Assembly: GCA_030390025.1 (NCBI GenBank) | Contig: CM059441.1 | Span: 20,708,001-20,772,000, forward strand | Reading direction: 5' to 3' | From: Squalus acanthias | Taxonomy: Eukaryota | Length of the DNA stretch: 64,000 bases | Part shown: one piece after another, positions 1 through 64,000 of the stretch | Layout: each line of letters starts with the position of its first letter | Position numbering within the stretch: the first letter of the stretch is position 1 | Notes under the pieces: generated by a model | Databases searched by the model: none | What the model was told of the DNA's origin: nothing | What the model saw: the letters and a program-made list of their open reading frames with translations, nothing else | Translations under genes and position numbers: made by a program

Positions 1-1118
1 GCCACCTTCTGCCAGGCAGGCTGTCTTGCTGTCTCTGGGGGAAGGCGCCCTAGAGGTGGCAAACAGCAGCACCTCCATTTCGATAGCCATCGAACCAGGC
101 TTCGAGTGCTGCGCTCTCCATCATTTGACCACTGACTCCCGTTAATGCCTCCAAATTCATTCTGTCACCCACAAGGCGTTGCCCCAAGCAGCCTATGGAA
201 TAGCTGAAATATGTACCTTTCAGATATTTCCAGCTTATTTTAAAAGGCTAACAGAATTTGTGTCCCCAATAGTGACCACTTACCTTTAAGTGCCAACTCC
301 TTTAATTTTTGCAGAGCCCTTTAAGGATGTTGGTGAAGCTATTTCCCACCCTGTCCTTTAGGTGTACTGCCCTTGGCAGGCCCAGTATGGCCTGCGAGCT
401 TGCTTAGCTTTCTAATTAGAACTAATCTTGGGAAACCTCACAGAAAATCTACACGGTAGTTGGAACAATGTCATGTCAGGTGTCAACAACATGTCTAAAA
501 AAGCTTGAATGTTTATTTGATAATTTTGCATTTGCTGAATAACCGTTGTAATGAGGCTCCAGAATCTATTGTATTACACGCATTGCTTTGTTCCTGTGGC
601 GTCGCTGGAGGGAAGTACATGAGGTGAGCAGCAGCGTAACAAGAGTAAAGACAGAGTGATAGACAAGTGTGAGGTCATTTTTATTTTCAGCGTCCTTTCA
701 GAGGCTGATTTACTTGGATTGTAACATTCTAGGCAACGTCTAACTGAAAAACTGACTTCTTGCATCTCAGCTTCCTGTTTCAGGCCCAGGCCTTGTACTT
801 CACAATCTCCTGACTGACTACCCATGTGTCTTTCGTTCTCCTTTTCTCTTTGTGTTCCCAGTAAGTGGGAGGGTTTTCTCTCTGACTTCGCCCCCATTTA
901 ATGATTTGCCAGTCAATAAAACAGGCTACTGATCAATTCTCCTCTCTTGGAATATGGGTTTAAGGAAACCATTTCCTGCTCTTCTCAAATAAATAGTGGC
1001 CCTCCTCACTTAATGAGCCTGGAGGTAGTCAACTGACCCTCATTGTCTCAGTTTAAAGTCGACTATGAGTGACTACATCCCACAAACTGGCTTATCAAGC
1101 TTTAATACATATTTTCGA

Positions 1119-1637
1119 TAGGAAGGATGTTCTTGCCATGGAGGGTGTGCAGCGAAGATTCACCAGACTGATACCTGGGATGGCAGGAATGATGTATGAG
1201 GAGAGGTTGGGTCGATTGGGCTTATACTCGCTGGAGTTTAGTAGAATGAGAGGAGATCTCATTGAAACTTATAAAATTCTAACAGGGCTAGACAGACTGG
1301 ATGCAGGAAGGATGTTCCCGATGGCGGGTGAGTCCAGAACAAGAGGTCACAGTCTAAAGATAAGGGGTAAGCCATTTAGGACAGAGATGAGGAGGAATTT
1401 CTTCACCCAGAGAGTGGTGAACCTGTGGAATTCTCTACCACAGAAGGCAGTTGAGGCCAAGTCAGTAAATATATTCAAGAAGGAGTTAGATATATTTCTT
1501 AAGGCTAAAGGTATCAAGGGATATGGGGAGAAAGAGGGACAGGGTACTGAGTTTGAATGATCAGCCATGATCTCATCGAATGGCGGAGCAGGCTCGAGGG
1601 GCCGAATGGCCTACTCCTGCTCCTATCTTCTATGTTT
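1119..1637 (+). mobile_element. CR1 LINE 3' fragment
   Basis: EGVQRRFTRLIPG...FFTQRVVNLWNSLP, and the 3' UTR ggccgaatggcctactcctgctcc. Confidence 0.9.
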
Positions 1638-2558
1638 CGATGCCTGGCCCATTAACAGATGAACCTTTTGTTTCAGTGGCTGAAACCTGTAGGTGTTTAA
1701 ACCTGTGCAAAATAATTTTGTTTTAAAACGCAATGCTCGAATATAATTCATCCCAAATCCGTTCCGCAAAGAAAAAAACCTGCTGGAGTGGGTAGGTATT
1801 GAGTCCAGTGATGCAGGCACTGAGGAAGCGGACTGCTCTGTCCTATCGGCATCGAGCTTCTTTATTGTTGTTGCGGCTGCATTCACCCAGGCAAGCTGTG
1901 AGTGTTCCATTACTTGAGCCTTGTAGATGGTGGGGGGATGTTGAAGGGTCAGGAAATGAACTACTTGTCACACATCCTTCAGCATCCGGTCTGCTTTTGT
2001 AGTGACGGTCTAGTTAAGCCTCTAGTCAATGGTAACCCCCAAGATGCTGATGGTAGGAGACTTGGCCCTGTTGGTGCCCTTGAAGGTCATGGGGAGTTGG
2101 TTGTGCTTATCACATTGCCTGGCACTTATGTAGTGTGAACGTTGCCAGACACTTGTTGTCCAGCTCATACTGTAGGCTGGCATGGGCCATTTCATTATTG
2201 GAGGAATTGTGAATGGAGTCGGGCACTGTAGGACACAGTAATAATTTTTTCTCTGCTTGTAAATAATAGTCCATCAACCATTTTGGGTATTTCTGAGCTG
2301 ATCACTTGGTACCAATTGAATAACAGCCATGTTGATACTATGCACAGAATAAGTAAATGTGTATCATGCGTGATACCTATTGTTAGACTAAAAGTACACT
2401 TGACAGAAAAAGTATATTGGGTCAACAAGCTCAGTGTTGTATGAGAATGGTAGTCATCATCATGCCTTATTCTACAGCAGAGAAGCAGTGAAGTGCCAAT
2501 AATGAAAAGTTTATCCCTTCAAAGTTCAAACATGAATTTTAACATGGGTGCTTTTAGT

Positions 2559-3020
2559 GTGTCAGTCATGGCTCAGTTGGTAGCATTTTCACCTCTGTGT
2601 CAGAAGGTTGTGGGTTCAAGTCCCACTCCAGAGACTTGAGTACAAAATCTAGGCTGACACTCCCAGTGCAGTACTGAGGGAGCGCTGGACTGCTGGAGGT
2701 GCCATCTTTTGGATGAAACATTAAACTGAGGCCCTGTTTGCTCTATCAGGTGGACATTTAAGATCCTATGGCCACGATTTCGAAGAAGAGCAGCAAGTTA
2801 TCCTCCGAGTTCTGGCCAATATTTATCCCTCAATCAACATCACTAAAACAGATTATCTGGTCATTATCACATTGCTGTTTGTGGGAGCTTGCTGTGCGCA
2901 AATTGGCTGCTGTGTTTCCTACATTACAACAGTGACTACACTTCAAAAGTACTTCATTGGCTGTAAAGCACTTTGGGACGTCCTGAGGTCATGAAAGGCG
3001 CTATATAAATGCAAGTTCTT
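2559..3020 (+). mobile_element. tRNA-derived Deu-domain SINE (SacSINE1-like)
   Basis: A box tggctcagttgg, B box ggttcaagtcc, conserved core, and tail aaaggcgctatataaatgcaag. Confidence 0.8.
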
Positions 3021-3398
3021 TCTTTTGCTTTTTTTGCTTTAAGAGGCAGAGTGTACTTGGCACAGTCCAGTGAACTGGTTTACTTAACCATGTTACTTTA
3101 GCATGAAAGTACTTTGTGACCCTGCAGGAGGTGGTCCTGGAACAACTTCATATTGTTATCTGAACAAACGTCATTATAGAGCTGTATTCCCTTCTTTGAA
3201 TGGACTGTCGTTTTCAGAGAACTACACCTAATGAAAAGTTCTTTTTTAAGCACTGAAAGTTTCACTATTTTGCTATCTTGTATCACAGACTTTATCCCAA
3301 TGAACGCAGTGGGTTCTGGGCCTTCTTCAAGCCCAGCAACATTCCATAGTAATTGGCTACATAAAATGCATTACCTGACATGCCATCCTGAATACCAG

Positions 3399-3852
3399 AA
3401 AGACTTGCATTTATTTGACACCTTTCACGACATCAGGATGTCCCAAAGCGTTTTACAGCCAATGAAATACTTTTGAAGTGTAGTCACTGTTGTAATGTAG
3501 GAAACGCAGCAGCCAATTTGCGCACAGCAAGCTCCCACTAACAGCAATGTGAAAATGAGCAGGTAATCTGTTTTTTTTGTGATGTTGATTGAGGGATAAA
3601 TATTGGCCAGGAGACCAACTCCCCTGCTCTTCTTTGAAATAGTGCCGTGTGGATCTTTTACATCCACCTGAGAGAGCAGACGGGGCCTCGGTTTAAAGCC
3701 TCATCCGAAAGACGGCACTTCCGACAGTGCAGCGCTCCCTCAGCACTGCACTGGAGTGTCAGCCTAGATTTTTGTGCTCAAGTCTCTGGCGTGGGACTTG
3801 AACCCACAACCTTCAAGATCTACAGAGCTGAGAGTGCCAACCACTGAGCCAC
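3399..3852 (-). mobile_element. Deu-domain SINE
   Basis: Inverted copy of 2559-3020. Confidence 0.8.
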
Positions 3853-4468
3853 GGATGGCATTCATCACCTCTGTATAGTCAAACATCCACCGAAAGATTG
3901 CTATCAAATATCAGAACTTCCATTGTGTAGGAAAAAGTTTATTAGCAAAAATATTGGTGAACAGATTGAACCTCGGTCTCCTGTTGCCATTGTATATGAG
4001 GATGTGCAATTAATTTGATGTGTGATCACTTGACACAATAAGCATCTTGCGTTGCAATGGTGTTAAGAAATAAACCTTATAAAGGCAGTTGGCGGCAATT
4101 TACCGTTACTCTGTAAAACTAAAAATTATTGTCAGCGATATCAGTGGATGAACAGACAACTCATCCGTGTGACATTGAGACATTAGCCCATTTATTTTGA
4201 GATTTACCACGTCTGCTGAAACAGTGGAGAGTGGATTGCAATACAAAAAGCGTTGAGTATTCGCCTGTTACACCGACAGTAATCTCTAGGCTGTATTTCT
4301 TCAAATACCGCCCAGGCTGTAGGATTGAAGCTGTCAGCTGAGATGGAGACACTGAGTAAAATGGAGCTTCCTTATGAAGTTAGCAAGTATCGGTTGACAG
4401 ATGCATTATGATTGAAATGCAAGTGTAGAGCATGGAACTGCTTCTGAAACACCGGCCGTGCTCTCGAA

Positions 4469-4597
4469 CTAGAAAGCCTCCTTGTGCTCATGGTCAGACT
4501 TCTCATAAATATAAGCGGGGACGTCTTCATGTGTCTGAGTGATGGATTTGCGTCTTGCCATGTCAGGTGTGAAATCTTGTCCATCATCCCTGAAAGA
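4469..4597 (-). CDS. Gene A terminal exon, SFRDDGQDFTPDMARRKSITQTHEDVPAYIYEKSDHEHKEAF*
   Basis: Acceptor (T)9-AAAG in phase 0, matching the upstream donor. Ungapped homology to the gene B terminal exon (EDVPAY vs EDAPTY at identical codon positions). TAG at 4469-4471. Confidence 0.75.
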   Translation of the reverse strand, partial: SFRDDGQDFTPDMARRKSITQTHEDVPAYIYEKSDHEHKEAF

Positions 4598-4818
4598 CTT
4601 TAAAAAAAAAGTGTTGGTAAATTATTCTCGTCATACAATAGCGCGTCGGTTGATGTAAATTAGAAGAAAATTTAGCAATTGTGGCTGATAAAGGATTCCA
4701 TTATAACAAAGTTGCATTTTCTTTTGTTTTACTTTTTTACATAAGTTAATTAAGAAGCTGGAATAAATTAGATGAAGGAGGTACCCATACAACAACAACA
4801 ACAACTTGTATTTATATA

Positions 4819-5104
4819 TGATGTGGAGATGCCGGTGTTGGACTGGGGTGGACAAAAGTGAGAAGTCGCACAACACCAGGTTATAGTCCAACAGCTTTAT
4901 TTGAAATCACAAGCTTTCGGAGCCGAGGTGTGATAAAGGGCAGTTGGAAAGATTAACTGTAATCATCTGGCAGTGTTCTCTGACTATATATGCTGTGACT
5001 ATATGCATCTCTTCACTTCACCTGACAAAGGGGCAGCGCTCCGAAAGCTTGTGATTTCAAATAAAGCTGTTGGACTATAACCTGGTGTTGTGCGACTTCT
5101 CACA
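4819..5104. mobile_element. Penelope-like terminal fragment in inverted configuration, inserted in an L2 3' tail
   Basis: About 65-bp inverted arms, 12-bp TSD TGTATTTATATA, and a degenerate hammerhead core (CTGACAA) at 5018-5054. Confidence 0.75.
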
Positions 5105-6860
5105 TGTATTTATATAGTGCCTTTAACACAGTAAAACATCCCAAGGCGCTTCACAGGAGTATTATAAGACAAAAAGTTTGACACCGAGCCACATAAGGAG
5201 AAATTAGGGCAGGTGACCAAAAGCTCGGTCAAAGAGGTAGGTGTTAAGGAGCGTCTTAAATGAGGAAAGAGAGGCGGAGAGGTTTAGGGAGGGAATTCCA
5301 GAGCTTAGGGCCCAGGCAACAGAAGGCACGGCCACCAATGGTTGAGCGATTATAATCAGGGATGCTCAAGAGGGCAGAATTAGAGGAGTGCAGATATCTC
5401 GGGAGGGGCGGGGGGGGGGGGGGGGTTGGAGGAGATTACAGAGCTAGGGAGGGGCGAGGCCATGGAGGGATTTGAAAACAAGGATGAGAATTTTGAAATT
5501 GAGGAGTTGCTTAACTTTTCATCATGCCCATAAGAATTTTTTAATAATCATTTTTGTTTCTGTATAAATATATGAATGTAACATTTCAACCTGCTTTCCA
5601 ATTGATCCATGCTAACCACTTGGTACTATCAGTCGCATGGATAGTAGGGATCGGTTGGATCCAAGAATCACTTTATACAACAAACACAGAAGGCAGCCAT
5701 TACACCTCCACACCAAAAACTGAAAGTTCAAGTAGGTTGAAAGCTTGGGCCTGGTCAAGCTCGGGGTCCCTCACAAGCCTTGAACTCAATTTATGAGCAG
5801 ATGCAAGCAGGGGTATCAGCTGCTGAAGTCGACTCAATGTTTGTCTCTTTCTGTATGTTTCTTGTCCTCTCACCTCCCATGGAGACCTGGAATCCAGTCG
5901 GGGTTCAACCTTCTAACAACTGTAGCAATGATCTTGCTTTGGGAGTGGAGGACTGGTGAGTTCTGTTTTGTTATGTTAACATGTAAGTCCTAATTCTAGG
6001 TTATGAGCCCTCAGCTCAAGCCCCAGGAAGCAACAGGATGGTGGTGGTGGTGGGGGGGGGGGGGGGGTGTGCGGGCAGGGAGCCTGGGATAGAGTCACTG
6101 AGAAAGTGGGAAAGAATGAATGGGGAAGAGGCAGGAGTGAGCCATCAGGGATGCCAGGAGGCACTAAACAGGGAGGTTAGGATTAGGAGTTGTATGGGAT
6201 AAGGTTGGGACGAGGAGGGATCAAGATGGGATAATATTGCACCACCTATCTTGCACCAGGAGCCCGATGAAAATTAAGCTCTAGTGCTTAAAATGATGCT
6301 ACAAAGATAAGAAATTTAACACACAGGCCAGGATTCTCCTGCCAGCTGCAGCATCAGAAGAGGCAGCTGTGGAGCTAAAGGGGCAGAAGCGCCTCGAAGA
6401 TTGGCACATTGGTCTCCTTGTAGGCCTCGGCAGAGACTAAGGGGGAAAAATTCAGTTGGTTGGTGCCTCCAGTTGGTGCCTGGCTATGAGTTACTGCCGG
6501 GAACCTCAGCACCAGGCAGATCATGACGTCAGTGAGCGTGCAACGCTCACTGGGCACCCGATCTGCAAAATTAATTGTCGCCCCCTGCCTTAGCGCCTCA
6601 CCCCGACAGGGATAGGGAGAGGCGGCGTCAAGCAGGTGGATGCCGGCTCCAGGGACGCTACTTAAAGGGATCATGAGTAATGAGTCACAGCTGTCAGGTT
6701 AGTGCTGATTCACTGCTTCCTTGTCAGTTTGACATTGTGCAACAGTTTAATTCAGTCATTTAAAGGTTGTTTAGTATCAGGAGTGTTGTGGCTACTAAAA
6801 ATTAGTTACATTTATTCTCACAACATATCAAAGTGCTACACTTGGTTACATTAATAGGGG

Positions 6861-7977
6861 ATGTACTGGCAGTCGACCTCGCCCTCCAGGATCTACGGCG
6901 GAGGGGGCGGAGGCAGCGTGCAAGATTGGAATGTGTGGCCGAGGGAGGAGAAGGGCCATGAGGGCTCTCAACAGGAGGCCTTACCCTCCGAGGGTATTCC
7001 GAGAGCACTTCTGCTACCTCCAATTAGTGAGGAGCAGTGTATTAGAAGGCTCTGCTTCAGCAAGGAGGTGGTCACAGAACTCTCCATCTCCTGCAACCAG
7101 ACCTCCAGCCTCAGATCAGGGTGACCACGGCTCTCTCAGTGGCAGTCAACTCAATTTCTTTGCCAGTGGATCCTTCCAGTCTGCAACAAGAGATGCAACT
7201 AACATCTCACAATTCGATGTCTATTGCTGCATCAGGGAGGTCACAGAGGCTTTCTACAGTAGGAAAAGGGACTAAATTTCCTTCCCTATCACAGAGAGAA
7301 GTAGGACGAACGTGCATGTGGCTTTTCCAGGATAGCAGGATTCCCCATGGTGCAGGGCGCCATTGACTGCACCCACGTGGCTTTGCGGGCACCGCATAAC
7401 AATCCTGAGATCTTCCATAACCGCAAAGGCTACTACTCACTTAATGTGCAGTTGGTTTGCGACCACACACAGCGAATCCTCACTGTCAATGCCTGCTATC
7501 CTGGCAGCAGCCACGATGCCTTCATCCTGCGCCTGACCGGTGTGCCAGCACTCTTCCAGCCACCACATCAAACTCAGAGACAAGGGTTATCTGCTTTCCA
7601 CCTGGCTCATGACTCCCCTCCGCAACCCCAACACTCCTGCCCAGCACTCATATAATGAGAGCCATGCCGCCACCAGGAACATCATTGAGCAGATCATCGG
7701 GGTGCTCAAGCAACGGTTCCGTTGTCTTGACTGTTCGGGAGGAGCCCTCCAGTACTCGGCTGAGCAGATGTCCCATTTCATCGTGGTCTGCAGCATGCCC
7801 CACAACTTGGCCATCATGAGGGCCCAGCCCTTGCTACCAGGGATTGCGGGACCACCTCAGGAGGAGGAAGAGGGAGAGGAGGAGGAGGAGGAGCAGGAGT
7901 GAGGGAGGAGGCAGCCACTCAATCGGCCTTCCGGAAGGGTGGTCCGTGACCGCCTCATCAGACTGTGGTTCCAGTGA
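6861..7977 (+). pseudogene. Harbinger DDE transposase (HARBI1-like), frameshifted
   Basis: Motifs GAIDCTHV, KGYYSLNVQLVCD, YPGSSHDAFIL, DKGY and [18 protein letters not shown] are split over several frames. Confidence 0.9.
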
Positions 7978-8144
7978 ATTAAACCCCAGATCCCCGTTGC
8001 TCACCACATCCCCATCATTCCATCCCTGTCGCAGCCCATATCACAGTGCAAAGCTGAAATGAGAGACACCACAAAATAATCCAAACTGAATTAATAAAGT
8101 TATCAATTATCAGTGAACACACATTTACAACAACAATATTAACT

Positions 8145-10033
8145 ATTCATCCTTGTGCAATCCCTTAGTGCCTCTTGTTACTGTGCCTTTGCCTACTCTA
8201 GTGCTCCTACGAAGTGTTGGCCCAGTGGCTGCAGCAGGGCTGGTGGAAGGCTGCTGAGTGTCCGTGCGGGAGACTTCAGATGGTCTTGCAGGATGTCCTT
8301 GACCAGCTCTGGGCCTGGAAGACCCGGCTGTAGAGTGCACCACCTCAGCATGGCGGCAGCAGTCTGGGCTGGCTGGATGACAGGCAGCGACAAGGGCAAT
8401 GGCAGAGTGGCAGTGGTGGGAGCAGGAATGCTGTCATCCTGAGAGAGGATGGCAGCTTCCTGCTTCACTGACCCACTGCCACTCCCCCGGGGCAGCACCT
8501 CAGCAACCCTAGCAACTTGTTGGAGCACAGATTGCTGGCCTGCTGTGACACCATGTAAACCCCGGTCGACGGTGGTAGACCCAGGCACGATGGCAGCAGT
8601 CAGAGCTTGCGTTGCATCAAGCTGAGACTGCATGAGAGCAGTCTGAGATTGGATACCACCAATGCAGTCTAAGACGTTGCATCGCTTCCGCCTGTGCTGC
8701 AATGGAAGTTGCCAGATCGTCCATCACACGCGGCATCAGGTCTGGGTCGCCACGGTCTCTCTGGGAGTCTACCATCCTTTGCAGACTGGAAATGATGGGC
8801 TCCATGGTGTGCGCAGAGCTCTGTGCAATGTTGGAGGCGGACTCTTCCACGCTCCTTACCATTGCCGAGAGGCTCTCGGGCACCCTTGCCATTGCACCTA
8901 TCATCTCCGTGTGCATGCCCATCATCCTTCTTCTAAAGGCCTCCCCATCGAGGTCCTCATCTGAATCCTGTGCAGCAGAACTCGCTCGCGAACTCGCCCT
9001 CTGGGGAGCTGGCCCCCGAGCTACCCTTTCCCCCTGGCCTTGCTGCAGCCCACTTGTCCCCGGTGCCTCACCCTGTGCAGATCCCGCTACTATACTAGCC
9101 TCTAAAGAATGCGTAGTGCCAGTATCTGAGCTGGTGCCTGTGGGTAAGACATGCAGTGACGCGGTGTGTTCTTTCCTCCACCTCCTCTTCTCCTGCCTCG
9201 CTCTCAATGGTACCCCCAGGGACTGGCTGCTCAGGTGCTTGCTCATTATCTGAAAGCATAAAGGCACAAGATTCAGGTTAAGGTGAGGGGAGGGCACAGG
9301 AAGGGAGAAATGCATGCATACAGCATGATTAGCTGGAAATTGCAAAAGGCTTGTGGGGTGAGATGGAAGTGGGATGTGAGAAGAAGGAGTAGGGATGAAC
9401 ATACTGTTGTTGTCCCCAAGGGGGTCAATGTTGCTGGTGGCCACGGTGCCCACCACCTGGTACCCAATAATTTGCAGCACTCGAGTCTCTAGCTCAGACA
9501 GTGGTTGGGTGTCGGCTTGTCCCCTGCCTGTGCGCTCCTGCTCCCTCCTGTTGTGAGCCACTTTGGCCTGCTAGAGAAAGGAAAGTTTGTGATGAGTGTG
9601 GAGCAATGTGTTTGGGTGATGTGCCTGCCATAGTTGAATAGTTGTCAGTGTGTGCAAGGTGTGTGATGTGGGTGTGAGTGTTGGTAGGTGGAGATTGTTG
9701 GTGGGTGAGTGCTGGGGGTGTGGTGCTTTGGGCAGTGTGTGCAGACTATGGTTCAGATGGTGGTATGTAGCATTTGTTGAAGCATTGACTCACACTGACC
9801 ACCAGAGTGAGGTTGTTAAATTTCTTCTTGCACTGGGTCCTGGGGACCACAATGCTGCCCGAGACATGCTGGGCTACCTCCCTCCACATGGTGTGGAAGA
9901 CTTGCGGCGAGGGCCTCCTGCCACTTGCCGGATAGAGCACCGCCCTCCATCTTTCTACTGCGAACACCAACACCTCCAATGCATGGTCGCAGAATCTGCG
10001 GGCTCTTTCCCTGGGGCATGGATCTGCCATCAT
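8145..10033 (-). pseudogene. Harbinger Myb/SANT-like DNA-binding protein gene, spliced and frameshifted
   Basis: RARRFCDHALEVLV...WREVA...RTQCKKKFNNL trihelix motif. Exon 2 at 9405-9567 reads AKVAHNRREQERTGRG, and a further acceptor lies at 9249. Confidence 0.8.
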
Positions 10034-10301
10034 TACGGCTGCTTGAGTCGTCCGGCTCCTTCTCCTTGACCTGCTGCTGCTGGCTGAGATGGCTGCACAG
10101 CCAGCAATGATGAGAATGAGGTTCTGCAGCATCAATGAACCTCCCCTTTAAGAACTGGAAAGAGCCTGTGGCAATGATGACTTGTGATTAGACTGCACCT
10201 GATATTGGTCAGCGCTTTGAGTTTAACACCACTGAGCTAGGCCATTAGCGCTTGATTTAGTGCTCCAGTCCTTTGTGCAATGAGACTGAATTTTGCATGT
10301 A

Positions 10302-10543
10302 CAGGAAACTCTCGTTTAAACGGCACCTAAATATCCGGAATTTCTCTATTAACCGGCAAAATTCAGGAGTAGGTTCAGGTAAGTTTTACTGTATATTAGT
10401 GGCCGTGTAACCGGGACTCCTGCACCTGTGGCTGTGTAACGGGGCTCTCGTACCTTGGTAGGTATACATCTCAGTTATCCGGAATTTTTAATAAACCGGC
10501 ACCATCCCGGTCCCGTACGTGCCAGATACCAAAGAGTTTCCTG
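10302..10543. mobile_element. Tc1/mariner (Tigger/pogo-like) MITE nested in the Harbinger element
   Basis: Perfect 11-bp TIR CAGGAAACTCT/AGAGTTTCCTG with TA on both flanks. Confidence 0.75.
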
Positions 10544-11974
10544 TAGTCTGAAGCATTAGTGCCTGGCGCTAATTCTCAAACTTTTCAAAAGTTACCACCC
10601 ATTCCTGGGCTATAATGAATTTCTCCCCCTAAGGGCTACAAGGCAATGTGAATGGGGACCAGATAAAAGGAGAGGAGTTCCCTACAAGGCCCTCTCCCTC
10701 TATGGGGAGGCCTCAGGTCTGTTATTGCTGCTTCCCGAGACCTACTGTCACCATCTCCATGGCGACCCTGGGAAGCAGCGACATCAAGGGAGGACAGGAG
10801 GGATATCTGCCAGCAACCGGGCCTCGTTTTCCCCCTTTGTTATTTGCACATGGCACACAGGGAAGGAGTGGCTAGCGGCAGTCAGGGCAGGGGTGGGGAA
10901 ATAGAGGTGGGGTGGTGAAGTCACTGCCTGAAATTTCCATCACAGCTAAAGCTTGATAACTACACACAGGGATACTTTCCTGCTTGGGTCACTGGGCTGC
11001 AGTTAGGACCTGGAACCCCAGCTCATTTCTCCCCCTCTCTAGCCTGAGGAAGCTGGGAACAATTGGTGGCCGTGCCTTCAGTTGCCTAGACCCTAAGCTC
11101 TGGAATTCACTCCCTAAACCTCTCCGTCTCTCGAGCTCTCTTTCTTCCTTTAAGATTGTTCTTAAAACCTGCCAAGCTTTTGATCATCTGCCCTAATATC
11201 TCCTTATGCGGCTCGGTGTCAAATTTTGTATTATGACACTCCTGTGAAGCGCTGTTAAAGGCGCTGTATAAATACAAGTTGTTGTTGTTGTTGTTCCCTA
11301 ACCACCAACTGGATTCTTGGTCAATGTGACTTAACCACTCCAGGGGGTGTATTTACTTACTGAGTCACTGGAGGGCAGCAATAGTACTTACTAAAGGCTT
11401 TTCTTACCAAACAGCTGGCTGCTCATGTTCCATTTCCATTGCGATTATTGATTTAATTATGAATAGGTCCATTCAATAGTGGGAACTGTCAGAACTTTAA
11501 CATGAATTCAAAATTAAAAGGTGGCTTTCAATCACTCAGTTTTAATCTGCACAGACAAATGATTGACCCATTTGAAAGTGTAGCATTTCTTTCTCTTGAG
11601 TTTTAAGAGACAAACAGTGAGATTGTTTTTATTTTAGCCTCTGCATTAAGATGAACATTACTGTAACACTGATTGGAAAATCTGGGCTTGTACAGACTGA
11701 ACTGAAACTAGGTAATAAAAGTCCAAGCAAATCATCCCATCCAAATTCAAGTTTCAGTTCCTTGGTTTAAAAAAAAAGTTTTGATTTGAACCCGAGGCGA
11801 GACGAGGAAAAGCTTTTTTACGCAACGAGTGGTTAGGATTTGGAATGCACTGCCGGAGGGCGGTGGAAACAGATTCAATAGTAGCCTTCAAAAGGCAATT
11901 GGATAAATAATCGAAGGAGAAAAAAATTGCAGGGATATGGGGAAAGAGCGGGGGAGTGGGAATAACTTTAAAAA

Positions 11975-12690
11975 AATTTGTTTTTATGGAATGTAGGCGT
12001 CGCTGGCAAGACCAGCATTTATTGCCCATCCCTAGTTGCCCCTTGAGAAGGTGTTGGTGAGCCGCCTTCTTGAACCGCTGCAGCCCGTGTGGTGATGGTA
12101 CTCCCACAGTGCTGTTAGGTAGGGAGTTCCAGGATTTTGATCCAGCGACGATGAAGGATCGGCGATATACTTCTAAGTCAGGATGACGTGTGACTTGGAG
12201 GGGAACCTGGAGGTGGTGGTGTTCCCATGCGCCTGCTGCCCTTGTCCTTCTAGGTGGAAGAGGTCACGGGTTTGGGAGGTGCTGCCGAAGAAGCCTTGGC
12301 GAGTTGCTGCAGTGCATCTTGTAGATGGTACACACTGCAGCCACAGTACGCCGGTGGTGGAGGGAGTGAATGTTTAAGGTGGTGGATGGGCTGCCAATCA
12401 AACGGGCTGCTTTGTCCTGGATGGTGTTGAGCTTCTTGAGTGTTGTTGGAGCTGCACTCATCCAGGCAAGTGGAGAGTATTCCATCACACTCCTGACTTG
12501 TGCCTTGTAGATGATGGAAAGGCTTTGGGGAGTCAGGAGGTGAGACACTCGCCACAGAATATCCAGCCTCTGACCTGCTCTTGTTGCCACATTATTTATG
12601 TGGCTGGTCCAGTTAAGTTTCTGGTCAATGGTGACCCCCAGGATGTTGATGGTGGGGGATTTGCCGATGTTAATGCCATTGACTTCAAGG
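11975..12690 (-). mobile_element. Non-LTR retrotransposon 3' fragment (second family, CR1/L2-group)
   Basis: YKAQVRSVMEYSPLAW...LHHRRTVA motif and the shared tail gggcaataaatgctggccttgccagcgacgcc. Confidence 0.8.
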
Positions 12691-12926
12691 TGCGGTGTTT
12701 AGTCTCTCGCTTGACTGGACTTTCTTTGAAAGAGCCAACGCAGACTCGATGGGCCGAATGGCCTCCTTCTGTGCTGTGATTCTATGAATTGATTTTAAAC
12801 TAAGTACAGAGATAATTGGCTCATTCAGTTTTCTGACAGTAGACAAACTGACAACTGAAAGGAGGATAGGTAGATGTCTCCTGTTAAATATCTGACATTA
12901 GATGTGTTGCCATGTGAAATTCTTAC

Positions 12927-12982
12927 CATAGCATTGTAAACTGGGTTAGCTTCTTCCTCTGTGTGTGTTAATCCTTTCTGAC
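12927..12982 (-). CDS. Gene A cytoplasmic exon, (G)QKGLTHTEEEANPVYNAM
   Basis: tcgttcttag acceptor and gtaaga donor, phase 1 to 0. Its 56-nt length and phases are identical to gene B exon 57039-57094. Confidence 0.85.
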
Positions 12983-13822
12983 CTAAGAACGATACAGATA
13001 TAGATTACAGAGACATTACTATAAAGTTAAAAATTAATATTGTGAATCCATTGTTGTACATAGTTTAATGAATACTGATCTACAGTGTGCTTTTGTATTC
13101 GCAACAGACAAGTTTACTAAAAAGTAACATCCTTATATCAGAGGTCAAAGTCAGCAAATAGAATCAGATATATAAGTCCAGAAATGACTCTTTGCAATAT
13201 TTGTAATATTAGCATACAAACACTCAGAACAATCATATGTCGCTCCTCTATCTGCTATTTTAATAGAGGCATTAACCCATTTATTTTTATATTCGTTCCT
13301 GGGATGAGGGCGTTGCTGGCAAGGCCAGCATTTATTGCCCATCTGTAGTTGCCCCTGAGAAGGGCAATTGAGAAGGGTTTATTTTAAACATATCGGGGTA
13401 AATTTTTGTCTTCACTGCATTGGGCCGGAGTGGATTGCCTGTCTTTTAAACAGTCTGCTCGACATTAATTCCACAGAAACCAATTGAAAAGGTTCTGCCA
13501 ATTATCTGAAACAACTTCATCTGGAATCCCATATCTCGTAAAATTGCATTTGAATTCTTGGTAGTGGTTTACTAATTTAGTTACTAAAAAATTGAAATGT
13601 AGTCTACGATGATTAAACATTGATTCAAATACATCAAGCTTAACTTTCCGCCCTGGTCCACTTGGATCGCCATGCTTACATTGGCTCTTTGCACACTTAC
13701 TTCTTGTATGTGCTGCATTGTATATTGTTCTCTTTCTATGGCTTTATTGAAATCTGTAGGTTCAAGGCATATTCTTATTCATTGTTTAGCTTGACTACTG
13801 CTGCCCCAGAGATTCCTGCAGG

Positions 13823-14690
13823 TGTCAGCTGTGGCTCAGTTAGTAATAACTTCTGAGTCAGCAGGTTGCGGATTCAAGTCCCACTCCAGAGTCTTGAGCA
13901 CAAAGATCGAGGCTGACACTCCAGTGCAGTGCTGAGGGGAGCGCTGCACCGTCGGAGATGCCGTCTTTCGGAAGAGACGTTAAACCGAGGCCCCGCCTGC
14001 TCTCTCAGGTGGGCGTAAAAGGTCCCGTGGCACTACGTCGAAGGCAAGCAAGCGAATTCTCCCCAGCGCCCTGACCAATATTTACCCCTCAACCCACTTC
14101 ACTAAAAAACAGATAATCTGGTCATCATCACGTTCTGTTTGTGTGAGCTTGTTGTCACGTTTCCTACATTTACAAAAGTACTTCATAAAACATAAGACGT
14201 AGGAGCAGGAGTCGGTCATTTGGCCCCTCGAGCCTGCTCCGCCATTCAATAAGATCATGGCTGATCGGATCTTGGCCTCAACTCCACTTCCCTGCCCACT
14301 CCCCATAACCCTTGACTCCCTTATCGTTCAAAAATCTGTCTATCTCCACCTTAAATATATTCAATGACCCAGCCTCCACAGCTCTCTGGGGAAGAGAATT
14401 CCAAAGATTCACGACCCTCTCAGAGAAGAAATTCCTCCTCATTTCCGATTTAAAGGGGTGCCCCCTTATTCTGAAATTATGCCCCCTAGTTCTAGATTGC
14501 CCCACGAGGGGAAACATCCTCTCTGCATCTACCCTGTCAAGCCCCTTCAGAATCTTATATGTTTCAATAAGATCCCCTCTCATTCTTCTAAACTCCAATG
14601 AGTATAGGCCCCAACCTTTCTTCATAAGATAACTTGGCTGTAAAGTGCTTTGGGACGTTCTGAGGTGAACGGTGCTGTATCAAGTTCTGT
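13823..14690 (+). mobile_element. Deu-domain SINE split by a CR1 fragment
   Basis: Head and core at 13823-14187; the tail resumes at ttggctgtaaagtgctttggg (14634). Confidence 0.75.
14189..14632 (-). mobile_element. CR1 LINE 3' fragment inserted in a SINE
   Basis: LYSLEFRRMRGDLIETYK...RVVNLWNSLP. Confidence 0.88.
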
Positions 14691-15033
14691 CTTTCTTTTC
14701 TTTGCATCTAGTGCTGGTACTAAGCTCTGGCCGGTGCAGGGGCTGACACAGGCCATTTAGGCTGGTCAGGAGCCTGCGACTGACCAGCGGCCAGGAAAAT
14801 TGGCCCTTACGAAACCAGCAGAATTATAAGTAGAGAGGAACGCAGGAATTTACTGAACTGGTCAAACCACTGCAGTCTATCTGGACAGTCCAAGTGACCA
14901 GAAAATATCCCACGACAGCATCGATCAAATGTTATTTTGTACTCTATGACAGAGGATGGAGAAACGGGTAGCACTTGTGCTTTAACCTGCAAGATCCTGT
15001 TTTACCTGGAATCAAATTTGTAACCGTAAATTA

Positions 15034-15180
15034 GGCCGGGAATTTCCTCGGAGCCGCTCGCTCCCACTCTGCCGCCGCAACTTTGCCGGCAGCGCGGCAG
15101 AAAACCCACTTCCACGGATTCCGCCGCGAAGTTCCGGCCGGCCGGAGCGGGAGCGAGCAGCTCCGTGGAGATTCCCGGCC
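15034..15180. mobile_element. GC-rich fold-back MITE
   Basis: GGCCGGGAAT...ATTCCCGGCC termini with extended internal complementarity. Confidence 0.6.
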
Positions 15181-15262
15181 TCGCTCTTCAGCTTGCCCAG
15201 TTGGAAAGCAGAGAGGTTGTCCTTTCATTTGGAACTGGAATTTTCTAAATCGTGTAACTTAC

Positions 15263-15369
15263 CAGCTGCCGTCTGCTTTCTGGATCTTCTGACAAAAATA
15301 ATAGCAAGAAGGAGCAGTATAACCAAAACTCCGAGCGCAGGTACCAGAATGATGATTAAGTTTGTGGTG
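15263..15369 (-). CDS. Gene A transmembrane exon, TTNLIIILVPALGVLVILLLLAIIFVRRSRKQTAA
   Basis: Polypyrimidine ttcttctgtttccatag acceptor and gtaagt donor, phase 2 to 1. A 23-residue hydrophobic run is followed by the basic stop-transfer RRSRK. Confidence 0.9.
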
Positions 15370-15874
15370 CTATGGAAACAGAAGAATGGAAAGTTTAGTA
15401 CTCCAAAGTGAGGCTCATTTACATCCTCCCAGCAATACAGCCTCAAATTTTAAAATTTCACTATTTCCTTATCTCGCCTGTACTGCTGAAAAGCACTGAT
15501 GTTTGCAGGGTGTAATCGCACAGGCACTGGCCAATATTCATGCCTAAGCCTTGCTAACGACTGTCAGCAGGCAAATTCAGTTGCAGTTGGATCACAGATA
15601 ACTCCAATCCTATCCTCACTTAATATTCACAAGAAAACTTTTCCAGCGGGTTGCCGGGCAGCGAGCAGGAGAGGAAATCCTGAAGAATCTTCCCCTGTGT
15701 GAATTCGGACCATTTCTCCGTTGAAAGTACCTGAGCAGTGACCCTCAGGGAGCAGCCCTTGTTAAACACAGAACCACATTAGCATCGCAACCATGCCCCG
15801 CATCCCATCACACTCGTGAGCAATGCCAGCGAGATCAGCTAGCTTCTTTAAACAGTCTTAATGAACATGTTTTG

Positions 15875-16205
15875 TGGATGTTTCCCCTCATGGGGAAATC
15901 TAGACCTCGGGGGCATAGTTTCAGAATAAAGGGTCGCCCTTTTAGAACTGAGATGAGGAGGAATTTCTTCTCTCAGAGGGTCGTAAATCTGTGGAATTCT
16001 CTGCCGCAGAGAGCCGTGGAGGCTGGGTCATTAAATACATTTAAGGTGGAGATGGACAGATTTTTGCAAGATAAGGGAGTGAAGGGTTATGGGGAGCGGG
16101 CAAGGAAGTGGCTTTGAGCCTAAGATCAGCCGTGATCTTATTGAATGACGGAGCAGGCTCGAGGGGCCAAGTGGCCTATTCCTGCTCCTATTTCTTATGT
16201 TCTTA
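15875..16205 (+). mobile_element. CR1 LINE 3' fragment
   Basis: RRNFFSQRVVNLWNSLP and 3' UTR. Confidence 0.85.
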
Positions 16206-18206
16206 TTGTTCTTGTAAATACATGTAAAGCATTCACAGTTAGAGCTGGACCTGTGCAGCCACAATTGATTGAGTGGTTTGGTTTGATCACAGAAAGCGAC
16301 ATTGAAATTTATTTGGCATCCAAATCATAAATAAGAAGTAATTTTAAAGTAATTGGCAAAAGAACCAGAGGCGCCATGGGAGAATTTTTTTTACTCTGCG
16401 AGTTGTTCTGATCTGGAATGCGCTGCCTGAAAGGGCGGTGGAAGCAGATTCAATAGTAACTTTCAAAAGGGAATTGGATAACTACTTGAAGGGGGAAAAT
16501 TTTGCAGGGCCATGGGGAAAGAGCAGGGGAGTGAGACTAATTGAATAGCTCTTTCAAAAAATCGGCACAGGCGCAATGGGCCGAATGGCCTCCTTCTCTG
16601 CTGTATCATGCTAGAACTCGATAAGAAGTGAAATCGTGTAAGAGTGACACACAGGGGCGGCGTTTATGCTGTGCAATTGCACGAGGCGTCGAGCCAGTCA
16701 GGCGGCCCGTGCGGATCCAGTGAAAGATCACCCGCGCAGAGCCGCATTAAACCATAGGTCTATCTGAGTAGTCTTAGGGCAGAAATCAATTTCAGTCTGA
16801 ATTCTGCCTCTATCAGGGCGTGCTGTTGTGTTATGTAATATTGAACTGCAGTAACATGCTTCAAAGAGGAATGAAGGAGCCTTAAGGGTGGTTATCAGGG
16901 GTGAAAGATATGGAGTAATACATCGACAGCATCGTACTCTGTTCCAAGGCCATTCAAGAGTGCATTTTTAGTGTTTCTTGAATGTGGCATATAAGTGCAG
17001 ACCACTATTGATAGTTGGTGTTCTTTGTTTAATTTATTGCCTGTTAGTGACTTGCCAATGCCAGTGCACTTTTCCAGCAGCTATTGTCTAAGATGACAAG
17101 TTTTAAAGTACCATACCGTTGCAAAGTATATCAGATCTGAATGACTCAAAAAAGTGTGTAAAACTACAGATATCAGACCTCAGCGCTCTCCTTCTCACCT
17201 TCCCCTCTCACCCTCCCCCAGTCATGGCTGAGGCGGGGGAACGATAAGACAAATTTCAGATCACTACTCAGATATTATAAAGACTTCACTGCAGCTAAAG
17301 CACGAAAAGCTAGTTTCTGGGTTGTCATACAGCTCATATACCGACATAACATCGGTGTTTCAAGACCTTTATAATCATTCGGTGTCATTATACTCTTATG
17401 TTATCTATCATTTTGTCACTCATTTATATATTACCTACTGCAAACCTGCCTTTTCATGATCGTACGTGCACGGATTTGACAACCGATTAAGTCAGTAGTA
17501 TTTAGTGTCATTGTCCAGTAAAGCGTAGGGGCCCCAAAATGAACCTTTGACAGGGCCCTCACAAGTCAAACACCGCCCCCGTGCCACACTAATGTAACTG
17601 AAGTAATGAGGAGGCAAAAAGATTAATAATCAGCTCATAATCAGGCTTTCATATCTGCAGGACCTTTCTCCAATGTTTTCTTCCATTTCCATCAACTCAA
17701 GGTGAGCTTCCACATCAGTCATCTGGTAATTTGGTTTACTCTATCAGCCTGGGTATTTAACATGGTGAAAATATGTAATTTTCTAAGCTACCAGCAGCAT
17801 ACCATACATAGTTAGTTCTATTTATTATTATCTCTGTATATTTATATATGTTATAAAATTAACACACTGAGGATTTTGATTTGCTGGCTTGCATCCAACT
17901 TCGAAACTTTATTTATCTTCCTTTGTGAACTGCAGTGACAAATGAACGAGGCGGCCTTCATCATATTACTCTTTGTGGGACTTTGCTGTGCACAATATGT
18001 TTGCCGCATTTACCCACATGACAACAGTAACAACTGCACAACGTAACTCATTCCATGTGGAGGACTTTGGGATGTTTCTGACACGTGATAAGACATTGTA
18101 TGAATGCAAGCTCGCTCTTTGTTTCACACGTACACTAATAGACAAATCTGATCACTATGCTCTTGAGTGGCTTCCATTGTGTGGCTGAAATGTTCATTGA
18201 CTCTAT

Positions 18207-18900
18207 GGGGGCGAAACTGGGTGCCTTTGCGCCTCCCGTTAGCGCCCCCCATGGGCGCAAATAGCTTTGCGATCGGGTGCGGCGCTGACATCGACTCCCG
18301 CCATATTCGGCGGGAGTTTTGCGGCGGCGCTACGGTGTTGCGCCCCCGATCTCCTTCGCCCGGAGATCATGACGTCATCACCGGATCCGAAATTGACTTC
18401 CGCCCCCTGCAGCAGCGCCAGGTCGAAAACACCGAGAGCTGCTGGAGGCGTGCATCGGGCGGCTGGCCGCTTCGGGGGCGATGATTAAAGGCGAGGTGGC
18501 CGAGGTAAGTAAAAAACCAACTTACCTTTCTTGTTCCAGTTTTTTTCGCGTGTTCCTGTCCGCGATCGATCAGCCCAGCACTCTGCTTGAGCGCCGGGCT
18601 GATCGCGCGGGATCGCGGCTGCCTTGGTGGGCCAGGTAGGCACTTTTTAAATTGCAGAGCCTGCAGCGATGGCCCTTCCCTTTAAGGGAGGGAAGGCAGC
18701 CTTTGAACGCGACAGCGCTGTTGAAGTCTCCGCCCTGCCTGCTGCCAATTGCACTCCAAGAAGGAAGTGGAGCGCTTGCTTCCTTCTTGGAGCGCAAACA
18801 GCGAATTTTTCAAAAGTTTGAAATTGTTAGTGCCTGGCGCTAACTTTTCAAACTTTTAAAAATGAGTGCCCCAAACAGGGCGATAGTGAATTTCTCCCAC
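18207..18900 (+). mobile_element. Non-autonomous Harbinger element (MITE) related to 6441-10629
   Basis: Ends GGGGGCGAAA and GAATTTCTCCCAC with TAT on both flanks. Shares the subterminal tagtgcctggcgctaa..tcaaacttt with 10557-10585. Confidence 0.75.
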
Positions 18901-19074
18901 TATAGTCCTTAAATGTTAATTAGCTTACGAGAGACAAGCAGCAGTTTTTGATGAAAAAGACCTACCAACAACGTCTTTGTTTTCTTCTCTTGTTACTATT
19001 TTTATATGGGTAAATGCGGCTAATATTTTGTGCACAGTAAGGTCCCACAAACAGTAGTATGATGTATGACCAGT

Positions 19075-19460
19075 TAATCTTATAAAATTCTGACAGGGCT
19101 CGACAGACTGGATGCAGGGAAGATGTTTCCCCTGGCTGGGGGGTCTAGAACGAGGGGTCACAGTCTCAGGATATGGGGTAGGACATTTAGGACTGAGATG
19201 AGGAGAAATTTCTTCACTCAGAGGGTGGTGAACCTGTGGAATTCTCTACCACAGAAGGCTGTGGAGGCCAAGTCACTGAATATATTTAAGAAGGAGATAG
19301 ATAGATTTCTAGACACAAAAGGCATCAAGAGGTATGGGGAGAGAGCGGGAATATGGTATTGAGATAGAGGATCAGCCATGATCATATTGAATGACGGAGC
19401 AGGCTCGAAGGGCCGAATGGCCTACTCCTGCTCCGATTTTTCTATGTTTCTATGTTTCTA
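19075..19460 (+). mobile_element. CR1 LINE 3' fragment
   Basis: Same C-terminal motif and a (TTCTATGT)n tail. Confidence 0.88.
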
Positions 19461-19480
19461 TCTCACTGTAGTTCACAAAG

Positions 19481-19932
19481 AAAGAACTTGCATTTTTATT
19501 GTGCCTTTCACGACCTCAGGACATCTGAAAGGGCTTTACAGCCAATGAAGTACTTTTTGGAGTGTAGTCACTGTTGTAATGTAGGAAACGCGGCAGCCAA
19601 TTTGCGCACAGCAAGCTCCCACAGACAGCAATGAGATAATGACCAGATAATCTTTTTAGTGATGTTGGTTGAGGGATAACTAATGGCCACACCACCGGGG
19701 TTCCTGCTCTTCTGCGAGTAATCTCATGGGATCTTTTACGTCCACCTGTGAGAGCAGACAGGGCCTCAGTTTAACGTCTCATCCGAAAGACGGCACCTCC
19801 GACAGTGCAGCACTCCCTCAGTACCGCACTGGAGTGTCAGCCTGGATTATGTGCTCAAGTTTGTGGAGTGAGACTTGAACCCACAACCTTCTGACTCAGA
19901 GACGAGAATGTTACCCATTGAGCCATGGCTGA
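19481..19932 (-). mobile_element. Deu-domain SINE
   Basis: Full-length family copy. Confidence 0.8.
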
Positions 19933-22900
19933 CAAGAGGCCAAAGTTGGAAGCAAAACAGCGAAAAGTTTTGCTCAATGTGTTAATTGTGCAATATATAC
20001 TTCTAATGAAAGCAAAATGGATTTAGAGAAATAATAATGAATTGAACTAACTACGTACGTTACGTTGCTAGCAGCTTTGAAACCAGCTTGTTCACTGGTA
20101 AGGAAATCTCACCAATTGGACAGTATGGTGGTTCATTGCATTGAACCATCATTGCTTAGCACCGCTTATTAACTCAGTGGAGGCTTGACCTGCAACGTGA
20201 GGCCCAGATACTGCCTCTTGAGGAAGTATGACCATATTGGGATAGTTGTGTTTCCAGGTGTTGTACAGCTTTTCTGGCTGGCCTCCAATCTGCCTGAGGA
20301 CAGTCCGATAAACACACTTAAGCTCTGCCCATTGCTTCCTGCCTAGTTGACTGCAATCTCTCTCCAAGATTTGGAAAAAACCTTCGCTGTTCAGTTTTTG
20401 GCTGCTTCTTTTGGGCGCCATCCTTGCTTGGCGGTGGAACACAATCTGGTCCTTGCTGTTTTTGTTTGATAGCAAGGAATCATAGACATTTTGTAGCATG
20501 AATGTTTGCGCTAACTGTCCTTTCTGAGCTCCCTCCTGACATGCAATACGGTCTTTTGCCTCATTTACCTTAAACCTTTAAGAATGGGGGAATACCTGTA
20601 GACGCTGGTTAAAATGGAAGACAGGATTGTTACCATTAACTCAGCATGTTAAGTGCTGTAGTATTTTGGCCACCCGGGGCCCCGTATTATCGGGTGCAGA
20701 ACCCCAAAGCTTACTTTAAGCCTGATGCAATGAACAGTTGGAAATGCAGATGGGAATTACCGAGCATGCTAGGAATTTGTGCACCTCTTATGTCACAAGG
20801 TCGCACATTTAACCTAAATTACAGGACCTCCCCATGGTGCGCTGGAGAGTCCGGGCAATCCTTCAGATGTTGAGCAGTCATTTCTGCCCCAGCTGTTCCT
20901 CGGTCTCCAACAGCTAATTCTTCAAAAGGGGACTTTGTAACCCACAGCTTTGAAAAAAAAATGGCAGTACTTCACTAGCTGTTGGGGGTCAACCTTCAGC
21001 CCTCGCCTCTTTGGCGTTCCCAGAACATCATGCGCTAAATGCCAGGACCACCAGAGAAATACTTGAAATGAGCTGACCTCATGTTATTGTGAGGGGCACA
21101 GGTGTATATTGAAACCGGGAGAGCCAAAGGCATTCTTGTCAGTTACCCCTACCTAATACAACAGTGACTACACTTCAAAAAGTACTTCATTGGCTGTAAA
21201 GCGCTTTGGGGCGTCCTGAGGTCATGAAAGGCGCTATATAAATGCAAGTCTTTCTTTCTTTTTCCATTCTAGTTAGTTCAGAGAGGAAAATATGGACCAT
21301 ACTTACTTCGAGCACTCAAATACCCCAATTCCTTTTTGTTTAGGTAATTAACTATATTCCAGCTCGGCGTTGACTTGGTGCCTTAACTTACTGCGACGTC
21401 AGGGTAGGATTCTGTGCCTTTGGAATATGTTAGCAGAGGAGTGCAAAGAAAAACTTGCTGCTACAAAGCTGTCTATTTTTGTACAATGCTCTGAAACCAG
21501 ACTTCTGCACTTCTGTTTCAACCTTGATTTAGACGAACCCACAGAACATTTCAAGTCAGCAAAAGGAAATTGGAACTGCTGTACCACCGACCATTTGGGT
21601 AAATCAGTTGTTTCGTTTTGACGTTAGGTTTGATGGATTAAATGCCAACTTACATTATGCAATTTAAAAAAAAACAGCAAGTCACTGAACCAGCTCGTGG
21701 CAGCTTGTGCAGATCTACGTCAAATTCTGTTTTTAACTACTGCTGGTTTGGGGATTGCTTTCTGCAATTGAATCCGTTCATTCCCGATTCTGGATATGTC
21801 CCTTTACAACAACCCTGCCACTGGCTGAAGTTACCTCAGACCGTTGAAGGAGATCAAAAATATTCTTTAAGGGTAAAAAAAAAACCCTAACAAAACAAAA
21901 ACTGATCCCCGCCAGTCGGTAATAATGGAGTTTGACCGTGAGTACCACAAAATCAAATCGCATCTTAACCTGCAAACCTGGCTGAGTGAACAACTTGGTT
22001 TCCCAATGTAAAAATCATAAGGGCCTTCCGAGTCAGGATAGGCCGTGGCTCACTGGGCATTTGAGGGCATGCAGTTCCTGATTTATCGCTCATTGGCCAA
22101 TCAGTGAATCAGCCCTATGGATAAATGTTTGATACTGGGATGGCTTTTACATCAATTTTTTTTTACATTAGAACCAACTGGACAGCAATGCCCTGTGATC
22201 GAAAACATGTCCCTGGCCTCCCCTACGGTTCATCGAGTAGGTGGGCTAAGCCACACGACCAGGAAGATTCCAGCTCTGTGCTGCGTTATCCAAACATAGC
22301 TGAGATGGCAGATGGGGCGACATAATTACTTCCAGCCCCTCTGGGTCAGGGAAGGGAAAAATGATTACCCAATCAACCACCCCTTGCTGGCAATGTGCAT
22401 GCACAAACATCAAGTGAGGGCAGATTTGGGCTTAGCTGTGAGGCAACTTGGGGTCAAATAGATTGCTGATGATGCTAAGGCTCACGCATGAATAATGGAC
22501 ACAGTGGGATTCATTCCCCAGCAATGAGTCAACAGCTTCAGGAAAGAAGAGGAGAAAACTGGCAGCAACAATAAATATAACAAGAAACACATGTTCAATT
22601 TCTGGAAACACTCTGTGACTGCTGACCAAATCTGGCTCCCAATATTCTTCTGTGATGTGAGAACTCCGACCTTGAGCTATTCGACAAAGAGGACTCGGAT
22701 CAATCAATGTCCCTGTCCCCCTTCTTAGAAACAGATGTCAACCAAAGCCAGGATTCCAGGCCGGGACCTATGCTTTGATCTGTGCCCAAGGGGCTTGGGA
22801 CCACCCCTGAAAGAAAAGCGTCAGGCGGCCATATTGCTCATACTTAGCAGCGTTTCATTAATATTGAATAACAAAAGAGTTCCATTCTGGAATCCTTGAA

Positions 22901-22944
22901 AGAATATTAATTTCATTTATTTCTTTATTGCTTCATAAAACTAC

Positions 22945-23005
22945 CTTTCATTTCCCCAGTCGGTTGTTCTCTGAAGTTCAGTGGTCACTGTTGGTGTTGT
23001 AAGAG
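22945..23005 (-). CDS. Gene A Thr-rich stalk exon, (A)LTTPTVTTELQRTTDWGNE(S)
   Basis: ttgtttttacag acceptor and gtagtt donor, phase 1 to 2, exactly bridging the V exon and the TM exon. Mucin-like Thr/Pro composition. Confidence 0.8.
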
Positions 23006-23463
23006 CTGTAAAAACAACAACAATCTAAGTATTTTGCTGAGGTAAAAGTTTATATCCTGCTTCATGCACATTTTGGCAAATACTTTTTGCCTTTGCTGAA
23101 TTTTGTAACTTGTACTGCACTAGACAGAGCATTACACAGAGTTTTCCGTGAGCTAGAACTATGCAATGCCCAGAAAATACACATTATGTTATGGCAGATG
23201 AACGTCAATTAATATGCATGGGGTGGTGGTCCCTGAAACAATGGTGGCATCACATGTTAATGCAGGCTGGATCTGAGACATACAACAACAACCTGCATTC
23301 ATATAGTGCCTTTAAAGTAGTAAAACGCCCCACGGCGCCAACTCTAGTTGTCATAGATGGATCACGTGGAGGGATAAACAGCTCTGCCAGTGTCAAAGAT
23401 TGCAACATTCAATATTGATGAAGGGCTCAGCTGTTTCTTAGAGCTTTTTGGGACGGGGACAAG

Positions 23464-24308
23464 GGGGGCGATTTTGCCATTGGGGGCGCGTTGGAGGCGG
23501 GACTGCTGCTTGTCGGGTTTCAGTCCCGCCTCCATCGAGTTGTGGCCAACCCACGCTATTTTCCCTTGATTGACCTTGTTAAGCCCGCCCAGCGGGCTGA
23601 GCAGGCCAATTAAGAGGAAGCCGGTTACAGAGAACGTCAGCGTATGACGTTTCATCTGTCAAAAAGTTTTGACAGATGAATTGCCATCATTTGACAGCTC
23701 TGTGAAGCTGTCAAACACTGACATTTTATGTTGTTTGATGAGTCCTTGTATTCAAGACTCATCAAACCTCTTTTGTGAGCAGAAATTAGATGGTTGTTGC
23801 ATCGGAGAATGCAGCAGCCATCTGTCATCACTGCCGGTGAGATGCGAGAGTCTCCGCATCCCCAACTGTTGAAGCCTGCAGGAAGAAACAAAGGTAAGTA
23901 AACATTTTCTATCACTTTACACTCACCTCACATACTTACCTCTCCACACTTGCACCCATCACTTACCTTTACAACGCACTTTTGCACCTCTCTGACCCCC
24001 ACAGACCTACTGCTCGCCTCGGTGGCCCTGGCGGGGTTTCCCGACGTCGGGAAGCCCGCGCCTCTGTTGGAAAAATGGGGATAATCCTCTTAACTGCCTG
24101 TTTACTACCTGTTAACAGGCAGTTAAGTGGCTGTAATCCCCTTCCCGCCTCGAGGAGACGGGACCCGGCATGGGTCGGCTACCCGCCTCCTGGGAAGATG
24201 GCACGGAGGTGAGTTGGGGGCGGGATGGGCACCCGCCCCCAGATTCTGCCATTTTCCCGGCAGTCCCGCCTCCAAACCTGCCTCCCCAGGGCTGGCAAGA
24301 TCACGCTC
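23464..24308. mobile_element. Probable non-autonomous Harbinger-type element
   Basis: Imperfect 16-bp TIR (gggggcgattttgcca vs gagcgtgatcttgcca), AAG on both flanks, GC-rich arms. Confidence 0.5.
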
Positions 24309-25334
24309 AAGAACATTGATTGGCTTGAGTCCTCTTTGACGAATAGTCCAGGGTCCAAATTCTCATATTACAGAACAATAATGGAAAGCCAGACACCCTT
24401 CTTACATTTAATATAAATAGTTACTGATGTAAGAAAACTACTAGGCACTTGGTCTAAGCGTTAAACAAAGCTTTAATCAACTGTTTTACAACATGGAGGT
24501 CTAGTTGTCCTTCTATAGTTCCTGTTAAGACTGTCCCGCGCAAGCTGGGCCCGTGCCCGAGTATTTATACTCTCCCTGGACAGCGCCACCAGCAGGCCTC
24601 CCAGTATTATTTCATAAGTCATTTCCACATGAATGACAAGATTCATGTCAGTTGCTCTACTCAAACTGTACATAATCTTGAAAATTATGAAGGGGTTTGA
24701 TAGGGTAGGACGTAGAGAATATGTTTCCACTTGTGGCCCATAAATGCAAGATAGTCATTAATAAATCCAGTAAAGTATTCAGGAGAAACTTCTTTACCCA
24801 GAGAATGGTTCGAATGTAGTGAATAGCATAGATGCATTTAAGGGAAGCTAGATTCTGTACATGAGGGAGAAAGGAATAGAAGGATTTGCTGATAAGGTGA
24901 GATGAAGTAGGGTGGAAGGAGCCTTGTGTGGAGCACAGCCACTGGCATAGACCAGTTGGGTCAAGTCTCCTGTTTCTGTGCTGTAAATTCTATATAATTC
25001 CATTACTGTGATTAATACTGAGATCAGGCCTGGGTTTCATGCTGGACCTTCCAAAGTCTCTAGGGAAGGTAAGGAGCAAAAGTAAGTGATCCCAAAGGGG
25101 ATCAATTGCCTCAAGATGCAGACCCTGGTTTCCCTGCTGGGAATGATTGAAAGTTTGTTCTTCTCTTTGGCCTGTTGAGGGCCTTGGGCTTCTTCAATCG
25201 GAGGTGCAAGGCGCCGCTCCAATTTTTCGCCGGTAATTGAAGGTGGGCACCTCCTTTTTGTCTCTACCGGTGCAGGCTGCCTGCCCCAAATATTATCCCT
25301 GGGACTTGGGATAGGATCATCACCCTGGAGAGGC

Positions 25335-25850
25335 ACAAGTCAGGAGTGTGACGGAATACGCTCCACTTACCTGGATGAGTGCAGCTCCAACAAAACTCAA
25401 GAAGCTCAACACCATCCAGGGCAAAGCAGCCCGCTTGATTGGCACCCCATCCACCACCTTAAACATTCACTCCCTCCACTACCGGCGCACTGTGGCTGCA
25501 GTGTGTACCATCTACAAGATGCACTGCAGCAACTCGCCAAGGCTTCTTCGGCAGCTCCTCCTAAACCCGCGACCTCTTCCACCTAGAAGGACAAGGGCAG
25601 CAGGCGCATGGGAACACCACCACATCCAAGTTCCCCTCCAAGTCACACACCATCCTGACTTAGGAATATATCGCTGATCCTTCATTGTCGATGGGTCAAA
25701 ATCCTGGAACTCCCTACCTAGCAGCACTGTGGGAGCACCTTCACCACACGGGCTGCAGCGGTTCAAGAAGGTGGCTCACCACCACCTTCTCAAGGGCAAT
25801 AAGGGATGGGCAATAAATGCTGGCCTTGCCAGCGACGCCCACATCCCATA
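25335..25850 (+). mobile_element. Second-family LINE 3' fragment
   Basis: Same motif and tail. Confidence 0.8.
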
Positions 25851-27184
25851 AAAGAACAAAAAAAAAGATTGAAATCCCACCCTCCTGCCTTTCTGGCACG
25901 GGAGCAAGAACCCAGCAATACTGGGCCCTAAATATGATACAGACGCATTACAAAAATTCATACTGAATTACATTTAGTACAAACTAACCTCAGCAGTGAA
26001 CATTGCGCCATTTCTAAATAATTTTGAAATCGAGGAGTTGAGGAATTGAGCGGGACCAAAAGCGGCAAGTAAGCCTGTTCCAGAAATAAGGTCAGCTGCC
26101 AATTTGTTTACCACAGCAGAGACGTCGCTTCTAATTACAGAAAGGCAAGCATTTTATTTTTTGATTAAGTACATATGTCAGCACTGGGGAAATGAAGCAC
26201 TTCTCCTCTTGCGGAACATGCCCGTGTCAAGCACTCCCAAATCAATACAAGATACAGAGTAAGGCGACTTCAGATCTGTCCCAACAGGATGTCTGAACAC
26301 CGGCCTTAAAAAAACATCGCTCTGGTGAACTGGGACACAAGTTTTACACATCCGCCTTTCTTATAATCTTTGAGTGCTACTCTACAGACAGTTTCATTAT
26401 TACGATTTTCATCGCTGTTCACCACTGGCGGCCGTGCCTTCAGCTGCCTGGGCCCTAAGCTCTAAAATTCCCTCCCTAAACCTCTCTGCCTCGCTCTCCT
26501 CCTTTAAGACTCTCCTTAAAACCTACCTCTTTGACCAAGCTTTTGGTCACTTTCCCTAATATCTCCTTAAGTGGCTTGGTGTCAAATTTTGCCTGATAGC
26601 GCTCTTGTGATTCGCCGTGGGACATTTTATTACGTTTAAGGCACTATATAAATGCAAGTTGTTGTTGCTGTTATTGTACTGAGCATACTGGGAACTTAAA
26701 TTAAGCAAACATTGTATCTTTATTTAAAAAAAAAGGGATGAGTCTGATCAAGGCTAGCCTAAAATCAATAACAGCTAAAATAATGAAAACTATTCTAAGG
26801 AGATGGTTAGAGGCAGTGTTGAGAAGTAATTTTAAAAGCAAATACAATTCTGGGACGCATTGCCAGAACAGTGGAATGCCATGCTCCAGAGGTCATGCTG
26901 AGGCCTTCTCATACACTCACTCTCAGGTTCCCCCATCTGATCACTATATAGTCCAGTGCATTGGCAGAAGTGCGTGCGCGTGGACATCCCAAATCCCATC
27001 GGTGGGGCCAATGCTCAGGGTGAACATCCAGGCATGTTGCAGCGCAATAGAAGCACGCACTGTAGGTTTTTCTATAGGTCGAAGATCCGCCACGGTCTTA
27101 TTGAATGGCAGAGCAGGCTAGAACGGATGAATGGCCCACTCCTGCTCCTATTTCTTACATAGGATATTTTTTTAAATTCGCTTT

Positions 27185-28510
27185 TATGGCATGTGGGCGT
27201 CACTGGTAGGGCCAGCATTTATTGTCCACCCCTAGTTGCCCTTGAGAAGGTGGTGGTGAGCAGCCTTCTTGAACCGCTGCAGCCCGTGTGGTGAAGGTAC
27301 TCCCACAGTGCTGTTAGGGAGGGAGTTCCAGGATTTTGACCCAGTGACGATGAAGGATCGGCGATATACTTCTAAGTCAGGATGGTGTGTGACTTGGAGG
27401 GGAACTTGGAGGTGGTGGTGTTCCCATGCGCCTGCTGCCCTTGACCTTCTAGGTGGGAGAGGTTGTGGGTTTGGGAGGTGTTACCAAAGAAGCCTTGGCG
27501 AGTTGCTACAATGCATCTTGTAGATGGTACACACTGCAGCCACGGTATGCCGGCGGTGCAGGGAGTGAATGTTTAAGGTGATGGATGGGGTGCCAATCAA
27601 GCAGGCTGCTCTGTCCTGGATGGTGATGAGCTTCTTGAGTATTGTTGGAGCTGCACTCATCCAGGCAAGTGGAGAGTATTCCATCACACTCCTGACTTGT
27701 GCCTTGTAGATGGTGGAAAGGATTTGGGGAGTCAGAAGGTGAGACACTCGCCGCAGAATACCTAGCCTCTGACCTGTTCTCATTGCCACAGTATTTATGT
27801 GGCTGGTCCAATTAAGTTTCTGGTCAATGGTAACTCCCAGGATGTTGATGGTGGGGGATTTGGCGATGTTAATGCCGTTGAATGTCAAGGGGGCTGTGGT
27901 TAGACTCTCGCTTGTTGGAGATAGTCATTGCCTGGCACTTCTCTGGCGTGAATGTTACCTGCCACTTATCAGCCCAAGCCTGAATGTCGTCCAGGTCTTG
28001 TTGCATGCAGGCATGGACTGCTTCATTATCTGAGGAGTTGTGAATGGCGCTGAACACTGTGCAGTCATCAGCGAACATCCCCATTCCTGACCTTATGTTG
28101 GAAGGAAAGTCATTGATGAAGCAGCTGAAGATGGTTGGGCCTAGGACACTGCCCTGAGGAACTCCTGCAGTGATGTCCTGGGGCTGTGATGATTGACCTT
28201 CAACCATCACAACCATCTTCCTTTGTGCTAGGTATGACTCCAGCCAGTGGAGAGTTTCCCCCCTGATTCACATTGACTTCAGTTTTACTAGGGCTTCTTG
28301 ATGCCACACTCGGTCAAATGCTGCCTTGATGTCAACGGCAGTCACTCTCACCTCACCTCTGGAATTCAGCTCCTTTGTCCATGTTTGGACCAAGGCTGTA
28401 ATGAGGTCGGGTGCCGAGTGGTCCTGGCGGAACCCAAACTGGGCATCAGTGAGCAGGTTATTGGTGAGTAAAAGTGCTGCTTGATAGCACTGTCGATGAC
28501 ACCTTGCTGA
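27185..28510 (-). mobile_element. Second-family LINE fragment including the RT core
   Basis: GVPQGSVLGP and FADD (27869-28216) plus the family tail. Confidence 0.85.
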
Positions 28511-28539
28511 TGATTTCCAGCATGTTTCTTTCTTTTCAG

Positions 28540-28995
28540 TGTCAGCTGTGGCTCAGTGGTTAGTACCATTGCCTCTGAGTCAGAAGGTTGTGGGTTTAAG
28601 TCCCAATCCAGGGACTCTCAGCACGTAAAGCTAGGCTGACACTCCCAGTGGAGTGCTGCACTGTCTGAGGTGCCGTCTTTCAGATAAGACGTTAAAACAA
28701 GGCCCCGTCTGCTCTCTCAGGTGGATGTAAAAGATCCCATGGCACTATTTCGAAGAAGAGCAGAGGAGTTATCCCCGGTGTGCTGGCCAATATTTATCCC
28801 TCAATCAACATCACTATAACAGATTGTCTGGTCATTATCACTTTGCTGTTTGTGGGAGCTTGCTGTGCACAAATTGGCTGCTGCATTTTCTACATTACAA
28901 CAGTGACTACACTTCTAAAGTACTTCATTGGCTGTAAAGCGCCTTGGGACGTCTGGTGATCGAGAAAGGTGCTATAGAAATACAAGTCTTTCTTT
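28540..28995 (+). mobile_element. Deu-domain SINE
   Basis: Full-length family copy. Confidence 0.8.
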
Positions 28996-29215
28996 TCATT
29001 TAAGACTATTTTAATGTAATTCTTCTGCATTATCAGTCAGTCAAATGTATAGGTTGTTTATTGTTCCTGAATATATATTTTAAGTCTGAAAATCCTTTTT
29101 AAATCTCTGATTAAGACCAAGAATGTTTAAACAGATAACAGCCACAAGGAACAGTTCATTTATCGGCATGCTTATACTGTACTTGAAGTAAAAGGTGATT
29201 AATTACTTAACTTAC

Positions 29216-29545
29216 CTTCAAGAACATTCAATTTGACAGGAGCCATTTCATCGTTGCCCAGCATTGCTATCCCACACCAATACCATCCTGCATCTTCGAG
29301 TGATAATTGTTTCATTGTTACAGAGAATATCCCACTGGTTTGGTTGTCCACAATGAGCGGTCTGTTGAATCGTTCCTGTTGTATTCTTTGAGTGCCAGCA
29401 ATCACAGTGCATGAGTTTCTCCGTGTTCCTTTACACCAGTACTTCTCAAAATACCTGTTACTTGGTGTGTTATATCGACAATGGACAGTGATGGATTCTC
29501 CTAATTTTCCAGTCACCTCCCCTGGTCCTATTATTCCGTGTGAAC
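29216..29545 (-). CDS. Gene A IgV exon 3 (membrane-proximal), CD300/pIgR-type V domain
   Basis: 330 nt, phase 1-1, cag acceptor and gtaagt donor. Motifs: B-strand Cys (VHCRY), KYWC-x7-C second disulfide, DAGWYWCG. Confidence 0.92.
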
Positions 29546-32094
29546 CTGTTAGAACAGGGAGCAATGGGTTGTGTCATGACCATGTATTCGAAGAAAGCAT
29601 GGATGAGGAAAAAGCCACTCAATCTAGCGAGCTTGATTCTTCCATTGACCATGTATAATTTGGACTATCACGGACAACTGAGTGATACCAAGAGCACTGC
29701 TTGTCAAGTCCCTTAATGATCATAAATCAGCACAGTGCAAATCCCTTGAAAGGCTTTACTGAAATGTTAGTGACACGAGTTTCGTTTGTAACTGGTCAGT
29801 TTTTCTAGATGTCTGTATGGATTTGTGTTCCACTTTAGTGTTCCGCACTAAACCTTCCTCCAATCTTATTACTATGGTTACATTCAGTCAGAAGTCCTCC
29901 TCCCATCCACATGAAGAATTGGAAGTTATACCTAAAAGGAAAGATTGAACAGGCTGGGGCACTTTTCTCTCGAAAAGAGAAGACTGAAGGGTGAGGTGAT
30001 AGAGGTCTTCAGGATTATGAAAGGGTTCAATAGGGTAGACGTAGAGAAGGTGTTTCCACTTGCGGCCAAGACCAGAACTAGGAGCCATAAATATAAAGTT
30101 AGTCATTAATAAATCTAATAAGGAATTCAGGAGAAACATCATTACCCAGAGAGTGGTCAGAATGTGGAACATCTACCACAAGGGGAAGTTGAGGTGTGTA
30201 GCATGGGTGCATTTAAGGGGAAGCTAGATAAACACATGAGGAAGAAAGGAATAGAAGGATATGTTGATGGGGTTAGATGAAGAGGGGTGGGAGGAGGCTC
30301 ATGTGGAACATAAACACTGGCATGGACCTGTTGGGCCAAATGGCCTGTTTCTGTGCTGTAAATACTTTGTAAGTAAAAATATTTAAAGAAACACATACCT
30401 TTCACCCACTATTCAACCCAATAGCTATGTTGATTTTGTGAACCTAAACAGTAATCATAAAGGCATACTTGATGATTCAGTGGGACCGATTTTCATTCCC
30501 CTGCCAGGTGGAAATAGGGCAGTAGCATGATTAAAATGACAGCACTTACTGCCCCATTCCCATCAACATCGAGATCTCTGTCATTTTTCCAGCGGCCTTG
30601 AAATGGATGGCCCGGGTGCCAGCCAGAAACACGGAAATCGGAGTCCTGTGACATCTATAGGACCCTGGTGCAACTTTACAGTATGAATGGGTGGCGCATG
30701 TGTCGCGTACCTCTGCCCATTGGTACTTGGTATTGAGTAGTCTAACCAGCAGTCCTTAAAGGGCCGCTGCAGCCCACTCAGACAAAGTATTAAAAGAAAG
30801 GGTTTTTACATTATTATTATCAGAAGAGGAGAAGCATTAAAGCACCTTCTGGCTCCACAAATATCGAACACCGCCCCCACCCCCCCCCCCCCCCCACCCC
30901 ATCATCCCCCTTGCCTCACCTTCTGCAGCCCTCCCCACTGCTTTAAATTACCTACAGCAGGCGCTGGGCTCCGCAATAGAGTTGTCAGATCTCTGACCCT
31001 TCCGATCAGCGAGCTGCTCCAAAAATGCGAGCAGTCGCTGAAAATGGATCGGGCCTTGGACCACTTCCACCGGGTAGGTGGTAGGGTCACTCTGCCCATC
31101 TCCTACCAGCCTCCCGCCCGCCCGAGGGAATCGTTCACTTGAAAATCGGTCACAAGAGAACTTAAACTTAAATCAATGGAGAGTAAATTGCTTCATTTAA
31201 AAGTGGTAATTTGCTGAGGATGGGGTGTTGGGTGGTGGTGGTGGTGGGGGGAGGGGGCAAGAAATATGGGGCAAAATGACTAAACACTTGGAGAAACAAG
31301 AGTTCACCAGAAACAAAAAAACAAAAGATGCTGGAAACACTCAGCAGGTCAGTCAGCATCTGTGGAGAGAAACAGACAAGTTAATGTTTTGAGTGTGAAC
31401 GCTTTTTCATAACTGAAAAATAACAGTTAGACCGGCATATTAATTCAATCAGAAAAAGGAAGGGGCGGGGGGGAGTATATATATACCTATAATAAATAAC
31501 AAAAACAATCAAACCCAGAGGAGTATGAGGAGCACAATGTAACAGATCAATCTCATTCAAGTAATGGATAGAAGCATTCAGACATTAAAGAAGCAAAGGG
31601 TGCCAGATGTGAACCAGATGTGGGCCGTGTGGGAGGAGGTGAATGGGCAGGTGCTCCATAGCCTGCGTTTTCACAGGAAGGCGCCAAGGGAAGTGCAGCT
31701 GGAATTAAGCCTCCCACTCACTTTGCTATTTACACACCCTTTGTCTCTTTAATGCCTTAATAATTCTATCCATTATTTGACGATTATTTGCTACATTATA
31801 CCGCACACGATTCCTTTGTTTGTTCGTTATGTACATTTTCCGCCCTCCTTTTTATAATTGCATCGACATGCTTGCCTGCCTCTCTGAAGCATGTTCCGCA
31901 CCTGAAAGATTGGGCCAGGATTTGCTGGGAAAGTAACGGCGACTTTAATGCGGAGGCCGTCATTAGTGTGAGCTCATTAATCATACATTAATGACCAAGA
32001 ATGTTTAAACAGATAACAGCCACAAGGAACAGTTCATTTATCGGCATGCTTATACTGTACTTGAAGTAAAATGGTGATTAATTACTTATCTTAC

Positions 32095-32424
32095 CTTCAA
32101 GAACATTCAATTTGACAGAAGCCATTTCATCGTTGCCCAGCATTGTTATCCCACACCAATACCATCCTGCATCTTCGAGTGATAATTGTTTCATTGTTAC
32201 AGAGAATATCCCACTGGTTTGGTTGTCCACAATGAGTGGTCTGTTGAATCGTTCCTGTTGTATTCTTTGAGTGCCAGCAATCACGGTGCATGAATATCTC
32301 CGTGTTCCTTTACACCAGTACTTCTCAGAATTCCTGTTACTTGGTGTGTTATATCGACAATGGACAGTGATGGATTCTCCTAATGTTCCATTCACCTCCC
32401 CTGGTCCTATTATTCCGTGTGAAC
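32095..32424 (-). CDS. Gene A IgV exon 2
   Basis: 330 nt, phase 1-1, cag acceptor and gtaaga donor. Same motifs, open frame. Confidence 0.9.
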
Positions 32425-34829
32425 CTGTTAGAACAGGGAGCAATGGGTTGTGTCGTGACCATGTATTCGAAGAAAGCATGGATGAGGAAAAAGCCACTCA
32501 ATCTAGCGAGCTTGATTCTTCCATTGACCATGTATAATTTGGACTATCACGGACAACTGAGTGATACCAAGAGCACTGCTTGTCAAGTCCCTTAATGATC
32601 ATAAATCAGCACAGTGCAAATCCCTTGAAAGGCTTTACTGAAATGTTAGTGACACGAGTTTCGTTTGTAACTGGTCAGTTTTTCTAGATGTCTGTATGGA
32701 TTTGTGTTCCACTTTAGTGTTCCGCACTAAACCTTCCTCCAATCTTATTACTATGGTTACATTCAGTCAGAAGTCCTCCTCCCATCCACATGAAGAATTG
32801 GAAGTTATACCTAAAAGGAAAGATAGAACAGGCTGGGGCACTTTTCTCTCGAAAAGAGAAGACTGAAGGGTGAGCTGATAGAGGTCTTCAGGATTATGAA
32901 AGGGTTCAATAGGGTAGACGTAGAGAAGGTGTTTCCACTTGCGGCCAAGACCAGAACTAGGAGCCATAAATATAAAGTTAGTCATTAATAAATCTAATAA
33001 GAAATTCAGGAGAAACATCATTACCCAGAGAGTGGTCAGAATGTGGAACATCTACCACAAGGGGAAGTTGAGGCGTGTAGCATAGGGGCATTTAAGGGGA
33101 AGCTAGATAAACACATGAGGAAGAAAGGAATAGAAGGATATGTTGATGGGGTTAGATGAAGAGGGGTGGGAGGAGGCTCATGTGGAACATAAACACTGGC
33201 ATGGACCTGTTGGGCCAAATGGCCTGTTTCTGTGCTGTAAATACTTTGTAAATAAAAATATTTAAAAAAAACACATACCTTTCACCCACTATTCAACCCA
33301 ATAGCTATGTTGATTTTGTGAACCTAAACAGTAATCATAAAGGCATACTTGATGATTCAGTGGGACCGATTTTCATTCCCCTGCCAGGTGGAAATAGGGC
33401 AGTAGCATGATTAAAATGACAGCACTTACTGCCCCATTCCCATCAACACCGAGATCTCTGTCATTTTTCCAGGGGCCTTGAAATGGATGGCCCGGGTGCC
33501 AGCCAGAAACACGGAAATCGGAGTCCTGTGACATCTATAGGACCCTGGTGCAACTTTACAGTACCAATGGGTGGCGCATGTGTCGCATACCTCTGCCCAT
33601 TGGTACTTGATATTGATTAGCCTAACCAGCAGTCCTTAAAGGGCCGCTGCAGCCCACTCAGACAAAGTATTAAAAGAAAGGGTTTTTACATTATTATTAT
33701 CGGAAGAGGAGGAGCATTAAAGCTCCTTCTGGCCCCACAAATATCAAACCCCCTTGCCTGACCTTCTGCAGCCCTCCTCACTCCTTTAAATCACCTACAC
33801 CGGGTAGGTGGCAGGGTCACTCTGCCCATCTCCTGCCCACCCGAGGGAATCGTTCACTTGAAAATCAGTCACAAGAGAACTTAAACTTAAATCAATGGAG
33901 AGTAAATCTTACAGATCTTACATATCATTGCTTCATTTAAAAGTGGTAATTTGCTGAGGATGGGGTGTTGGGTGGTGGTGGTGGGGGGGGGGGGGGTGAA
34001 GAAATATGGGGCAAGATGACTAAACACTTGGAGAAACAAGAGTTCACCAGAAACAAAAAAACAAAAGATGCTGGAAACACTCAGCAGGTCAGTCAGCATC
34101 TGTGGAGAGAAACAGACAAGTTAACGTTTTGAGTGTGAACGCTTCTTCATAACTGAAAAATAACAGTTAGACCGGCATATTAATTCAATCAGAAAAAGGA
34201 AAGGGGGGAGTATATATATACCTATAATAAATAACAAAAGCAATCAAACCCAGAGGAGTATGAGGAGCACAATGTAACAGATCAATCTCATTCAAGTAAT
34301 GGATAGAAGCATTCAGACATTAAAGAAGCAAAGGGTGCCAGATGTGAACCAGATGTGGGCCGTGTGGGAGGAGGTGAATGGGCAGGTGCTTCATAGCCTG
34401 CGTTTTCACAGGAAGGCGCCAAGGGAAGTGCAACTGGAATTAAGCCTCCTACTCACTTTGCTATTTACACACCCTTTGTCTCTTTAATGCCTTAATAATT
34501 CTATCCATTATTTGACGATTATTTGCTACATCATACCGCACACGATTCCTTTGTTTGTTCGTTATGTACATTTTCCACCCTCCTTTTTATAATTGCATCG
34601 ACATGCTTGCCTGCCTCTCTGAAGCATGTTCCGCACCTGAAAGATTGGGCCAGGATTTGCTGGGAAAGTAACGGCGACTTTAATGCGGAGGCCGTCATTA
34701 GTGTGAGCTCATTAATCATACATTAATGACCAAGCATGTTTAAACAGATAACAGTCACAAGGAACAGTTCATTTATCAGCATGCTTATACTGTACTTGAA
34801 GTAAAATGGTGATTAATTACTTATCTTAC

Positions 34830-35159
34830 CTTCAAGAACATTCAATTTGACAGAAGCCATTTCATCGTTGCCCAGCATTGTTATCCCACACCAATACCAT
34901 CCTGCATCTTCGAGTGATAATTGTTTCATTGTTACAGAGAATATCCCACTGGTTTGGTTGTCCACAATGAGTGGTCTGTTGAATCGTTCCTGTTGTATTC
35001 TTTGAGTGCCAGCAATCACGGTGCATGAATATCTCCGTGTTCCTTTACACCAGTACTTCTCAGAATTCCTGTTACTTGGTGTGCTATATCGACAATGGAC
35101 AGTGATGGAGTCTCCTAAAGTTGCAGTCACCTCCCCTGGTCCCATTATTCCGTGTGAAC
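34830..35159 (-). CDS. Gene A IgV exon 1 (N-terminal)
   Basis: 330 nt, phase 1-1, tag acceptor and gtaaga donor. Same motifs, open frame. Confidence 0.9.
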
Positions 35160-36041
35160 CTATTAGAACAGGGAGCAATGGGTTGTGTCGTGACCATGTA
35201 TTCGAAGAAAGCATGGATGAGGAAAAAGCCACTCAATCTAGCGAGCTTGATTCTTCCATTGACCATGTATAATTTGGACTATCACGGACAACTGAGTGAT
35301 ACCAAGAGCACTGCTTGTCAAGTCCCTTAATGATCATAAATCAGCACAGTGCAAATCCCTTGAAAGGCTTTACTGAAATGTTAGTGACACGAGTTTCGTT
35401 TGTAACTGGTCAGTTTTTCTAGATGTCTGTATGGATTTGTGTTCCACTTTAGTGTTCCGCACTAAACCTTCCTCCAATCTTATTACTATGGTTACATTCA
35501 GTCAGAAGTCCTCCTCCCATCCACATGAAGAATTGGAAGTTATACCTAAAAGGAAAGATAGAACAGGCTGGGGCTCTTTTCTCTCGAAAAGAGAAGACTG
35601 AAGGGTGAGCTGATAGAGGTCTTCAGGATTATGAAAGGGTTCAATAGGGTAGACGTAGAGAAGGTGTTTCCACTTGCGGCCAAGACCAGAACTAGGAGCC
35701 ATAAATATAAATTTAGTCATTAATAAATCTAATAAGAAATTCAGGAGAAACGTCATTACCCAGAGAGTGGTCAGAATGTGGAACATCTACCACAAGGGGA
35801 AGTTGAGGCGTGTAGCATAGGTGCATTTAAGGGGAAGCTAGATAAACACATGAGGAAGAAAGGAATAGAAGGATATGTTGATGGGGTTAGATGAAGAGGG
35901 GTGGGAGGAGGCTCATGTGGAACATAAACACTGGCATGGACCTGTTGGGCCAAATGGCCTGTTTCTGTGCTGTAAATACTTTGTAAGTAAAAATATAAAA
36001 AAAAACACATACCTTTCACCCACTATTCAACCCAATAGCTA

Positions 36042-37467
36042 AAGAACATAGAACATAGAACAGTACAGCACAGTACAGGCCCTTCGGCCCTCGATGTTGT
36101 GCCGAGCATTGTCCGAGACCAAGATCAAGCTATCACACTCCCCATCACTCTGGTGTGCTCCATGTGCTTATCCAATAACCGCTTGAAAGTTCCTAAAGTG
36201 TCTGACTCCACTATCACAGCAGGCAGTCCATTCCACACCCCAACGACTCTCTGAGTAAAGAATCTACCTCGGACATCCCTTCTATATCTCCCCCCATGCA
36301 CCTTATAGTTATGCCCCCTTGTAACAGCTGCCTCTACCCGAGGAAATAGTCTCTGAACATCCACTCTATCTATCCCCCTCATCATCTTATAAACCTCTAT
36401 TAAGTCGCCTCTCATCCTCCTCCGCTCTAAAGAGAAAAGCCCCAACTCCCTCAATCTTTCCTCATAAGACCTCCCCCCCAAACCAGGCAGCATCCTGGTA
36501 AATCTCCTTTGCACTCTTTCCAATGCTTCCACGTCCTTCCTATAGTGAGGTGACCAGAACTGCACACAATATTCCAAATGTGGTCTCACCAAGGTCCTGT
36601 ACAGTTGCAGCATAACCTCACGGTTCTTAAACTCAAAACCTCTGTTAATAAACGCCAACACACCATAGGCCTTCTTTACTGCTCTATTAATTTGAGTGGC
36701 AACCTTCAGAGATCTGTGGATATGAACCCCCAGATCCCTCTGCTCCTCCACGTTCCTCAGAACCCTGCCGTTGACCCTGTAATCCTTATTCAAATTTGCC
36801 CTACCAAAATGAATCACCTCGCACTTATCAGGGTTAAATTCCATCTGCCATTTTTCGGCCCAGCTCTGCATCCTATCAATGTCTCTTTGCAGCCTACAAC
36901 AGCCCTCCACCTCATCCACTGCTCCACCAATCTTGGTGTCATCAGCAAATTTACTGATCCACCCTTCAGTCCCCTCCTCCAAGTCATTGATAAAAATCAC
37001 AAACAGCAGAGGACCCAGCACCGACCCCTGTGGCACACCGCTGGTAACTGGTCTCCAGTCCGAAAATGTTCCATCCACCACCACCCTCTGCCTTCTATGA
37101 GATAGCCAGTTACTTATCCAATCGGCCAAATTTCCCTCTATCCCACAACTCCTTACTTTCTTCATGAGCCGACCATGGGGAACCTTATCAAACGCCTTAC
37201 TAAAATCCATGTATACGACATCAACTGCTCTACCTTCATCTACACACTTAGTTACCTCCTCAAAGAATTCAATCAAATTTGTTAGGCAAGACTTACCCTT
37301 CATGAATCCGTGTTGACTATCCCTGATTAAGTTGCCCCTTTCCAAATGGTCATAAATCCTATCCCTCAGGACCTTTTCCATTATCTTACCAACCACCGAA
37401 GTAAGACTAACCGGCCTATAATTACCAGGGTCATTCCTATTTCCTTTCTTGAAGAGAGGAACAACAA
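36042..37467 (-). mobile_element. Young 5'-truncated CR1 LINE with an uninterrupted 423-aa RT/C-terminal frame
   Basis: GVPQGSVLGP, FADD and YCVQFW motifs, and a (TTCTATG)n 3' tail. The empty site aatagctatgttg is visible in repeat units 1 and 2. Confidence 0.95.
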
Positions 37468-38949
37468 TGTTGATTTTGTGAACCTAAACAGTAATCATAA
37501 AGGAATACTTGATGATTCAGTGGGACCGATTTTCATTCCCCTGCCAGGTGGAAAAAGGGCAGTAGCATGATTAAAATGACAGCACTTACTGCCCCATTCC
37601 CATCAACATCGAGATCTCTGTCATTTTTCCAGGGGCCTTGAAATGGATGGCCCGGGTGCCAGCCAGAAACACCGAAATCGGAGTCCTGTGACATGTATAG
37701 GACCCTGGTGCATCTTTACAGTATGAATGGGTGGCGCATGTGTCGCGTACCTCTGCCCATTGGTACTTGGTATTGAGTAGTCTAACCAGCAGTCCTTAAA
37801 GGGCCGCTGCAGCCCACTCAGACAAAGTATTAAAAGAAAGGGTTTTTACATTATTATTATCAGAAGAGGAGGAGCATTAAAGCACCTTCTGGCCCCACAA
37901 ATATCAAACCCCCTTGCCTGACCTTCTGCAGCCCTCCTCACTCCTTTAAATCACCTACACCGGGTAGGTGGTAGGGTCACTCTGCCCATCTCCTGCCCAC
38001 CCGAGGAAATCGTTCACTTGAAAATCAGTCACAAGAGAACTTAAACTTAAATCAATGGAGAGTAAATCTTACAGATCTTACATATCATTGCTTCATTTAA
38101 AAGTGGTAATTTGCTGAGGATGGGGTGTTGGGTGGTGGTGGGGGGGGGGCGGGGGGGCAAAGAAATATGGGGCAAAATGACTAAACACTTGGAGAAACAA
38201 GAGTTCACCAGAAACAAAAAAACAAAAGATGCTGGAAACACTCAGCAGGTCAGTCAGCATCTGTGGAGAGAAACAGACAAGTTAACGTTTTGAGTGTGAA
38301 CGCTTCTTCATAACTGAAAAATAACAGTTAGACCGGCATATTAATTCAATCAGAAAAAGGAAAGGGGGGAGTATATATATACCTATAATAAATAACAAAA
38401 ACAAAAACAAAAACAAGCAAACCCAGAGGAGTACGAATAGCATAATGTAACAGATCAATCTCATTCAAGTAATGGATAGAAGCATTCAGACATTAAAGAA
38501 GCAAAGGGTGGCAGATGTCAACCAGATGTGGACCGTGTGGGAGGAGGTGAATGGGCAGGTGCTGCATCGCCTGTGTTTTCACAGGAAGGCGCCAAGGGAA
38601 GTGCAACTGAAAGTAAGCCTCCCACAAACTTTGCTATTTACACACCCTTTGTCTCTTTAATGCCTTAATAATTCCATCCATTATTTGACGATTTTTTGCT
38701 ACATCATACCGCACACGATTCCTCTGTTTGTTCGTTATGCACAATTTCCGCCCTCCTTTTTATAATTGCATCGACATGCTTGCCTGCCTCTCTGAAGCAT
38801 GTTCCGCACCTGAAAGATTGGGCCAGGATTTGCTGGGAAAGTAACGGCGAGTTTAATGCGCAGGCCGTCATTAGTGTGAGCTCATTAATCATACATTAAT
38901 GAGCTGACCTCCCTATATTCCATACCCCTTAATCTTCTCAAAGTACCAG

Positions 38950-40500
38950 ACGGGAGGTTACCAGAGAAAATTAAGGGGTATGTAATTAGTGACAGGGTAG
39001 CAAACTGGATTAAAAATTGGTTAGCAGAGAAAAACAGAGTAGGAGTTAAGGGAAGTTTTTCAGTGGTTGGAGATGGGTAGTCGTGTCCTTCAGGGTAGTG
39101 TTCTGGGGCCACTTCTGTTCACTGTGTATATCAATAATTGGGATATAAGCCTAGAGGGAATGGTGTCGAAATTTGCAGATAATACCAAAATAGGAGGTAA
39201 AGCTAATTCATTAGAAGAGCAACAGAAACTGCAAAGGGATATTGTTGTGATGGGGAATGGGCTAAAAAGTGGCAGATGGAATTCAATGTGAGTGTGAGAT
39301 GCATTTTGATAAGAAAAATCTTCATTAATTATACTGTGAATGGAATTAGGCTCAGTACTGTGGAGGAGCAGAGGGATTTGGTTCACAGGATATTAAAAGC
39401 AACACCTTAGGTTGCTAAGGCTGTACAAAAAAAGTGAATGGAATTCTAGTATTTATCACAAGAGGTATAGAATATAAAAGCCAGGAGGTAATGATGAGCT
39501 TATATAAAACCTTAAAGTCCTCAGTCAGAGTACAGTGCAGTATTGGACACCACACTATAGGATGGACATTGAGGTTTTAGAGAGGGTACAGCGCAGATTC
39601 ACTCGGATGCTGCCTGGTATGAGGAAATACAAATACAAAGAAAGACTTGAAATACCGCGGCATTTTTCAATAGAACAACGCGAATTATGGAGTGATATGA
39701 TAGAACTGTTTAAAGAAAGAAAAACTTGCATTTATATAGCGCCTTTCATGATCTCAGGACATCCCAAAGCGCTTTACAGCCAATGAAATACTTTTGAAAT
39801 GTAATCACTCTTGCAATGTAGGAAACGCGGCAGCCGATTCACGCACAGCAAGCTCCCACAAACAGCAATGTGATAATGACCAGATAATCTGTTTTTAGTG
39901 ATGTTAATCGTGGGATAAATATTGGCCAGGACACCAGGGATAACTCCTCTACTCGTCTTCAAAATATAATCCTGGGATCTTTGATATCTACCTGAGAGAA
40001 GAGGCGGGCCTTGGTTTAACATCTCATCTGAAAGACGGCACCTCCGACAGTGCAGCACTCCCTCAGTGTCAGCCTAGATTTTTGTACTCAAGTAGTTTGG
40101 CGTGGGACTTGAACACACAACCTTCAGTCATATCAGAGTGCTACGCACTGAACTACAGCTGATACAAATGATAGAAGAAGGCTCTTTCCAGTAGTTGAGG
40201 GGTCAAGAACGAGCACTATTAGATACAGGATTGCATGTAAGATTTAGAACAGAGGGTAGGATAAACTTCTTCACTCAGAGAGTTGCCAGGCTGTGGCATT
40301 CACTCCCAGGGTCAGTGGTTCAGGCAGAAACTGTCAACATTCCAGATTAGATTAGATAGGTGGATGAAGGAAGAGGGGTTGAAGGGATATGGGAACAGGG
40401 TGGGTAAATGTAATTAGAGCTATTTCCTCATGTTGAGGGCAAACACTGGCAGAGACTGGTTGGGCCAAATTGCCTTTTGTAACTTCTATGTATTTCTATG
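38950..40500 (+). mobile_element. Decayed CR1 LINE interrupted by a SINE
   Basis: QGSVLGPLLF, KFADNTKIGG and ERVQRRFTRMLPG fragments. Confidence 0.85.
39714..40163 (-). mobile_element. Deu-domain SINE inside a CR1
   Basis: Family copy. Confidence 0.78.
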
Positions 40501-41506
40501 TCCGCGAGTTAGCCTTTGAGAACATCTGCGTGCTTGCAATAATCCAGTACCACCAGAAAATCGACCCTCTTGCTTTTTAGTCCGAACAGTCAGATTCATG
40601 TTAAAATATTACTTACAGCTCCATTCTTGAAACTTTCCCAAATGACCTAAAGTAATTTACTTCATATATCTGATAAGAACAACGATAAAACCCAGAGCTT
40701 ATTTTTTTGCAACGTGCAGTAAGTTCTGCGAGTAAAGGGTCTTCTAAAATGCTCATCTAAATATATAATTCTTTTCCCACATACCCAACAAAGTTAGTAA
40801 TACTTTACAGCAATTTACGTGCGAGCTATTCCCGAAAGGTGATTTTGCAAACAACCTGTCTGAAGTGTGTTCGTTACTGACTTGTAAAGCCAGGACTAAA
40901 TTCCCGGCAGACCATTTCGCGGCCGTTGAATCAGGACTTTAAACGGGTCACCAATGTCATTGACATTTTATCAAATTCCATCTGATTGTAAGAATAACAA
41001 ACAGTCCGGATCGGTCCCCTCTTCAAAAGTTGGTTGCCATGGCTATTCTTTTCAGTAAGTTACAGATTTGTCTAATCTTGTCTTGTGTCGCAGAACATTA
41101 GATTGTGAATCGAACACGCATCTAAACATTTCTTTAGTGCAATGGTTTAAGCTCATGGCAAAAGTATTACCTACAGACTATGACTTGCTTTTAAATATTG
41201 AACCATAATGGCCTTAAAACAAACATCTCTCTAGATATACTTTAACCAGCATTTTTGGGAAAAAAACAAAGTTTACTTACAGCTGGTTTCTCAATCACAG
41301 CTGCTATTTCTATGTCTTTCTGAGCCACAGTTGCTGAGACCTGATGTTAGAGTGACTAACCTATGCACCTAACCTCAACTCCACCACCCCCCCACGCCCC
41401 CTGCTTCTCTCCCTCCCTGCCAGACGCTCAGTGTGATCAGTCTTTCTCAGCCTTGAAGCTATTTTTCTATACTTCAATATTTTACATGTAACAGACAAAT
41501 GTTTGA

Positions 41507-41905
41507 AAGAAAGAAAAGAAAGACTTGCATTTCTATAGCGCCTTTCATGACCACCGGACGTCCCGAAGCGCTTTACAGCCAATGAAGCACTTTTTGAAGT
41601 GTAGTTACTGTTGTAATGTAGGAAACGTGGCAGCCAATTGGCGCTCACCACCTCCCACAAACAGCAATGTGATAATGACCAGATAATCTGTTTCTTGTTA
41701 TGTTGATTGAGGGATAAATATTGGACAGGACACCGGGGAGAAATACCCTGCTCTGCTTCGAAATAGTGCCGCGGGATCTTTTACGTCCAGCTGAGAAAGC
41801 AGACGGGGTCTCAGTTTTACGTCTCATCTGAAAGACGGCACCTCCGACAGTACAGCACTGCACTGGAGTGTCAGCCTGGACTGCGACTAACTGAGCTACT
41901 GGCTG
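41507..41905 (-). mobile_element. Deu-domain SINE
   Basis: Family copy with internal deletions. Confidence 0.75.
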
Positions 41906-42037
41906 ACTGGTTTGCAAAACTTGTTTCTTTTCTCCATTGCGATAGCAAAATACTGCAGATGCTGGAAATCCGAAATAACAACAGAAAACGCTGGAAAAAC
42001 TCAGCAGGCGAGGCAGCATCCGTGGAGAGAGAAACAG

Positions 42038-42073
42038 AGTCAACGTTTCAGGTCGAGACCTTTCATCAGAACT
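42038..42073 (-). ncRNA. Minimal type I hammerhead ribozyme motif
   Basis: AGUU-CUGAUGA-A-AGGUC-UC-GACCU-GAAAC-GUU-GACU: core boxes, helix I, helix II and a palindromic helix III. Confidence 0.7.
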
Positions 42074-42738
42074 GGAAACAGCAGGAAATCAAATAGATTT
42101 AAGGCAAGGATAAAGCTGGGAAAAGGGGGAGGGGATGAAAGAACAAAAGGAGAGATTAAGAGACATTTAGTATACTGTATTTGCTGCTCACGATGTGGTC
42201 TCCTCTACATTGGGGAGACCAAACGCAGATTGGGTGACCGCTTTGCGGAACACCTCCGTTCAGTCCATAAGGGGGACCCCGAGCTCCCGGTGGCCTGTCA
42301 CTTTAATTCACTGCTTCACTCCCACTCTGACCTCACCGTCCTTGGCCTATTACACTGTTCCACGGAAGCGCAGCATAAGCTCGAGGAACAGCACCTCATC
42401 TTTCATTTAGGCATGCTACAGCCCTCTGGACTCAATATCGAGTTCAACAATTTTAGATCATAACCTCAGCCCCAATCACATTTATATTTTATTTTTTCAT
42501 CCACCCTTTTGTTTGCCCCCCCTTTTTTTCCCTCCCAGAAGCTGGCAGCTGTCCTTCATTCTGCCGGTGCATTTCACACTTCTTTTAGCCTTAACCTGTC
42601 AGATTAACACCACCTCTTGCCTTGAATATCTCTTAATGTCTCTTAATGTCTCTTAATCTCTCCTTTTGTTCTTTCATCCCCTCCCCCTTTTCCCAGCTTT
42701 ATCCTGGCCTTAAATCTATTTGATTTCCTGCTGTTTCC

Positions 42739-42774
42739 AGTTCTGACGAAAGGTCTCGACCTGAAACGTTAACT
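42739..42774 (+). ncRNA. Minimal type I hammerhead ribozyme motif
   Basis: AGUU-CUGACGA-A-AGGUC-UC-GACCU-GAAAC-GUU-AACU. Confidence 0.72.
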
Positions 42775-43947
42775 CTGTTTCTCTCTCCATGGATGCTGCC
42801 TCGCCTGCTGAGTTTTTCCAGCGTTTTCTGTAGTTATTTCTTTTCTCCATTGTTCCTTGTGAAGACCAATCTGTAGCATAAATGAAAGCTATACAATAAG
42901 GAATGGTGCATTGTACAGTTTGTACCATAAGTGAGCAAAGCTTCATAATTCATGAGTGGCACAAGTGAATTATGAAGGTTTTATTCAAGAATGTACTAAG
43001 TTGCATATTTCACTTTGTCTTCTGTTGTTAGAATTAGTGCTGAGATAATTATGTTTCAGTTTTTTAAAAACTCATTTTTAAGTTTTAATCTAGTTTACTA
43101 TTAGCCAGGAGGATGCTATAATATGACTCATGTAAGGTGTTTCACATATCTTTTTTGGTACACCTAGCTCCCATCTTAAAAATGTCCTTACTAACGGTGA
43201 ACGTACTAACATATGAACATACGAACAATGACTGACAGGAAAAGACCCTCTGGTCCATCCAGCCTGTCCCACATAATTAGGATAGCTTCTGTATCACATT
43301 ATGTAGCTGCTCCACCCCACCCAAAACCATGTCATCTCCTGGGAGAGACGAAAAACCAGATCAAAACCCAGACTGATTTTGGCGAAGAAAATCTGGGAAA
43401 TTCGTCTCCGAGCCCCCCCCCCATGGCAATCAAAACTAGTCCAGGAGACCACTCTGGCCCTGATCATTTTATGCAGTACCTACCCTTTTGTACAAGGTGA
43501 TCTCCGCCCCAGCCAGAAACAGGTCCAGCTTGAAGGAATTCAGTGAATCAGCATCCACCGTACGTGAAGTATTCAATTCACAGGGCCTTTTCCTCTTATA
43601 ATTGGAATTCTTTCACAAGTCAGTCATAAGAAGTGTGGGTACAATGCTTCATGACTGCATGACTCCTGACTTCGTTACAGCCTTGATCTAGACATCAACA
43701 CAAGAGCTAAATGCCATAGAGCTGTTCTCGGCATTTGGGCAGCATTTGACCAAATATAGTATCAAGGACTCCAAGCAAAACTGAGGGCCAAAAGGAAAAT
43801 CCTTCTGTGGCTGGAGTCATACCTCACACAGGAAGATGGTTGCGATAGTCGGAGGCCAATTAGCGTAGATCTTGCTACGATATTGCTGCTGTCATTCCTC
43901 AGGGCAACGTCCTTGGCCCAACCATCCTCAGATGCTTCATCAATAAT

Positions 43948-45330
43948 CAATAGTTGGGAAAATGCTGGAATCTATTATAAAGGATGCAATAACTGGGCAC
44001 TGAGAAACTAATAGTAAGATTGGGCAGAGTCAACATGGATTTATGAAAGGGAAATCCTGTTTGACAAACCTATTGGAGTTCTTTGAGGATGTAACTAGTG
44101 GAGTAGACAAAGGGGAACCGGTAGATGTGGTGTATCTGGATTTTCAGAAGGCCTTCGATAAGGTCCCACACAAGAGGTTGGTGAACAAAATTAGGGCACA
44201 TGGAATTAGCAGTAATATACTATCATGGATTGAGAATTGGTTAACAGACAGAAAACAAAGAGTAGGGATAAACGGGTCTTTTTCAGGATGGCAGGCTGTG
44301 ACTAGTGGGGTACCGCAAGGATCGGTGCTTGGGGCCCAGCTATCCACAATCTATATCAATGATTTGGAGGAGGGGACTAAATGTAACATTTCCAAATTTG
44401 CTGATGATACAAAGCTAGGTGGCAGTGTCAGTTGTGAAGAGGATGTGAAGAGGCTTCAAGGGGATCTCGACAGCCTCAGTGAGTGGGCAAGAACATGGCA
44501 GATGGAATATAATGTGGATAAATGTGAAGTTATCCACTTTGGTAGAAAAAACAGAAAGGCAGAGTATTTCCTAAATGGTGAAAGATTGGGGAATGCAGAT
44601 GCTCAAAGGGACCTGGGTGTCCTTGTACATGAGTCACTGAAAGTGAATGTGCAGGTGCAGCAAGCCATTAGGAAGGCAAATGGTATGCTGGCCTTCATTA
44701 CAAGAGGATTTGAGTACGGGAGTAAAGAAGTCTTACTCCAATTATATGGGACCTTGGTGAGACCACACCTGGAGTACTGTGTACAATTTTGGTCTCCTTA
44801 CCTAAGGAAGGATATACTTGCCATAGAGGGAGTGCAATGAAGGTTCACGAGATTGATTCCTGGGAAGGCGGGACAGTCTTATGAGAAGAGATTGAGTAAA
44901 CTAGGCCTGTATTCTCTTGAATTCAGAAGAATGAAAGGGGATCTCATTGAAGCATACAAAATTATTACAGGGCTTGATAGGATGGATGCTGGGAGAATGT
45001 TTCCCTTGGCTGTGAGTCTAGAACCAGGGGCCACAGCCTCAAGATAAAGGGTAGGCCATTCAGGACTGAGATGAGAAGAAATTTCTTCACACAGAGGGTG
45101 GTGAACCTTTGGAATTCTCTACCCCAGAGGGCTGTGGAGGCTCAGTCATTGGGTATATTCAAAACAGAAGTCAATAGATTTCTGACTAGTAAGGGCATCA
45201 AGGGATATGGCGATAGGGCCGGTGAATGGAGTTGAGGCAGAAGATCAGCCATGATCTCATTGAATGGTGGAGCAGGCACGAAGGGCCGAATGGCCTACTC
45301 CTGCTCCTATTTCTTATGTTCATATGTTCT
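43948..45330 (+). mobile_element. 5'-truncated CR1 LINE with a stop and a frameshift
   Basis: RT ORF 44043-44840 (GVPQGS, FADD) and a CR1 3' UTR. It interrupts an older LINE. Confidence 0.92.
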
Positions 45331-45713
45331 CTCTGTCATAAGGTCAGGAGTATGTCTATTTGCTGATGATTGTACAGAGGTCAGCTATAATCACAACTCC
45401 TTTAATAATGCCTAAAGCAGGACCGAGACAACATCCAGGCTTGGGTTGATGAGTAGCAAGTAACATTTGCATTATGTAAGGACCATCTCCAACAAGAAAA
45501 GGACCAACCCACCTCCCCCTGACATCAGCAAAGCCAAGTCCCCACCATCTACATCTTGAGGGCACCATTGACTAGAAAGGAACTGCACTAGCCATATCAA
45601 CTTTGTGGCTACTAGTGCAGGGCAAAGGTTGGGTATTCTGCAATGTGTGGATCCCTTCCTGACTTTCTCAAGATCTCTCCATTATCTACAAGGCTCCAGT
45701 CAGGAATATGATG

Positions 45714-45881
45714 ATGTGGAGATGCCGGTGTTGGACTGGGGTGGACAAATGTGAGAAGTCGCACAACACCAGGTTATAGTCCAACAGCTTTATTTGAAAT
45801 CACAAGCTTTCGGAGCGCTGCTCCTTCATCACCTGACGAAGGAGTAGCGCTCCGAAAGCTTGTGATTTCAAATAAAGCTGT
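45714..45881. mobile_element. Penelope-like terminal fragment, same family as 4819-5104
   Basis: Inverted arms, 12-bp TSD AGGAATATGATG, and a hammerhead motif. Confidence 0.8.
45828..45866 (+). ncRNA. Minimal type I hammerhead ribozyme motif
   Basis: AUCAC-CUGACGA-A-GGAG-UAGCG-CUCC-GAAAG-CUU-GUGAU. Confidence 0.72.
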
Positions 45882-46403
45882 AGGAATATGATGGAATACT
45901 CATCAATTGCTTGGAAGGATGCAGCTGCAACAACACTCTAGGAGCTCGGCACCATCCAGAATAAAGCAGTCTGTTTGATTAGCGCTCCTATCACTGAGTT
46001 CAATATTCATCTATTCCACCACCAACGCACTGTGGTTGCCGCATGTACTATTTATACTTTGCACTGTAACAACTCACCAAGGTTAATTCGACAGCACTTC
46101 TCAACCCCATAACTTCTACCCTGAGAAGAACAAGAGCAGCAAAGAAATGGAAACACCGTCACCTGCAAGGAACCCTCCAAGTCACACACCATCCTGATTT
46201 TGACATATAACTTCATCGTCGCTGGCTCAATATCTTGGCATTTTGAACGAAACACCATTGTGGGAGCACCATCACCACAAGGACTGCTAGGGTTCAAGGA
46301 GAAGTACCAGTACCACGTTCTCAGGCGAATTACAGATGGGCAACAAACCTGAAATTGACGACGTTGCCAACATCCCGAAACAAATAATTAAAGAAAATAT
46401 AAT

Positions 46404-47157
46404 AGGCCAGAAATTCGGCTCTCCGGCTTCCCGCGGGTGCAAGGATCGCGCGCGTACTTACCTACCGCGCCTGCCGTTGTGCTTCGGGCCCGCGTGGACT
46501 TCGGCTCCTGGGCCTCCTGCAGCTGCCGGCGCGCAGTGCTTGCGTATCCCAGGGGCGCAGTTAGTTCGAAGCGTTCCCTGGGATCACGTGGGCCATGGAG
46601 AGCCAATCGGAGCAGGGAATCGCCATTCATAGATTTTGACAGGAAGACCTGTCAAATCTATGAATAGAGATCACCCCCCAAAACCTAACTAAAACTTCAA
46701 ATACATTTTTAAAAAAATCACATTTTTTAAATAACTATAAATTACATAAATTAACTACTTTAAACAGAAATTTTAATTTTTGAAAAAATTAATTACACTT
46801 TTTAACGCTGCTAAAAATAAACTTACCTTTCTTTAAAGTATGTAAAAATGATAAACCTGTTGAAAAAATGTTTAAACTGTATTTAATTCACCACTTACCT
46901 TGTTAAAAGCAGGCCTTGCGCCTCCTTTTTTCCTGCGCAGCTTCTCCGTACTTACCCTCATGGAGAAACCTGAAAAAAAACCCGAAGTTCGCTGCGTGCG
47001 CGCTGCCTCTCCGGCGCACGCGGTTGACCCTCGAACCCCTTCTTTCCCGAGACCGGAAGTTCCGGTTTCCCGTGCATGCGTGAAACTGGCACTTCCGGTG
47101 GCCCTACGGGTGAGTACACAGCGCGTACTCACCCGTGGAGACCCGAATTTCTGCCCC
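46404..47157. mobile_element. Non-autonomous Harbinger-type element
   Basis: TIR ..CAGAAATTCGG / CCGAATTTCTG.., AAT on both flanks, CpG-rich arms around an AT-rich core. Confidence 0.65.
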
Positions 47158-48729
47158 AATGTCAAATTCATCATCGGAAAGAAGCTCTGCTCTTACCATT
47201 GCAGTCTGCTGCGGTAAGTGTGGTCCTACTTTAGCTATAACACAGCTATCGCTTATGGTGGGAATTGGGTCGTAGTCGTTTCTTTTCCTATGTTATCAAA
47301 GCATGCAAGAAATTTCCAATCACATTGTTGTTTGTTAATTGCTTAATGTGCCAGGAATGAGCAATAATCTGTTGCCATCACATAGCCCTTAGTTTAATTT
47401 ATGAGTACCGTGTAATTCATCCACTGAACTAATAAATTCATCAGGGCTGAAAATCTGTGGTTCCACTCCGCCACTGCAATAACGGTCTCTCAGGTTCGCG
47501 TTTGTCCCCCATTAGAATTTCAAGGACCAGGCAATTCACAAAGAGTGGTTGGGTGCCACGCCCAGTATCAGTGCAGCTAGGCGCCCACTGGAGGGAGGGC
47601 TGAAAATTGTTGCCTTGTCAACGAACCGCTGAGGTGGATCGCTGACAGGTCCGGCGGAAGAAAGAATGAAGATTGGCCCCTTTTCCACAAAGGTCGCCTT
47701 CTCTTGCAGCCTCTGATTGCTGTGGGGTCGGCTGCTGTGAGAAAACTGGGCCTTTACCAAGCTGATGGTCCCCATGCCCACCCTCCAGAAAGTACTGTGC
47801 ACCAACCGATACGTTGGGAGTGCCAAAGGTTGGAAGTTGAGCAGGTGAATTCATCTTGCCAGGCACGCCTCCATCTGTGACGTCCAATTTTGAAGGGGCG
47901 GGCGCAGGAACTGCCCTACCCCCCAGCCTCTCCCCACAGACCCCAACACTGCTCAAATGGGGCAAAAACCGGAGTAACATGACCTTGCCCCAATTTCCTC
48001 CTTCACCTGCCCCAGTAGCGCTGAACACCCTGAAAATATCGTGAATTTTGGGGCCATCAAATGTGCATCTAATGAGTACAAAAACCTCCACAGAATCAGA
48101 CTGGAATTCTAAAAGCCAGCAGGGTCTTGGAAAGCAGAGTATAAAAATGACATGAAAAGAATAACGCTAAGCACTTAGCTTACTTAATGAACTCACAACA
48201 ACCTCATCACTTAAATGTGTCACAGAAATATTACATGTGACGTGATAAATGAAGCTGTCAAAAAATAGCCCAGAAATGAATCTTTGAATTACAGCAGGCA
48301 AATGCTTAGTGCATTCATATAATCCCGTTAATGCGTTTGTTAAAGTAACGGGCTGAGGAGTGTCATAACTTCTTAATCATTAATATTCTAAATTCGCTGC
48401 CATTTCTATGCTAATATTTTGTTAACATACATAATATTATCTGAATCTACTGATTATAACAATGCATCTTCCTGCATTATGAAAATCGAACTTTATTTTT
48501 TTAAATATCAACCTTTATGGGCACATCCATAGATCCCTATGGACAAATAAAACACTGTCAATTACATGATGTAGTTTTTAAAAGTAAAACTCCTTTTTTT
48601 TTGCAAGCACCTGAAGAGAAAGGTCACAAAGTAATTCTGTCAAACCTGGACTCAATCAGTGGAACCCTGTCATAACAAGAGGTGTAATCCTAGCTTGTTA
48701 TAAAAGTTCTATTTTATTTGCTTCCTTAC

Positions 48730-48778
48730 CTGATAACGAAAGAGTGATGAGGATGATAGTAAATGCAATGTTTTTCAT
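48730..48778 (-). CDS. Gene A first coding exon, signal peptide MKNIAFTIILITLSLS(G)
   Basis: AACATG start, basic residue then hydrophobic core, gtaagg donor in phase 1. It joins to GSHG-IMGP of the V exon, completing a typical signal peptide. Confidence 0.85.
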
Positions 48779-48916
48779 GTTTTAAAAAGATCCAGCCAAT
48801 ATCACAGACAGAATGTCACTTTGTTCAGTCTGGTTTTATTCAGAAAAACTCTGGTCTCCCTCCTATCTGGTAGATAGAAATCATGGACTTAGCAATTATG
48901 AAATGTTTGCGATCAG

Positions 48917-48924
48917 TTGCGCAA
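48917..48924. promoter_or_regulatory. Perfect C/EBP palindrome TTGCGCAA about 140 bp upstream of the gene A ATG
   Basis: Exact consensus match in the expected proximal promoter region. Function is untested. Confidence 0.4.
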
Positions 48925-49425
48925 GGGCTACTGCGAGGTCATCTGTTACCCAAGGTAATGCTGCTCATTTCACTCCAGTTAGTGATTTGAGACTTTGCCG
49001 TATCAGGTGATATTCTAATATTCGCTTGTTTACATCTCTTGCCCATCTCTCAGCGATCCAATCACAACTATAGCCTGCCCACAAGCCTACGCATTCACTG
49101 TTACAAATATCGAATACACAACTGAAAAGTTCTAATAAACACACTGCACTGCAATCTATGACAATAATAGTACTTGAAATATTTTATGTTTTTAAGAATT
49201 AAAGGAAGCTTAGTTGGCATGGGATAAAGATGTATTTGGAGGATGAACAGACAGATATTTATATCACTGCCTGCATATGCTCTATGATCTCTAAGCTCTG
49301 TAAAAGGCAAGCGATTAAACTTAGCTTTGCAGATCCCTTGGGTTTTTCAGCTAGTTGGATAACACTCCCAAATTCCACCTCCACCCCTTGGATTTGGGAG
49401 TACATCACTGCTGTGAATACTGCGG

Positions 49426-49705
49426 TGCCAGCTGTGGCTCAGTTGGTAGCACCCTCTGAGTCAGAAGGTTGTGGGTTCAAGTCCCACTCCGGAGACTTGA
49501 GCACATAAGGCTAGGCTGATACTTCAGTGCAGTACTGAGGGGAGTGCTGCACTGTCGAAGGTGCTGTCTTTCGGATGGGGAAAAAAGCGAGGCCTACATT
49601 ACAACAGTGACTTCACTTCAAAAGTACTTCATTAGTTGTAAAGCACTTTAGGACATCTGAGGTCCTTAAAGGGGCTATATAAATGCACGTCTTCCATTCT
49701 TCTTT
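49426..49705 (+). mobile_element. Deu-domain SINE, internally deleted
   Basis: A/B box head joined to the tail. Confidence 0.72.
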
Positions 49706-50070
49706 CTGTGTACGTTTTTGTTCCCTGGCCTGTCTGGGCTTCAGTGTTCCAGGGAAAAACCCTCTTTTGACACAAAGAAATGCTGTTTCCCTTGCTCCGT
49801 AGGGTTAGGCTCTTGGATGCCTCTCAGGAAAGGTTCTCTAGCTTTGGTGGAACTTCTTCTAGGGAGTCAAAAATGGATGTCACCTGTTCACCAAGCAGCC
49901 TCATCCAATTAATCGATAGCTCTAACAACCTTTTCGGAAGGTGAGGTGGGAATCCTGATATTTGTAACCAAACAAACCTGCCAAGAATTATTCCCTCAGC
50001 ACCATATCAAAACATCTGTAGCTAGCTTGACGTGCAATTTTGCTATCATTAGTCTAAAGTCTGAGTTAAA

Positions 50071-50372
50071 AACATAAGAAATAGGAGCTGGAGTAGGCCA
50101 TTCGGCCCTTCGAGCCGGCTCTTCCATTCAATAGGATCATGGCTGATCTTCTACCTCAACTCCACCTTCCTGCTCTATCCCTATATCTCTTGATTGCCTT
50201 AGTATCCAAAAATCTATCGACCTCTGTCTTGATTATACTCAATGACTGAGCATCCACATCCCTTGGGGTAGAGAATTCCAAAGATTCACAACCCTTTTAG
50301 TGAAGAAATTTCCCCTCATCTCAATCCTAAATGGCCGACCCCTTATTCTGAGACTGTGACCCCTGGTTCTAT
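50071..50372 (-). mobile_element. CR1 LINE 3' fragment
   Basis: Reverse-complement similarity to 1350-1637. Confidence 0.8.
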
Positions 50373-52575
50373 CATCATCCAGTATTGGTCAACAACCTAG
50401 ATGCTGTCGTCACATATTTGACACTAGTGATTGAAGGGTGCTCAGATCCAGGGGCATCAGAAGATGCTGGCAGTGGGCCTTGCACCTTGGTACCCCCTCA
50501 GATCAGAGGATCTGAAGAGGACAGGCAGCAAGGCAAGGGAGGGTGGAAAGGTATTACCTTTCTCTTGCCTCCCAACAGATCTTTGTGCCCAGAGGCATTG
50601 GGCGGGCTACTGTTCTCCAATGGCAGATTACTTCCCATATTACGTGAAAAAGACAACAGGGCTAATTTGTCGAGTCTGCACCTGAGTTTCTGATCTGTGC
50701 TGTTGTTGGGCAAGAGCCCACACCAACTCTTAAATAACAACCCCTCCTCAACCTTTGTCTTATGAATGCAGTTTACATAATTTAATGAATGAAAGGTAAA
50801 ACTAAAAGCCACATACTCAGACCAAGTGTTTGTAAAGTTTTAATGTCATTGTGGAGGAAAAGAAAAGTACAATCATTTAAATACATAATAAAGTGGTCGC
50901 ACACAGATGATAAAATAACAGGTATCTGGGGTTAACAATCCTTCACCTTCTGCAAAGTTAGATTAAAAAAATTGTGAATTAGTCTGCCATTAGTACCTCA
51001 GTAAATACATCAGGTAAGTTGTATATGGATTCCTAATTTAGCCATCATCCTTTGAAAGTCAGTAACTGTTATATAAAACATTTCTAAATGTATTCCTTTG
51101 AATTCATGCACAGTTTGGTTCACGATTGATAAAACAAATAGGATTTCAAACTTCCATTTGCACAATTGCAGCCTTTAGTTTTGTTTATGTATCTGGGGAC
51201 AAATATTAATTACTTAAAAACAGTTTATAACACAATTCATTATCTCTCATAGCATAAAACGTGACTCTATAACATTTCATGTCAACCTCCTGTTTATCCA
51301 TTGTGTTAAAGCGAACAGATTCAATGAAGGAGACTATTTGTCAGCCTTAGGATTCCTTCATAATAAATTATGAACATTCAGTTCATTCTTGGCCTCTGGT
51401 TGATTGTGTATTTGACACGATACATGTTTCTTTTTCACAATAGTCACGCATAAGATTTGATGTAATATAGGTTAACCGTATAGCTCAGTAATTATTGATC
51501 AGCTGGGCAAAGGATTGTTGACAACATGGACTAAGACTTTAATATAAATTGAAAGAAGAACCATTCTACTTGACTCTACTTAGCAGTGATTTAATTAGTC
51601 ATTTACATAGACGCCAATTGGCTGTGGGCTCTCAAATGTTGGCACATGCCTTAGGCGCCAATTGGCGATCTCATGTCATCACATTGGCATCCTCATCAAT
51701 TGCTGTTTCGATTAAACATTAACCTTATTTAAAAGGTAATTCTGAAGTGATTCATCCTTACACATTGCAACTTTAAATCTCCATAGATGTGTGTGGATGG
51801 TGTTTGATGTTGAATTGTGGAGAAATTAATTTTTGAACCTAAATAAATTAAGAAAGTTTGACTTTGGTACATTAAGGTGGAGTGTGTGCCTTAAAACCAA
51901 TCTAGAAGATATCCTTTAACACAAAAATTCACGTGCAAATTTGATTTCTGACTCTGCCGTTCAGCTTATTAGCTCTACATAAAATTTACAACACAGAAAC
52001 AGGTCATTCCGCCTAACCGTTCTATGCCGGTGTTTATGCTCCACTTGAGACTCCTCCCAATCTATTTACTTCATCTCACCCTATCAACATATCCTTCTAT
52101 TCCTTTCTCCCTCATGCACTTATCCCTTAAAGTCATCTATGCTATTCGCCTCAACCACTCCTTGTGGTAGCGAGTGCCACACTCTCACCACTTTCTAAGT
52201 AATGGTCCAGTCTAGCCAAAAATTGATGCATAAATAATCAAGATTTTCTCTCACAGATGCCTGTCACGATCAAAATTAATCCATCTTTTCCTCTACAAGT
52301 GTGAATTTACAGCACAAACTGAGCAAAAATTTACAGGACAAATAAGCGTTAAAAGGTTTGAAATAAAGTTTTGCAGAACGGAAATGGCCGGGATGTGGCA
52401 AGGACATGGAAACTGAGCATTCTCAAGCTGTTGCAAGAGTGTTTGTTTTACATTAAGAAACATCATCAGTGCTACATCATCACACTGCATGAAATGAGTT
52501 TCAGCCGCAGTTACAGGAAATGGAGAAGCCCCGAGGAAATTCATCCCATTATCCTTTATTTTAATAGTCGGTGAG

Positions 52576-52737
52576 ATTCCCAATTGCAGTAATCAAGAAT
52601 AGTGTTAACACCAATCATTCCCAACTGCACTAATCAAGTGTAATGTTAACACCAATCATTCCCAATTGCACTAATTAAGAGTAATGTTAACACCAATCAT
52701 TCCCAATTGCAGTAATCAAGAATGGTGTAATCACCAC
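52576..52737. repeat. 41-bp minisatellite, about 4 copies
   Basis: Unit attcccaattgcagtaatcaagaatagtgttaacaccaatc. Confidence 0.85.
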
Positions 52738-53619
52738 TCCAAGTTACTCAATTTTATGACTGGCACCAATGGTAAAAGTGTTACCCAACCAATGTTCCCG
52801 TTAAGCTGCACGGCTGCGCAGCTCTCTGGAGCTCCCTCGCAGCCGGCACACCGGCTCTTAAATAAAAGAAAACGTGCATGCGCGGGATTCTGAATGGGCC
52901 GCGCACCCAAAAGAAAATTTAAAGGCAACAACTTCCCTCTTTGTTTATGAATACAGATGAGATTCATGGCTCATTTACAATGGAGCGAGGGGCTGCACCC
53001 TTTGATTTTCCAGCACTGACTGCACACAAGTTCGCCATTGCTCCATCGTGTTAAATAACGCCCTGCACCCCGAGCACCTTCAGTATGGAATGTAACCTGG
53101 AGAACAGGACTCCAATCGTAGTGTGCTGTCAGCGTTAAATAAAAACAGGAACGCTAACAGCAAGTGCAATGACTGTAAGCAAAAAAGCATTATAGGGAAC
53201 TATACCGTTTAAACAGTTGTGATTCTCTATGAATCACTGCGGAAACAATTATTGTCACTTCACACTAAATTGTTAATATTTCAAAGATCAATTGAATATT
53301 ATTTTGCCTACACATAGTGAATAGTCAGGAAGAAATTATGGTTGTGCATATTGTCCCGTGTTGTTCTGGTGCTGTATGTGCCTGAATGGCACAGCCAGAG
53401 CACACGTACAGGGCCATAAGAACACAGGACTGCCCATCAATGTCTGTGCTTCACCCATCCATCCATCCTTTTCTAACGTAACAAGGTACTTTTTTTATTT
53501 TTCTGCTTGCTCCCAGTTTTGAAAAATGGCTGGCACTTTGCCAGAGTGAGGGTGACTGCTCGGGTAAGCAGGCTGCCAGTGATGCTGGCTGAGATGTCAC
53601 AGGTTATCGGCACAGAACA

Positions 53620-53955
53620 ACAGGAGGAGGCCATTCAGCCCCTCGAGCCTCTTCCACCATTCAATTAGATCATGGCTGATTTGTATCCTAACTCCATCTA
53701 CCCGCCTTGGTTCCATAACCGTTAATACCCTTGGCTAACAAAAAATCTATCAATTACAGTTTTGAAATTTTCAATTGATCCCCAGTCCCAACAGCTTTTT
53801 TGGGGGGTAGAGAGATCCAGATTCCCACTACCCTTTGCGTAAAGAAGTGATTCCTGACAACACCCCTGAACGGCCTAGCTCTAATTATAAGGTTATGCTC
53901 CCTTGCTTTGGACTCCCCCACCAGAGGAAATAGTTTCTCCCTATCTACCCTATCA
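53620..53955 (-). mobile_element. CR1 LINE 3' fragment in the gene B 3' UTR region
   Basis: HFFTQRVVGIW motif and CR1 3' UTR. Confidence 0.78.
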
Positions 53956-54177
53956 GGTTCAAAGGGCACCTGAGGGCAAAGGTTGCGAGGGTCCATGCCG
54001 CTGGCAAATATCGGAAAAATGCGGGCACGCTGCCTGTGATTTTTCCGATATGCACCAGCTGGACGCGAGGTGCGAAATTATACTCATACTCTTAACGGAA
54101 TAATTTACAATTTACAGGGACATCATTCTTCAGAAAATGGGTCGGAAGTAGCTTGCAGAAGTCATGTTGTAAGAAAA

Positions 54178-54369
54178 TTACTTTTTGAATACAATAGTAG
54201 AATACTCTGTTGGTTCTGAAGCAAGAGGTTCGGTAACTGAAGGCTTGATTGCCTCTTGACTGTTGGAAGGTTTCACGTTATCGTAAGTAGGGGCGTCCTC
54301 CTGAGGGCGATCACTGGGCTGAATCGTCACAGTGGCATAAGTAACTCCTTCTTCAAACTCTCTGGACAA
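54178..54369 (-). CDS. Gene B terminal exon, inhibitory tail with ITIM VTYATV, YDNV and ITSM TEYSTI
   Basis: ctctttgtcttcag acceptor in phase 0, then 63 codons and TAA. Canonical V-x-Y-x-x-V and T-x-Y-x-x-I motifs. Confidence 0.9.
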   Translation of the reverse strand: MSREFEEGVTYATVTIQPSDRPQEDAPTYDNVKPSNSQEAIKPSVTEPLASEPTEYSTIVFKK

Positions 54370-55184
54370 CTGAAGACAAAGAGTACAAGGATGTGGTTGA
54401 TGGTAATGAAGCAATGAGTCAATTCATCATTAAAATACAAAAATGAAAATTTAGATAATATTCTTTTATTTTAGAAAAAGACACTTTAAGGTACTGAGTA
54501 AATAGGGAGTCAAATCGATATCAAATGCAGCTACTTGAGTTAATCAACAACTTTGTTTTTGGAATGAATTTGAACCATTCCAGCACCACTGTTGATCTCA
54601 AGGGATTATCGACAAGTATACTATTGGCAGAGCCTCCTTCACAGTTTGATGTATAAAAATGCCTCAGTAATTGACCTGGTTGCATATATTACATGGCCAA
54701 GTGTCTTAGCTTCAAAGCTGGATTCCAACCGGTGAAAACCTAGGCCCCAAAATTCTGATTGGGCCTTGGGTGCTTCTGCAACAGATGGAGACCAGCAAAA
54801 TGGGGAGGAACGTCACAGCTGAAAATGTTCCCAACGGGGAGGGGAGGAAGAGGGTGAGTCTCCCACTAACCCCGCCCCCCCCCCCCCACCCACCACCTCT
54901 ACCCCCTCCATGTCAAGGGTCATGTTGGAGGGGAGCTCAAAGGCTACCCTGATAATACCGTCCATTATATCCTCAGGAGGACTCGGCAGAAGTTTCACCA
55001 GGTGAGACTCCTGCTGAGGCCCTGGGGAAAGGCCCGAGAACTCACGCAGCCTAAGGCAATCGATTACTTTAAGTGGCCCAGTGCTCCCTTGGGTTACAAT
55101 TTTCAAACGTGGGTTGCCCACCTTGATTTTATAGTGGACGCCATGCCCGGGATTTGGGAAGGGGTCTGGGCCTTTCTCCATCAT

Positions 55185-55535
55185 ACGAACAGGAGTTGGC
55201 CATTTAGCCCTTTGAGCCTGTTCCGCCATTCAATGAGATCATGGCTGATCTGCCACCTAACTCCAAATACCCGCCTTTGGTCCACATCCCTTAATACCTT
55301 TGGTTAATAAAAATCTATCAATCTCAGATTTAAAATTAACAATTGATCTCGCAACAAATGCCGTTTGCAGAAGAGAGTTCCAAACTTCTACCACCCTTTG
55401 CGTGAAGTGTTTCCTAACTTCACTCCTGAAAAGTCTGGCTCTAATTTTTAGGCTATGACCCCAAGTCCTAGAATCCCCAACCAGCAGAAATAGTTTCTCT
55501 CCATCTAACCTATCAGCTCCCTTTAATATCTTGAG
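55185..55535 (-). mobile_element. CR1 LINE 3' fragment
   Basis: Similar to 53620-53955. Confidence 0.75.
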
Positions 55536-56137
55536 AACAGCACGCTCAGGTCTTGCTCTGCCTCACTGGGGGGATGTGGGGGAATATTGGAATTTGGCCC
55601 TCCCCCCAGTTTTTCTAACCTCTCTTCCACGTGCGCAATGAATATTGGGAGCCAGGCAGAAGAAGAAACCAGGCAGATAAGAGGTTCAAAGCTGAAATTT
55701 GTAGGGATAACAACAACAACAACTTGTATTTATATAGTGCCTTTAACGTAGTAAAATGTCCCAACAGGAGTGTTATAAGACAAAAATTTGACACTGAGCC
55801 ACATAAGGAGAAATTAGAACAGGCTTGGTCAAAGAGGTAGGTTTTAAGGAGCATCTTAAAGGAGGAAAGAGAGGTAGAGAGGCGGAGAGGTTTAGGGAGG
55901 GAATTCTAGAGCTTAGGGCCTCGGCAGCTGAAGGCACGGCCACCAATGGTGGCGCGATTAAAAGTGGGGATGTTCAAAACGTTAAAAATAATAGGATAGA
56001 TCTGATTAGGTTAAAAAGAAAGAAATGAAAGTTAAACATTGGACAAGGAATGGAAGAAAGAGAAAATAATGAGACCGGAGAGAGCAGAATTAAAATATCT
56101 TTTATGTATTTAATTGAAATTACTTTTTAATTTTAAT

Positions 56138-56283
56138 TAAGCTTGACATCTGTGTGCCGGGAACAAAGCAAAAAGGGAATACTTACAGCAGAACTCTAAT
56201 TAAAATAATTTTGTACTTCTAATTAAAATTCTGCTGCAAGTATTCCCTTTTGCGCTGTTCCCCGCTCACAGATATCAAGGTTA
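56138..56283. repeat. Inverted repeat/hairpin of about 145 bp
   Basis: cttgacatctgtg..gggaatacttacagcagaa pairs with ttctgctgcaagtattccc..cacagatatcaag. Confidence 0.75.
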
Positions 56284-56434
56284 GTATGTCTAATATTCCC
56301 CAACAAAGCACATAAAGTTATGAAATTTTCACAGGAGCTTTGAAATTACACTGCAGAATAATAGGTCGGAACATCTGTTTGAAGCTCCTTTCCCCGCTCT
56401 TTCAAACAGGTTGACACCTCCACTAAAATGGCAG

Positions 56435-56915
56435 AGGATGCGGCCCGTATCCTAACCTGCCCCAAGTCCCGTTCACCCATCACCCCTGTGCTCGCTGACC
56501 TACATTGGCTCGCGGTCCGGCTACGTCTCAAATTTTAATATTTTCATCCTGGTTTTCAAATCCCTCCTTAACCTTGCTCCTCCCTATCTCTGTAACCTCC
56601 TCCAGCTCTATAAACCTCCGAGATCTCTGCGCCCCTCCAATTCTGGCCTCTTGCGTATCCCCGATTTTCGTCGCTCCACCATTGGCGGCCGTGCCTTCAG
56701 CTGCCTGGGCCCTAAGCTCTGGAATTCCCTGCCTAAACCTCTCGCCTCTCTACAGCTCTCTTCTCTTTAAGAGGCTCCTTAAAACCTACCTCTTTGACCT
56801 GTCCTAATACGTCCTTATGTGGCTCGGTGTCAAATTTTGTTTTAAAGGACTCCTGTGAAGCGCCTTGGGACATTTTACTATGTTAAAGGTGCTATATAAA
56901 TGCAAGTTGTTGTTG
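56435..56915 (+). mobile_element. L2-like LINE 3' end (other copies near 4790-5510, 11060-11293, 26400-26670, 55710-55975, 61213-61690)
   Basis: GGRAFS..LWNSLP..FK..LKTYLF-type C-terminus and a (TTG)n tail. Confidence 0.75.
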
Positions 56916-57038
56916 AGAGAGAAATTTCTGATGAATGCATAAAGCGTGTGTATCTATTATCCTAACACATCACTTCACAGGCTAATAGATTTTGCAGGCA
57001 CTGAACCACCCAGTACTGTCAAGAGGTTGCAGCCTTAC

Positions 57039-57094
57039 CACAGAGTTCGACTTTGGAATAGAATTTTCTATTGTTGATTCTTTCTCTCTGTTAT
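57039..57094 (-). CDS. Gene B cytoplasmic exon, (D)NREKESTIENSIPKSNSV
   Basis: tttctattttctag acceptor and gtaagg donor, 56 nt, phase 1 to 0. Confidence 0.85.
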
Positions 57095-57516
57095 CTAGAA
57101 AATAGAAACGTGAAGGTAATGAATAAAGTCATGCAAAGCAGCAGGAAGATTCAAAATGTAACTTTTTCAGTTGTATTAAATGCCGTTTTTTAATTTATTG
57201 CACTTTTTAGTATTCCCAATTCAATACTGGGGTAAATTAGAGTATTGAGGTAATTTTGGGGAAAAGAAACTGGACTATACTTCACGAGTAGCCGACAACT
57301 TCAGCCATTGTGTAACAGTTAAAACCTCGCCCCCCAACAATTCATTGCATAAGAAAACATTAACGTCAAACATGGGTTTGCATTAGTTACTTATTGTACG
57401 GTAAAATGCTTCTAGTCTGTGTCAGGCAGTTGTATTAAATCTCATGATATATTGTTTCACTGCTCAATCACCTTTCATTAACTTCTAATTGGATCTACAA
57501 TTTAAAAAAAAAAATT

Positions 57517-57985
57517 GTTTATGGGATGTGGGCGTCGCTGGCAATGCCAGCATTTATTGCCCAGCCCTAATTGCCCTTGAGAAGGTGGTGGTGAGCCGCC
57601 TTCTTGAACTGCTGCAGTCCGTGTGGTGAAGGTGCTCCCACAGTGCTGTTAGGGAGGGAGTTCCAGGATTTTGACCCAGCGAAGATGAAGGAACGGCCGA
57701 TATATTTCCAGGTCAGGATGGTGTGAGACTTGGAGGGGAACTTGGAGGTGGTGGTGTTCCCTTGTGCCTGCTGCCCTTGTCCTTCTAGGTGGAAGAGGTC
57801 GCGGGTTTGGGAGGTGTTGCCGAAGAAGCCTTGGCGAGTTGCTGCAGTGCATCTTGTAGATGGTACACACTGCAGCCACGGTACGCCGGTGGCGGAGGGA
57901 GTGAATGTTTAAGGTGGTGGATGGGGTGCCAATCAAGCGGGCTGCTTTGTCCTGGATGGTGTTGAGCTTCTTGAGTGTTGTTGGA
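57517..57985 (-). mobile_element. Second-family LINE 3' fragment
   Basis: Near-identical to 11990-12450. Confidence 0.8.
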
Positions 57986-58339
57986 GGACATAGCTGGGCA
58001 GTGTTCCACATTTTGAGAAAGGGTACAGCTGCTTTTCATACCATGGCAGCCTTGTCATAAGTCAGCATTGCAGTATGCCTGGAAGGAGCTGAGAGTAGGT
58101 TGGGTTTGCTCTTCTGCAATAAAAGTGAGGGAATGTTGGGTATACCTGCAGCTTGAGTTATGACGAGTTTGTGTGTCATAAGGTCTATATTTATGTCTGT
58201 CACCTTTTTAGGAGCTATCAGTCAGTCTTTGCAGGAAGACCAAGAACCTTTTTTTTTCACTTTATTGCCCAAGAGAAATGCCACAAGAGATCAAATATTT
58301 AATGCGTAAGAAATCACAGTTAGCAACAATCCTACTAAT

Positions 58340-58700
58340 AGCTAAATATGAAAACAATTTGTGTACCATCTACAAGATGCAATGCAGCAACTCGCCAAGG
58401 TTTCTTCCGCAGCCCCTCCCAAACCCACGACCTCTTCCACCGAGAAGGACAAGGGCAGCAGGCACATGGGAACACCACCACCTCCAAGTTCCCCTCCAAG
58501 TCACACACCATCCTGACTTAGAAGTATATCACCGATCCGTCGCTGGGTCAAACTCCTGGAACTCCCTACCTAACAGCACTGTGGGAGCACCTTCACCACA
58601 CGGACTGCAGCAGTTCAAGAAGGCGGCTCACCACCACCTTCTCAAGGGCAATTAGGGATGGGCAATAAATGCTGGCCTTGCCAGCGACGCCCACATCCCA
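58340..58700 (+). mobile_element. Second-family LINE 3' fragment, inverted relative to 57517-57985
   Basis: Same tail on the opposite strand. Confidence 0.8.
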
Positions 58701-60055
58701 TAAACGAATTTAAAAAAAATCACCTCATGCAAGAACGCCTTCATATCGATAGCCATAAAACAGGGAGTCATCTGTGGGGCTGATCTGTCACTTATCTGCA
58801 GACTTATTGGGTTTCCTATCCCCTCGTTTATGCCTGTCATGTTTTAATCCTCTCCCTCTTTCACCTTGGCAAATGCTGCCAATGGATTAAGATGCCTTTT
58901 TTTTTTAGCCTTTCCAATGGTTGTAAAAATGCTAGTCTCATTCTACTGTCACTTGCCTTTAATTGCCTCCACCCCTTTAAATTCCACCCTACACCTGCCC
59001 AAATCTTCACCTGGCGCTGTGAATCATTCTGACCCGCAAAAATCGAGTGCCATCCACAGATTACCATTCTGGTCAGATTTGTACTATTGAACAAACTTAT
59101 ATAAATTATATGGAAATTAGCCCCATTAACTGGTCATTCGTTTCATTTGCTGTTTGCAGGGCCTTGCTGTGTATAAATTGGCTGCCCTATTTGCCTACTT
59201 AACAACAATGATGACACTTCAAGAGTAATTCATTGAATGTAAACTATCTCAGCGTGTCCCGAGGATGCTGTGGAAAGGGAATCCTCTTTTTGTTTTCTAT
59301 ATGCTTTTGGAGTTGAGGAATATCTGCCTAATCTAATTATTCTCTAAGCTAAAGCACAGAACACTAACACTTAACAGCCCCAACAAATATGCAATTTGCA
59401 AGCGATTCCACATGAGATTATCTATCAGGTAATTAGATAATGGCAGTTTTAGTTACAAAGGAATCATTTAGTATTTGATAACTCATTCATTCATGTTGCT
59501 TTCGATATTTGTTCGAGAAATTATAATTGTTTCGCTTCTTTATCCAGTACTAAACTGGAGCATGGTCTTGACTCTCCGCACACAAATGATAGAGAAAATA
59601 CAGACAAGTAGTCCTTTTAATTAAGAAATAAAATCACCTTTGTGTTGCTAACGTGACTCCCAAGCATTTTAAAATCATCAGCGAGAAACAATACACGTTG
59701 CTCTGTGCCACATACAAATTGCCGGAATGTTACTGGCAATCCTGTCACCATTATATTGTGCTGAATAGACAGTGCAACAGAGTTCCTATTCTTCCAAAGA
59801 AATAAAGGAAGTACCGTCACTTTTGGCTGACTGCTTTGCTGAGATTAGTGCCAGATTGGAATGAAATTATGAGGAGATTTCTGTGCTGACAAGACGTACG
59901 TACTGCTGAAATGCAGATATAAGTAGAACCTCAACAGCAAGTCAAGACACGATCCGTTAAAGGTTGTTCCCTATCACGTGGTTGGTTTTCGTTTACTTTC
60001 TTCGAAAGATGCATTTACTTTGCTGCATTAAAATTGGTTTCGTTTCTGAACTCAC

Positions 60056-60156
60056 CGTTGTTTTTGTGCTTTCTTATTTTTTTGATAACTAGGATCACAA
60101 GTCCGAGAAGCATCATCGTCAAAATTCCAAAGATTAGTCCGAGTATTATGAAAAGC
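60056..60156 (-). CDS. Gene B transmembrane exon, LFIILGLIFGILTMMLLGLVILVIKKIRKHKNN
   Basis: aag acceptor after a pyrimidine tract and gtgag donor, phase 2 to 1. 24 uncharged, mostly hydrophobic residues are followed by KKIRKHK. Upstream exons were not identified in the window. Confidence 0.85.
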
Positions 60157-60199
60157 CTTGGCAGTTTATGAAAAACAGAGAGAAATTCTATGAGTATAG

Positions 60200-60772
60200 G
60201 ATTACATTACATAGGATTACATTACATAGGATATGCAGCCCAGAAACAGGCCATTCGGCCCAACCAGTCCATGACGGCGTTTATGCTCCACTCGAGCCTC
60301 CTCCCGTCTTTCCTCATCTAAATCTATCAGCGTAACCCTCTATTCCCTTCTTCCTCATATGCTTGTCTAGCCTCCCCTTAAATGCATCTATACTTTTCGC
60401 CTCAACCACTCCCTGTTGTAGCGAGTTCCACATTCTCACCACTCTCTGGGTAAAAAAGTTTCTTCTGAATTCCCCATTGGATTTCTTGGTGACTATCTTA
60501 TATTGATGGCCTCTAGTTATGCTCTTCCCCACAAGTGGAAACATTCTCTCTGTATCCACTCTATCAAAATTTTTCATAATATTAGGTCACCCCTCAGCCT
60601 TCTTTTTTCAAGAGAAAAGAGACCCAGCCTATTCATCCTTTCCTTATATGTTTACCCTCGCATTTCTGGTATCATCCTTGGAAATCTTCTCTGCACCCTC
60701 TCCAGTGCCTCTATATTCTTTTTATAATATGGCGACCAGAACTGTATGCAGTACTCCAAGTGTGGTCTAACC
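60200..60772 (-). mobile_element. CR1 LINE 3' fragment
   Basis: FRRNFFTQRVVRMWNSL and a short tandem tail. Confidence 0.85.
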
Positions 60773-61347
60773 ATAGGGACAGACACAATCAGCTATCTAT
60801 GGACCATGACAGGTAAACCTGCACAGTAAAGCAACATTTTACAATATCTGCAATATCTCCCAGATGATATCACAGGGTAATGGAGTGGACCATTATCCAA
60901 TGTCACTAAATTAATGGTCCAACTATGATAGTTTAATGATGTTCTGATGAAAAGTCAGCCACCTGAAACATTAACCCTGTTTCTCGCTCCACAGATGCTG
61001 CCTGACCTGCTGAGTGTTTCTGTTTTTATTTTATGACTGTTTAATCCTCAGGCAATTCCAATCTCCCTGATCATTTTTAAAGTTTTCAGCTCACACACTG
61101 TGGTGCTGAAACGAATGCCCTCATTACAGTAATGCTACGATTAACTTTGTTACTGTAACATTAACCCTATAAACCCGAAATAATACAATGAATTGTGATT
61201 TCTTTCCTTCCAGCATTGGCGGCCGTGCCTTCAGCTGTCGAGGCCCTAAGCTCTGGAATTCCCTCCCAAACCTCTCCACCTCTCTCCTCCTTTATGTCGC
61301 TTCTTAAAACTTATCTCTTTGACCAAGCCTGTCCTAATATCTCTTTA

Positions 61348-61570
61348 AAATAACAACAACAGAAAATGCTGGAAACACTCAGCAGGTCAGGCAGCATCCG
61401 TGGAGAGAGAAACGGAGTTAACGTTTCAGGTCTGTGGCCCTTCAGGGACCGTCACAGACCTGAAACGTTGACTCTGTTTCTCTCTCCACGGATGCTGCCT
61501 GACCTGCTGAGTGTTTCCAGCATTTTCTGTTGTTATTTCAGATTTCCAGCATCCGCAGTAATTTGCTATT
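61348..61570. mobile_element. Penelope-like inverted terminal fragment, same family as 41940-42836
   Basis: About 75-bp inverted arms, 14-bp TSD CTAATATCTCTTTA, inside an L2 3' end. Confidence 0.78.
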
Positions 61571-62245
61571 CTAATATCTCTTTATGTGGCTCAGTGTCAA
61601 ATTTTATCTGGTAACGACTCCTGTGAAGCGACTTGGGAAGTTTTGCTACATTAAAGGCGCTATATAAATGCAAGTTGTTGTTGTTGTTGTTATGAATGTC
61701 AAATCATAAAGCATTGACTACTGCTTGTCCCATTGTCCCTTCCCCCTCCAAGTCTTTCTTCTCTTTTCTCTTCGGCTCCTATTTTTAACATTCTAACTAT
61801 GTCGCCTTTGTTTCTAACACACCGTGGAATAATATTCCTGCAGGGGCTGTCCCCAATCTCCCAGAAAAACTTTGGCAGATGATCAGAGGAAACCCTGGAG
61901 AAACAGCGCAACCCTCTTTTAAAATTAAATTGATTTTTTTTTTCAATTTACCTTCCTTTCTGAGCCTCTAGGTGATACCATTCACCAGACACAAAACCGA
62001 GCCACTCCATCATGCAGATGGGCTTAATTTAACTAAGATTTGGAAAATATTGCATAACAAATACCGCATAACATGCTATTCTACCATTGTCACAAGCCAA
62101 AGAGAAGATCTAAACTTCCCAAAGATCTCCACCACTGGGGGTTTGTCTTGTCTGGGTCTGTTGTAGACCAATTGATAGAGATTTATTGCCATGATTAGTC
62201 AACAACTCCATTATCGTCGCATCATGCGACTATCAGGATGGTAAA

Positions 62246-62706
62246 AAGAAAGACTTACATTTCTATAGCACCTTTCATGACCACCAGAAGTCCCAAAACG
62301 CTTTACAGCCAATGAAGTACTTTTTGAAGTGTAGTCACTGTTGTAATGTTGGAAACATGGCAGCCAATTTGCGCACAGCAAGCTCCCACAAACAGCAATG
62401 TGATAATGACCAGATAATCTGTTTTTTAGTGATGTTGATTGAGGGATAAATATCGTCCAGGACTCTGGGGATAACTCCCTTGCTCTCCTTTAAAATAGTG
62501 CCATTGGATCTTTTACATCCGCCTGAGAGAGCAGACGGGGCCTCGGTTTAACGTCTCATCTGAAAGACGGCACCTCCGACAGTGCAGCGCTCCCTCAGCA
62601 CTGCACTGGAGTGTCAGCCTGGATTTCTGTGCTCAAGTCTCTGGAGTGGGTCTATGAACCCACAACCTTCTGACTCAGAGGTGAGGGTGCTACCAACTGA
62701 GCCACG
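62246..62706 (-). mobile_element. Deu-domain SINE
   Basis: Full-length family copy. Confidence 0.8.
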
Positions 62707-63908
62707 GTAGAAAGCGAAGTCGATGGATCTTGGTCATTTTTTTTGTCTAGCAACTCCTATGTTTCTAAACTCAGCCGGAGGCTAATCCTTTATATCACTG
62801 GCAAGTCATGAAAACTGAGTGTGCATTGACTGCACAGTCTTCATCTGACTCTGGTATTGCTCTATAACTTAGACCTTAAGTATCAAGCAAGCCCCTATAT
62901 TGACAGTTTTTCGAGAATCCCAGTCTGACGTGCTCTTGCTTACTCCCGAGTTATGCAGTGGAAAGCACTCAACTGCATGAATGTCGTATCACACTGAGAC
63001 CCAAATTAAATCAACACATACCTATTAAATTACAAAATTGTCTTACTGCTACAAACTGTTAAGATGTGCTATTAAGCAGAGTTATGGCAAATATTACAAG
63101 CGGTTTTGGTCAAGGATTTTTCGTTATTGCAGTTCGAGGATGTGGTTGACATGTGAAATACAGAATTACAGTTGCAGTGTGGAAACTACATTTCCCTAAA
63201 GCTCGTAATTAAACTTGTATCACAAATAAGGTAACAATTCCACCGTTAAAAATTGCAGTCTTGTCATTTTAAGTTCTTTTTCTGGTTTCAATGGCTGTAG
63301 TCTCAGAAATACATAGAAATCACACTGCCGATCACTCCTATCTCTTGGGGTTTCTGCTAGTTATGAGGGGTATTTTACGAATTCTTGCTCCTGGCTTTGC
63401 CCATTGGGAGCACATATTGAAAATTTGGGTTGGCAGTGCCCACCATTCTCCGACCAATCATTTTAATGGTCAGAATTTGGGCCTGAATTACTGATACGCG
63501 CTTCTCGTCACTCACTAGGACCGCAGACTTGTAAAGTTACCACTGCCGAGTTAGAATTAGTTAGGTGAAGGCTGGAGTTCAGGAGCATAAATACATGAAC
63601 TGTGTCTCTATATTAATGCATGAACAGCGTTTCCCACATTACAACAGTGACTACACTTCAAAAAAGTACATCATTGGCCGTAAAGCCCTTTGGGACGTCT
63701 GGTGGTCGTGAAAGGCGCCGTATAAACAAAGTGATTATCTGCACGAACATTTTCGTGGCCTTCTGCGCATGTGCACGGTATACCAGAGCCACGCATGCGC
63801 ATCTGACCCCGCCCCCGCCCACGCGCTATTTAACAAGGCTGTGCATGCGCGGCACCCAACAGTTGCGGCCTGCAGTGCAGCGCGGGCCGCGATTTCTTGA
63901 AGCTCCAT

Positions 63909-63910
<2 letters not shown>

Positions 63911-63939
<29 letters not shown>
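63911..63939. repeat. (GA)n microsatellite
   Basis: Directly visible. Confidence 0.9.
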
Positions 63940-63942
<3 letters not shown>

Positions 63943-64000
63943 ATCGGAGGGGGAGAGGAGGTCAGGAACTTGGGCGAGGGGTGGGAGAAGGTTTTGACCC

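What the first reader, a model, noticed from the sequence alone, without database searches (positions are those of the whole stretch)
4406..4597. Fossil ITIM and ITSM: gene A's last exon is a codon-for-codon disarmed copy of gene B's
Seen: reading through the TAG at 4469-4471 gives SFRDDGQDFTPDMARRKSITQTHEDVPAYIYEKSDHEHKEAF*FESTAGVSEAVPCSTLAFQS*. That is 192 nt from acceptor to TAA, exactly the length of gene B exon 54178-54369. The ungapped alignment has 12 of 63 identities (R3, T10, ED24-25, P27, Y29, K33, SE51-52, ST57-58, F61). The ITIM VTYATV is FTPDMA, the ITSM TEYSTI is VPCSTL and lies beyond the premature stop, and only the middle Tyr survives. Inference: both phosphatase-recruiting motifs were lost from an inhibitory ancestor, and even stop readthrough would not restore signalling.
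Basis: partly seen in the sequence, partly recalled or inferred. Interest (0 to 1): 0.85.

Follow-up and report, generated by a model that had tools for sequence, protein, structure and literature searches.

The report
Shark immune receptor lost its brakes
Two neighbouring shark immune-receptor genes share the same tail exon, and one of them has lost both inhibitory docking sites, one through an ancient stop codon and one through a recent tyrosine loss, which is a familiar way for such receptor families to evolve.

Summary
They are the same length and share 12 of 63 residues and 92 of 192 bases without gaps (z about 7). Offset 0 is the only good register. The similarity starts at the acceptor and stops at the shared TAA.

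The genes are tandem CD300/pIgR-like receptors of a shark. Nine shark orthologues confirm the reading frame.

- The "premature" TAG is ancient. Five shark gene models end at that codon.
- Gene A's lineage is not generally disarmed. All nine other sharks keep the first-motif tyrosine; only this genome has Pro there.

The long two-motif tail is the ancestral form. It is kept in gene B of 12 elasmobranch species, counting this genome, and in a third paralogue.

Loss of ITIMs by a stop codon is well known from KIR and Ly49 receptors, so this is a new member of a known kind.

The parts
4472..4597 (-). Gene A last exon, translated part (42 codons, SFRDD...KEAF). It holds the disarmed first motif: codons 9-14 read F-T-P-D-M-A, with the Pro codon at 4565-4567.
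   Evidence: Translation. Acceptor aag|TCT read. RNA-like contig X1 record 5 ends at 4598. Orthologue models start the exon the same way.
4469..4471 (-). TAG stop codon of gene A, at the position where five other shark models also end.
   Evidence: The X2 contig covering 4310-4564 has 0 differences. Protein ends.
4406..4468 (-). Untranslated fossil of the second motif (20 codons plus TAA), with V-P-C-S-T-L opposite gene B's T-E-Y-S-T-I. It is now the start of the 3'UTR.
   Evidence: 30 of 60 bases identical to B against 15.2 +- 3.3 by chance, and the TAA is at the same position. Covered by RNA-like contigs in X1, X2 and X3.
4057..4405 (-). Rest of the 3'UTR of gene A, as far as the RNA-like contig reaches. 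It has no similarity to B's 3'UTR.
   Evidence: X1 record 5 spans 4057-4598 at depth 834.9. Flank identity is 19 of 60 and 18 of 60, at chance level.
12927..12982 (-). Gene A 56-nt cytoplasmic exon (phase 1 in, phase 0 out), carrying N-P-V-Y-N-A-M.
   Evidence: Sequence and splice sites. tblastn to Heptranchias is 16 of 18 identical. Same length and phases as B's exon, with 27 of 56 bases identical, p 0.002.
15263..15369 (-). Gene A transmembrane exon. There is no charged residue inside the hydrophobic span.
   Evidence: tblastn. Homologous to B's TM exon by tblastx.
22945..23005 (-). Gene A stalk exon (phase 1 in, phase 2 out).
   Evidence: tblastn to P0013. Sequence and splice sites.
29216..35166 (-). 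Three near-identical V-set exons of gene A: 29216-29545, about 32099-32431 and about 34834-35166.
   Evidence: Pfam V-set E 8e-17 to 2e-16. Splice sites of the first copy. tblastn.
48730..48778 (-). Gene A leader exon, with the ATG at 48778.
   Evidence: tblastn is 14 of 17 identical to the Heptranchias leader. Sequence.
54178..54369 (-). Gene B last exon, with intact V-T-Y-A-T-V, T-Y-D-N-V and T-E-Y-S-T-I, ending in TAA.
   Evidence: 53 of 63 residues identical to Heterodontus B and 38-40 of 63 to skate B.
57039..57094 (-). Gene B 56-nt cytoplasmic exon (phase 1 in, phase 0 out). It has no tyrosine.
   Evidence: tblastn. Sequence.
60056..60156 (-). Gene B transmembrane exon. The 5' boundary is approximate.
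   Evidence: tblastn is 25 of 34 identical to Stegostoma.

Best explanation
The window holds two tandem minus-strand genes of the shark CD300/pIgR-like family. Gene B is upstream. It has one V domain and a tail carrying an ITIM, a Y-x-N site and an ITSM, and it is the conserved inhibitory type. Gene A is downstream. It has three V exons and is the orthologue of the genes that NCBI labels 'polymeric immunoglobulin receptor-like' in other sharks. A and B descend from one ancestral gene and still share the same cytoplasmic exon layout: a TM exon ending in phase 1, a 56-nt exon, then a 192-nt terminal segment. In the A lineage a stop codon arose at codon 43 of the last exon. This happened at the latest before Heterodontiformes, Orectolobiformes and Carcharhiniformes split. 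It turned the second motif into 3'UTR, where it has decayed to 50% base identity without an indel. The A lineage then kept a single ITIM-like tyrosine (I-T-Y-D-M/I/V) in every other shark examined. In this genome's lineage that tyrosine became proline. Shown: homology, exon use, frame, the shared stop, and the order of the two losses. Inferred, not shown: this species' gene A cannot recruit SHP-1, SHP-2 or SHIP through ITIM or ITSM sites. It is well expressed, has no charged TM residue and keeps N-P-x-Y/Y-x-x-M, so it most likely acts as a non-inhibitory receptor, either an endocytic or PI3K-type receptor or a ligand-competing decoy, rather than as a classical DAP12- or FcR-gamma-coupled activating partner.
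For: Homology: for the last exons, for the 56-nt exons, and for the TM exons. V-set domains. Exon use: X1 record 5 is a 576-nt contig at depth 834.9 lying on 4057-4598 with 1 difference and no gap. Unique intron bins (5715-6317) have depth 0 in all 4 runs. Frame and orthology: the window A tail matches Heptranchias A at 24 of 38 residues and Heterodontus A at 23 of 42, but window B at only 13 of 60. The gene order B then A matches the fused models P0001, P0004, P0014, P0015 and P0016. Shared stop: 5 of 9 orthologue models end at the same codon, 2 more (Rhincodon, Cetorhinus) stop being alignable exactly there, Heptranchias leaves the exon 4 residues earlier, and the Mustelus model ends early. 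First-motif Tyr: 9 of 9 other sharks keep it. X1's single difference cannot turn the Pro codon into a Tyr codon, which needs two changes. Ancestral long tail: gene B in 5 other sharks, 6 batoids and this genome keeps both motifs and the same end. The tails of paralogue C in Heptranchias and Cetorhinus align to window B with z 11.2 and 5.3 and end at the same place. All exon phases of gene A are consistent and its reading frames are open.
Against: No binding or signalling was tested. The runs are only guessed to be RNA and are Logan contigs, so they cannot give strand, level or a true transcript end. The 34 unlaid letters of X1 record 5 were not shown, so the upstream partner exon is inferred, not seen. 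The position of that contig's single difference was not listed (625 difference rows were hidden). Independent stops at or near the same codon cannot be formally excluded. The A lineage was not found with a tail in batoids, so the duplication is undated. The species of the window is unknown, so 'lineage-specific' means only 'not in the nine species seen'. Met at +3 in most orthologues means the lost motif may already have been a weak ITIM.
Confidence: 0.8

Rival explanations
1. Gene A is a dying pseudogene. The TAG would be a recent disabling mutation and the tail changes would be neutral decay.
For: There is a stop inside a stretch that is still alignable to B's coding sequence, and the identity after the stop (30 of 60) is no lower than before it (59 of 126). 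This genome has also lost the one tyrosine that all orthologues keep.
Against: Five other shark models end at the same codon. All eight exon types of gene A have open frames, consensus splice sites and matching phases. The exon is covered at depth 834.9 in one RNA-like run. The pre-stop tail is 24 of 38 identical to Heptranchias.
Confidence: 0.07
2. The direction is reversed. The short A-type tail would be ancestral, and gene B would have lost a stop and evolved its second motif from former 3'UTR.
For: No outgroup tail outside elasmobranchs was recovered, so polarity rests on parsimony among paralogues.
Against: The long tail with the same three-tyrosine layout and the same end occurs in B of 12 elasmobranch species, counting this genome, and in the separate paralogue C. 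The A lineage is the only one that is short.
Confidence: 0.04
3. The post-stop segment is kept because it still works, through stop readthrough, an alternative splice that skips the TAG, or a 3'UTR element, rather than being a passive fossil.
For: There is no indel and no further in-frame stop in the 20 codons, the TAA is at the same place as in B, and the similarity ends sharply at the TAA. Three gene models (Rhincodon, Cetorhinus, Heptranchias) splice out of this exon near the stop into the next gene.
Against: Twenty random codons without a stop have a probability of about 0.38 by my arithmetic. Codon-position identities after the stop are flat at 11, 9 and 10 of 20. Neither key tyrosine would be restored. 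TAG followed by T is not a context I recall as leaky. Slow shark substitution rates (recalled, not tested) can explain 50% identity. The fused models may be prediction artefacts.
Confidence: 0.06
4. The resemblance between the two exons is chance or shared composition.
For: Only 19% residue identity, and the acceptor choice in A (aag at 4598 against cag at 4590) decides the equal length.
Against: z is 6 to 7 under base, residue and codon shuffles, with 0 of 50,000 and 0 of 20,000 shuffles reaching the observed value. There is a unique best offset. The acceptor is confirmed by the contig boundary and by orthologues. Less diverged A orthologues match B better, with Heptranchias A at 15 of 38 against window B.
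Confidence: 0.01

Closest known systems
Hominoid activating (short-tailed) KIR derived from inhibitory KIR, and the parallel Ly49 case (Abi-Rached and Parham 2005, PMC2213150; passages read)
   Same: A paralogue of an ITIM-bearing receptor loses inhibition through a stop codon in the cytoplasmic exon, so that former motif-coding sequence becomes 3'UTR. The inhibitory form is ancestral.
   Different: In KIR the stop lies within the membrane-proximal ITIM and is coupled to the gain of a charged TM residue that binds DAP12. Here the stop removes only the distal motif, no charged TM residue is present, and the proximal tyrosine survived in nine species and was lost separately in this genome. The event is also far older: at least as old as crown Galeomorphii, against 13.5-18 million years for KIR as that paper states.
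CD300 (CMRF35-like) receptor family: CD300A/CD300LF-type inhibitory members and ITIM-less members (family properties recalled, not taken from a call)
   Same: A single V-set domain of the CD300/pIgR type, a single-pass TM, and tails with tyrosine motifs. NCBI names the batoid B orthologues 'CMRF35-like molecule 1'.
   Different: Orthology to any particular mammalian CD300 gene was not tested. Gene A has several V domains, unlike mammalian CD300 genes.
Polymeric immunoglobulin receptor (pIgR) and teleost pIgR-like/CD300-like genes
   Same: Several tandem V-set domains of the same subtype and a cytoplasmic tail with tyrosine-based sorting-type motifs. The A orthologues carry the automatic name 'polymeric immunoglobulin receptor-like'. 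Weak whole-protein hits to coelacanth, bird and teleost pIgR have E 3e-27 to 1e-26.
   Different: No ligand or transcytosis evidence exists. The name is automatic. The tail is demonstrably derived from an ITIM/ITSM tail, which I do not recall being known for pIgR.

Membership tests
ITIM/ITSM-bearing inhibitory Ig receptor (CD300A/LF-like) | Extracellular V-set Ig domain | tested here: met
   Pfam PF07686 at E 8e-17 to 2e-16 on the three gene A V exons. Gene B's V exon lies outside the window, but its orthologues carry PF07686.
ITIM/ITSM-bearing inhibitory Ig receptor (CD300A/LF-like) | At least one cytoplasmic [S/I/V/L]-x-Y-x-x-[I/V/L] (ITIM) or T-x-Y-x-x-[V/I] (ITSM); consensus recalled | tested here: not met
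   For gene A, the translated tail has F-T-P-D-M-A at the first site, the second site lies beyond the stop and reads V-P-C-S-T-L, and the remaining tyrosines (N-P-V-Y-N-A-M, P-A-Y-I-Y-E) fit neither consensus. Gene B meets this feature with V-T-Y-A-T-V and T-E-Y-S-T-I.
ITIM/ITSM-bearing inhibitory Ig receptor (CD300A/LF-like) | Recruitment of SHP-1, SHP-2 or SHIP on tyrosine phosphorylation | not testable with these tools
   Needs co-immunoprecipitation or peptide pull-down.
Shark 'pIgR-like' multi-V lineage (gene A orthologues) | Tail exon alignable to the lineage and ending at the same stop | tested here: met
   17 of 29 to 24 of 38 residues identical to nine shark orthologues, against 13 of 60 to window B. 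Five models end at the same codon.
Shark 'pIgR-like' multi-V lineage (gene A orthologues) | Position directly downstream of the B-type gene on the same strand | tested here: met
   B's last exon is at 54178 and A's ATG is at 48778, both on the minus strand. Five fused models have the order B then A.
Shark 'pIgR-like' multi-V lineage (gene A orthologues) | Domain order D1 then D2 (two different V types) | tested here: not met
   The window has three D1-type exons (69-78% identical to D1 of Heptranchias and Heterodontus, 44-51% to their D2) and no separate D2 hit. This is a difference in architecture, not in orthology.
Shark 'pIgR-like' multi-V lineage (gene A orthologues) | Conserved I-[T/R]-Y-D-[M/I/V] in the tail | tested here: not met
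   Present in 9 of 9 other sharks; the window has F-T-P-D-M.
Activating partner of a paired receptor (DAP12- or FcR-gamma-coupled) | Charged residue (K, R, D or E) inside the TM helix | tested here: not met
   The TM exon 15263-15369 has no charged residue in its hydrophobic span; the R-R-S-R-K run follows the span.
Bona fide pIgR | Binds polymeric Ig or J chain and transcytoses it | not testable with these tools
   Only automatic names and weak whole-protein similarity are available.

The most novel reading that the evidence does not exclude
Gene A's lineage is a receptor line, conserved in nine sharks of six orders and so probably hundreds of millions of years old (age recalled, not computed), that was made from a CD300-type inhibitory receptor by truncating the tail and multiplying V domains. 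It could be the cartilaginous-fish counterpart of pIgR, a multi-V receptor with tyrosine-based sorting motifs. If so, the poly-Ig receptor architecture arose from an inhibitory CD300-like gene, and the ITSM fossil in the 3'UTR is the trace of that origin. In this species the last ITIM-like tyrosine has now gone as well, completing the change from a signalling receptor to a transport or decoy receptor.
Probability: 0.1. Interest if true: 0.7.

Novelty: new member of a known kind. Interest (0 to 1): 0.35.

Why it matters
It gives a clean, datable example from cartilaginous fish of how an inhibitory immune receptor is converted step by step: first a stop codon, then, much later, loss of the remaining tyrosine. 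The discarded motif is still readable in the 3'UTR. This shows that the process known from primate KIR and rodent Ly49 also operated early in jawed-vertebrate history, in a different receptor family (CD300/pIgR-like). It also provides a natural series for testing what these tails do: tail B with two motifs, tail A of other sharks with one, and tail A of this species with none. In addition it flags that NCBI models in at least eight shark species fuse neighbouring genes of this cluster. It does not reveal a new mechanism.

Tried and rejected
- blastn of the gene B region against the gene A region found only interspersed repeats. The exon pair is too diverged for it.
- Smith-Waterman search for a B counterpart of A's 56-nt exon gave nothing above shuffles (score 25.5 against 25.9 +- 2.4). 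The exon was later found by tblastn with orthologues.
- A +1/-1 local alignment of the extended regions picked only an A-rich 16-mer, because identity is below 50%.
- Gapped alignment of the 500-nt flanks gave z 2.0 upstream and z 1.0 downstream. No homology is detectable outside the exon.
- The alternative acceptor cag|GG at 4589 would give Gly then a stop in phase 0. It was rejected because the RNA-like contig includes 4590-4597 and ends at 4598, and because orthologues encode the residues of 4590-4597.
- Pfam finds nothing in B's tail.
- The representative search with B's tail gave only 2 hits.
- The first tail-restricted search gave only the three orectolobiform sharks.
- No paper on shark CD300/pIgR-like tails turned up in searches. 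One search found the KIR precedent. Passages in PMC7956327, PMC10801876, PMC4279169, PMC9321927 and PMC6509151 said nothing on a shark pIgR or CD300.
- Supplements were not consulted, and none bears on a claim here.
- No structure prediction was run, because the tails are short, motif-bearing segments.
- dN/dS was not computed. A and B are near saturation, and no orthologue DNA was available.
Full report
1. WHAT IS AT THE COORDINATES

Both are 192 nt long.

2. IS THE RESEMBLANCE MORE THAN CHANCE?

Yes.
Shuffling gives a mean of 4.17 +- 1.95 and p = 0.0007.
- The BLOSUM62 sum is 19 against -46 +- 15.
- 92 of 192 bases are identical against 48.8 +- 6.0, with 0 of 20,000 shuffles reaching that.
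- Shuffling whole codons gives 89 of 189 against 52.0 +- 6.1, with 0 of 50,000 reaching it.
- Of 121 offsets tried, offset 0 gives 92 identities and the runner-up gives 67.
- Identity rises at about -36 from the acceptor and falls back to background within about 40 nt of the TAA.
- The 60 nt after the TAA (19 of 60) and intron bases 31-90 (17 of 60) are at chance. Gapped alignment of the 500-nt flanks is not significant, at z 2.0 and 1.0.
- The untranslated part between TAG and TAA is significant alone: 30 of 60 against 15.2 +- 3.3.

One caveat applies. Near the stop, a one-codon local shift, or MAFFT's two compensating 3-codon gaps, fits the residues as well as the strict register does.

3. 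WHAT THE GENES ARE

Three minus-strand exons at 29216-29545, about 32099-32431 and about 34834-35166 are V-set Ig domains (Pfam E 8e-17 to 2e-16).

A HMMER scan of 1.84 billion representative proteins with gene B's tail found two proteins:
- a Stegostoma tigrinum 'polymeric immunoglobulin receptor-like' model of 638 aa;
- a skate cluster named 'CMRF35-like molecule 1'.

The Stegostoma model is a fusion of a B-type gene (residues 1-253) and an A-type gene (residues 289-638). Mapping it, and later the Heptranchias and Heterodontus models, onto the window by tblastn, together with reading the splice sites, gives the gene maps below.

Gene A:

| Exon | Coordinates | Note |
|---|---|---|
| Leader | 48730-48778 | ATG at 48778 |
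| V exons | 29216-29545, about 32099-32431, about 34834-35166 | three copies |
| Stalk | 22945-23005 | |
| TM | 15263-15369 | |
| Cytoplasmic | 12927-12982 | 56 nt |
| Last | 4597 downwards | |

Gene B:

| Exon | Coordinates | Note |
|---|---|---|
| TM | about 60056-60156 | 5' boundary approximate |
| Cytoplasmic | 57039-57094 | 56 nt |
| Last | 54178-54369 | |

Gene B's V exon lies beyond the window.

All phases of gene A fit together. A and B share the cytoplasmic layout: a TM exon leaving in phase 1, an exon of exactly 56 nt (27 of 56 bases identical, p 0.002), then the 192-nt segment in phase 0. The TM exons are also homologous. Every search was made exon by exon or with public proteins.

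4. IS THE EXON USED, AND IN THAT FRAME?

In phase 0 the second would give Gly followed by a stop.

- The look-up of sequencing runs found four runs holding the exon. They carry two coded organism labels, and all are Logan contigs guessed to be RNA.
- Laid on window:2700-8700, run X1 has one 576-nt contig at depth 834.9 lying on 4057-4598, with one difference and no gap. Thirty-four of its letters lie on nothing in the stretch.
- X2 has a contig on 4310-4564 with no difference. X3, under the other organism label, has one on 4231-4512 with one difference.
- Unique intron bins (5715-6317, and also 3102-3302) have depth 0 in all four runs. The runs therefore behave like transcriptomes.
- The contig contains 4590-4597 and breaks at the aag acceptor. 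The extra base at 4598 is what a preceding exon ending in G would give, and exon 12927-12982 ends in G.
- I could not see the 34 loose letters or the position of the one difference, because rows were hidden. The partner exon is therefore inferred.

Independently, nine shark orthologue models begin this exon with the same residues ([S/P/F/L]-F-[R/G]-D) directly after the N-P-x-Y exon. That fixes both the acceptor and the frame.

X2 confirms the TAG. X1's single difference cannot make a Tyr codon out of the Pro codon at 4565-4567, because two changes are needed.

5. ORDER OF THE LOSSES

A search with the A-type half of the Stegostoma model (an earlier, narrower one was) returned A orthologues from Stegostoma, Rhincodon, Chiloscyllium, Cetorhinus, Scyliorhinus torazame, S. 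canicula, Mustelus, Heterodontus and Heptranchias. Sequences are, and the tails were extracted.

(a) The stop.
- Five models (Stegostoma, Chiloscyllium, both Scyliorhinus, Heterodontus) end at the codon that matches the window's TAG.
- Rhincodon and Cetorhinus stop being alignable exactly there and run on into the next gene.
- Heptranchias leaves the exon four residues earlier.
- The Mustelus model ends early.
- The stop is therefore old. It is shared by Heterodontiformes, Orectolobiformes and Carcharhiniformes, all Galeomorphii, and by this genome.

(b) The first motif.
- All nine orthologues have I-[T/R]-Y-D-[M/I/V]. The +3 residue is V in the two Scyliorhinus, I in Stegostoma and M in the other six.
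- The window has F-T-P-D-M.
- Loss of the tyrosine is therefore younger and, among ten genomes, unique to this one.
- The motif it replaced probably already had Met at +3. By the consensus I recall, that is not a canonical ITIM.

(c) Closest orthologue. The window's A tail is closest to Heptranchias (24 of 38 identical, same length). The species itself remains unknown to me.

6. WHICH FORM IS ANCESTRAL?

- Gene B's tail, with V-T-Y-A-[T/S]-V, a middle Y-x-N in many species, [T/I/L]-E-Y-S-T-[I/V] and the same C-terminal end, is present in five other sharks, six batoids (Leucoraja, Amblyraja, Rhinoraja, Pristis, Narcine, Mobula) and this genome.
- A third paralogue, seen as the 3' half of the fused Heptranchias and Cetorhinus models, has the same three-tyrosine layout and the same end. 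It aligns to the window's B tail with z 11.2 and 5.3. The 3' end of the Rhincodon model does not align (z -0.5).
- Less diverged A tails are also closer to B than the window's A is: Heptranchias A matches window B at 15 of 38.

The long two-motif tail is therefore ancestral, and gene A is derived from it by a gained stop.

7. MECHANISM

Shown: gene A of this genome encodes no ITIM or ITSM consensus in its translated tail, has no charged residue in its TM span, keeps N-P-V-Y-N-A-M in the 56-nt exon and P-A-Y-I-Y-E in the last exon, and is represented at high depth in one RNA-like run.

Inferred:
- It cannot deliver ITIM- or ITSM-based inhibition.
- It is not a classical adaptor-coupled activating partner.
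- It more likely works as an endocytic or PI3K-type receptor, or as a decoy for the ligands of inhibitory relatives. The roles of N-P-x-Y and Y-x-x-M are recalled general knowledge.
- The post-stop segment is best read as a passive fossil. Its codon-position identities are flat (11, 9 and 10 of 20), and 50% identity is compatible with slow neutral decay in sharks (rate recalled).
- A retained function is not excluded.

8. COMPARISON WITH WHAT IS KNOWN

Conversion of inhibitory into non-inhibitory receptors by a stop codon in the tail exon is the textbook history of hominoid short-tailed KIR and, in parallel, of rodent Ly49. [quoted passage not shown]

The present case differs in four ways:
- the family (CD300/pIgR-like);
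- the age;
- the absence of a charged TM residue;
- its two-step course, with a long single-motif intermediate that nine sharks still carry.

I found no paper on these shark genes in searches. Paper PMC8563443, which might discuss pIgR origins, is not held. So 'not in print' means only 'not in this library under those terms'.

9. VERDICT

This is a tidy evolutionary example and a new member of a known kind, not a new mechanism. Interest is 0.35.

The main gaps are the following:
- The read evidence is contigs only.
- No functional test was possible.

Noticed in passing
window 29216-35166 (-): Gene A has three near-identical D1-type V exons. No D2-type V exon was found, although the other shark orthologues have D1 plus D2 (S. 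torazame has D1 plus two D2). All three copies match D1 of Heptranchias and Heterodontus at 69-78% and their D2 at only 44-51%.
   Followed up: partly
public proteins P0001, P0004, P0014, P0015, P0016 (B fused to A) and P0003, P0011, P0013 (A fused to a third gene): NCBI gene models in eight shark species fuse neighbouring genes of this cluster by splicing around the stop codons. These are either real conjoined transcripts or a recurrent annotation artefact.
   Followed up: no
window 58952-59008 (-): A possible optional cytoplasmic exon of gene B. It is 47% identical to the 'VEFKGMQ' segment found in skate, sawfish, manta and Heterodontus B proteins but absent from the Stegostoma, Chiloscyllium, Scyliorhinus and Mustelus models.
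   Followed up: no
window 54283-54300 (-) and public B tails: Gene B's middle tyrosine (T-Y-D-N-V, a Y-x-N site) is kept in this genome, in Mustelus and in five of the six batoids (Narcine has Y-A-N), but is lost in Stegostoma, Chiloscyllium, S. canicula and Heterodontus.
   Followed up: no
window 36128-37483 (-), 44004-44837 (+) and many other places: The 44-kb gene A is full of interspersed repeats: reverse-transcriptase ORFs and several SINE-like families that recur 4 to 10 times in the window. These repeats account for the very high contig depths at 2700-3900 and 4710-5500.
   Followed up: no
P0017 (Leucoraja erinacea 'pIgR-like isoform X2'): A skate protein with four nearly identical D2-type V domains and no TM segment. 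It may be the batoid counterpart of the A lineage. Its membrane isoform and tail were not seen.
   Followed up: no

Follow-up and report, generated by a model that had tools for sequence, protein, structure and literature searches.

A receptor gene of the CD300/pIgR type with three V-set exons in Squalus acanthias and its counterparts in cartilaginous fishes

Described receptors closest to the locus

The polymeric immunoglobulin receptor (pIgR) binds polymeric Ig with J chain, is transcytosed and is cleaved to secretory component, the number of its V-like domains being five in mammals, four in frog and two in teleosts. A gene found in the window, that is, in the whole stretch of 64,000 nucleotides of Squalus acanthias DNA that was analysed, has in common with pIgR the tandem pIgR/CD300-type V domains, the transmembrane (TM) segment and the cytoplasmic tail of a type I membrane protein; this gene, called gene A, is likened to pIgR by ectodomain sequence only. 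CD300g (nepmucin), which is endothelial and is set beside gene A by description, consists of a single V domain with a long mucin-like domain and reportedly takes up IgA and IgM, whereas gene A has three V exons. CD300f (CLM-1/IREM-1) was the best single-domain match among the solved structures and its V domain contains a second disulfide, as in gene A, but it has one V domain and canonical ITIMs, as against the three V exons and the ITIM-free tail of gene A. An excerpt of PMC7247439 describes a PI3K-binding YxxM and Grb2 motifs in the tail of CD300f, and a CD300g with neither inhibitory nor activating motifs and no adaptor-binding TM segment, which is a precedent for a receptor neither inhibitory nor adaptor-coupled.

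The comparison of the gene A V domains with the PDB gave matches to CLM-1/CD300f (E 3e-22), to CD300a and CD300c-type chains (about 1e-13) and to pIgR domains, and the placement in the CD300/pIgR family, already made in the original prediction, is upheld. The domain type of the three exons, designated Va, is matched by each of the five pIgR domains of mouse and human, and 7 of 13 residues of the loop after the first Cys are common to Va and mouse pIgR D1 (NTPSNRNSEKYWC and DTSVNRHTRKYWC, respectively, from the PDB alignment). The best full-length PDB matches of gene A were pIgR; a single Va domain, by comparison, scored 82 bits to CD300f/CLM-1 and at most 54 bits to any single pIgR domain. Gene A lies in a cluster of paralogous receptor genes, as in the CD300 family, with gene B upstream; it departs from that family in having more than the one V domain per chain of the mammalian definition, and in having neither a tail ITIM nor the TM charge for adaptor binding (DAP12/FcR-gamma/DAP10), for which CD300g is the known exception.

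Structure and surroundings of gene A

Gene A comprises eight exons on the minus strand, 48778..4469, beginning with the leader, which is followed by three V-set exons of 330 nt and phase 1 and then by stalk, TM and tail (Table 1). The AG/GT sites are intact and the phases chain without a stop to a coding sum of 1392 nt, corresponding to 463 aa and the stop codon. The model was verified exon by exon, the value of 463 aa being the sum over exons and not a joined translation, and the predicted arrangement SP-V-V-V-stalk-TM-tail of this length was confirmed. Each V exon gave a Pfam V-set match (E 5e-17 to 1e-16), and its translation contains four Cys, at residues 22, 37, 45 and 90, which represent the canonical disulfide and an additional Cys pair in the C-C' region. 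The leader showed 82% identity to that of Heptranchias P0002, tail exon 1 showed 89% identity to the same protein over 18 aa, and the stalk exon was located by local alignment to the stalks of seven shark proteins, with a best score of 54 (P0002).

Table 1. Coordinates of the gene A exons and associated features in the window
Feature	Position	Strand	Description
Exon 1, leader	48778..48730	-	ATG, signal peptide MKNIAFTIILITLSLS and first base of a Gly codon; donor GT
V1 exon	35159..34830	-	330 nt, phase 1/1, V-set, Va type
V2 exon	32424..32095	-	330 nt, phase 1/1, V-set, Va type
V3 exon	29545..29216	-	330 nt, phase 1/1, V-set, Va type
Stalk exon	23005..22945	-	61 nt, A LTTPTVTTELQRTTDWGNE, Thr-rich
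TM exon	15369..15263	-	S TTNLIIILVPALGVLVILLLLAIIFV RRSRKQTAA; hydrophobic stretch without charged residue
Tail exon 1	12982..12927	-	G QKGLTHTEEEANPVYNAM; NPxY overlapping YxxM/YxxPhi
Last coding exon	4597..4469	-	SFRDDGQDFTPDMARRKSITQTHEDVPAYIYEKSDHEHKEAF, then stop
Conserved non-coding stretch	48780..48938	-	directly upstream of the ATG (5'UTR or promoter); by local alignment
Tandem triplication, three units	29110..38902	.	each about 2.3 kb of intron, V exon and about 100 nt
LINE reverse-transcriptase ORF	36128..37483	-	RVT_1, E 6e-38; inside the first unit

The non-coding stretch upstream of the ATG aligned locally with Chiloscyllium P0153 (score 107) and S. canicula P0156 (score 95); it holds three stop codons in the window frame and is read through by fused models of other sharks. 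Further upstream, at 60158..54181, gene B encodes a TM segment and a tail with the motifs V-T-Y-A-T-V and T-E-Y-S-T-I. The fused models P0004, P0152, P0153, P0154 and P0156 contain an ITIM/ITSM single-V gene directly upstream of the gene A-type part, and the order in the window, with the TM and tail exons of gene B, is the same. These data suggest that the several NCBI shark models in which a gene A-type gene is fused to its neighbours are read-through artefacts.

A Va-Vb lineage of cartilaginous fishes

Gene A is the counterpart, by position and by sequence, of a gene annotated as 'polymeric immunoglobulin receptor-like' in eight named elasmobranchs and one chimaera, and represents a local variation on a receptor for which annotations existed in other sharks. 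Ten relatives, from the eight named elasmobranch species, P0004 and the chimaera Callorhinchus, combine two different V domains (Va-Vb) with a non-ITIM tail like that of gene A; they are predicted proteins, and their name is an automatic NCBI one. As read from these proteins, the usual build of the lineage is a leader, Va, Vb, a short Thr-rich stalk, an uncharged TM segment and a tail, some 70 aa long, in which tyrosines are conserved and a canonical ITIM is lacking. Only the triplicated Va and the missing Vb are confined to the line leading to gene A. The exons for leader, Va and TM and the two tail exons align in the same order to P0001, P0002 and P0004, and the stalk aligns too; these exons, the stalk included, are collinear with gene A in Heptranchias perlo P0002 (first ~350 aa) and in the counterparts from Cetorhinus, Heterodontus, Chiloscyllium, Mustelus, Rhincodon, Scyliorhinus and Callorhinchus. 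Gene A shares with the Va-Vb proteins 69-75% identity in Va, the uncharged TM segment, in outline the tail frame with N-P-V-Y and P-T-Y-I-Y (of the latter, gene A has A-Y-I-Y) and the upstream ITIM/ITSM neighbour. In those proteins a distinct Vb comes after Va and I-T-Y-D-M has its Tyr; gene A has Va three times, no Vb and the Tyr replaced.

The occurrence of the Va-Vb arrangement with a non-ITIM tail in both elasmobranchs and Callorhinchus indicates that the design predates the elasmobranch radiation. The receptor had been proposed to be recently built from a single-V ancestor, a view that the ten relatives do not support; judged from these sequences, it is the triplication alone that is recent and the multi-V, non-ITIM design is old. 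Nor is one V domain typical in this comparison, as had been assumed, since the best 150 of 2675 matches all carried 2-12 V stretches in a ranking by summed score that favours such proteins. The nearest relatives outside the cartilaginous fishes were 'pIgR-like' or 'CMRF35-like 7' proteins with 27-30% identity. A second three-V protein of the lineage, Scyliorhinus torazame scyTo_0008609 (P0001, 460 aa), also has one V exon duplicated, its domains 2 and 3 being near-identical; it is of the type Va-Vb-Vb, Va having been kept and Vb duplicated, in contrast to Va three times in gene A, and its tail contains N-S-L-Y-K-D-L, which fits the SxYxxL ITIM pattern, while the tail of gene A has no ITIM. A literature search found no paper on the 'pIgR-like' Va-Vb proteins of cartilaginous fishes, and the locus points to a group of receptors, shared by chimaera and sharks as a conserved lineage, for which the databases have an automatic name only.

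When 63 V domains were placed in a tree, those of the window clustered together, all three, with an SH-aLRT of 93; their cluster was nested in the Va group of elasmobranchs (98) and separate from that of Vb (88). The sloth and frog pIgR domains fell outside the Va/Vb group, at forks left unresolved by this quick search over 107 columns, and the V-domain phylogeny proposed earlier placed the window domains as Va. The Vb domain, conserved in every relative examined, is missing from gene A: a tblastn search with nine Vb domains found no Vb exon in 15000-29216 (best E 0.14).

The hydrophobic TM stretch of gene A contains no D, E, K or R, and its tail exons carry, as read from the translations, NPVYNAM and AYIYEK. 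Scanning of the translations revealed neither (S/I/V/L)xYxx(I/V/L) nor TxYxx(V/I), hence neither ITIM nor ITSM, in the gene A tail exons; an uncharged TM segment and a tail lacking these motifs, with NPVY overlapping YNAM, are as originally described. The full NPxY is present in 6 of 11 aligned tails, with F in Heterodontus and Callorhinchus and D in Mustelus. The Tyr of I-T-Y-D-M is kept in 10/10 relatives and is Pro in gene A (F-T-P-D-M), and that of P-T-Y-I is kept in 9/10; among the tyrosines conserved in the lineage (N-P-x-Y, I-T-Y-D-M, P-T-Y-I-Y), gene A retains N-P-V-Y and A-Y-I-Y. Position -5 of the gene A NPxY is Glu, in difference from the LDL-receptor signal, in which this residue is hydrophobic. 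Over their last exons, proteins of the gene A type and of the gene B type could be aligned in register (hhalign, E 0.0042, probability only 8%). Of the proposed derivation from an inhibitory ancestor this alignment is what stands, at that low probability, and it faintly suggests that the gene A tail may have descended from an ITIM/ITSM tail, the lineage having shed the ITIM yet kept several tail tyrosines.

Triplication of the Va exon and its possible meaning

The three tandem units start 2735-2879 nt from one another, the first being longer owing to an insertion; their homology extends from about 38902 to a point some 106 nt beyond V3. The units are 91-99% alike, with 91.3-99.2% identity in intron blocks and with indels among them. 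A stretch of the first unit at about 36041-37467, holding the LINE ORF, has no counterpart in the other two units and was therefore inserted after duplication. V3 is the most diverged copy (10/330 differences to V2 and 14/330 to V1), and the single unique substitution of V2, at exon position 34 (window 32391), creates an NGT sequon. Since a V exon measures 330 nt and both its boundaries are of phase 1, the reading frame is preserved through each copy. The locus represents an early stage of domain accretion in an immune receptor, in which a symmetric phase-1 V exon was copied twice and all copies are splice-competent.

In gene A of Squalus acanthias a Va-holding segment of 2.7-2.9 kb is present three times in tandem, and the proposed explanation is that in the product, a type I membrane protein, two or three near-identical Va domains would follow one another, which should provide higher valency for whatever Va binds. 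With no ITIM and no TM charge, the output would most likely proceed via the tail tyrosines, to judge by their motifs, either through tyrosine-based sorting and uptake (NPVY, YNAM as YxxPhi) or through signalling of the PI3K type (YxxM, as in CD300f). That gene A is real and expressed, and that it belongs to a receptor lineage of the CD300/pIgR type conserved across cartilaginous fishes, is highly probable for structure and expression taken jointly. The whole explanation, comprising structure, expression and tail-tyrosine function, is held to be somewhat probable, and its functional part, the putative output through the tail tyrosines, is tentative and rather doubtful. From the motifs, gene A may have an endocytic or decoy role.

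Expression was followed in run X1, which looks like RNA (this label is a guess) and whose contigs reach only the V exons of gene A. A contig of 107 nt at 35054-35160 (V1) showed 0 differences, and the loose end of an X1 contig at the V1 acceptor (35161) is identical to 48732-48757 of the leader exon, in support of a leader-to-V1 splice. A joint 32422->34828 has the ends CT..AC, that is, GT..AG on the minus strand (depth 6543, side 28). The depth was 18048 at 29253 (V3), with no other letter listed, and V1-specific as well as V3-specific stretches were covered without differences. X1 had depth on the bins of the V exons, and unique bins of the introns had none. In RNA, thus, two V exons or more are spliced to one another, and the order leader-V1-V3 fits the data as well; the predicted joining of the exons in a transcript was borne out for the leader with V1 and for one V-V splice, while the contigs cover V exons only.

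The mature protein might accordingly have usually fewer than three V domains, the exons being alternative or one of them skipped (e.g. leader-V1-V3) and the 463-aa form minor or absent. The single V-V junction contig listed has sides of at least 28 letters that fit the donor of V1 or V2 and the acceptor of V2 or V3, and is compatible with V1->V2, V2->V3 and V1->V3 alike; V2 has one unique site, for which no contig shown is diagnostic. Sampled V2 words reached a share of only 0.57 in X1 (0.00 in two other samples of the same study), a value below the ~83% expected from V1 plus V3 alone, and so does not discriminate for V2 inclusion. Against skipping, the same acceptor context and an identical donor in all three exons do not predict it, X1 has depth on the V2 bins, the annotation of P0001 gives three V domains in tandem, and the junction contig is deeper than the 5' contig of V1 (6543 against 4912, depths being unreliable for such a comparison). 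This reading is considered rather unlikely. That the triplication is an assembly artefact, in which one or two real copies had their haplotypes or reads set out in tandem, is extremely improbable: near-identical tandem units are known to cause assembly error, but these units differ by 1-9% with indels, one has a private LINE insertion, V1-specific and V3-specific sequence both occur in X1, and a Va-to-Va splice in RNA contigs requires at least two Va exons in the gene. Gene A could also be decaying or drifting after the loss of Vb and of the I-T-Y-D-M tyrosine, with the triplication a neutral structural variant devoid of functional meaning. The V copies gave pN/pS of 0.65-1.4, with no sign of selection, purifying included, and the V exons are no better conserved than the introns (V1-V3 4.2% against 1.4% in the adjacent intron block, p 0.006; the difference to the whole intron was not significant), but with 6-14 substitutions per exon pair such tests have little power. 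None of the eight exons is closed by a stop or has lost a splice site and the spliced X1 contigs have very high word depth, and drift is regarded as improbable.

For the ligand, it is tempting to speculate on immunoglobulin. In an excerpt of PMC4279169 the mucosal transport of shark IgM, and the movement and capture of polymeric Ig in sharks generally, are treated as unresolved, which makes the Va-Vb lineage, from its sequences, a reasonable candidate. In the strongest form of this idea, the lineage would be the functional pIgR counterpart of cartilaginous fishes, a two-domain Ig transporter as in teleosts, and gene A a valency-boosted form of it. The multi-V type I architecture, the full-length matches and the loop residues in common with pIgR, and the lack of both ITIM and adaptor charge would agree with this; the higher single-domain score to CD300f/CLM-1, the pIgR domains not grouped with Va or Vb at the unresolved forks of the tree, the low identity of the nearest non-cartilaginous relatives and the automatic origin of the name speak against it, and it is judged very unlikely. 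Similarly remote is the broader proposal that cartilaginous fishes might have in the Va-Vb lineage their long-missing receptor for the capture or transport of polymeric Ig, working like the two-domain pIgR of teleosts, or of lipid particles, a cargo proposed for CD300g. If true, exon duplication would have tripled the valency of gene A as a natural experiment at an early stage, its copies and introns being still only 1-9% apart.

As a side observation, the loss of Vb together with that of a tyrosine kept in 10/10 relatives would also fit relaxed constraint.

Exon model and transcripts of gene A

Gene A, the minus-strand CD300/pIgR-like receptor gene, is composed of eight exons. In an exon-by-exon check AG and GT flank every internal one, the phases chain as 0-1, 1-1 (three times), 1-2, 2-1 and 1-0, none of the eight contains an internal stop, and the lengths total 1392 nt, corresponding to 463 aa and the stop codon. 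Splice sites, phases and summed lengths thus match exactly the original prediction of a 463-aa protein ordered as signal peptide, three V domains, stalk, transmembrane segment (TM) and tail. The exon translations also bore out its description of the C-terminal half: charged residues are absent from the TM stretch, and the tail lacks an ITIM or ITSM and carries NPVY/YNAM.

Exons of gene A and of the neighbouring receptor gene B, in window coordinates
Feature	Coordinates	Strand	Details
Gene A leader exon	48778..48730	minus	contains ATG
Gene A V1 exon	35159..34830	minus	330 nt
Gene A V2 exon	32424..32095	minus	330 nt
Gene A V3 exon	29545..29216	minus	330 nt
Gene A stalk exon	23005..22945	minus	61 nt, Thr-rich
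Gene A TM exon	15369..15263	minus	
Gene A tail exon	12982..12927	minus	56 nt
Gene A last exon	4597..4469	minus	stop 4471..4469
Gene B TM exon	60158..60036	minus	
Gene B small exon	57095..57036	minus	
Gene B last exon	54369..54181	minus	V-T-Y-A-T-V (ITIM) and T-E-Y-S-T-I (ITSM)

Transcription was examined by comparing contigs of four of the 11 listed sequencing runs (X1, X2, X3 and X7) with window 29200-35199; contig depths were not used for ranking exons. Run X1 (137 million letters, 2017; its label "RNA?" is a guess) behaves like RNA, its word depth being zero on unique intron bins and high both in the V-exon bins and in interspersed repeats, the latter covered by all four runs. It contains 0.57 of the sampled V2-exon words, a value that does not discriminate for V2, as the count of differing positions leads one to expect about 83% of them even without V2; in two further samples from that study the share was 0.00. 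An X1 contig joins 32422 to 34828, skipping 2405 letters whose CT..AC ends correspond to GT..AG on the minus strand, at a depth of 6543 and with at least 28 letters on each side. At the V1 acceptor, a loose end of 26 letters is identical to 48732-48757, the end of the leader exon, and has no second occurrence in the window. These contigs demonstrate the splice from leader to V1 and the joining of a V1/V2-type donor to a V2/V3-type acceptor. V1-specific as well as V3-specific sequence is present in the transcripts: a 107-nt X1 contig on the V1-specific 5' part shows no differences, and no difference is listed for the contig crossing 29253 in V3 (depth 18048), where any contig of at least 31 letters must span one of two V3-specific sites. 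The V3 to stalk junction was not among the contigs listed. In X2, from a second organism, a 169-letter contig lies on the V3-specific 3' end (29214-29324, one difference), and its 42 unplaced letters past the V3 donor would be compatible with a V3 to stalk splice. Of the single spliced transcript expected from the original prediction, the leader to V1 splice and one V to V join were therefore recovered from X1, and the full three-V chain was not.

Domain types and relatives in cartilaginous fishes

Each of the three V exons matches Pfam V-set (E 5e-17 to 1e-16), and its translation contains four cysteines, at residues 22, 37, 45 and 90. Among solved structures the top single-domain match was CLM-1/CD300f (E 3e-22, 82 bits). 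Mouse and human pIgR matched with each of their five domains, at 21-54 bits per domain, and far weaker matches were given by TREM2, NKp44 and the IgM Fc receptor (entered as Fas apoptotic inhibitory molecule 3). An AlphaFold model of V2 from the single sequence (mean pLDDT 61) was too poor for fold searching.

A search with V2 of 1.84 billion representatives gave 2675 matches, of which the best 150 all had 2 to 12 matched V stretches, under a ranking by summed score that favours multi-domain proteins. Among the matches listed the closest were shark proteins, named "polymeric immunoglobulin receptor-like" by NCBI, from Heptranchias, Cetorhinus, Heterodontus, Chiloscyllium, Mustelus and Scyliorhinus canicula; the group also includes an uncharacterized Rhincodon protein, a hypothetical S. 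torazame protein and, from the chimaera Callorhinchus, a protein of 358 aa. When P0001 (S. torazame), P0002 (Heptranchias perlo) and P0004 (an unnamed relative) were compared with the window by tblastn, the leader, V, TM and both tail exons aligned in order, and the stalk exon was located by local alignment to relatives. A search with the Callorhinchus protein (P0158) returned 7 proteins, those from outside Callorhinchus being teleost entries called "pIgR-like", "CMRF35-like 7" or unnamed, at 27-30% identity. A V2-exon search of 60-190-aa proteins, a range that excludes longer kin, gave one candidate and none scored. The matches listed in the three protein searches contained no protein of Squalus acanthias itself. 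Multi-V proteins of the CD300/pIgR-like family are common in fishes, and the lineage of gene A is already in the databases; in the literature accessible to us, subscription journals being mostly outside its scope, nothing was found on shark CD300-like or pIgR-like genes or on this Va-Vb lineage in cartilaginous fishes.

Ten relatives were compared, nine of them elasmobranch proteins and one from Callorhinchus; in every one the ectodomain consists of one V-domain type, here Va, followed by a clearly different one, Vb. In a tree of 63 V domains, V1-V3 formed one group (SH-aLRT 93) within the elasmobranch Va group (98), and the Vb group (88) was separate from the window domains. When nine Vb domains were compared with 15000-29216 by tblastn at lenient settings, no Vb exon or remnant emerged (best E 0.14). 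By the tree placement and this negative search, gene A contains Va three times and no detectable Vb; these features, together with the loss of a tail tyrosine, are what is particular to it. The S. torazame relative has undergone a comparable exon duplication, there of the other domain, and is arranged Va-Vb-Vb. Repeated and independent duplication of V exons was also noted among the stored proteins of the family (P0001, P0003, P0020, P0151 and P0157), near-identical V domains numbering four in P0003, two in P0020 and two in a Cetorhinus downstream gene; a Rhinoraja protein combines four near-identical V domains with an ITIM-type tail.

Several database models are fused with the neighbouring gene; at the N-terminus they contain a single-V protein bearing an ITIM and an ITSM. 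The exons of gene B are 63-90% identical to this N-terminal gene of the fused shark models; no V exon of gene B was found in the window. Since the TM and tail exons of that N-terminal gene sit just upstream of gene A, the gene order is common to these sharks and the window. Directly 5' of the gene A ATG, a conserved stretch of about 160 nt (48780-48938, minus) scores 107 against Chiloscyllium and 95 against S. canicula when translated, contains three stops in the window and is likely to be a conserved 5'UTR or promoter. It is read through in the NCBI models in which a gene B-type protein is fused to one of gene A type, and these models are therefore probably read-through artefacts.

The cytoplasmic tail and its possible role

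The tails of the ten relatives were aligned with the window exon translations as separate rows. The tail tyrosines of gene A are confined to NPVYNAM and AYIYEK, none of them in an ITIM or ITSM pattern. The tyrosine of I-T-Y-D-M, present in all ten relatives, is replaced by proline in the window; the first tyrosine of P-T-Y-I-Y occurs in nine relatives and the window. A complete N-P-x-Y was found in 6 of 11 rows (window, Heptranchias, Cetorhinus, Chiloscyllium, Rhincodon and P0004), its tyrosine position being occupied by Phe in Heterodontus and Callorhinchus and by Asp in Mustelus, and L or M stands at +3 from the tyrosine in 7 of 11. Most sharks have N-P-V-Y-N-D-L, whereas the catsharks (P0001 and P0156, the latter S. 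canicula) have N-S-L-Y-K-D-L, which fits the SxYxxL ITIM pattern, so that one tail position may be inhibitory in the catshark lineage and not in others. The loss of the canonical motif is old, being common to the sharks examined. A profile comparison of gene A-type with gene B-type last exons gave the same register (E 0.0042, probability 8%), placing I-T-Y-D-M under the ITIM V-T-Y-A-T-V, and BLASTP of the two window exons aligned 7 aa (E 0.092); these alignments are a weak sign that the gene A tail may derive from an ITIM tail.

Gene A is expressed and spliced and encodes a type I receptor whose near-identical Va domains stand in tandem, whose TM is uncharged and whose tail carries tyrosines but no ITIM. 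Extra copies of one binding domain would be expected to raise the avidity for the Va ligand; in CD300 proteins, the closest relatives to have been characterised, the ligands are lipids. With neither ITIM nor adaptor charge, output would pass through the tail tyrosines, either by sorting and uptake through NPVY and YNAM as YxxPhi, or by recruitment of PI3K through YxxM. Such a role in uptake or PI3K signalling is proposed tentatively from the motifs. At position -5 of the NPxY, gene A and its relatives have Glu, unlike the LDL-receptor signal, in which this residue is hydrophobic. PI3K-binding motifs are documented for CD300f, and the same review describes CD300g as having neither inhibitory nor activating motifs (PMC7247439), which therefore offers a mammalian precedent for the class of gene A; a further search of the accessible literature gave nothing on uptake by CD300g or on its motifs. 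The observation behind the original prediction was confirmed, and its interpretation, a recently built multivalent capture, endocytic or decoy receptor from an inhibitory single-V ancestor, was supported only in part.

Triplication, alternative explanations and mobile elements

The V exons lie in three tandem units, each made up of about 2.3 kb of intron sequence, the exon itself and some 100 nt beyond it, with a start-to-start spacing of 2735-2879 nt and outer boundaries near 38902 and 29110. Comparing the V exons in pairs gives 6, 10 and 14 differences over 330 positions; in the 109-residue translations 11 residues are variable, several of them in the loop that follows the first Cys. The triplication is therefore recent. 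The only substitution unique to V2 (window 32391, exon position 34) changes T-G/A-T/K to N-G-T, a new N-glycosylation sequon on strand A/A' of the middle domain.

That the triplication is an assembly artefact is extremely improbable; the intron blocks of the units share 91.3-99.2% identity, distributed as a mosaic, and a LINE insertion containing a reverse-transcriptase ORF is present in the first unit alone. It is rather unlikely that mature gene A RNA contains fewer than three V domains. At least two tandem V domains are joined in RNA; V2 has one unique site only, and none of the contigs listed is diagnostic for it.

Drift of gene A under relaxed constraint is considered quite unlikely. On the V copies pN/pS was 1.4, 0.65 and 0.84 and no signal of purifying selection was found, conservation of the exons not exceeding that of the introns. 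In one of the six comparisons of exon with intron the exons were faster (p 0.006), which is not claimed as diversifying selection; by these two measures no selection of any kind was demonstrable on the copies. That the lineage acts as the functional counterpart of pIgR is considered very unlikely. In the 63-domain tree (quick search, 107 columns) sloth and frog pIgR domains fell outside Va and Vb at unresolved forks.

Mobile elements occur elsewhere in and around the gene. In the last intron of gene A, where the region 6001-10000 has a GC content of 53-55%, a Harbinger/PIF-like transposase remnant lies at 7347-7899 (plus); its two overlapping ORFs match one half each of Pfam DDE_Tnp_4 (E 5e-14 and 2e-14), and the remnant is therefore frameshifted. 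On the opposite strand to it, a 314-aa ORF at 8620-9561 has no Pfam match. A LINE reverse-transcriptase fragment was identified at 44043-44837 (plus; RVT_1, E 2e-22), and further ones were recognized by eye from ORF translations at 1069-1560, 14281-14679 and 27484-28617, in or around the introns of gene A.

What the first reader, a model, noticed from the sequence alone, without database searches (positions are those of the whole stretch)
29115..38902. Recent intragenic triplication of the ligand-binding V exon, with all three copies splice-competent
Seen: three ~2.8-kb units, each with an intact 330-nt phase 1-1 exon. By my manual count the exons differ by 6 nt (V1 vs V2) and 10 nt (V2 vs V3). 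There is only one signal exon and one stalk/TM set. Each exon starts with GSHG, the signal-peptide tail, which becomes an interdomain linker. Inference: symmetrical phases permit 1-, 2- or 3-domain isoforms or cassette choice among V variants, so domain multiplication is caught in progress and copy number may be polymorphic.
Basis: partly seen in the sequence, partly recalled or inferred. Interest (0 to 1): 0.8.

Follow-up and report, generated by a model that had tools for sequence, protein, structure and literature searches.

The report
Tripled V exon in shark pIgR-like receptor
A shark immune-receptor gene of the pIgR/CD300 type carries three near-identical tandem copies of its outer binding-domain exon; this kind of duplication looks common in the family, and nothing yet shows that the copies are expressed.

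Summary
On the minus strand, 29110-38902 is a tandem array of three units of about 2.7-2.9 kb (the third is 4.2 kb because of a LINE insertion). Each unit carries an open 330-nt V-set exon with an AG acceptor, a GTAAG donor and phase 1-1. The exons differ by 6, 10 and 14 nt. There is one signal exon, one stalk exon and one TM exon.

The gene is the counterpart of shark "polymeric immunoglobulin receptor-like" genes. All nine shark species compared have two different V domains, Va then Vb. This window has Va three times and no trace of Vb.

The array began at a 7-nt microhomology. The copies have since exchanged sequence: the middle copy is a mosaic (runs test P=2e-4). Seven of eight variant letters in contigs of two DNA runs are the letter of a sister copy.

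The copies diverge by 2-3%, exons as fast as introns (pN/pS 0.7-1.4), so "recent" is relative and selection on the copies is not shown.

Two small putative RNA runs gave no cover on any V exon. Isoforms and copy-number polymorphism are therefore untested.

Near-identical V pairs occur in 32 of the 150 best-scoring family representatives, so this is a new case of a known kind.

The parts
29110..38902 (-). Tandem array of three repeat units (C 29110-31986, B 31987-34721, A 34722-38902). It lies inside the intron region between the signal exon and the stalk exon.
34830..35159 (-). V exon A, first in the transcript. 330 nt, phase 1-1, acceptor taatag|, donor |gtaaga.
32095..32424 (-). V exon B, the middle copy. 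330 nt, phase 1-1. It is a mosaic: the 5' third is C-like and the rest A-like.
29216..29545 (-). V exon C, the copy nearest the membrane. 330 nt, phase 1-1, donor |gtaagt.
36042..37467 (-). 5'-truncated LINE inserted in unit A only. It has an open 452-aa reverse-transcriptase frame at 36128-37483 (Pfam RVT_1). It was inserted after the duplication.
48730..48778 (-). Signal exon from the ATG: MKNIAFTIILITLSLS plus the first base of the Gly codon. Donor |gtaagg, phase 1.
22945..23005 (-). Stalk exon, 61 nt, phase 1 in and phase 2 out (ALTTPTVTTELQRTTDWGNE). It accepts the phase-1 donor of any V exon.
15263..15369 (-). Transmembrane exon, 107 nt, phase 2 in and phase 1 out.
12927..12982 (-). Cytoplasmic exon holding NPVY.
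4469..4597 (-). Last coding exon, up to the stop codon.

Best explanation
The region belongs to a minus-strand gene for a type I membrane receptor of the pIgR/CD300 V-domain family. It is the counterpart of the genes that NCBI names 'polymeric immunoglobulin receptor-like' in sharks.

The ancestral shark ectodomain was two different V domains, Va then Vb. In this genome Vb is gone, and the Va exon with about 2.4 kb of upstream intron and 106 nt of downstream intron has been multiplied to three tandem copies.

Shown:
- The first duplication joined two points that share the microhomology ATTAATG.
- The copies later exchanged sequence by unequal crossing-over and/or gene conversion, which left the middle copy a patchwork of its neighbours.
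- A LINE then entered the upstream unit.

Inferred: because every V exon has consensus splice sites, an open frame and phase 1-1, the default mRNA should string all three together (signal, V, V, V, stalk, TM, tail with NPVY; 463 codons). This gives a longer ectodomain made of three nearly identical binding domains. In-frame skipping of one or two copies is possible but unproven.

The extra copies currently evolve about as fast as their introns. They are either young and redundant, or diversifying in their loops. The data cannot tell which.
For: Array and exons.

Family:
- Pfam V-set.
- Best solved relatives are pIgR (E 1e-53, several domains) and CD300f/CLM-1 (E 3e-22).
- Named shark homologues.

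Orthology and architecture:
- The signal peptide, TM exon and tail exons match the shark proteins.
- In nine species the protein reads Va-Vb-stalk-TM-tail.
- In the tree, the three window exons form one clade (96/91) among the Va domains. Vb is a separate clade (99/96) of 10 rows from all nine species.
- A Vb HMM hits only the three Va exons in the whole window (E about 1e-40); the next hit has E 1.7.

Mechanism:
- Junction letters.
- Site patterns are A-unique 42, C-unique 37, B-unique 17 and three-way 3 of 2711 aligned columns.
- The patterns are clustered: 43 runs against 59.5 expected, P=0.0002.
- Seven of eight variant letters in contigs of runs X1 and X5 equal the letter of a sister copy.

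Frames: all exon phases fit and the lengths sum to 1392 nt.

Precedent:
- The Scyliorhinus torazame model holds two Vb domains 95.5% alike. A skate model holds four V domains up to 99% alike.
- 32 of 150 top representatives hold a V pair at least 90% alike.
Against: - No RNA evidence at all. X21 and X22 gave zero depth on the three exons, and no close short protein fragments are in the collection.
- pN/pS of 1.42, 0.66 and 0.85 rests on only 6-14 changes. It does not show constraint, so one or two copies could be unused.
- In run X5, contigs at 99% likeness or more covered exon B but not A or C. In X1, exon C was barely covered. The tool warns that holes prove nothing. Three units in other individuals are therefore not shown.
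- I could not see spanning long reads, so the assembly of the array is not independently verified.
- The orthologous genomic loci could not be fetched. How and when Vb was lost is unknown.
- The 150 proteins are ranked by summed score, which favours multi-domain models. Some of them fuse neighbouring genes.
Confidence: 0.62

Rival explanations
1. Only one V exon is used. The other copies are young, redundant pseudo-exons that are skipped or are drifting towards loss, so the receptor has a single V domain.
For: The exons diverge as fast as or faster than the surrounding intron: 1.8-4.2% against 2.0-2.9%. pN/pS is about 1. There is no RNA cover. With about 14 substitutions, open frames could persist by chance.
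Against: All three copies keep AG/GT sites, the frame, four cysteines and the Trp and YWCG core. Their flanking introns are nearly identical, so exon definition should be equal. Orthologues have two or three V domains, and public gene models of relatives include tandem near-identical V exons in series.
Confidence: 0.22
2. The copies act as alternative cassettes, by mutually exclusive or combinatorial splicing. One gene would then give several receptor variants that differ in their binding loops.
For: Phase 1-1 keeps every combination in frame. Of the 11 amino-acid positions that differ, I place five (26, 32, 33, 94, 103) in or at the edge of the stretches that align with the pIgR D1 CDR1 and CDR3 regions. 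The loop borders are recalled.
Against: No sequence feature enforces exclusivity. The introns are 2.4-2.5 kb, the sites are ordinary U2-type, and there is no frame penalty for inclusion. No transcripts were seen. The differences between copies are few and fit neutral drift.
Confidence: 0.08
3. Assembly artefact: fewer units exist, and allelic or mis-joined reads were laid out in tandem.
For: Near-identical 2.8-kb tandem units are hard to assemble. No spanning read was seen. One X1 contig joins B-type to C-type sequence (33926 to 31187).
Against: The units differ structurally. The 1426-nt LINE is in A only. About 160 nt of extra sequence are in C only. There are 99 variable columns. Contigs of two runs begin 22 nt before a unit junction and read through it; this is less than the 31 letters the tool asks for bridging. 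B-specific exon sequence is present in both X1 and X5. The B/C joint has 35 shared letters and may itself be a graph path or an allele.
Confidence: 0.05

Closest known systems
Shark 'polymeric immunoglobulin receptor-like' gene models (Heterodontus francisci P0153, Mustelus asterias P0156, Cetorhinus maximus P0151, Heptranchias perlo P0002 and five others)
   Same: The signal peptide is MKNI.F.I.LI..SLSGSHG-like. The Va domain is 65-82% identical to the window exons. The stalk, TM and tail carry NPVY and YIYEK. An ITIM-bearing single-V gene lies upstream.
   Different: All nine have a second, different V domain (Vb, about 50% identical) after Va. The window has three Va copies and no Vb. Nine of nine have I/R-T/R-Y-D in the tail where the window reads FTPD.
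Scyliorhinus torazame P0001/P0160 and Leucoraja erinacea P0003/P0161 models with near-identical tandem V domains
   Same: Lineage-specific multiplication of one V domain inside a receptor of the same family. The pairs are 95.5% and up to 99% identical.
   Different: In S. torazame the Vb domain is doubled and Va is kept single. In the skate, four copies of another V type occur. These are predicted models, and I did not see their genomic structure.
[quoted passage not shown]
   Same: [quoted passage not shown] This is the same broad family in the same animal group.
   Different: I did not have MDIR sequences, and the original paper (Cannon et al. 2006, Immunogenetics 58:362) is not held. Membership is therefore untested. 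That MDIRs have variable numbers of modular V domains is recalled, not seen.
Tetrapod and teleost pIgR
   Same: It is the best sequence match among solved structures, and all five domains of mammalian pIgR align. Its ectodomain was built by serial duplication of one V-type domain. The CDR1-equivalent stretch shares N-R and KYWC with pIgR D1.
   Different: pIgR domains are old and divergent, not 94-95% identical. No binding of polymeric Ig is shown here. Akula et al. 2014 (PMC4016189, passages read) reported no PIGR homologue in shark data of that time. That rabbit pIgR has a splice form lacking D2-D3 is recalled, not checked.
CD300 / CMRF35-like molecules
   Same: Same V-domain type (CD300f E 3e-22). 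They occur in paired activating/inhibitory gene clusters.
   Different: The solved CD300/CLM chains that matched are single V domains. This gene encodes three in series.

Membership tests
Immunoglobulin V-set domain (PF07686) | Match to the Pfam profile above the gathering score | tested here: met
   61-62 bits against a cut-off of 26, over the full profile, for all three exons
pIgR/CD300-type V domain | Closest solved relatives are pIgR and CD300 domains. A second cysteine pair (KYWC...C) is present besides the canonical pair (the definition is recalled). | tested here: met
   pIgR E 1e-53, CD300f E 3e-22. Four Cys are kept in all three copies.
Shark pIgR-like 'gene A' orthologue group | Va-type first domain | tested here: met
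   The window exons form a clade (96/91) among the Va domains and lie outside the Vb clade (99/96).
Shark pIgR-like 'gene A' orthologue group | Vb-type second domain between Va and the stalk | tested here: not met
   A Vb HMM built from nine species finds only the three Va exons in 64 kb; the next hit has E 1.7. tblastn agrees.
Shark pIgR-like 'gene A' orthologue group | Stalk, TM and tail with NPVY, ITYD and YIYEK | tested here: inconclusive
   The stalk, TM, NPVY and YIYEK are present. ITYD is replaced by FTPD.
True pIgR | Binds J-chain-containing polymeric Ig and transcytoses it | not testable with these tools
   Sequence likeness only. Akula 2014 found no shark PIGR.
MDIR (skate modular domain immune-type receptors) | Sequence membership in the MDIR clade | not tested
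   No MDIR sequence was at hand. The original paper is not held.
Tandem exon array shaped by unequal crossing-over or gene conversion | Mosaic, clustered sharing of variants between copies | tested here: met
   Runs test gives 43 runs against 59.5 expected, P=0.0002. Seven of eight variant letters in other runs equal sister-copy letters.
Alternatively spliced cassette exons | Transcripts with different exon sets | tested here: inconclusive
   Two putative RNA runs gave no cover of any V exon. No fragments were found in the protein collection.

The most novel reading that the evidence does not exclude
The three-exon array is a germline diversification device. Frequent unequal exchange and gene conversion between the copies would make individuals differ in the number and mosaic make-up of their V domains. 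In-frame exon skipping would add isoforms. One shark pIgR-like receptor gene would then yield a population-wide and cell-wide repertoire of ectodomains. This would have followed replacement of the ancestral Vb domain by copies of Va.
Probability: 0.12. Interest if true: 0.6.

Novelty: new member of a known kind. Interest (0 to 1): 0.3.

Why it matters
It is a clean, datable example of how multi-domain Ig receptors such as pIgR are built. A V exon with symmetric phases is copied in tandem at a microhomology and then reshuffled by exchange between the copies. Here this also comes with loss of the ancestral second domain, which nine other sharks keep. It gives a simple test system: PCR from signal exon to stalk exon should give a 330-nt ladder. 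That would show whether new domain copies are used at once, skipped or polymorphic. It does not open a new kind of biology, because near-identical V pairs are frequent in predicted proteins of the family.

Tried and rejected
- Vb search. I looked for a Vb exon or a remnant with tblastn of three shark proteins and with an HMM of nine Vb domains against all six-frame pieces. Neither found anything.
- Signal exon. I scanned 38.9-54 kb for ATG-hydrophobic-phase-1 candidates. Only 48778-48730 matched orthologues.
- Gene A against gene B by DNA showed only interspersed repeats.
The Vb deletion and the age of the array relative to speciation could not be mapped.
- RNA. X21 and X22 lay only on repeats. 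A search for short translated fragments of 76-243 aa found only distant proteins from a salmonid and a lungfish.
- A first self-BLAST screen for internal repeats in 150 homologues gave nothing, because BLAST drops contained hits. It was replaced by HMM domain cutting.
- A single unequal crossover as the whole history is rejected. The low-coordinate half shows 12 A-unique against 1 B-unique site and several switches (my tally from the site list; clustering tested). Further conversion is needed to explain this.
- Contig depth as a copy count is rejected, as the tool warns.
- Literature. Six searches were run. I read passages of PMC4016189, PMC3031540 and bioRxiv 10.1101/2022.04.21.489081. I found no paper on this shark gene or on tandem V-exon duplication in shark pIgR-like genes. 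Cannon 2006 and Cannon 2010 are not held. Supplementary files were not opened.
- Earlier notes of the scan by words gave nothing relevant.
Full report
**What is there.** The stretch 29110-38902 is a head-to-tail array of three units. The repeat finder gave three-copy families with spacings of 2879-2880, 2735-2740 and 4160-4173. Self-BLAST gave 96-98% identity over 1.3-2.3 kb between units. The units on the + strand are C (29110-31986), B (31987-34721) and A (34722-38902). A is longer because of a 1426-nt insertion at 36042-37467. The window has no N.

**The exons.** The coding strand is the minus strand. Each unit holds one open stretch that Pfam scores as a V-set domain, at 61-62 bits against a cut-off of 26. 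The exons are 35159-34830 (A), 32424-32095 (B) and 29545-29216 (C), each 330 nt. Each follows a pyrimidine-rich tract and taatag| or taacag|, and is followed by |gtaag. Each is in phase 1-1 and starts (G)SHG. They differ by 6 nt (A/B), 10 nt (B/C) and 14 nt (A/C).

**The gene around it.** tblastn with shark homologues, plus direct reading, gave the following:
- Signal exon 48778-48730: MKNIAFTIILITLSLS plus one base, donor gtaagg.
- Stalk exon 23005-22945: 61 nt, phase 1 in and phase 2 out.
- TM exon 15369-15263: phase 2 in and phase 1 out.
- Cytoplasmic exon 12982-12927, holding NPVY.
- Last exon 4597-4469.

All phases fit. The exon lengths sum to 1392 nt, or 464 codons, with three V exons, and any number of V exons keeps the frame. 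I summed lengths only and built no joined model. The TM exon cannot follow a V exon directly because its phase is 2, so the 61-nt stalk exon is needed. Exons of an upstream gene with an ITIM-type tail lie at 60158-60036, 57095-57036 and 54369-54181.

**What family.** A full HMMER scan of 1.84 billion representatives with exon B found 2573 proteins at E up to 0.001. The best were multi-V proteins. Sources name the closest ones 'polymeric immunoglobulin receptor-like'. They come from Scyliorhinus torazame, S. canicula, Cetorhinus, Heptranchias, Heterodontus, Chiloscyllium, Stegostoma, Rhincodon and Mustelus. Among solved structures the best matches are pIgR (E 1e-53, with all domains aligning) and CD300f/CLM-1 (3e-22), followed by other CD300 chains, NKp44, TREM2 and the Fc-mu receptor. 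Passages of PMC3031540 describe skate 'modular domain immune-type receptors' as CD300/pIgR-like receptors of cartilaginous fish. The original paper is not held. Akula et al. 2014 reported no PIGR homologue in the shark data of the time (PMC4016189, passages).

**Ancestral architecture and what changed.** In all nine shark species the matching protein reads signal, Va, Vb, stalk, TM, tail. Several of these models are fused to the neighbouring genes. Va is 65-82% identical to the window exons and Vb about 50%. In a maximum-likelihood tree of 31 domains, the three window exons form one clade (96/91) among the Va domains. Vb forms its own clade (99/96) of 10 rows from all nine species. An HMM built from the nine Vb domains hit only the three Va exons among the six-frame pieces of 15 aa or more of the 64-kb window (E about 1e-40); the next hit had E 1.7. 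This genome therefore has Va three times and no Vb. The 6.2 kb between exon C and the stalk exon, where Vb should lie, holds decayed LINE reverse-transcriptase frames.

**How the array arose.** Both internal junctions read ...CATTAATCATAC|ATTAATGACCAAG. The array's high-coordinate end reads ...CATACATTAATG|AGCTGAC, and its low-coordinate start is ATTAAGACCAAG. The two original breakpoints therefore share ATTAATG, a microhomology and not an interspersed repeat.

Of 2711 aligned ungapped columns, 99 vary: A alone differs at 42, C alone at 37, B alone at 17, and all three differ at 3. The patterns come in blocks, with 43 runs against 59.5 expected and P=0.0002 by shuffling:
- The high-coordinate 450 nt of B are C-like.
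- Most of the exon and the sequence below it is A-like.
- The 5' third of exon B is C-like again.
- A cluster of B-only changes lies at the position matching 30684-30844.

In the low-coordinate part (29110-30205 in C coordinates) I tallied 12 A-only sites against 1 B-only site from the list. One crossover cannot give this pattern, so repeated exchange between copies is needed. K2P distances are 0.023 (A/B), 0.021 (B/C) and 0.031 (A/C). At recalled vertebrate neutral rates of 0.5-2e-9 per site per year, that is roughly 8-30 million years for A/C, and conversion makes it an underestimate. The LINE in A has an open 452-aa frame and is absent from B and C, so it came later.

**Selection.** Nei-Gojobori counts give pN/pS of 1.42 (A/B; 5 non-synonymous, 1 synonymous), 0.66 (B/C; 7, 3) and 0.85 (A/C; 10.5, 3.5). 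The exons (1.8-4.2% different) are no better conserved than the rest of the unit (2.0-2.9%). Eleven amino-acid positions differ. Positions 26, 32 and 33 fall in the stretch aligned with pIgR D1 CDR1, and 94 and 103 fall at the CDR3 stretch (loop borders recalled). The four cysteines, the Trp and the DAGWYWCG core are unchanged. The numbers are too small to separate relaxed constraint from loop diversification.

**Reads.** Unit B was found in five DNA runs of one species label, from two samples (shares 0.69-0.72), and in no run on record as RNA. I laid 29160-35159 at 99% likeness on X1, X5, X21 and X22. All four are Logan contigs.
- The two putative RNA runs lay only on interspersed repeats inside the introns and had zero depth on all three exons. 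There is therefore no evidence of expression, and none of absence, because the runs are small.
- X5 comes from another sample. It has contigs over exon B (31965-32348, 32319-32457, 32428-32600) with two other letters, and none at this stringency over exons A and C.
- X1 has an exact piece of exon B and a contig over exon A with two other letters.
- Contigs in both DNA runs start 22 nt before a unit junction and read through it. This is short of the 31 letters the tool asks for bridging.
- One X1 contig joins B-type sequence (33813-33926) to C-type sequence (31187-31346). With 35 shared letters it may be an allele or a graph path.
- Seven of the eight other letters are the letter that a sister copy carries at the homologous site. 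This fits ongoing exchange between copies, or further mosaic alleles.
- One of these variants removes the N-G-T sequon that only exon B has in the window.
- The number of units in other animals was not determined.

**How unusual it is.** Among the 150 best representatives, 149 have two or more V domains. Of the 150, 32 hold a pair at least 90% identical, 20 of them at least 95%. The ranking favours multi-domain models, and some models fuse neighbouring genes. Examples are S. torazame with two Vb at 95.5%, a skate with four V up to 99%, and a stingray with two at 92%. The two skate isoforms and the two stingray isoforms differ in the C-terminal part, not in V number. Va and Vb group together on the tree apart from the V domains of the neighbouring genes, although Va itself is not resolved as a clade. 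Vb also begins with a short G-rich segment like the leader tail. The two-domain ancestor therefore probably arose the same way. Tandem copying of a V exon is thus the family's usual mode of growth. What is particular here is the loss of Vb and the clear record of the mechanism.

**Verdict.** My best reading is a lineage-specific rebuilding of a shark pIgR-like receptor ectodomain from Va+Vb to Va x3. It happened by microhomology-mediated duplication followed by unequal exchange, and the default product has three V domains. This is a new member of a known kind, of modest interest.

Noticed in passing
window 4469-4597 (minus strand, last exon): Nine of nine shark orthologues read I/R-T/R-Y-D (mostly ITYD) in the tail where this gene reads FTPD, so one conserved tyrosine motif is lost. 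NPVY and YIYEK are kept. Together with the loss of Vb and the neutral-looking V copies, this may mean relaxed constraint on the whole gene.
   Followed up: partly
window 23005-29216 (minus strand): This is the interval where the Vb exon of the orthologues should lie. It holds no Vb trace, but it does hold decayed LINE reverse-transcriptase frames at about 27235-28617.
   Followed up: partly
window 33564-33724 (unit B; matches 30684-30844 of unit C): Nine changes unique to unit B cluster within about 160 nt, while B-unique changes are rare elsewhere. This may be a conversion tract from a donor outside the array, or a mutation hotspot.
   Followed up: no
window 36042-37467: A 5'-truncated LINE lies in the sense orientation in unit A only. 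It has an uninterrupted 452-aa RT frame, and its 3' end is made of short ATGTTCT-like repeats. No target-site duplication is evident at the borders.
   Followed up: partly
proteins P0152, P0153, P0154, P0005, P0156, P0160, P0002, P0151, P0155: Public gene models in nine shark species fuse the upstream ITIM gene and/or the downstream inhibitory gene with the pIgR-like gene into one protein. This is likely read-through or a prediction artefact, and it inflates domain counts in database surveys.
   Followed up: no
protein P0151 (Cetorhinus), residues 404-622: The downstream neighbour gene part of this model has two V domains that cluster with each other (98/94). This is an independent V duplication in another gene of the cluster.
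   Followed up: no
window 33813-33926 joined to 31187-31346 (run X1 contig): A 274-nt contig is B-type on one side and C-type on the other, at homologous points. It could be a mosaic allele, a fourth unit or an assembly-graph path.
   Followed up: no
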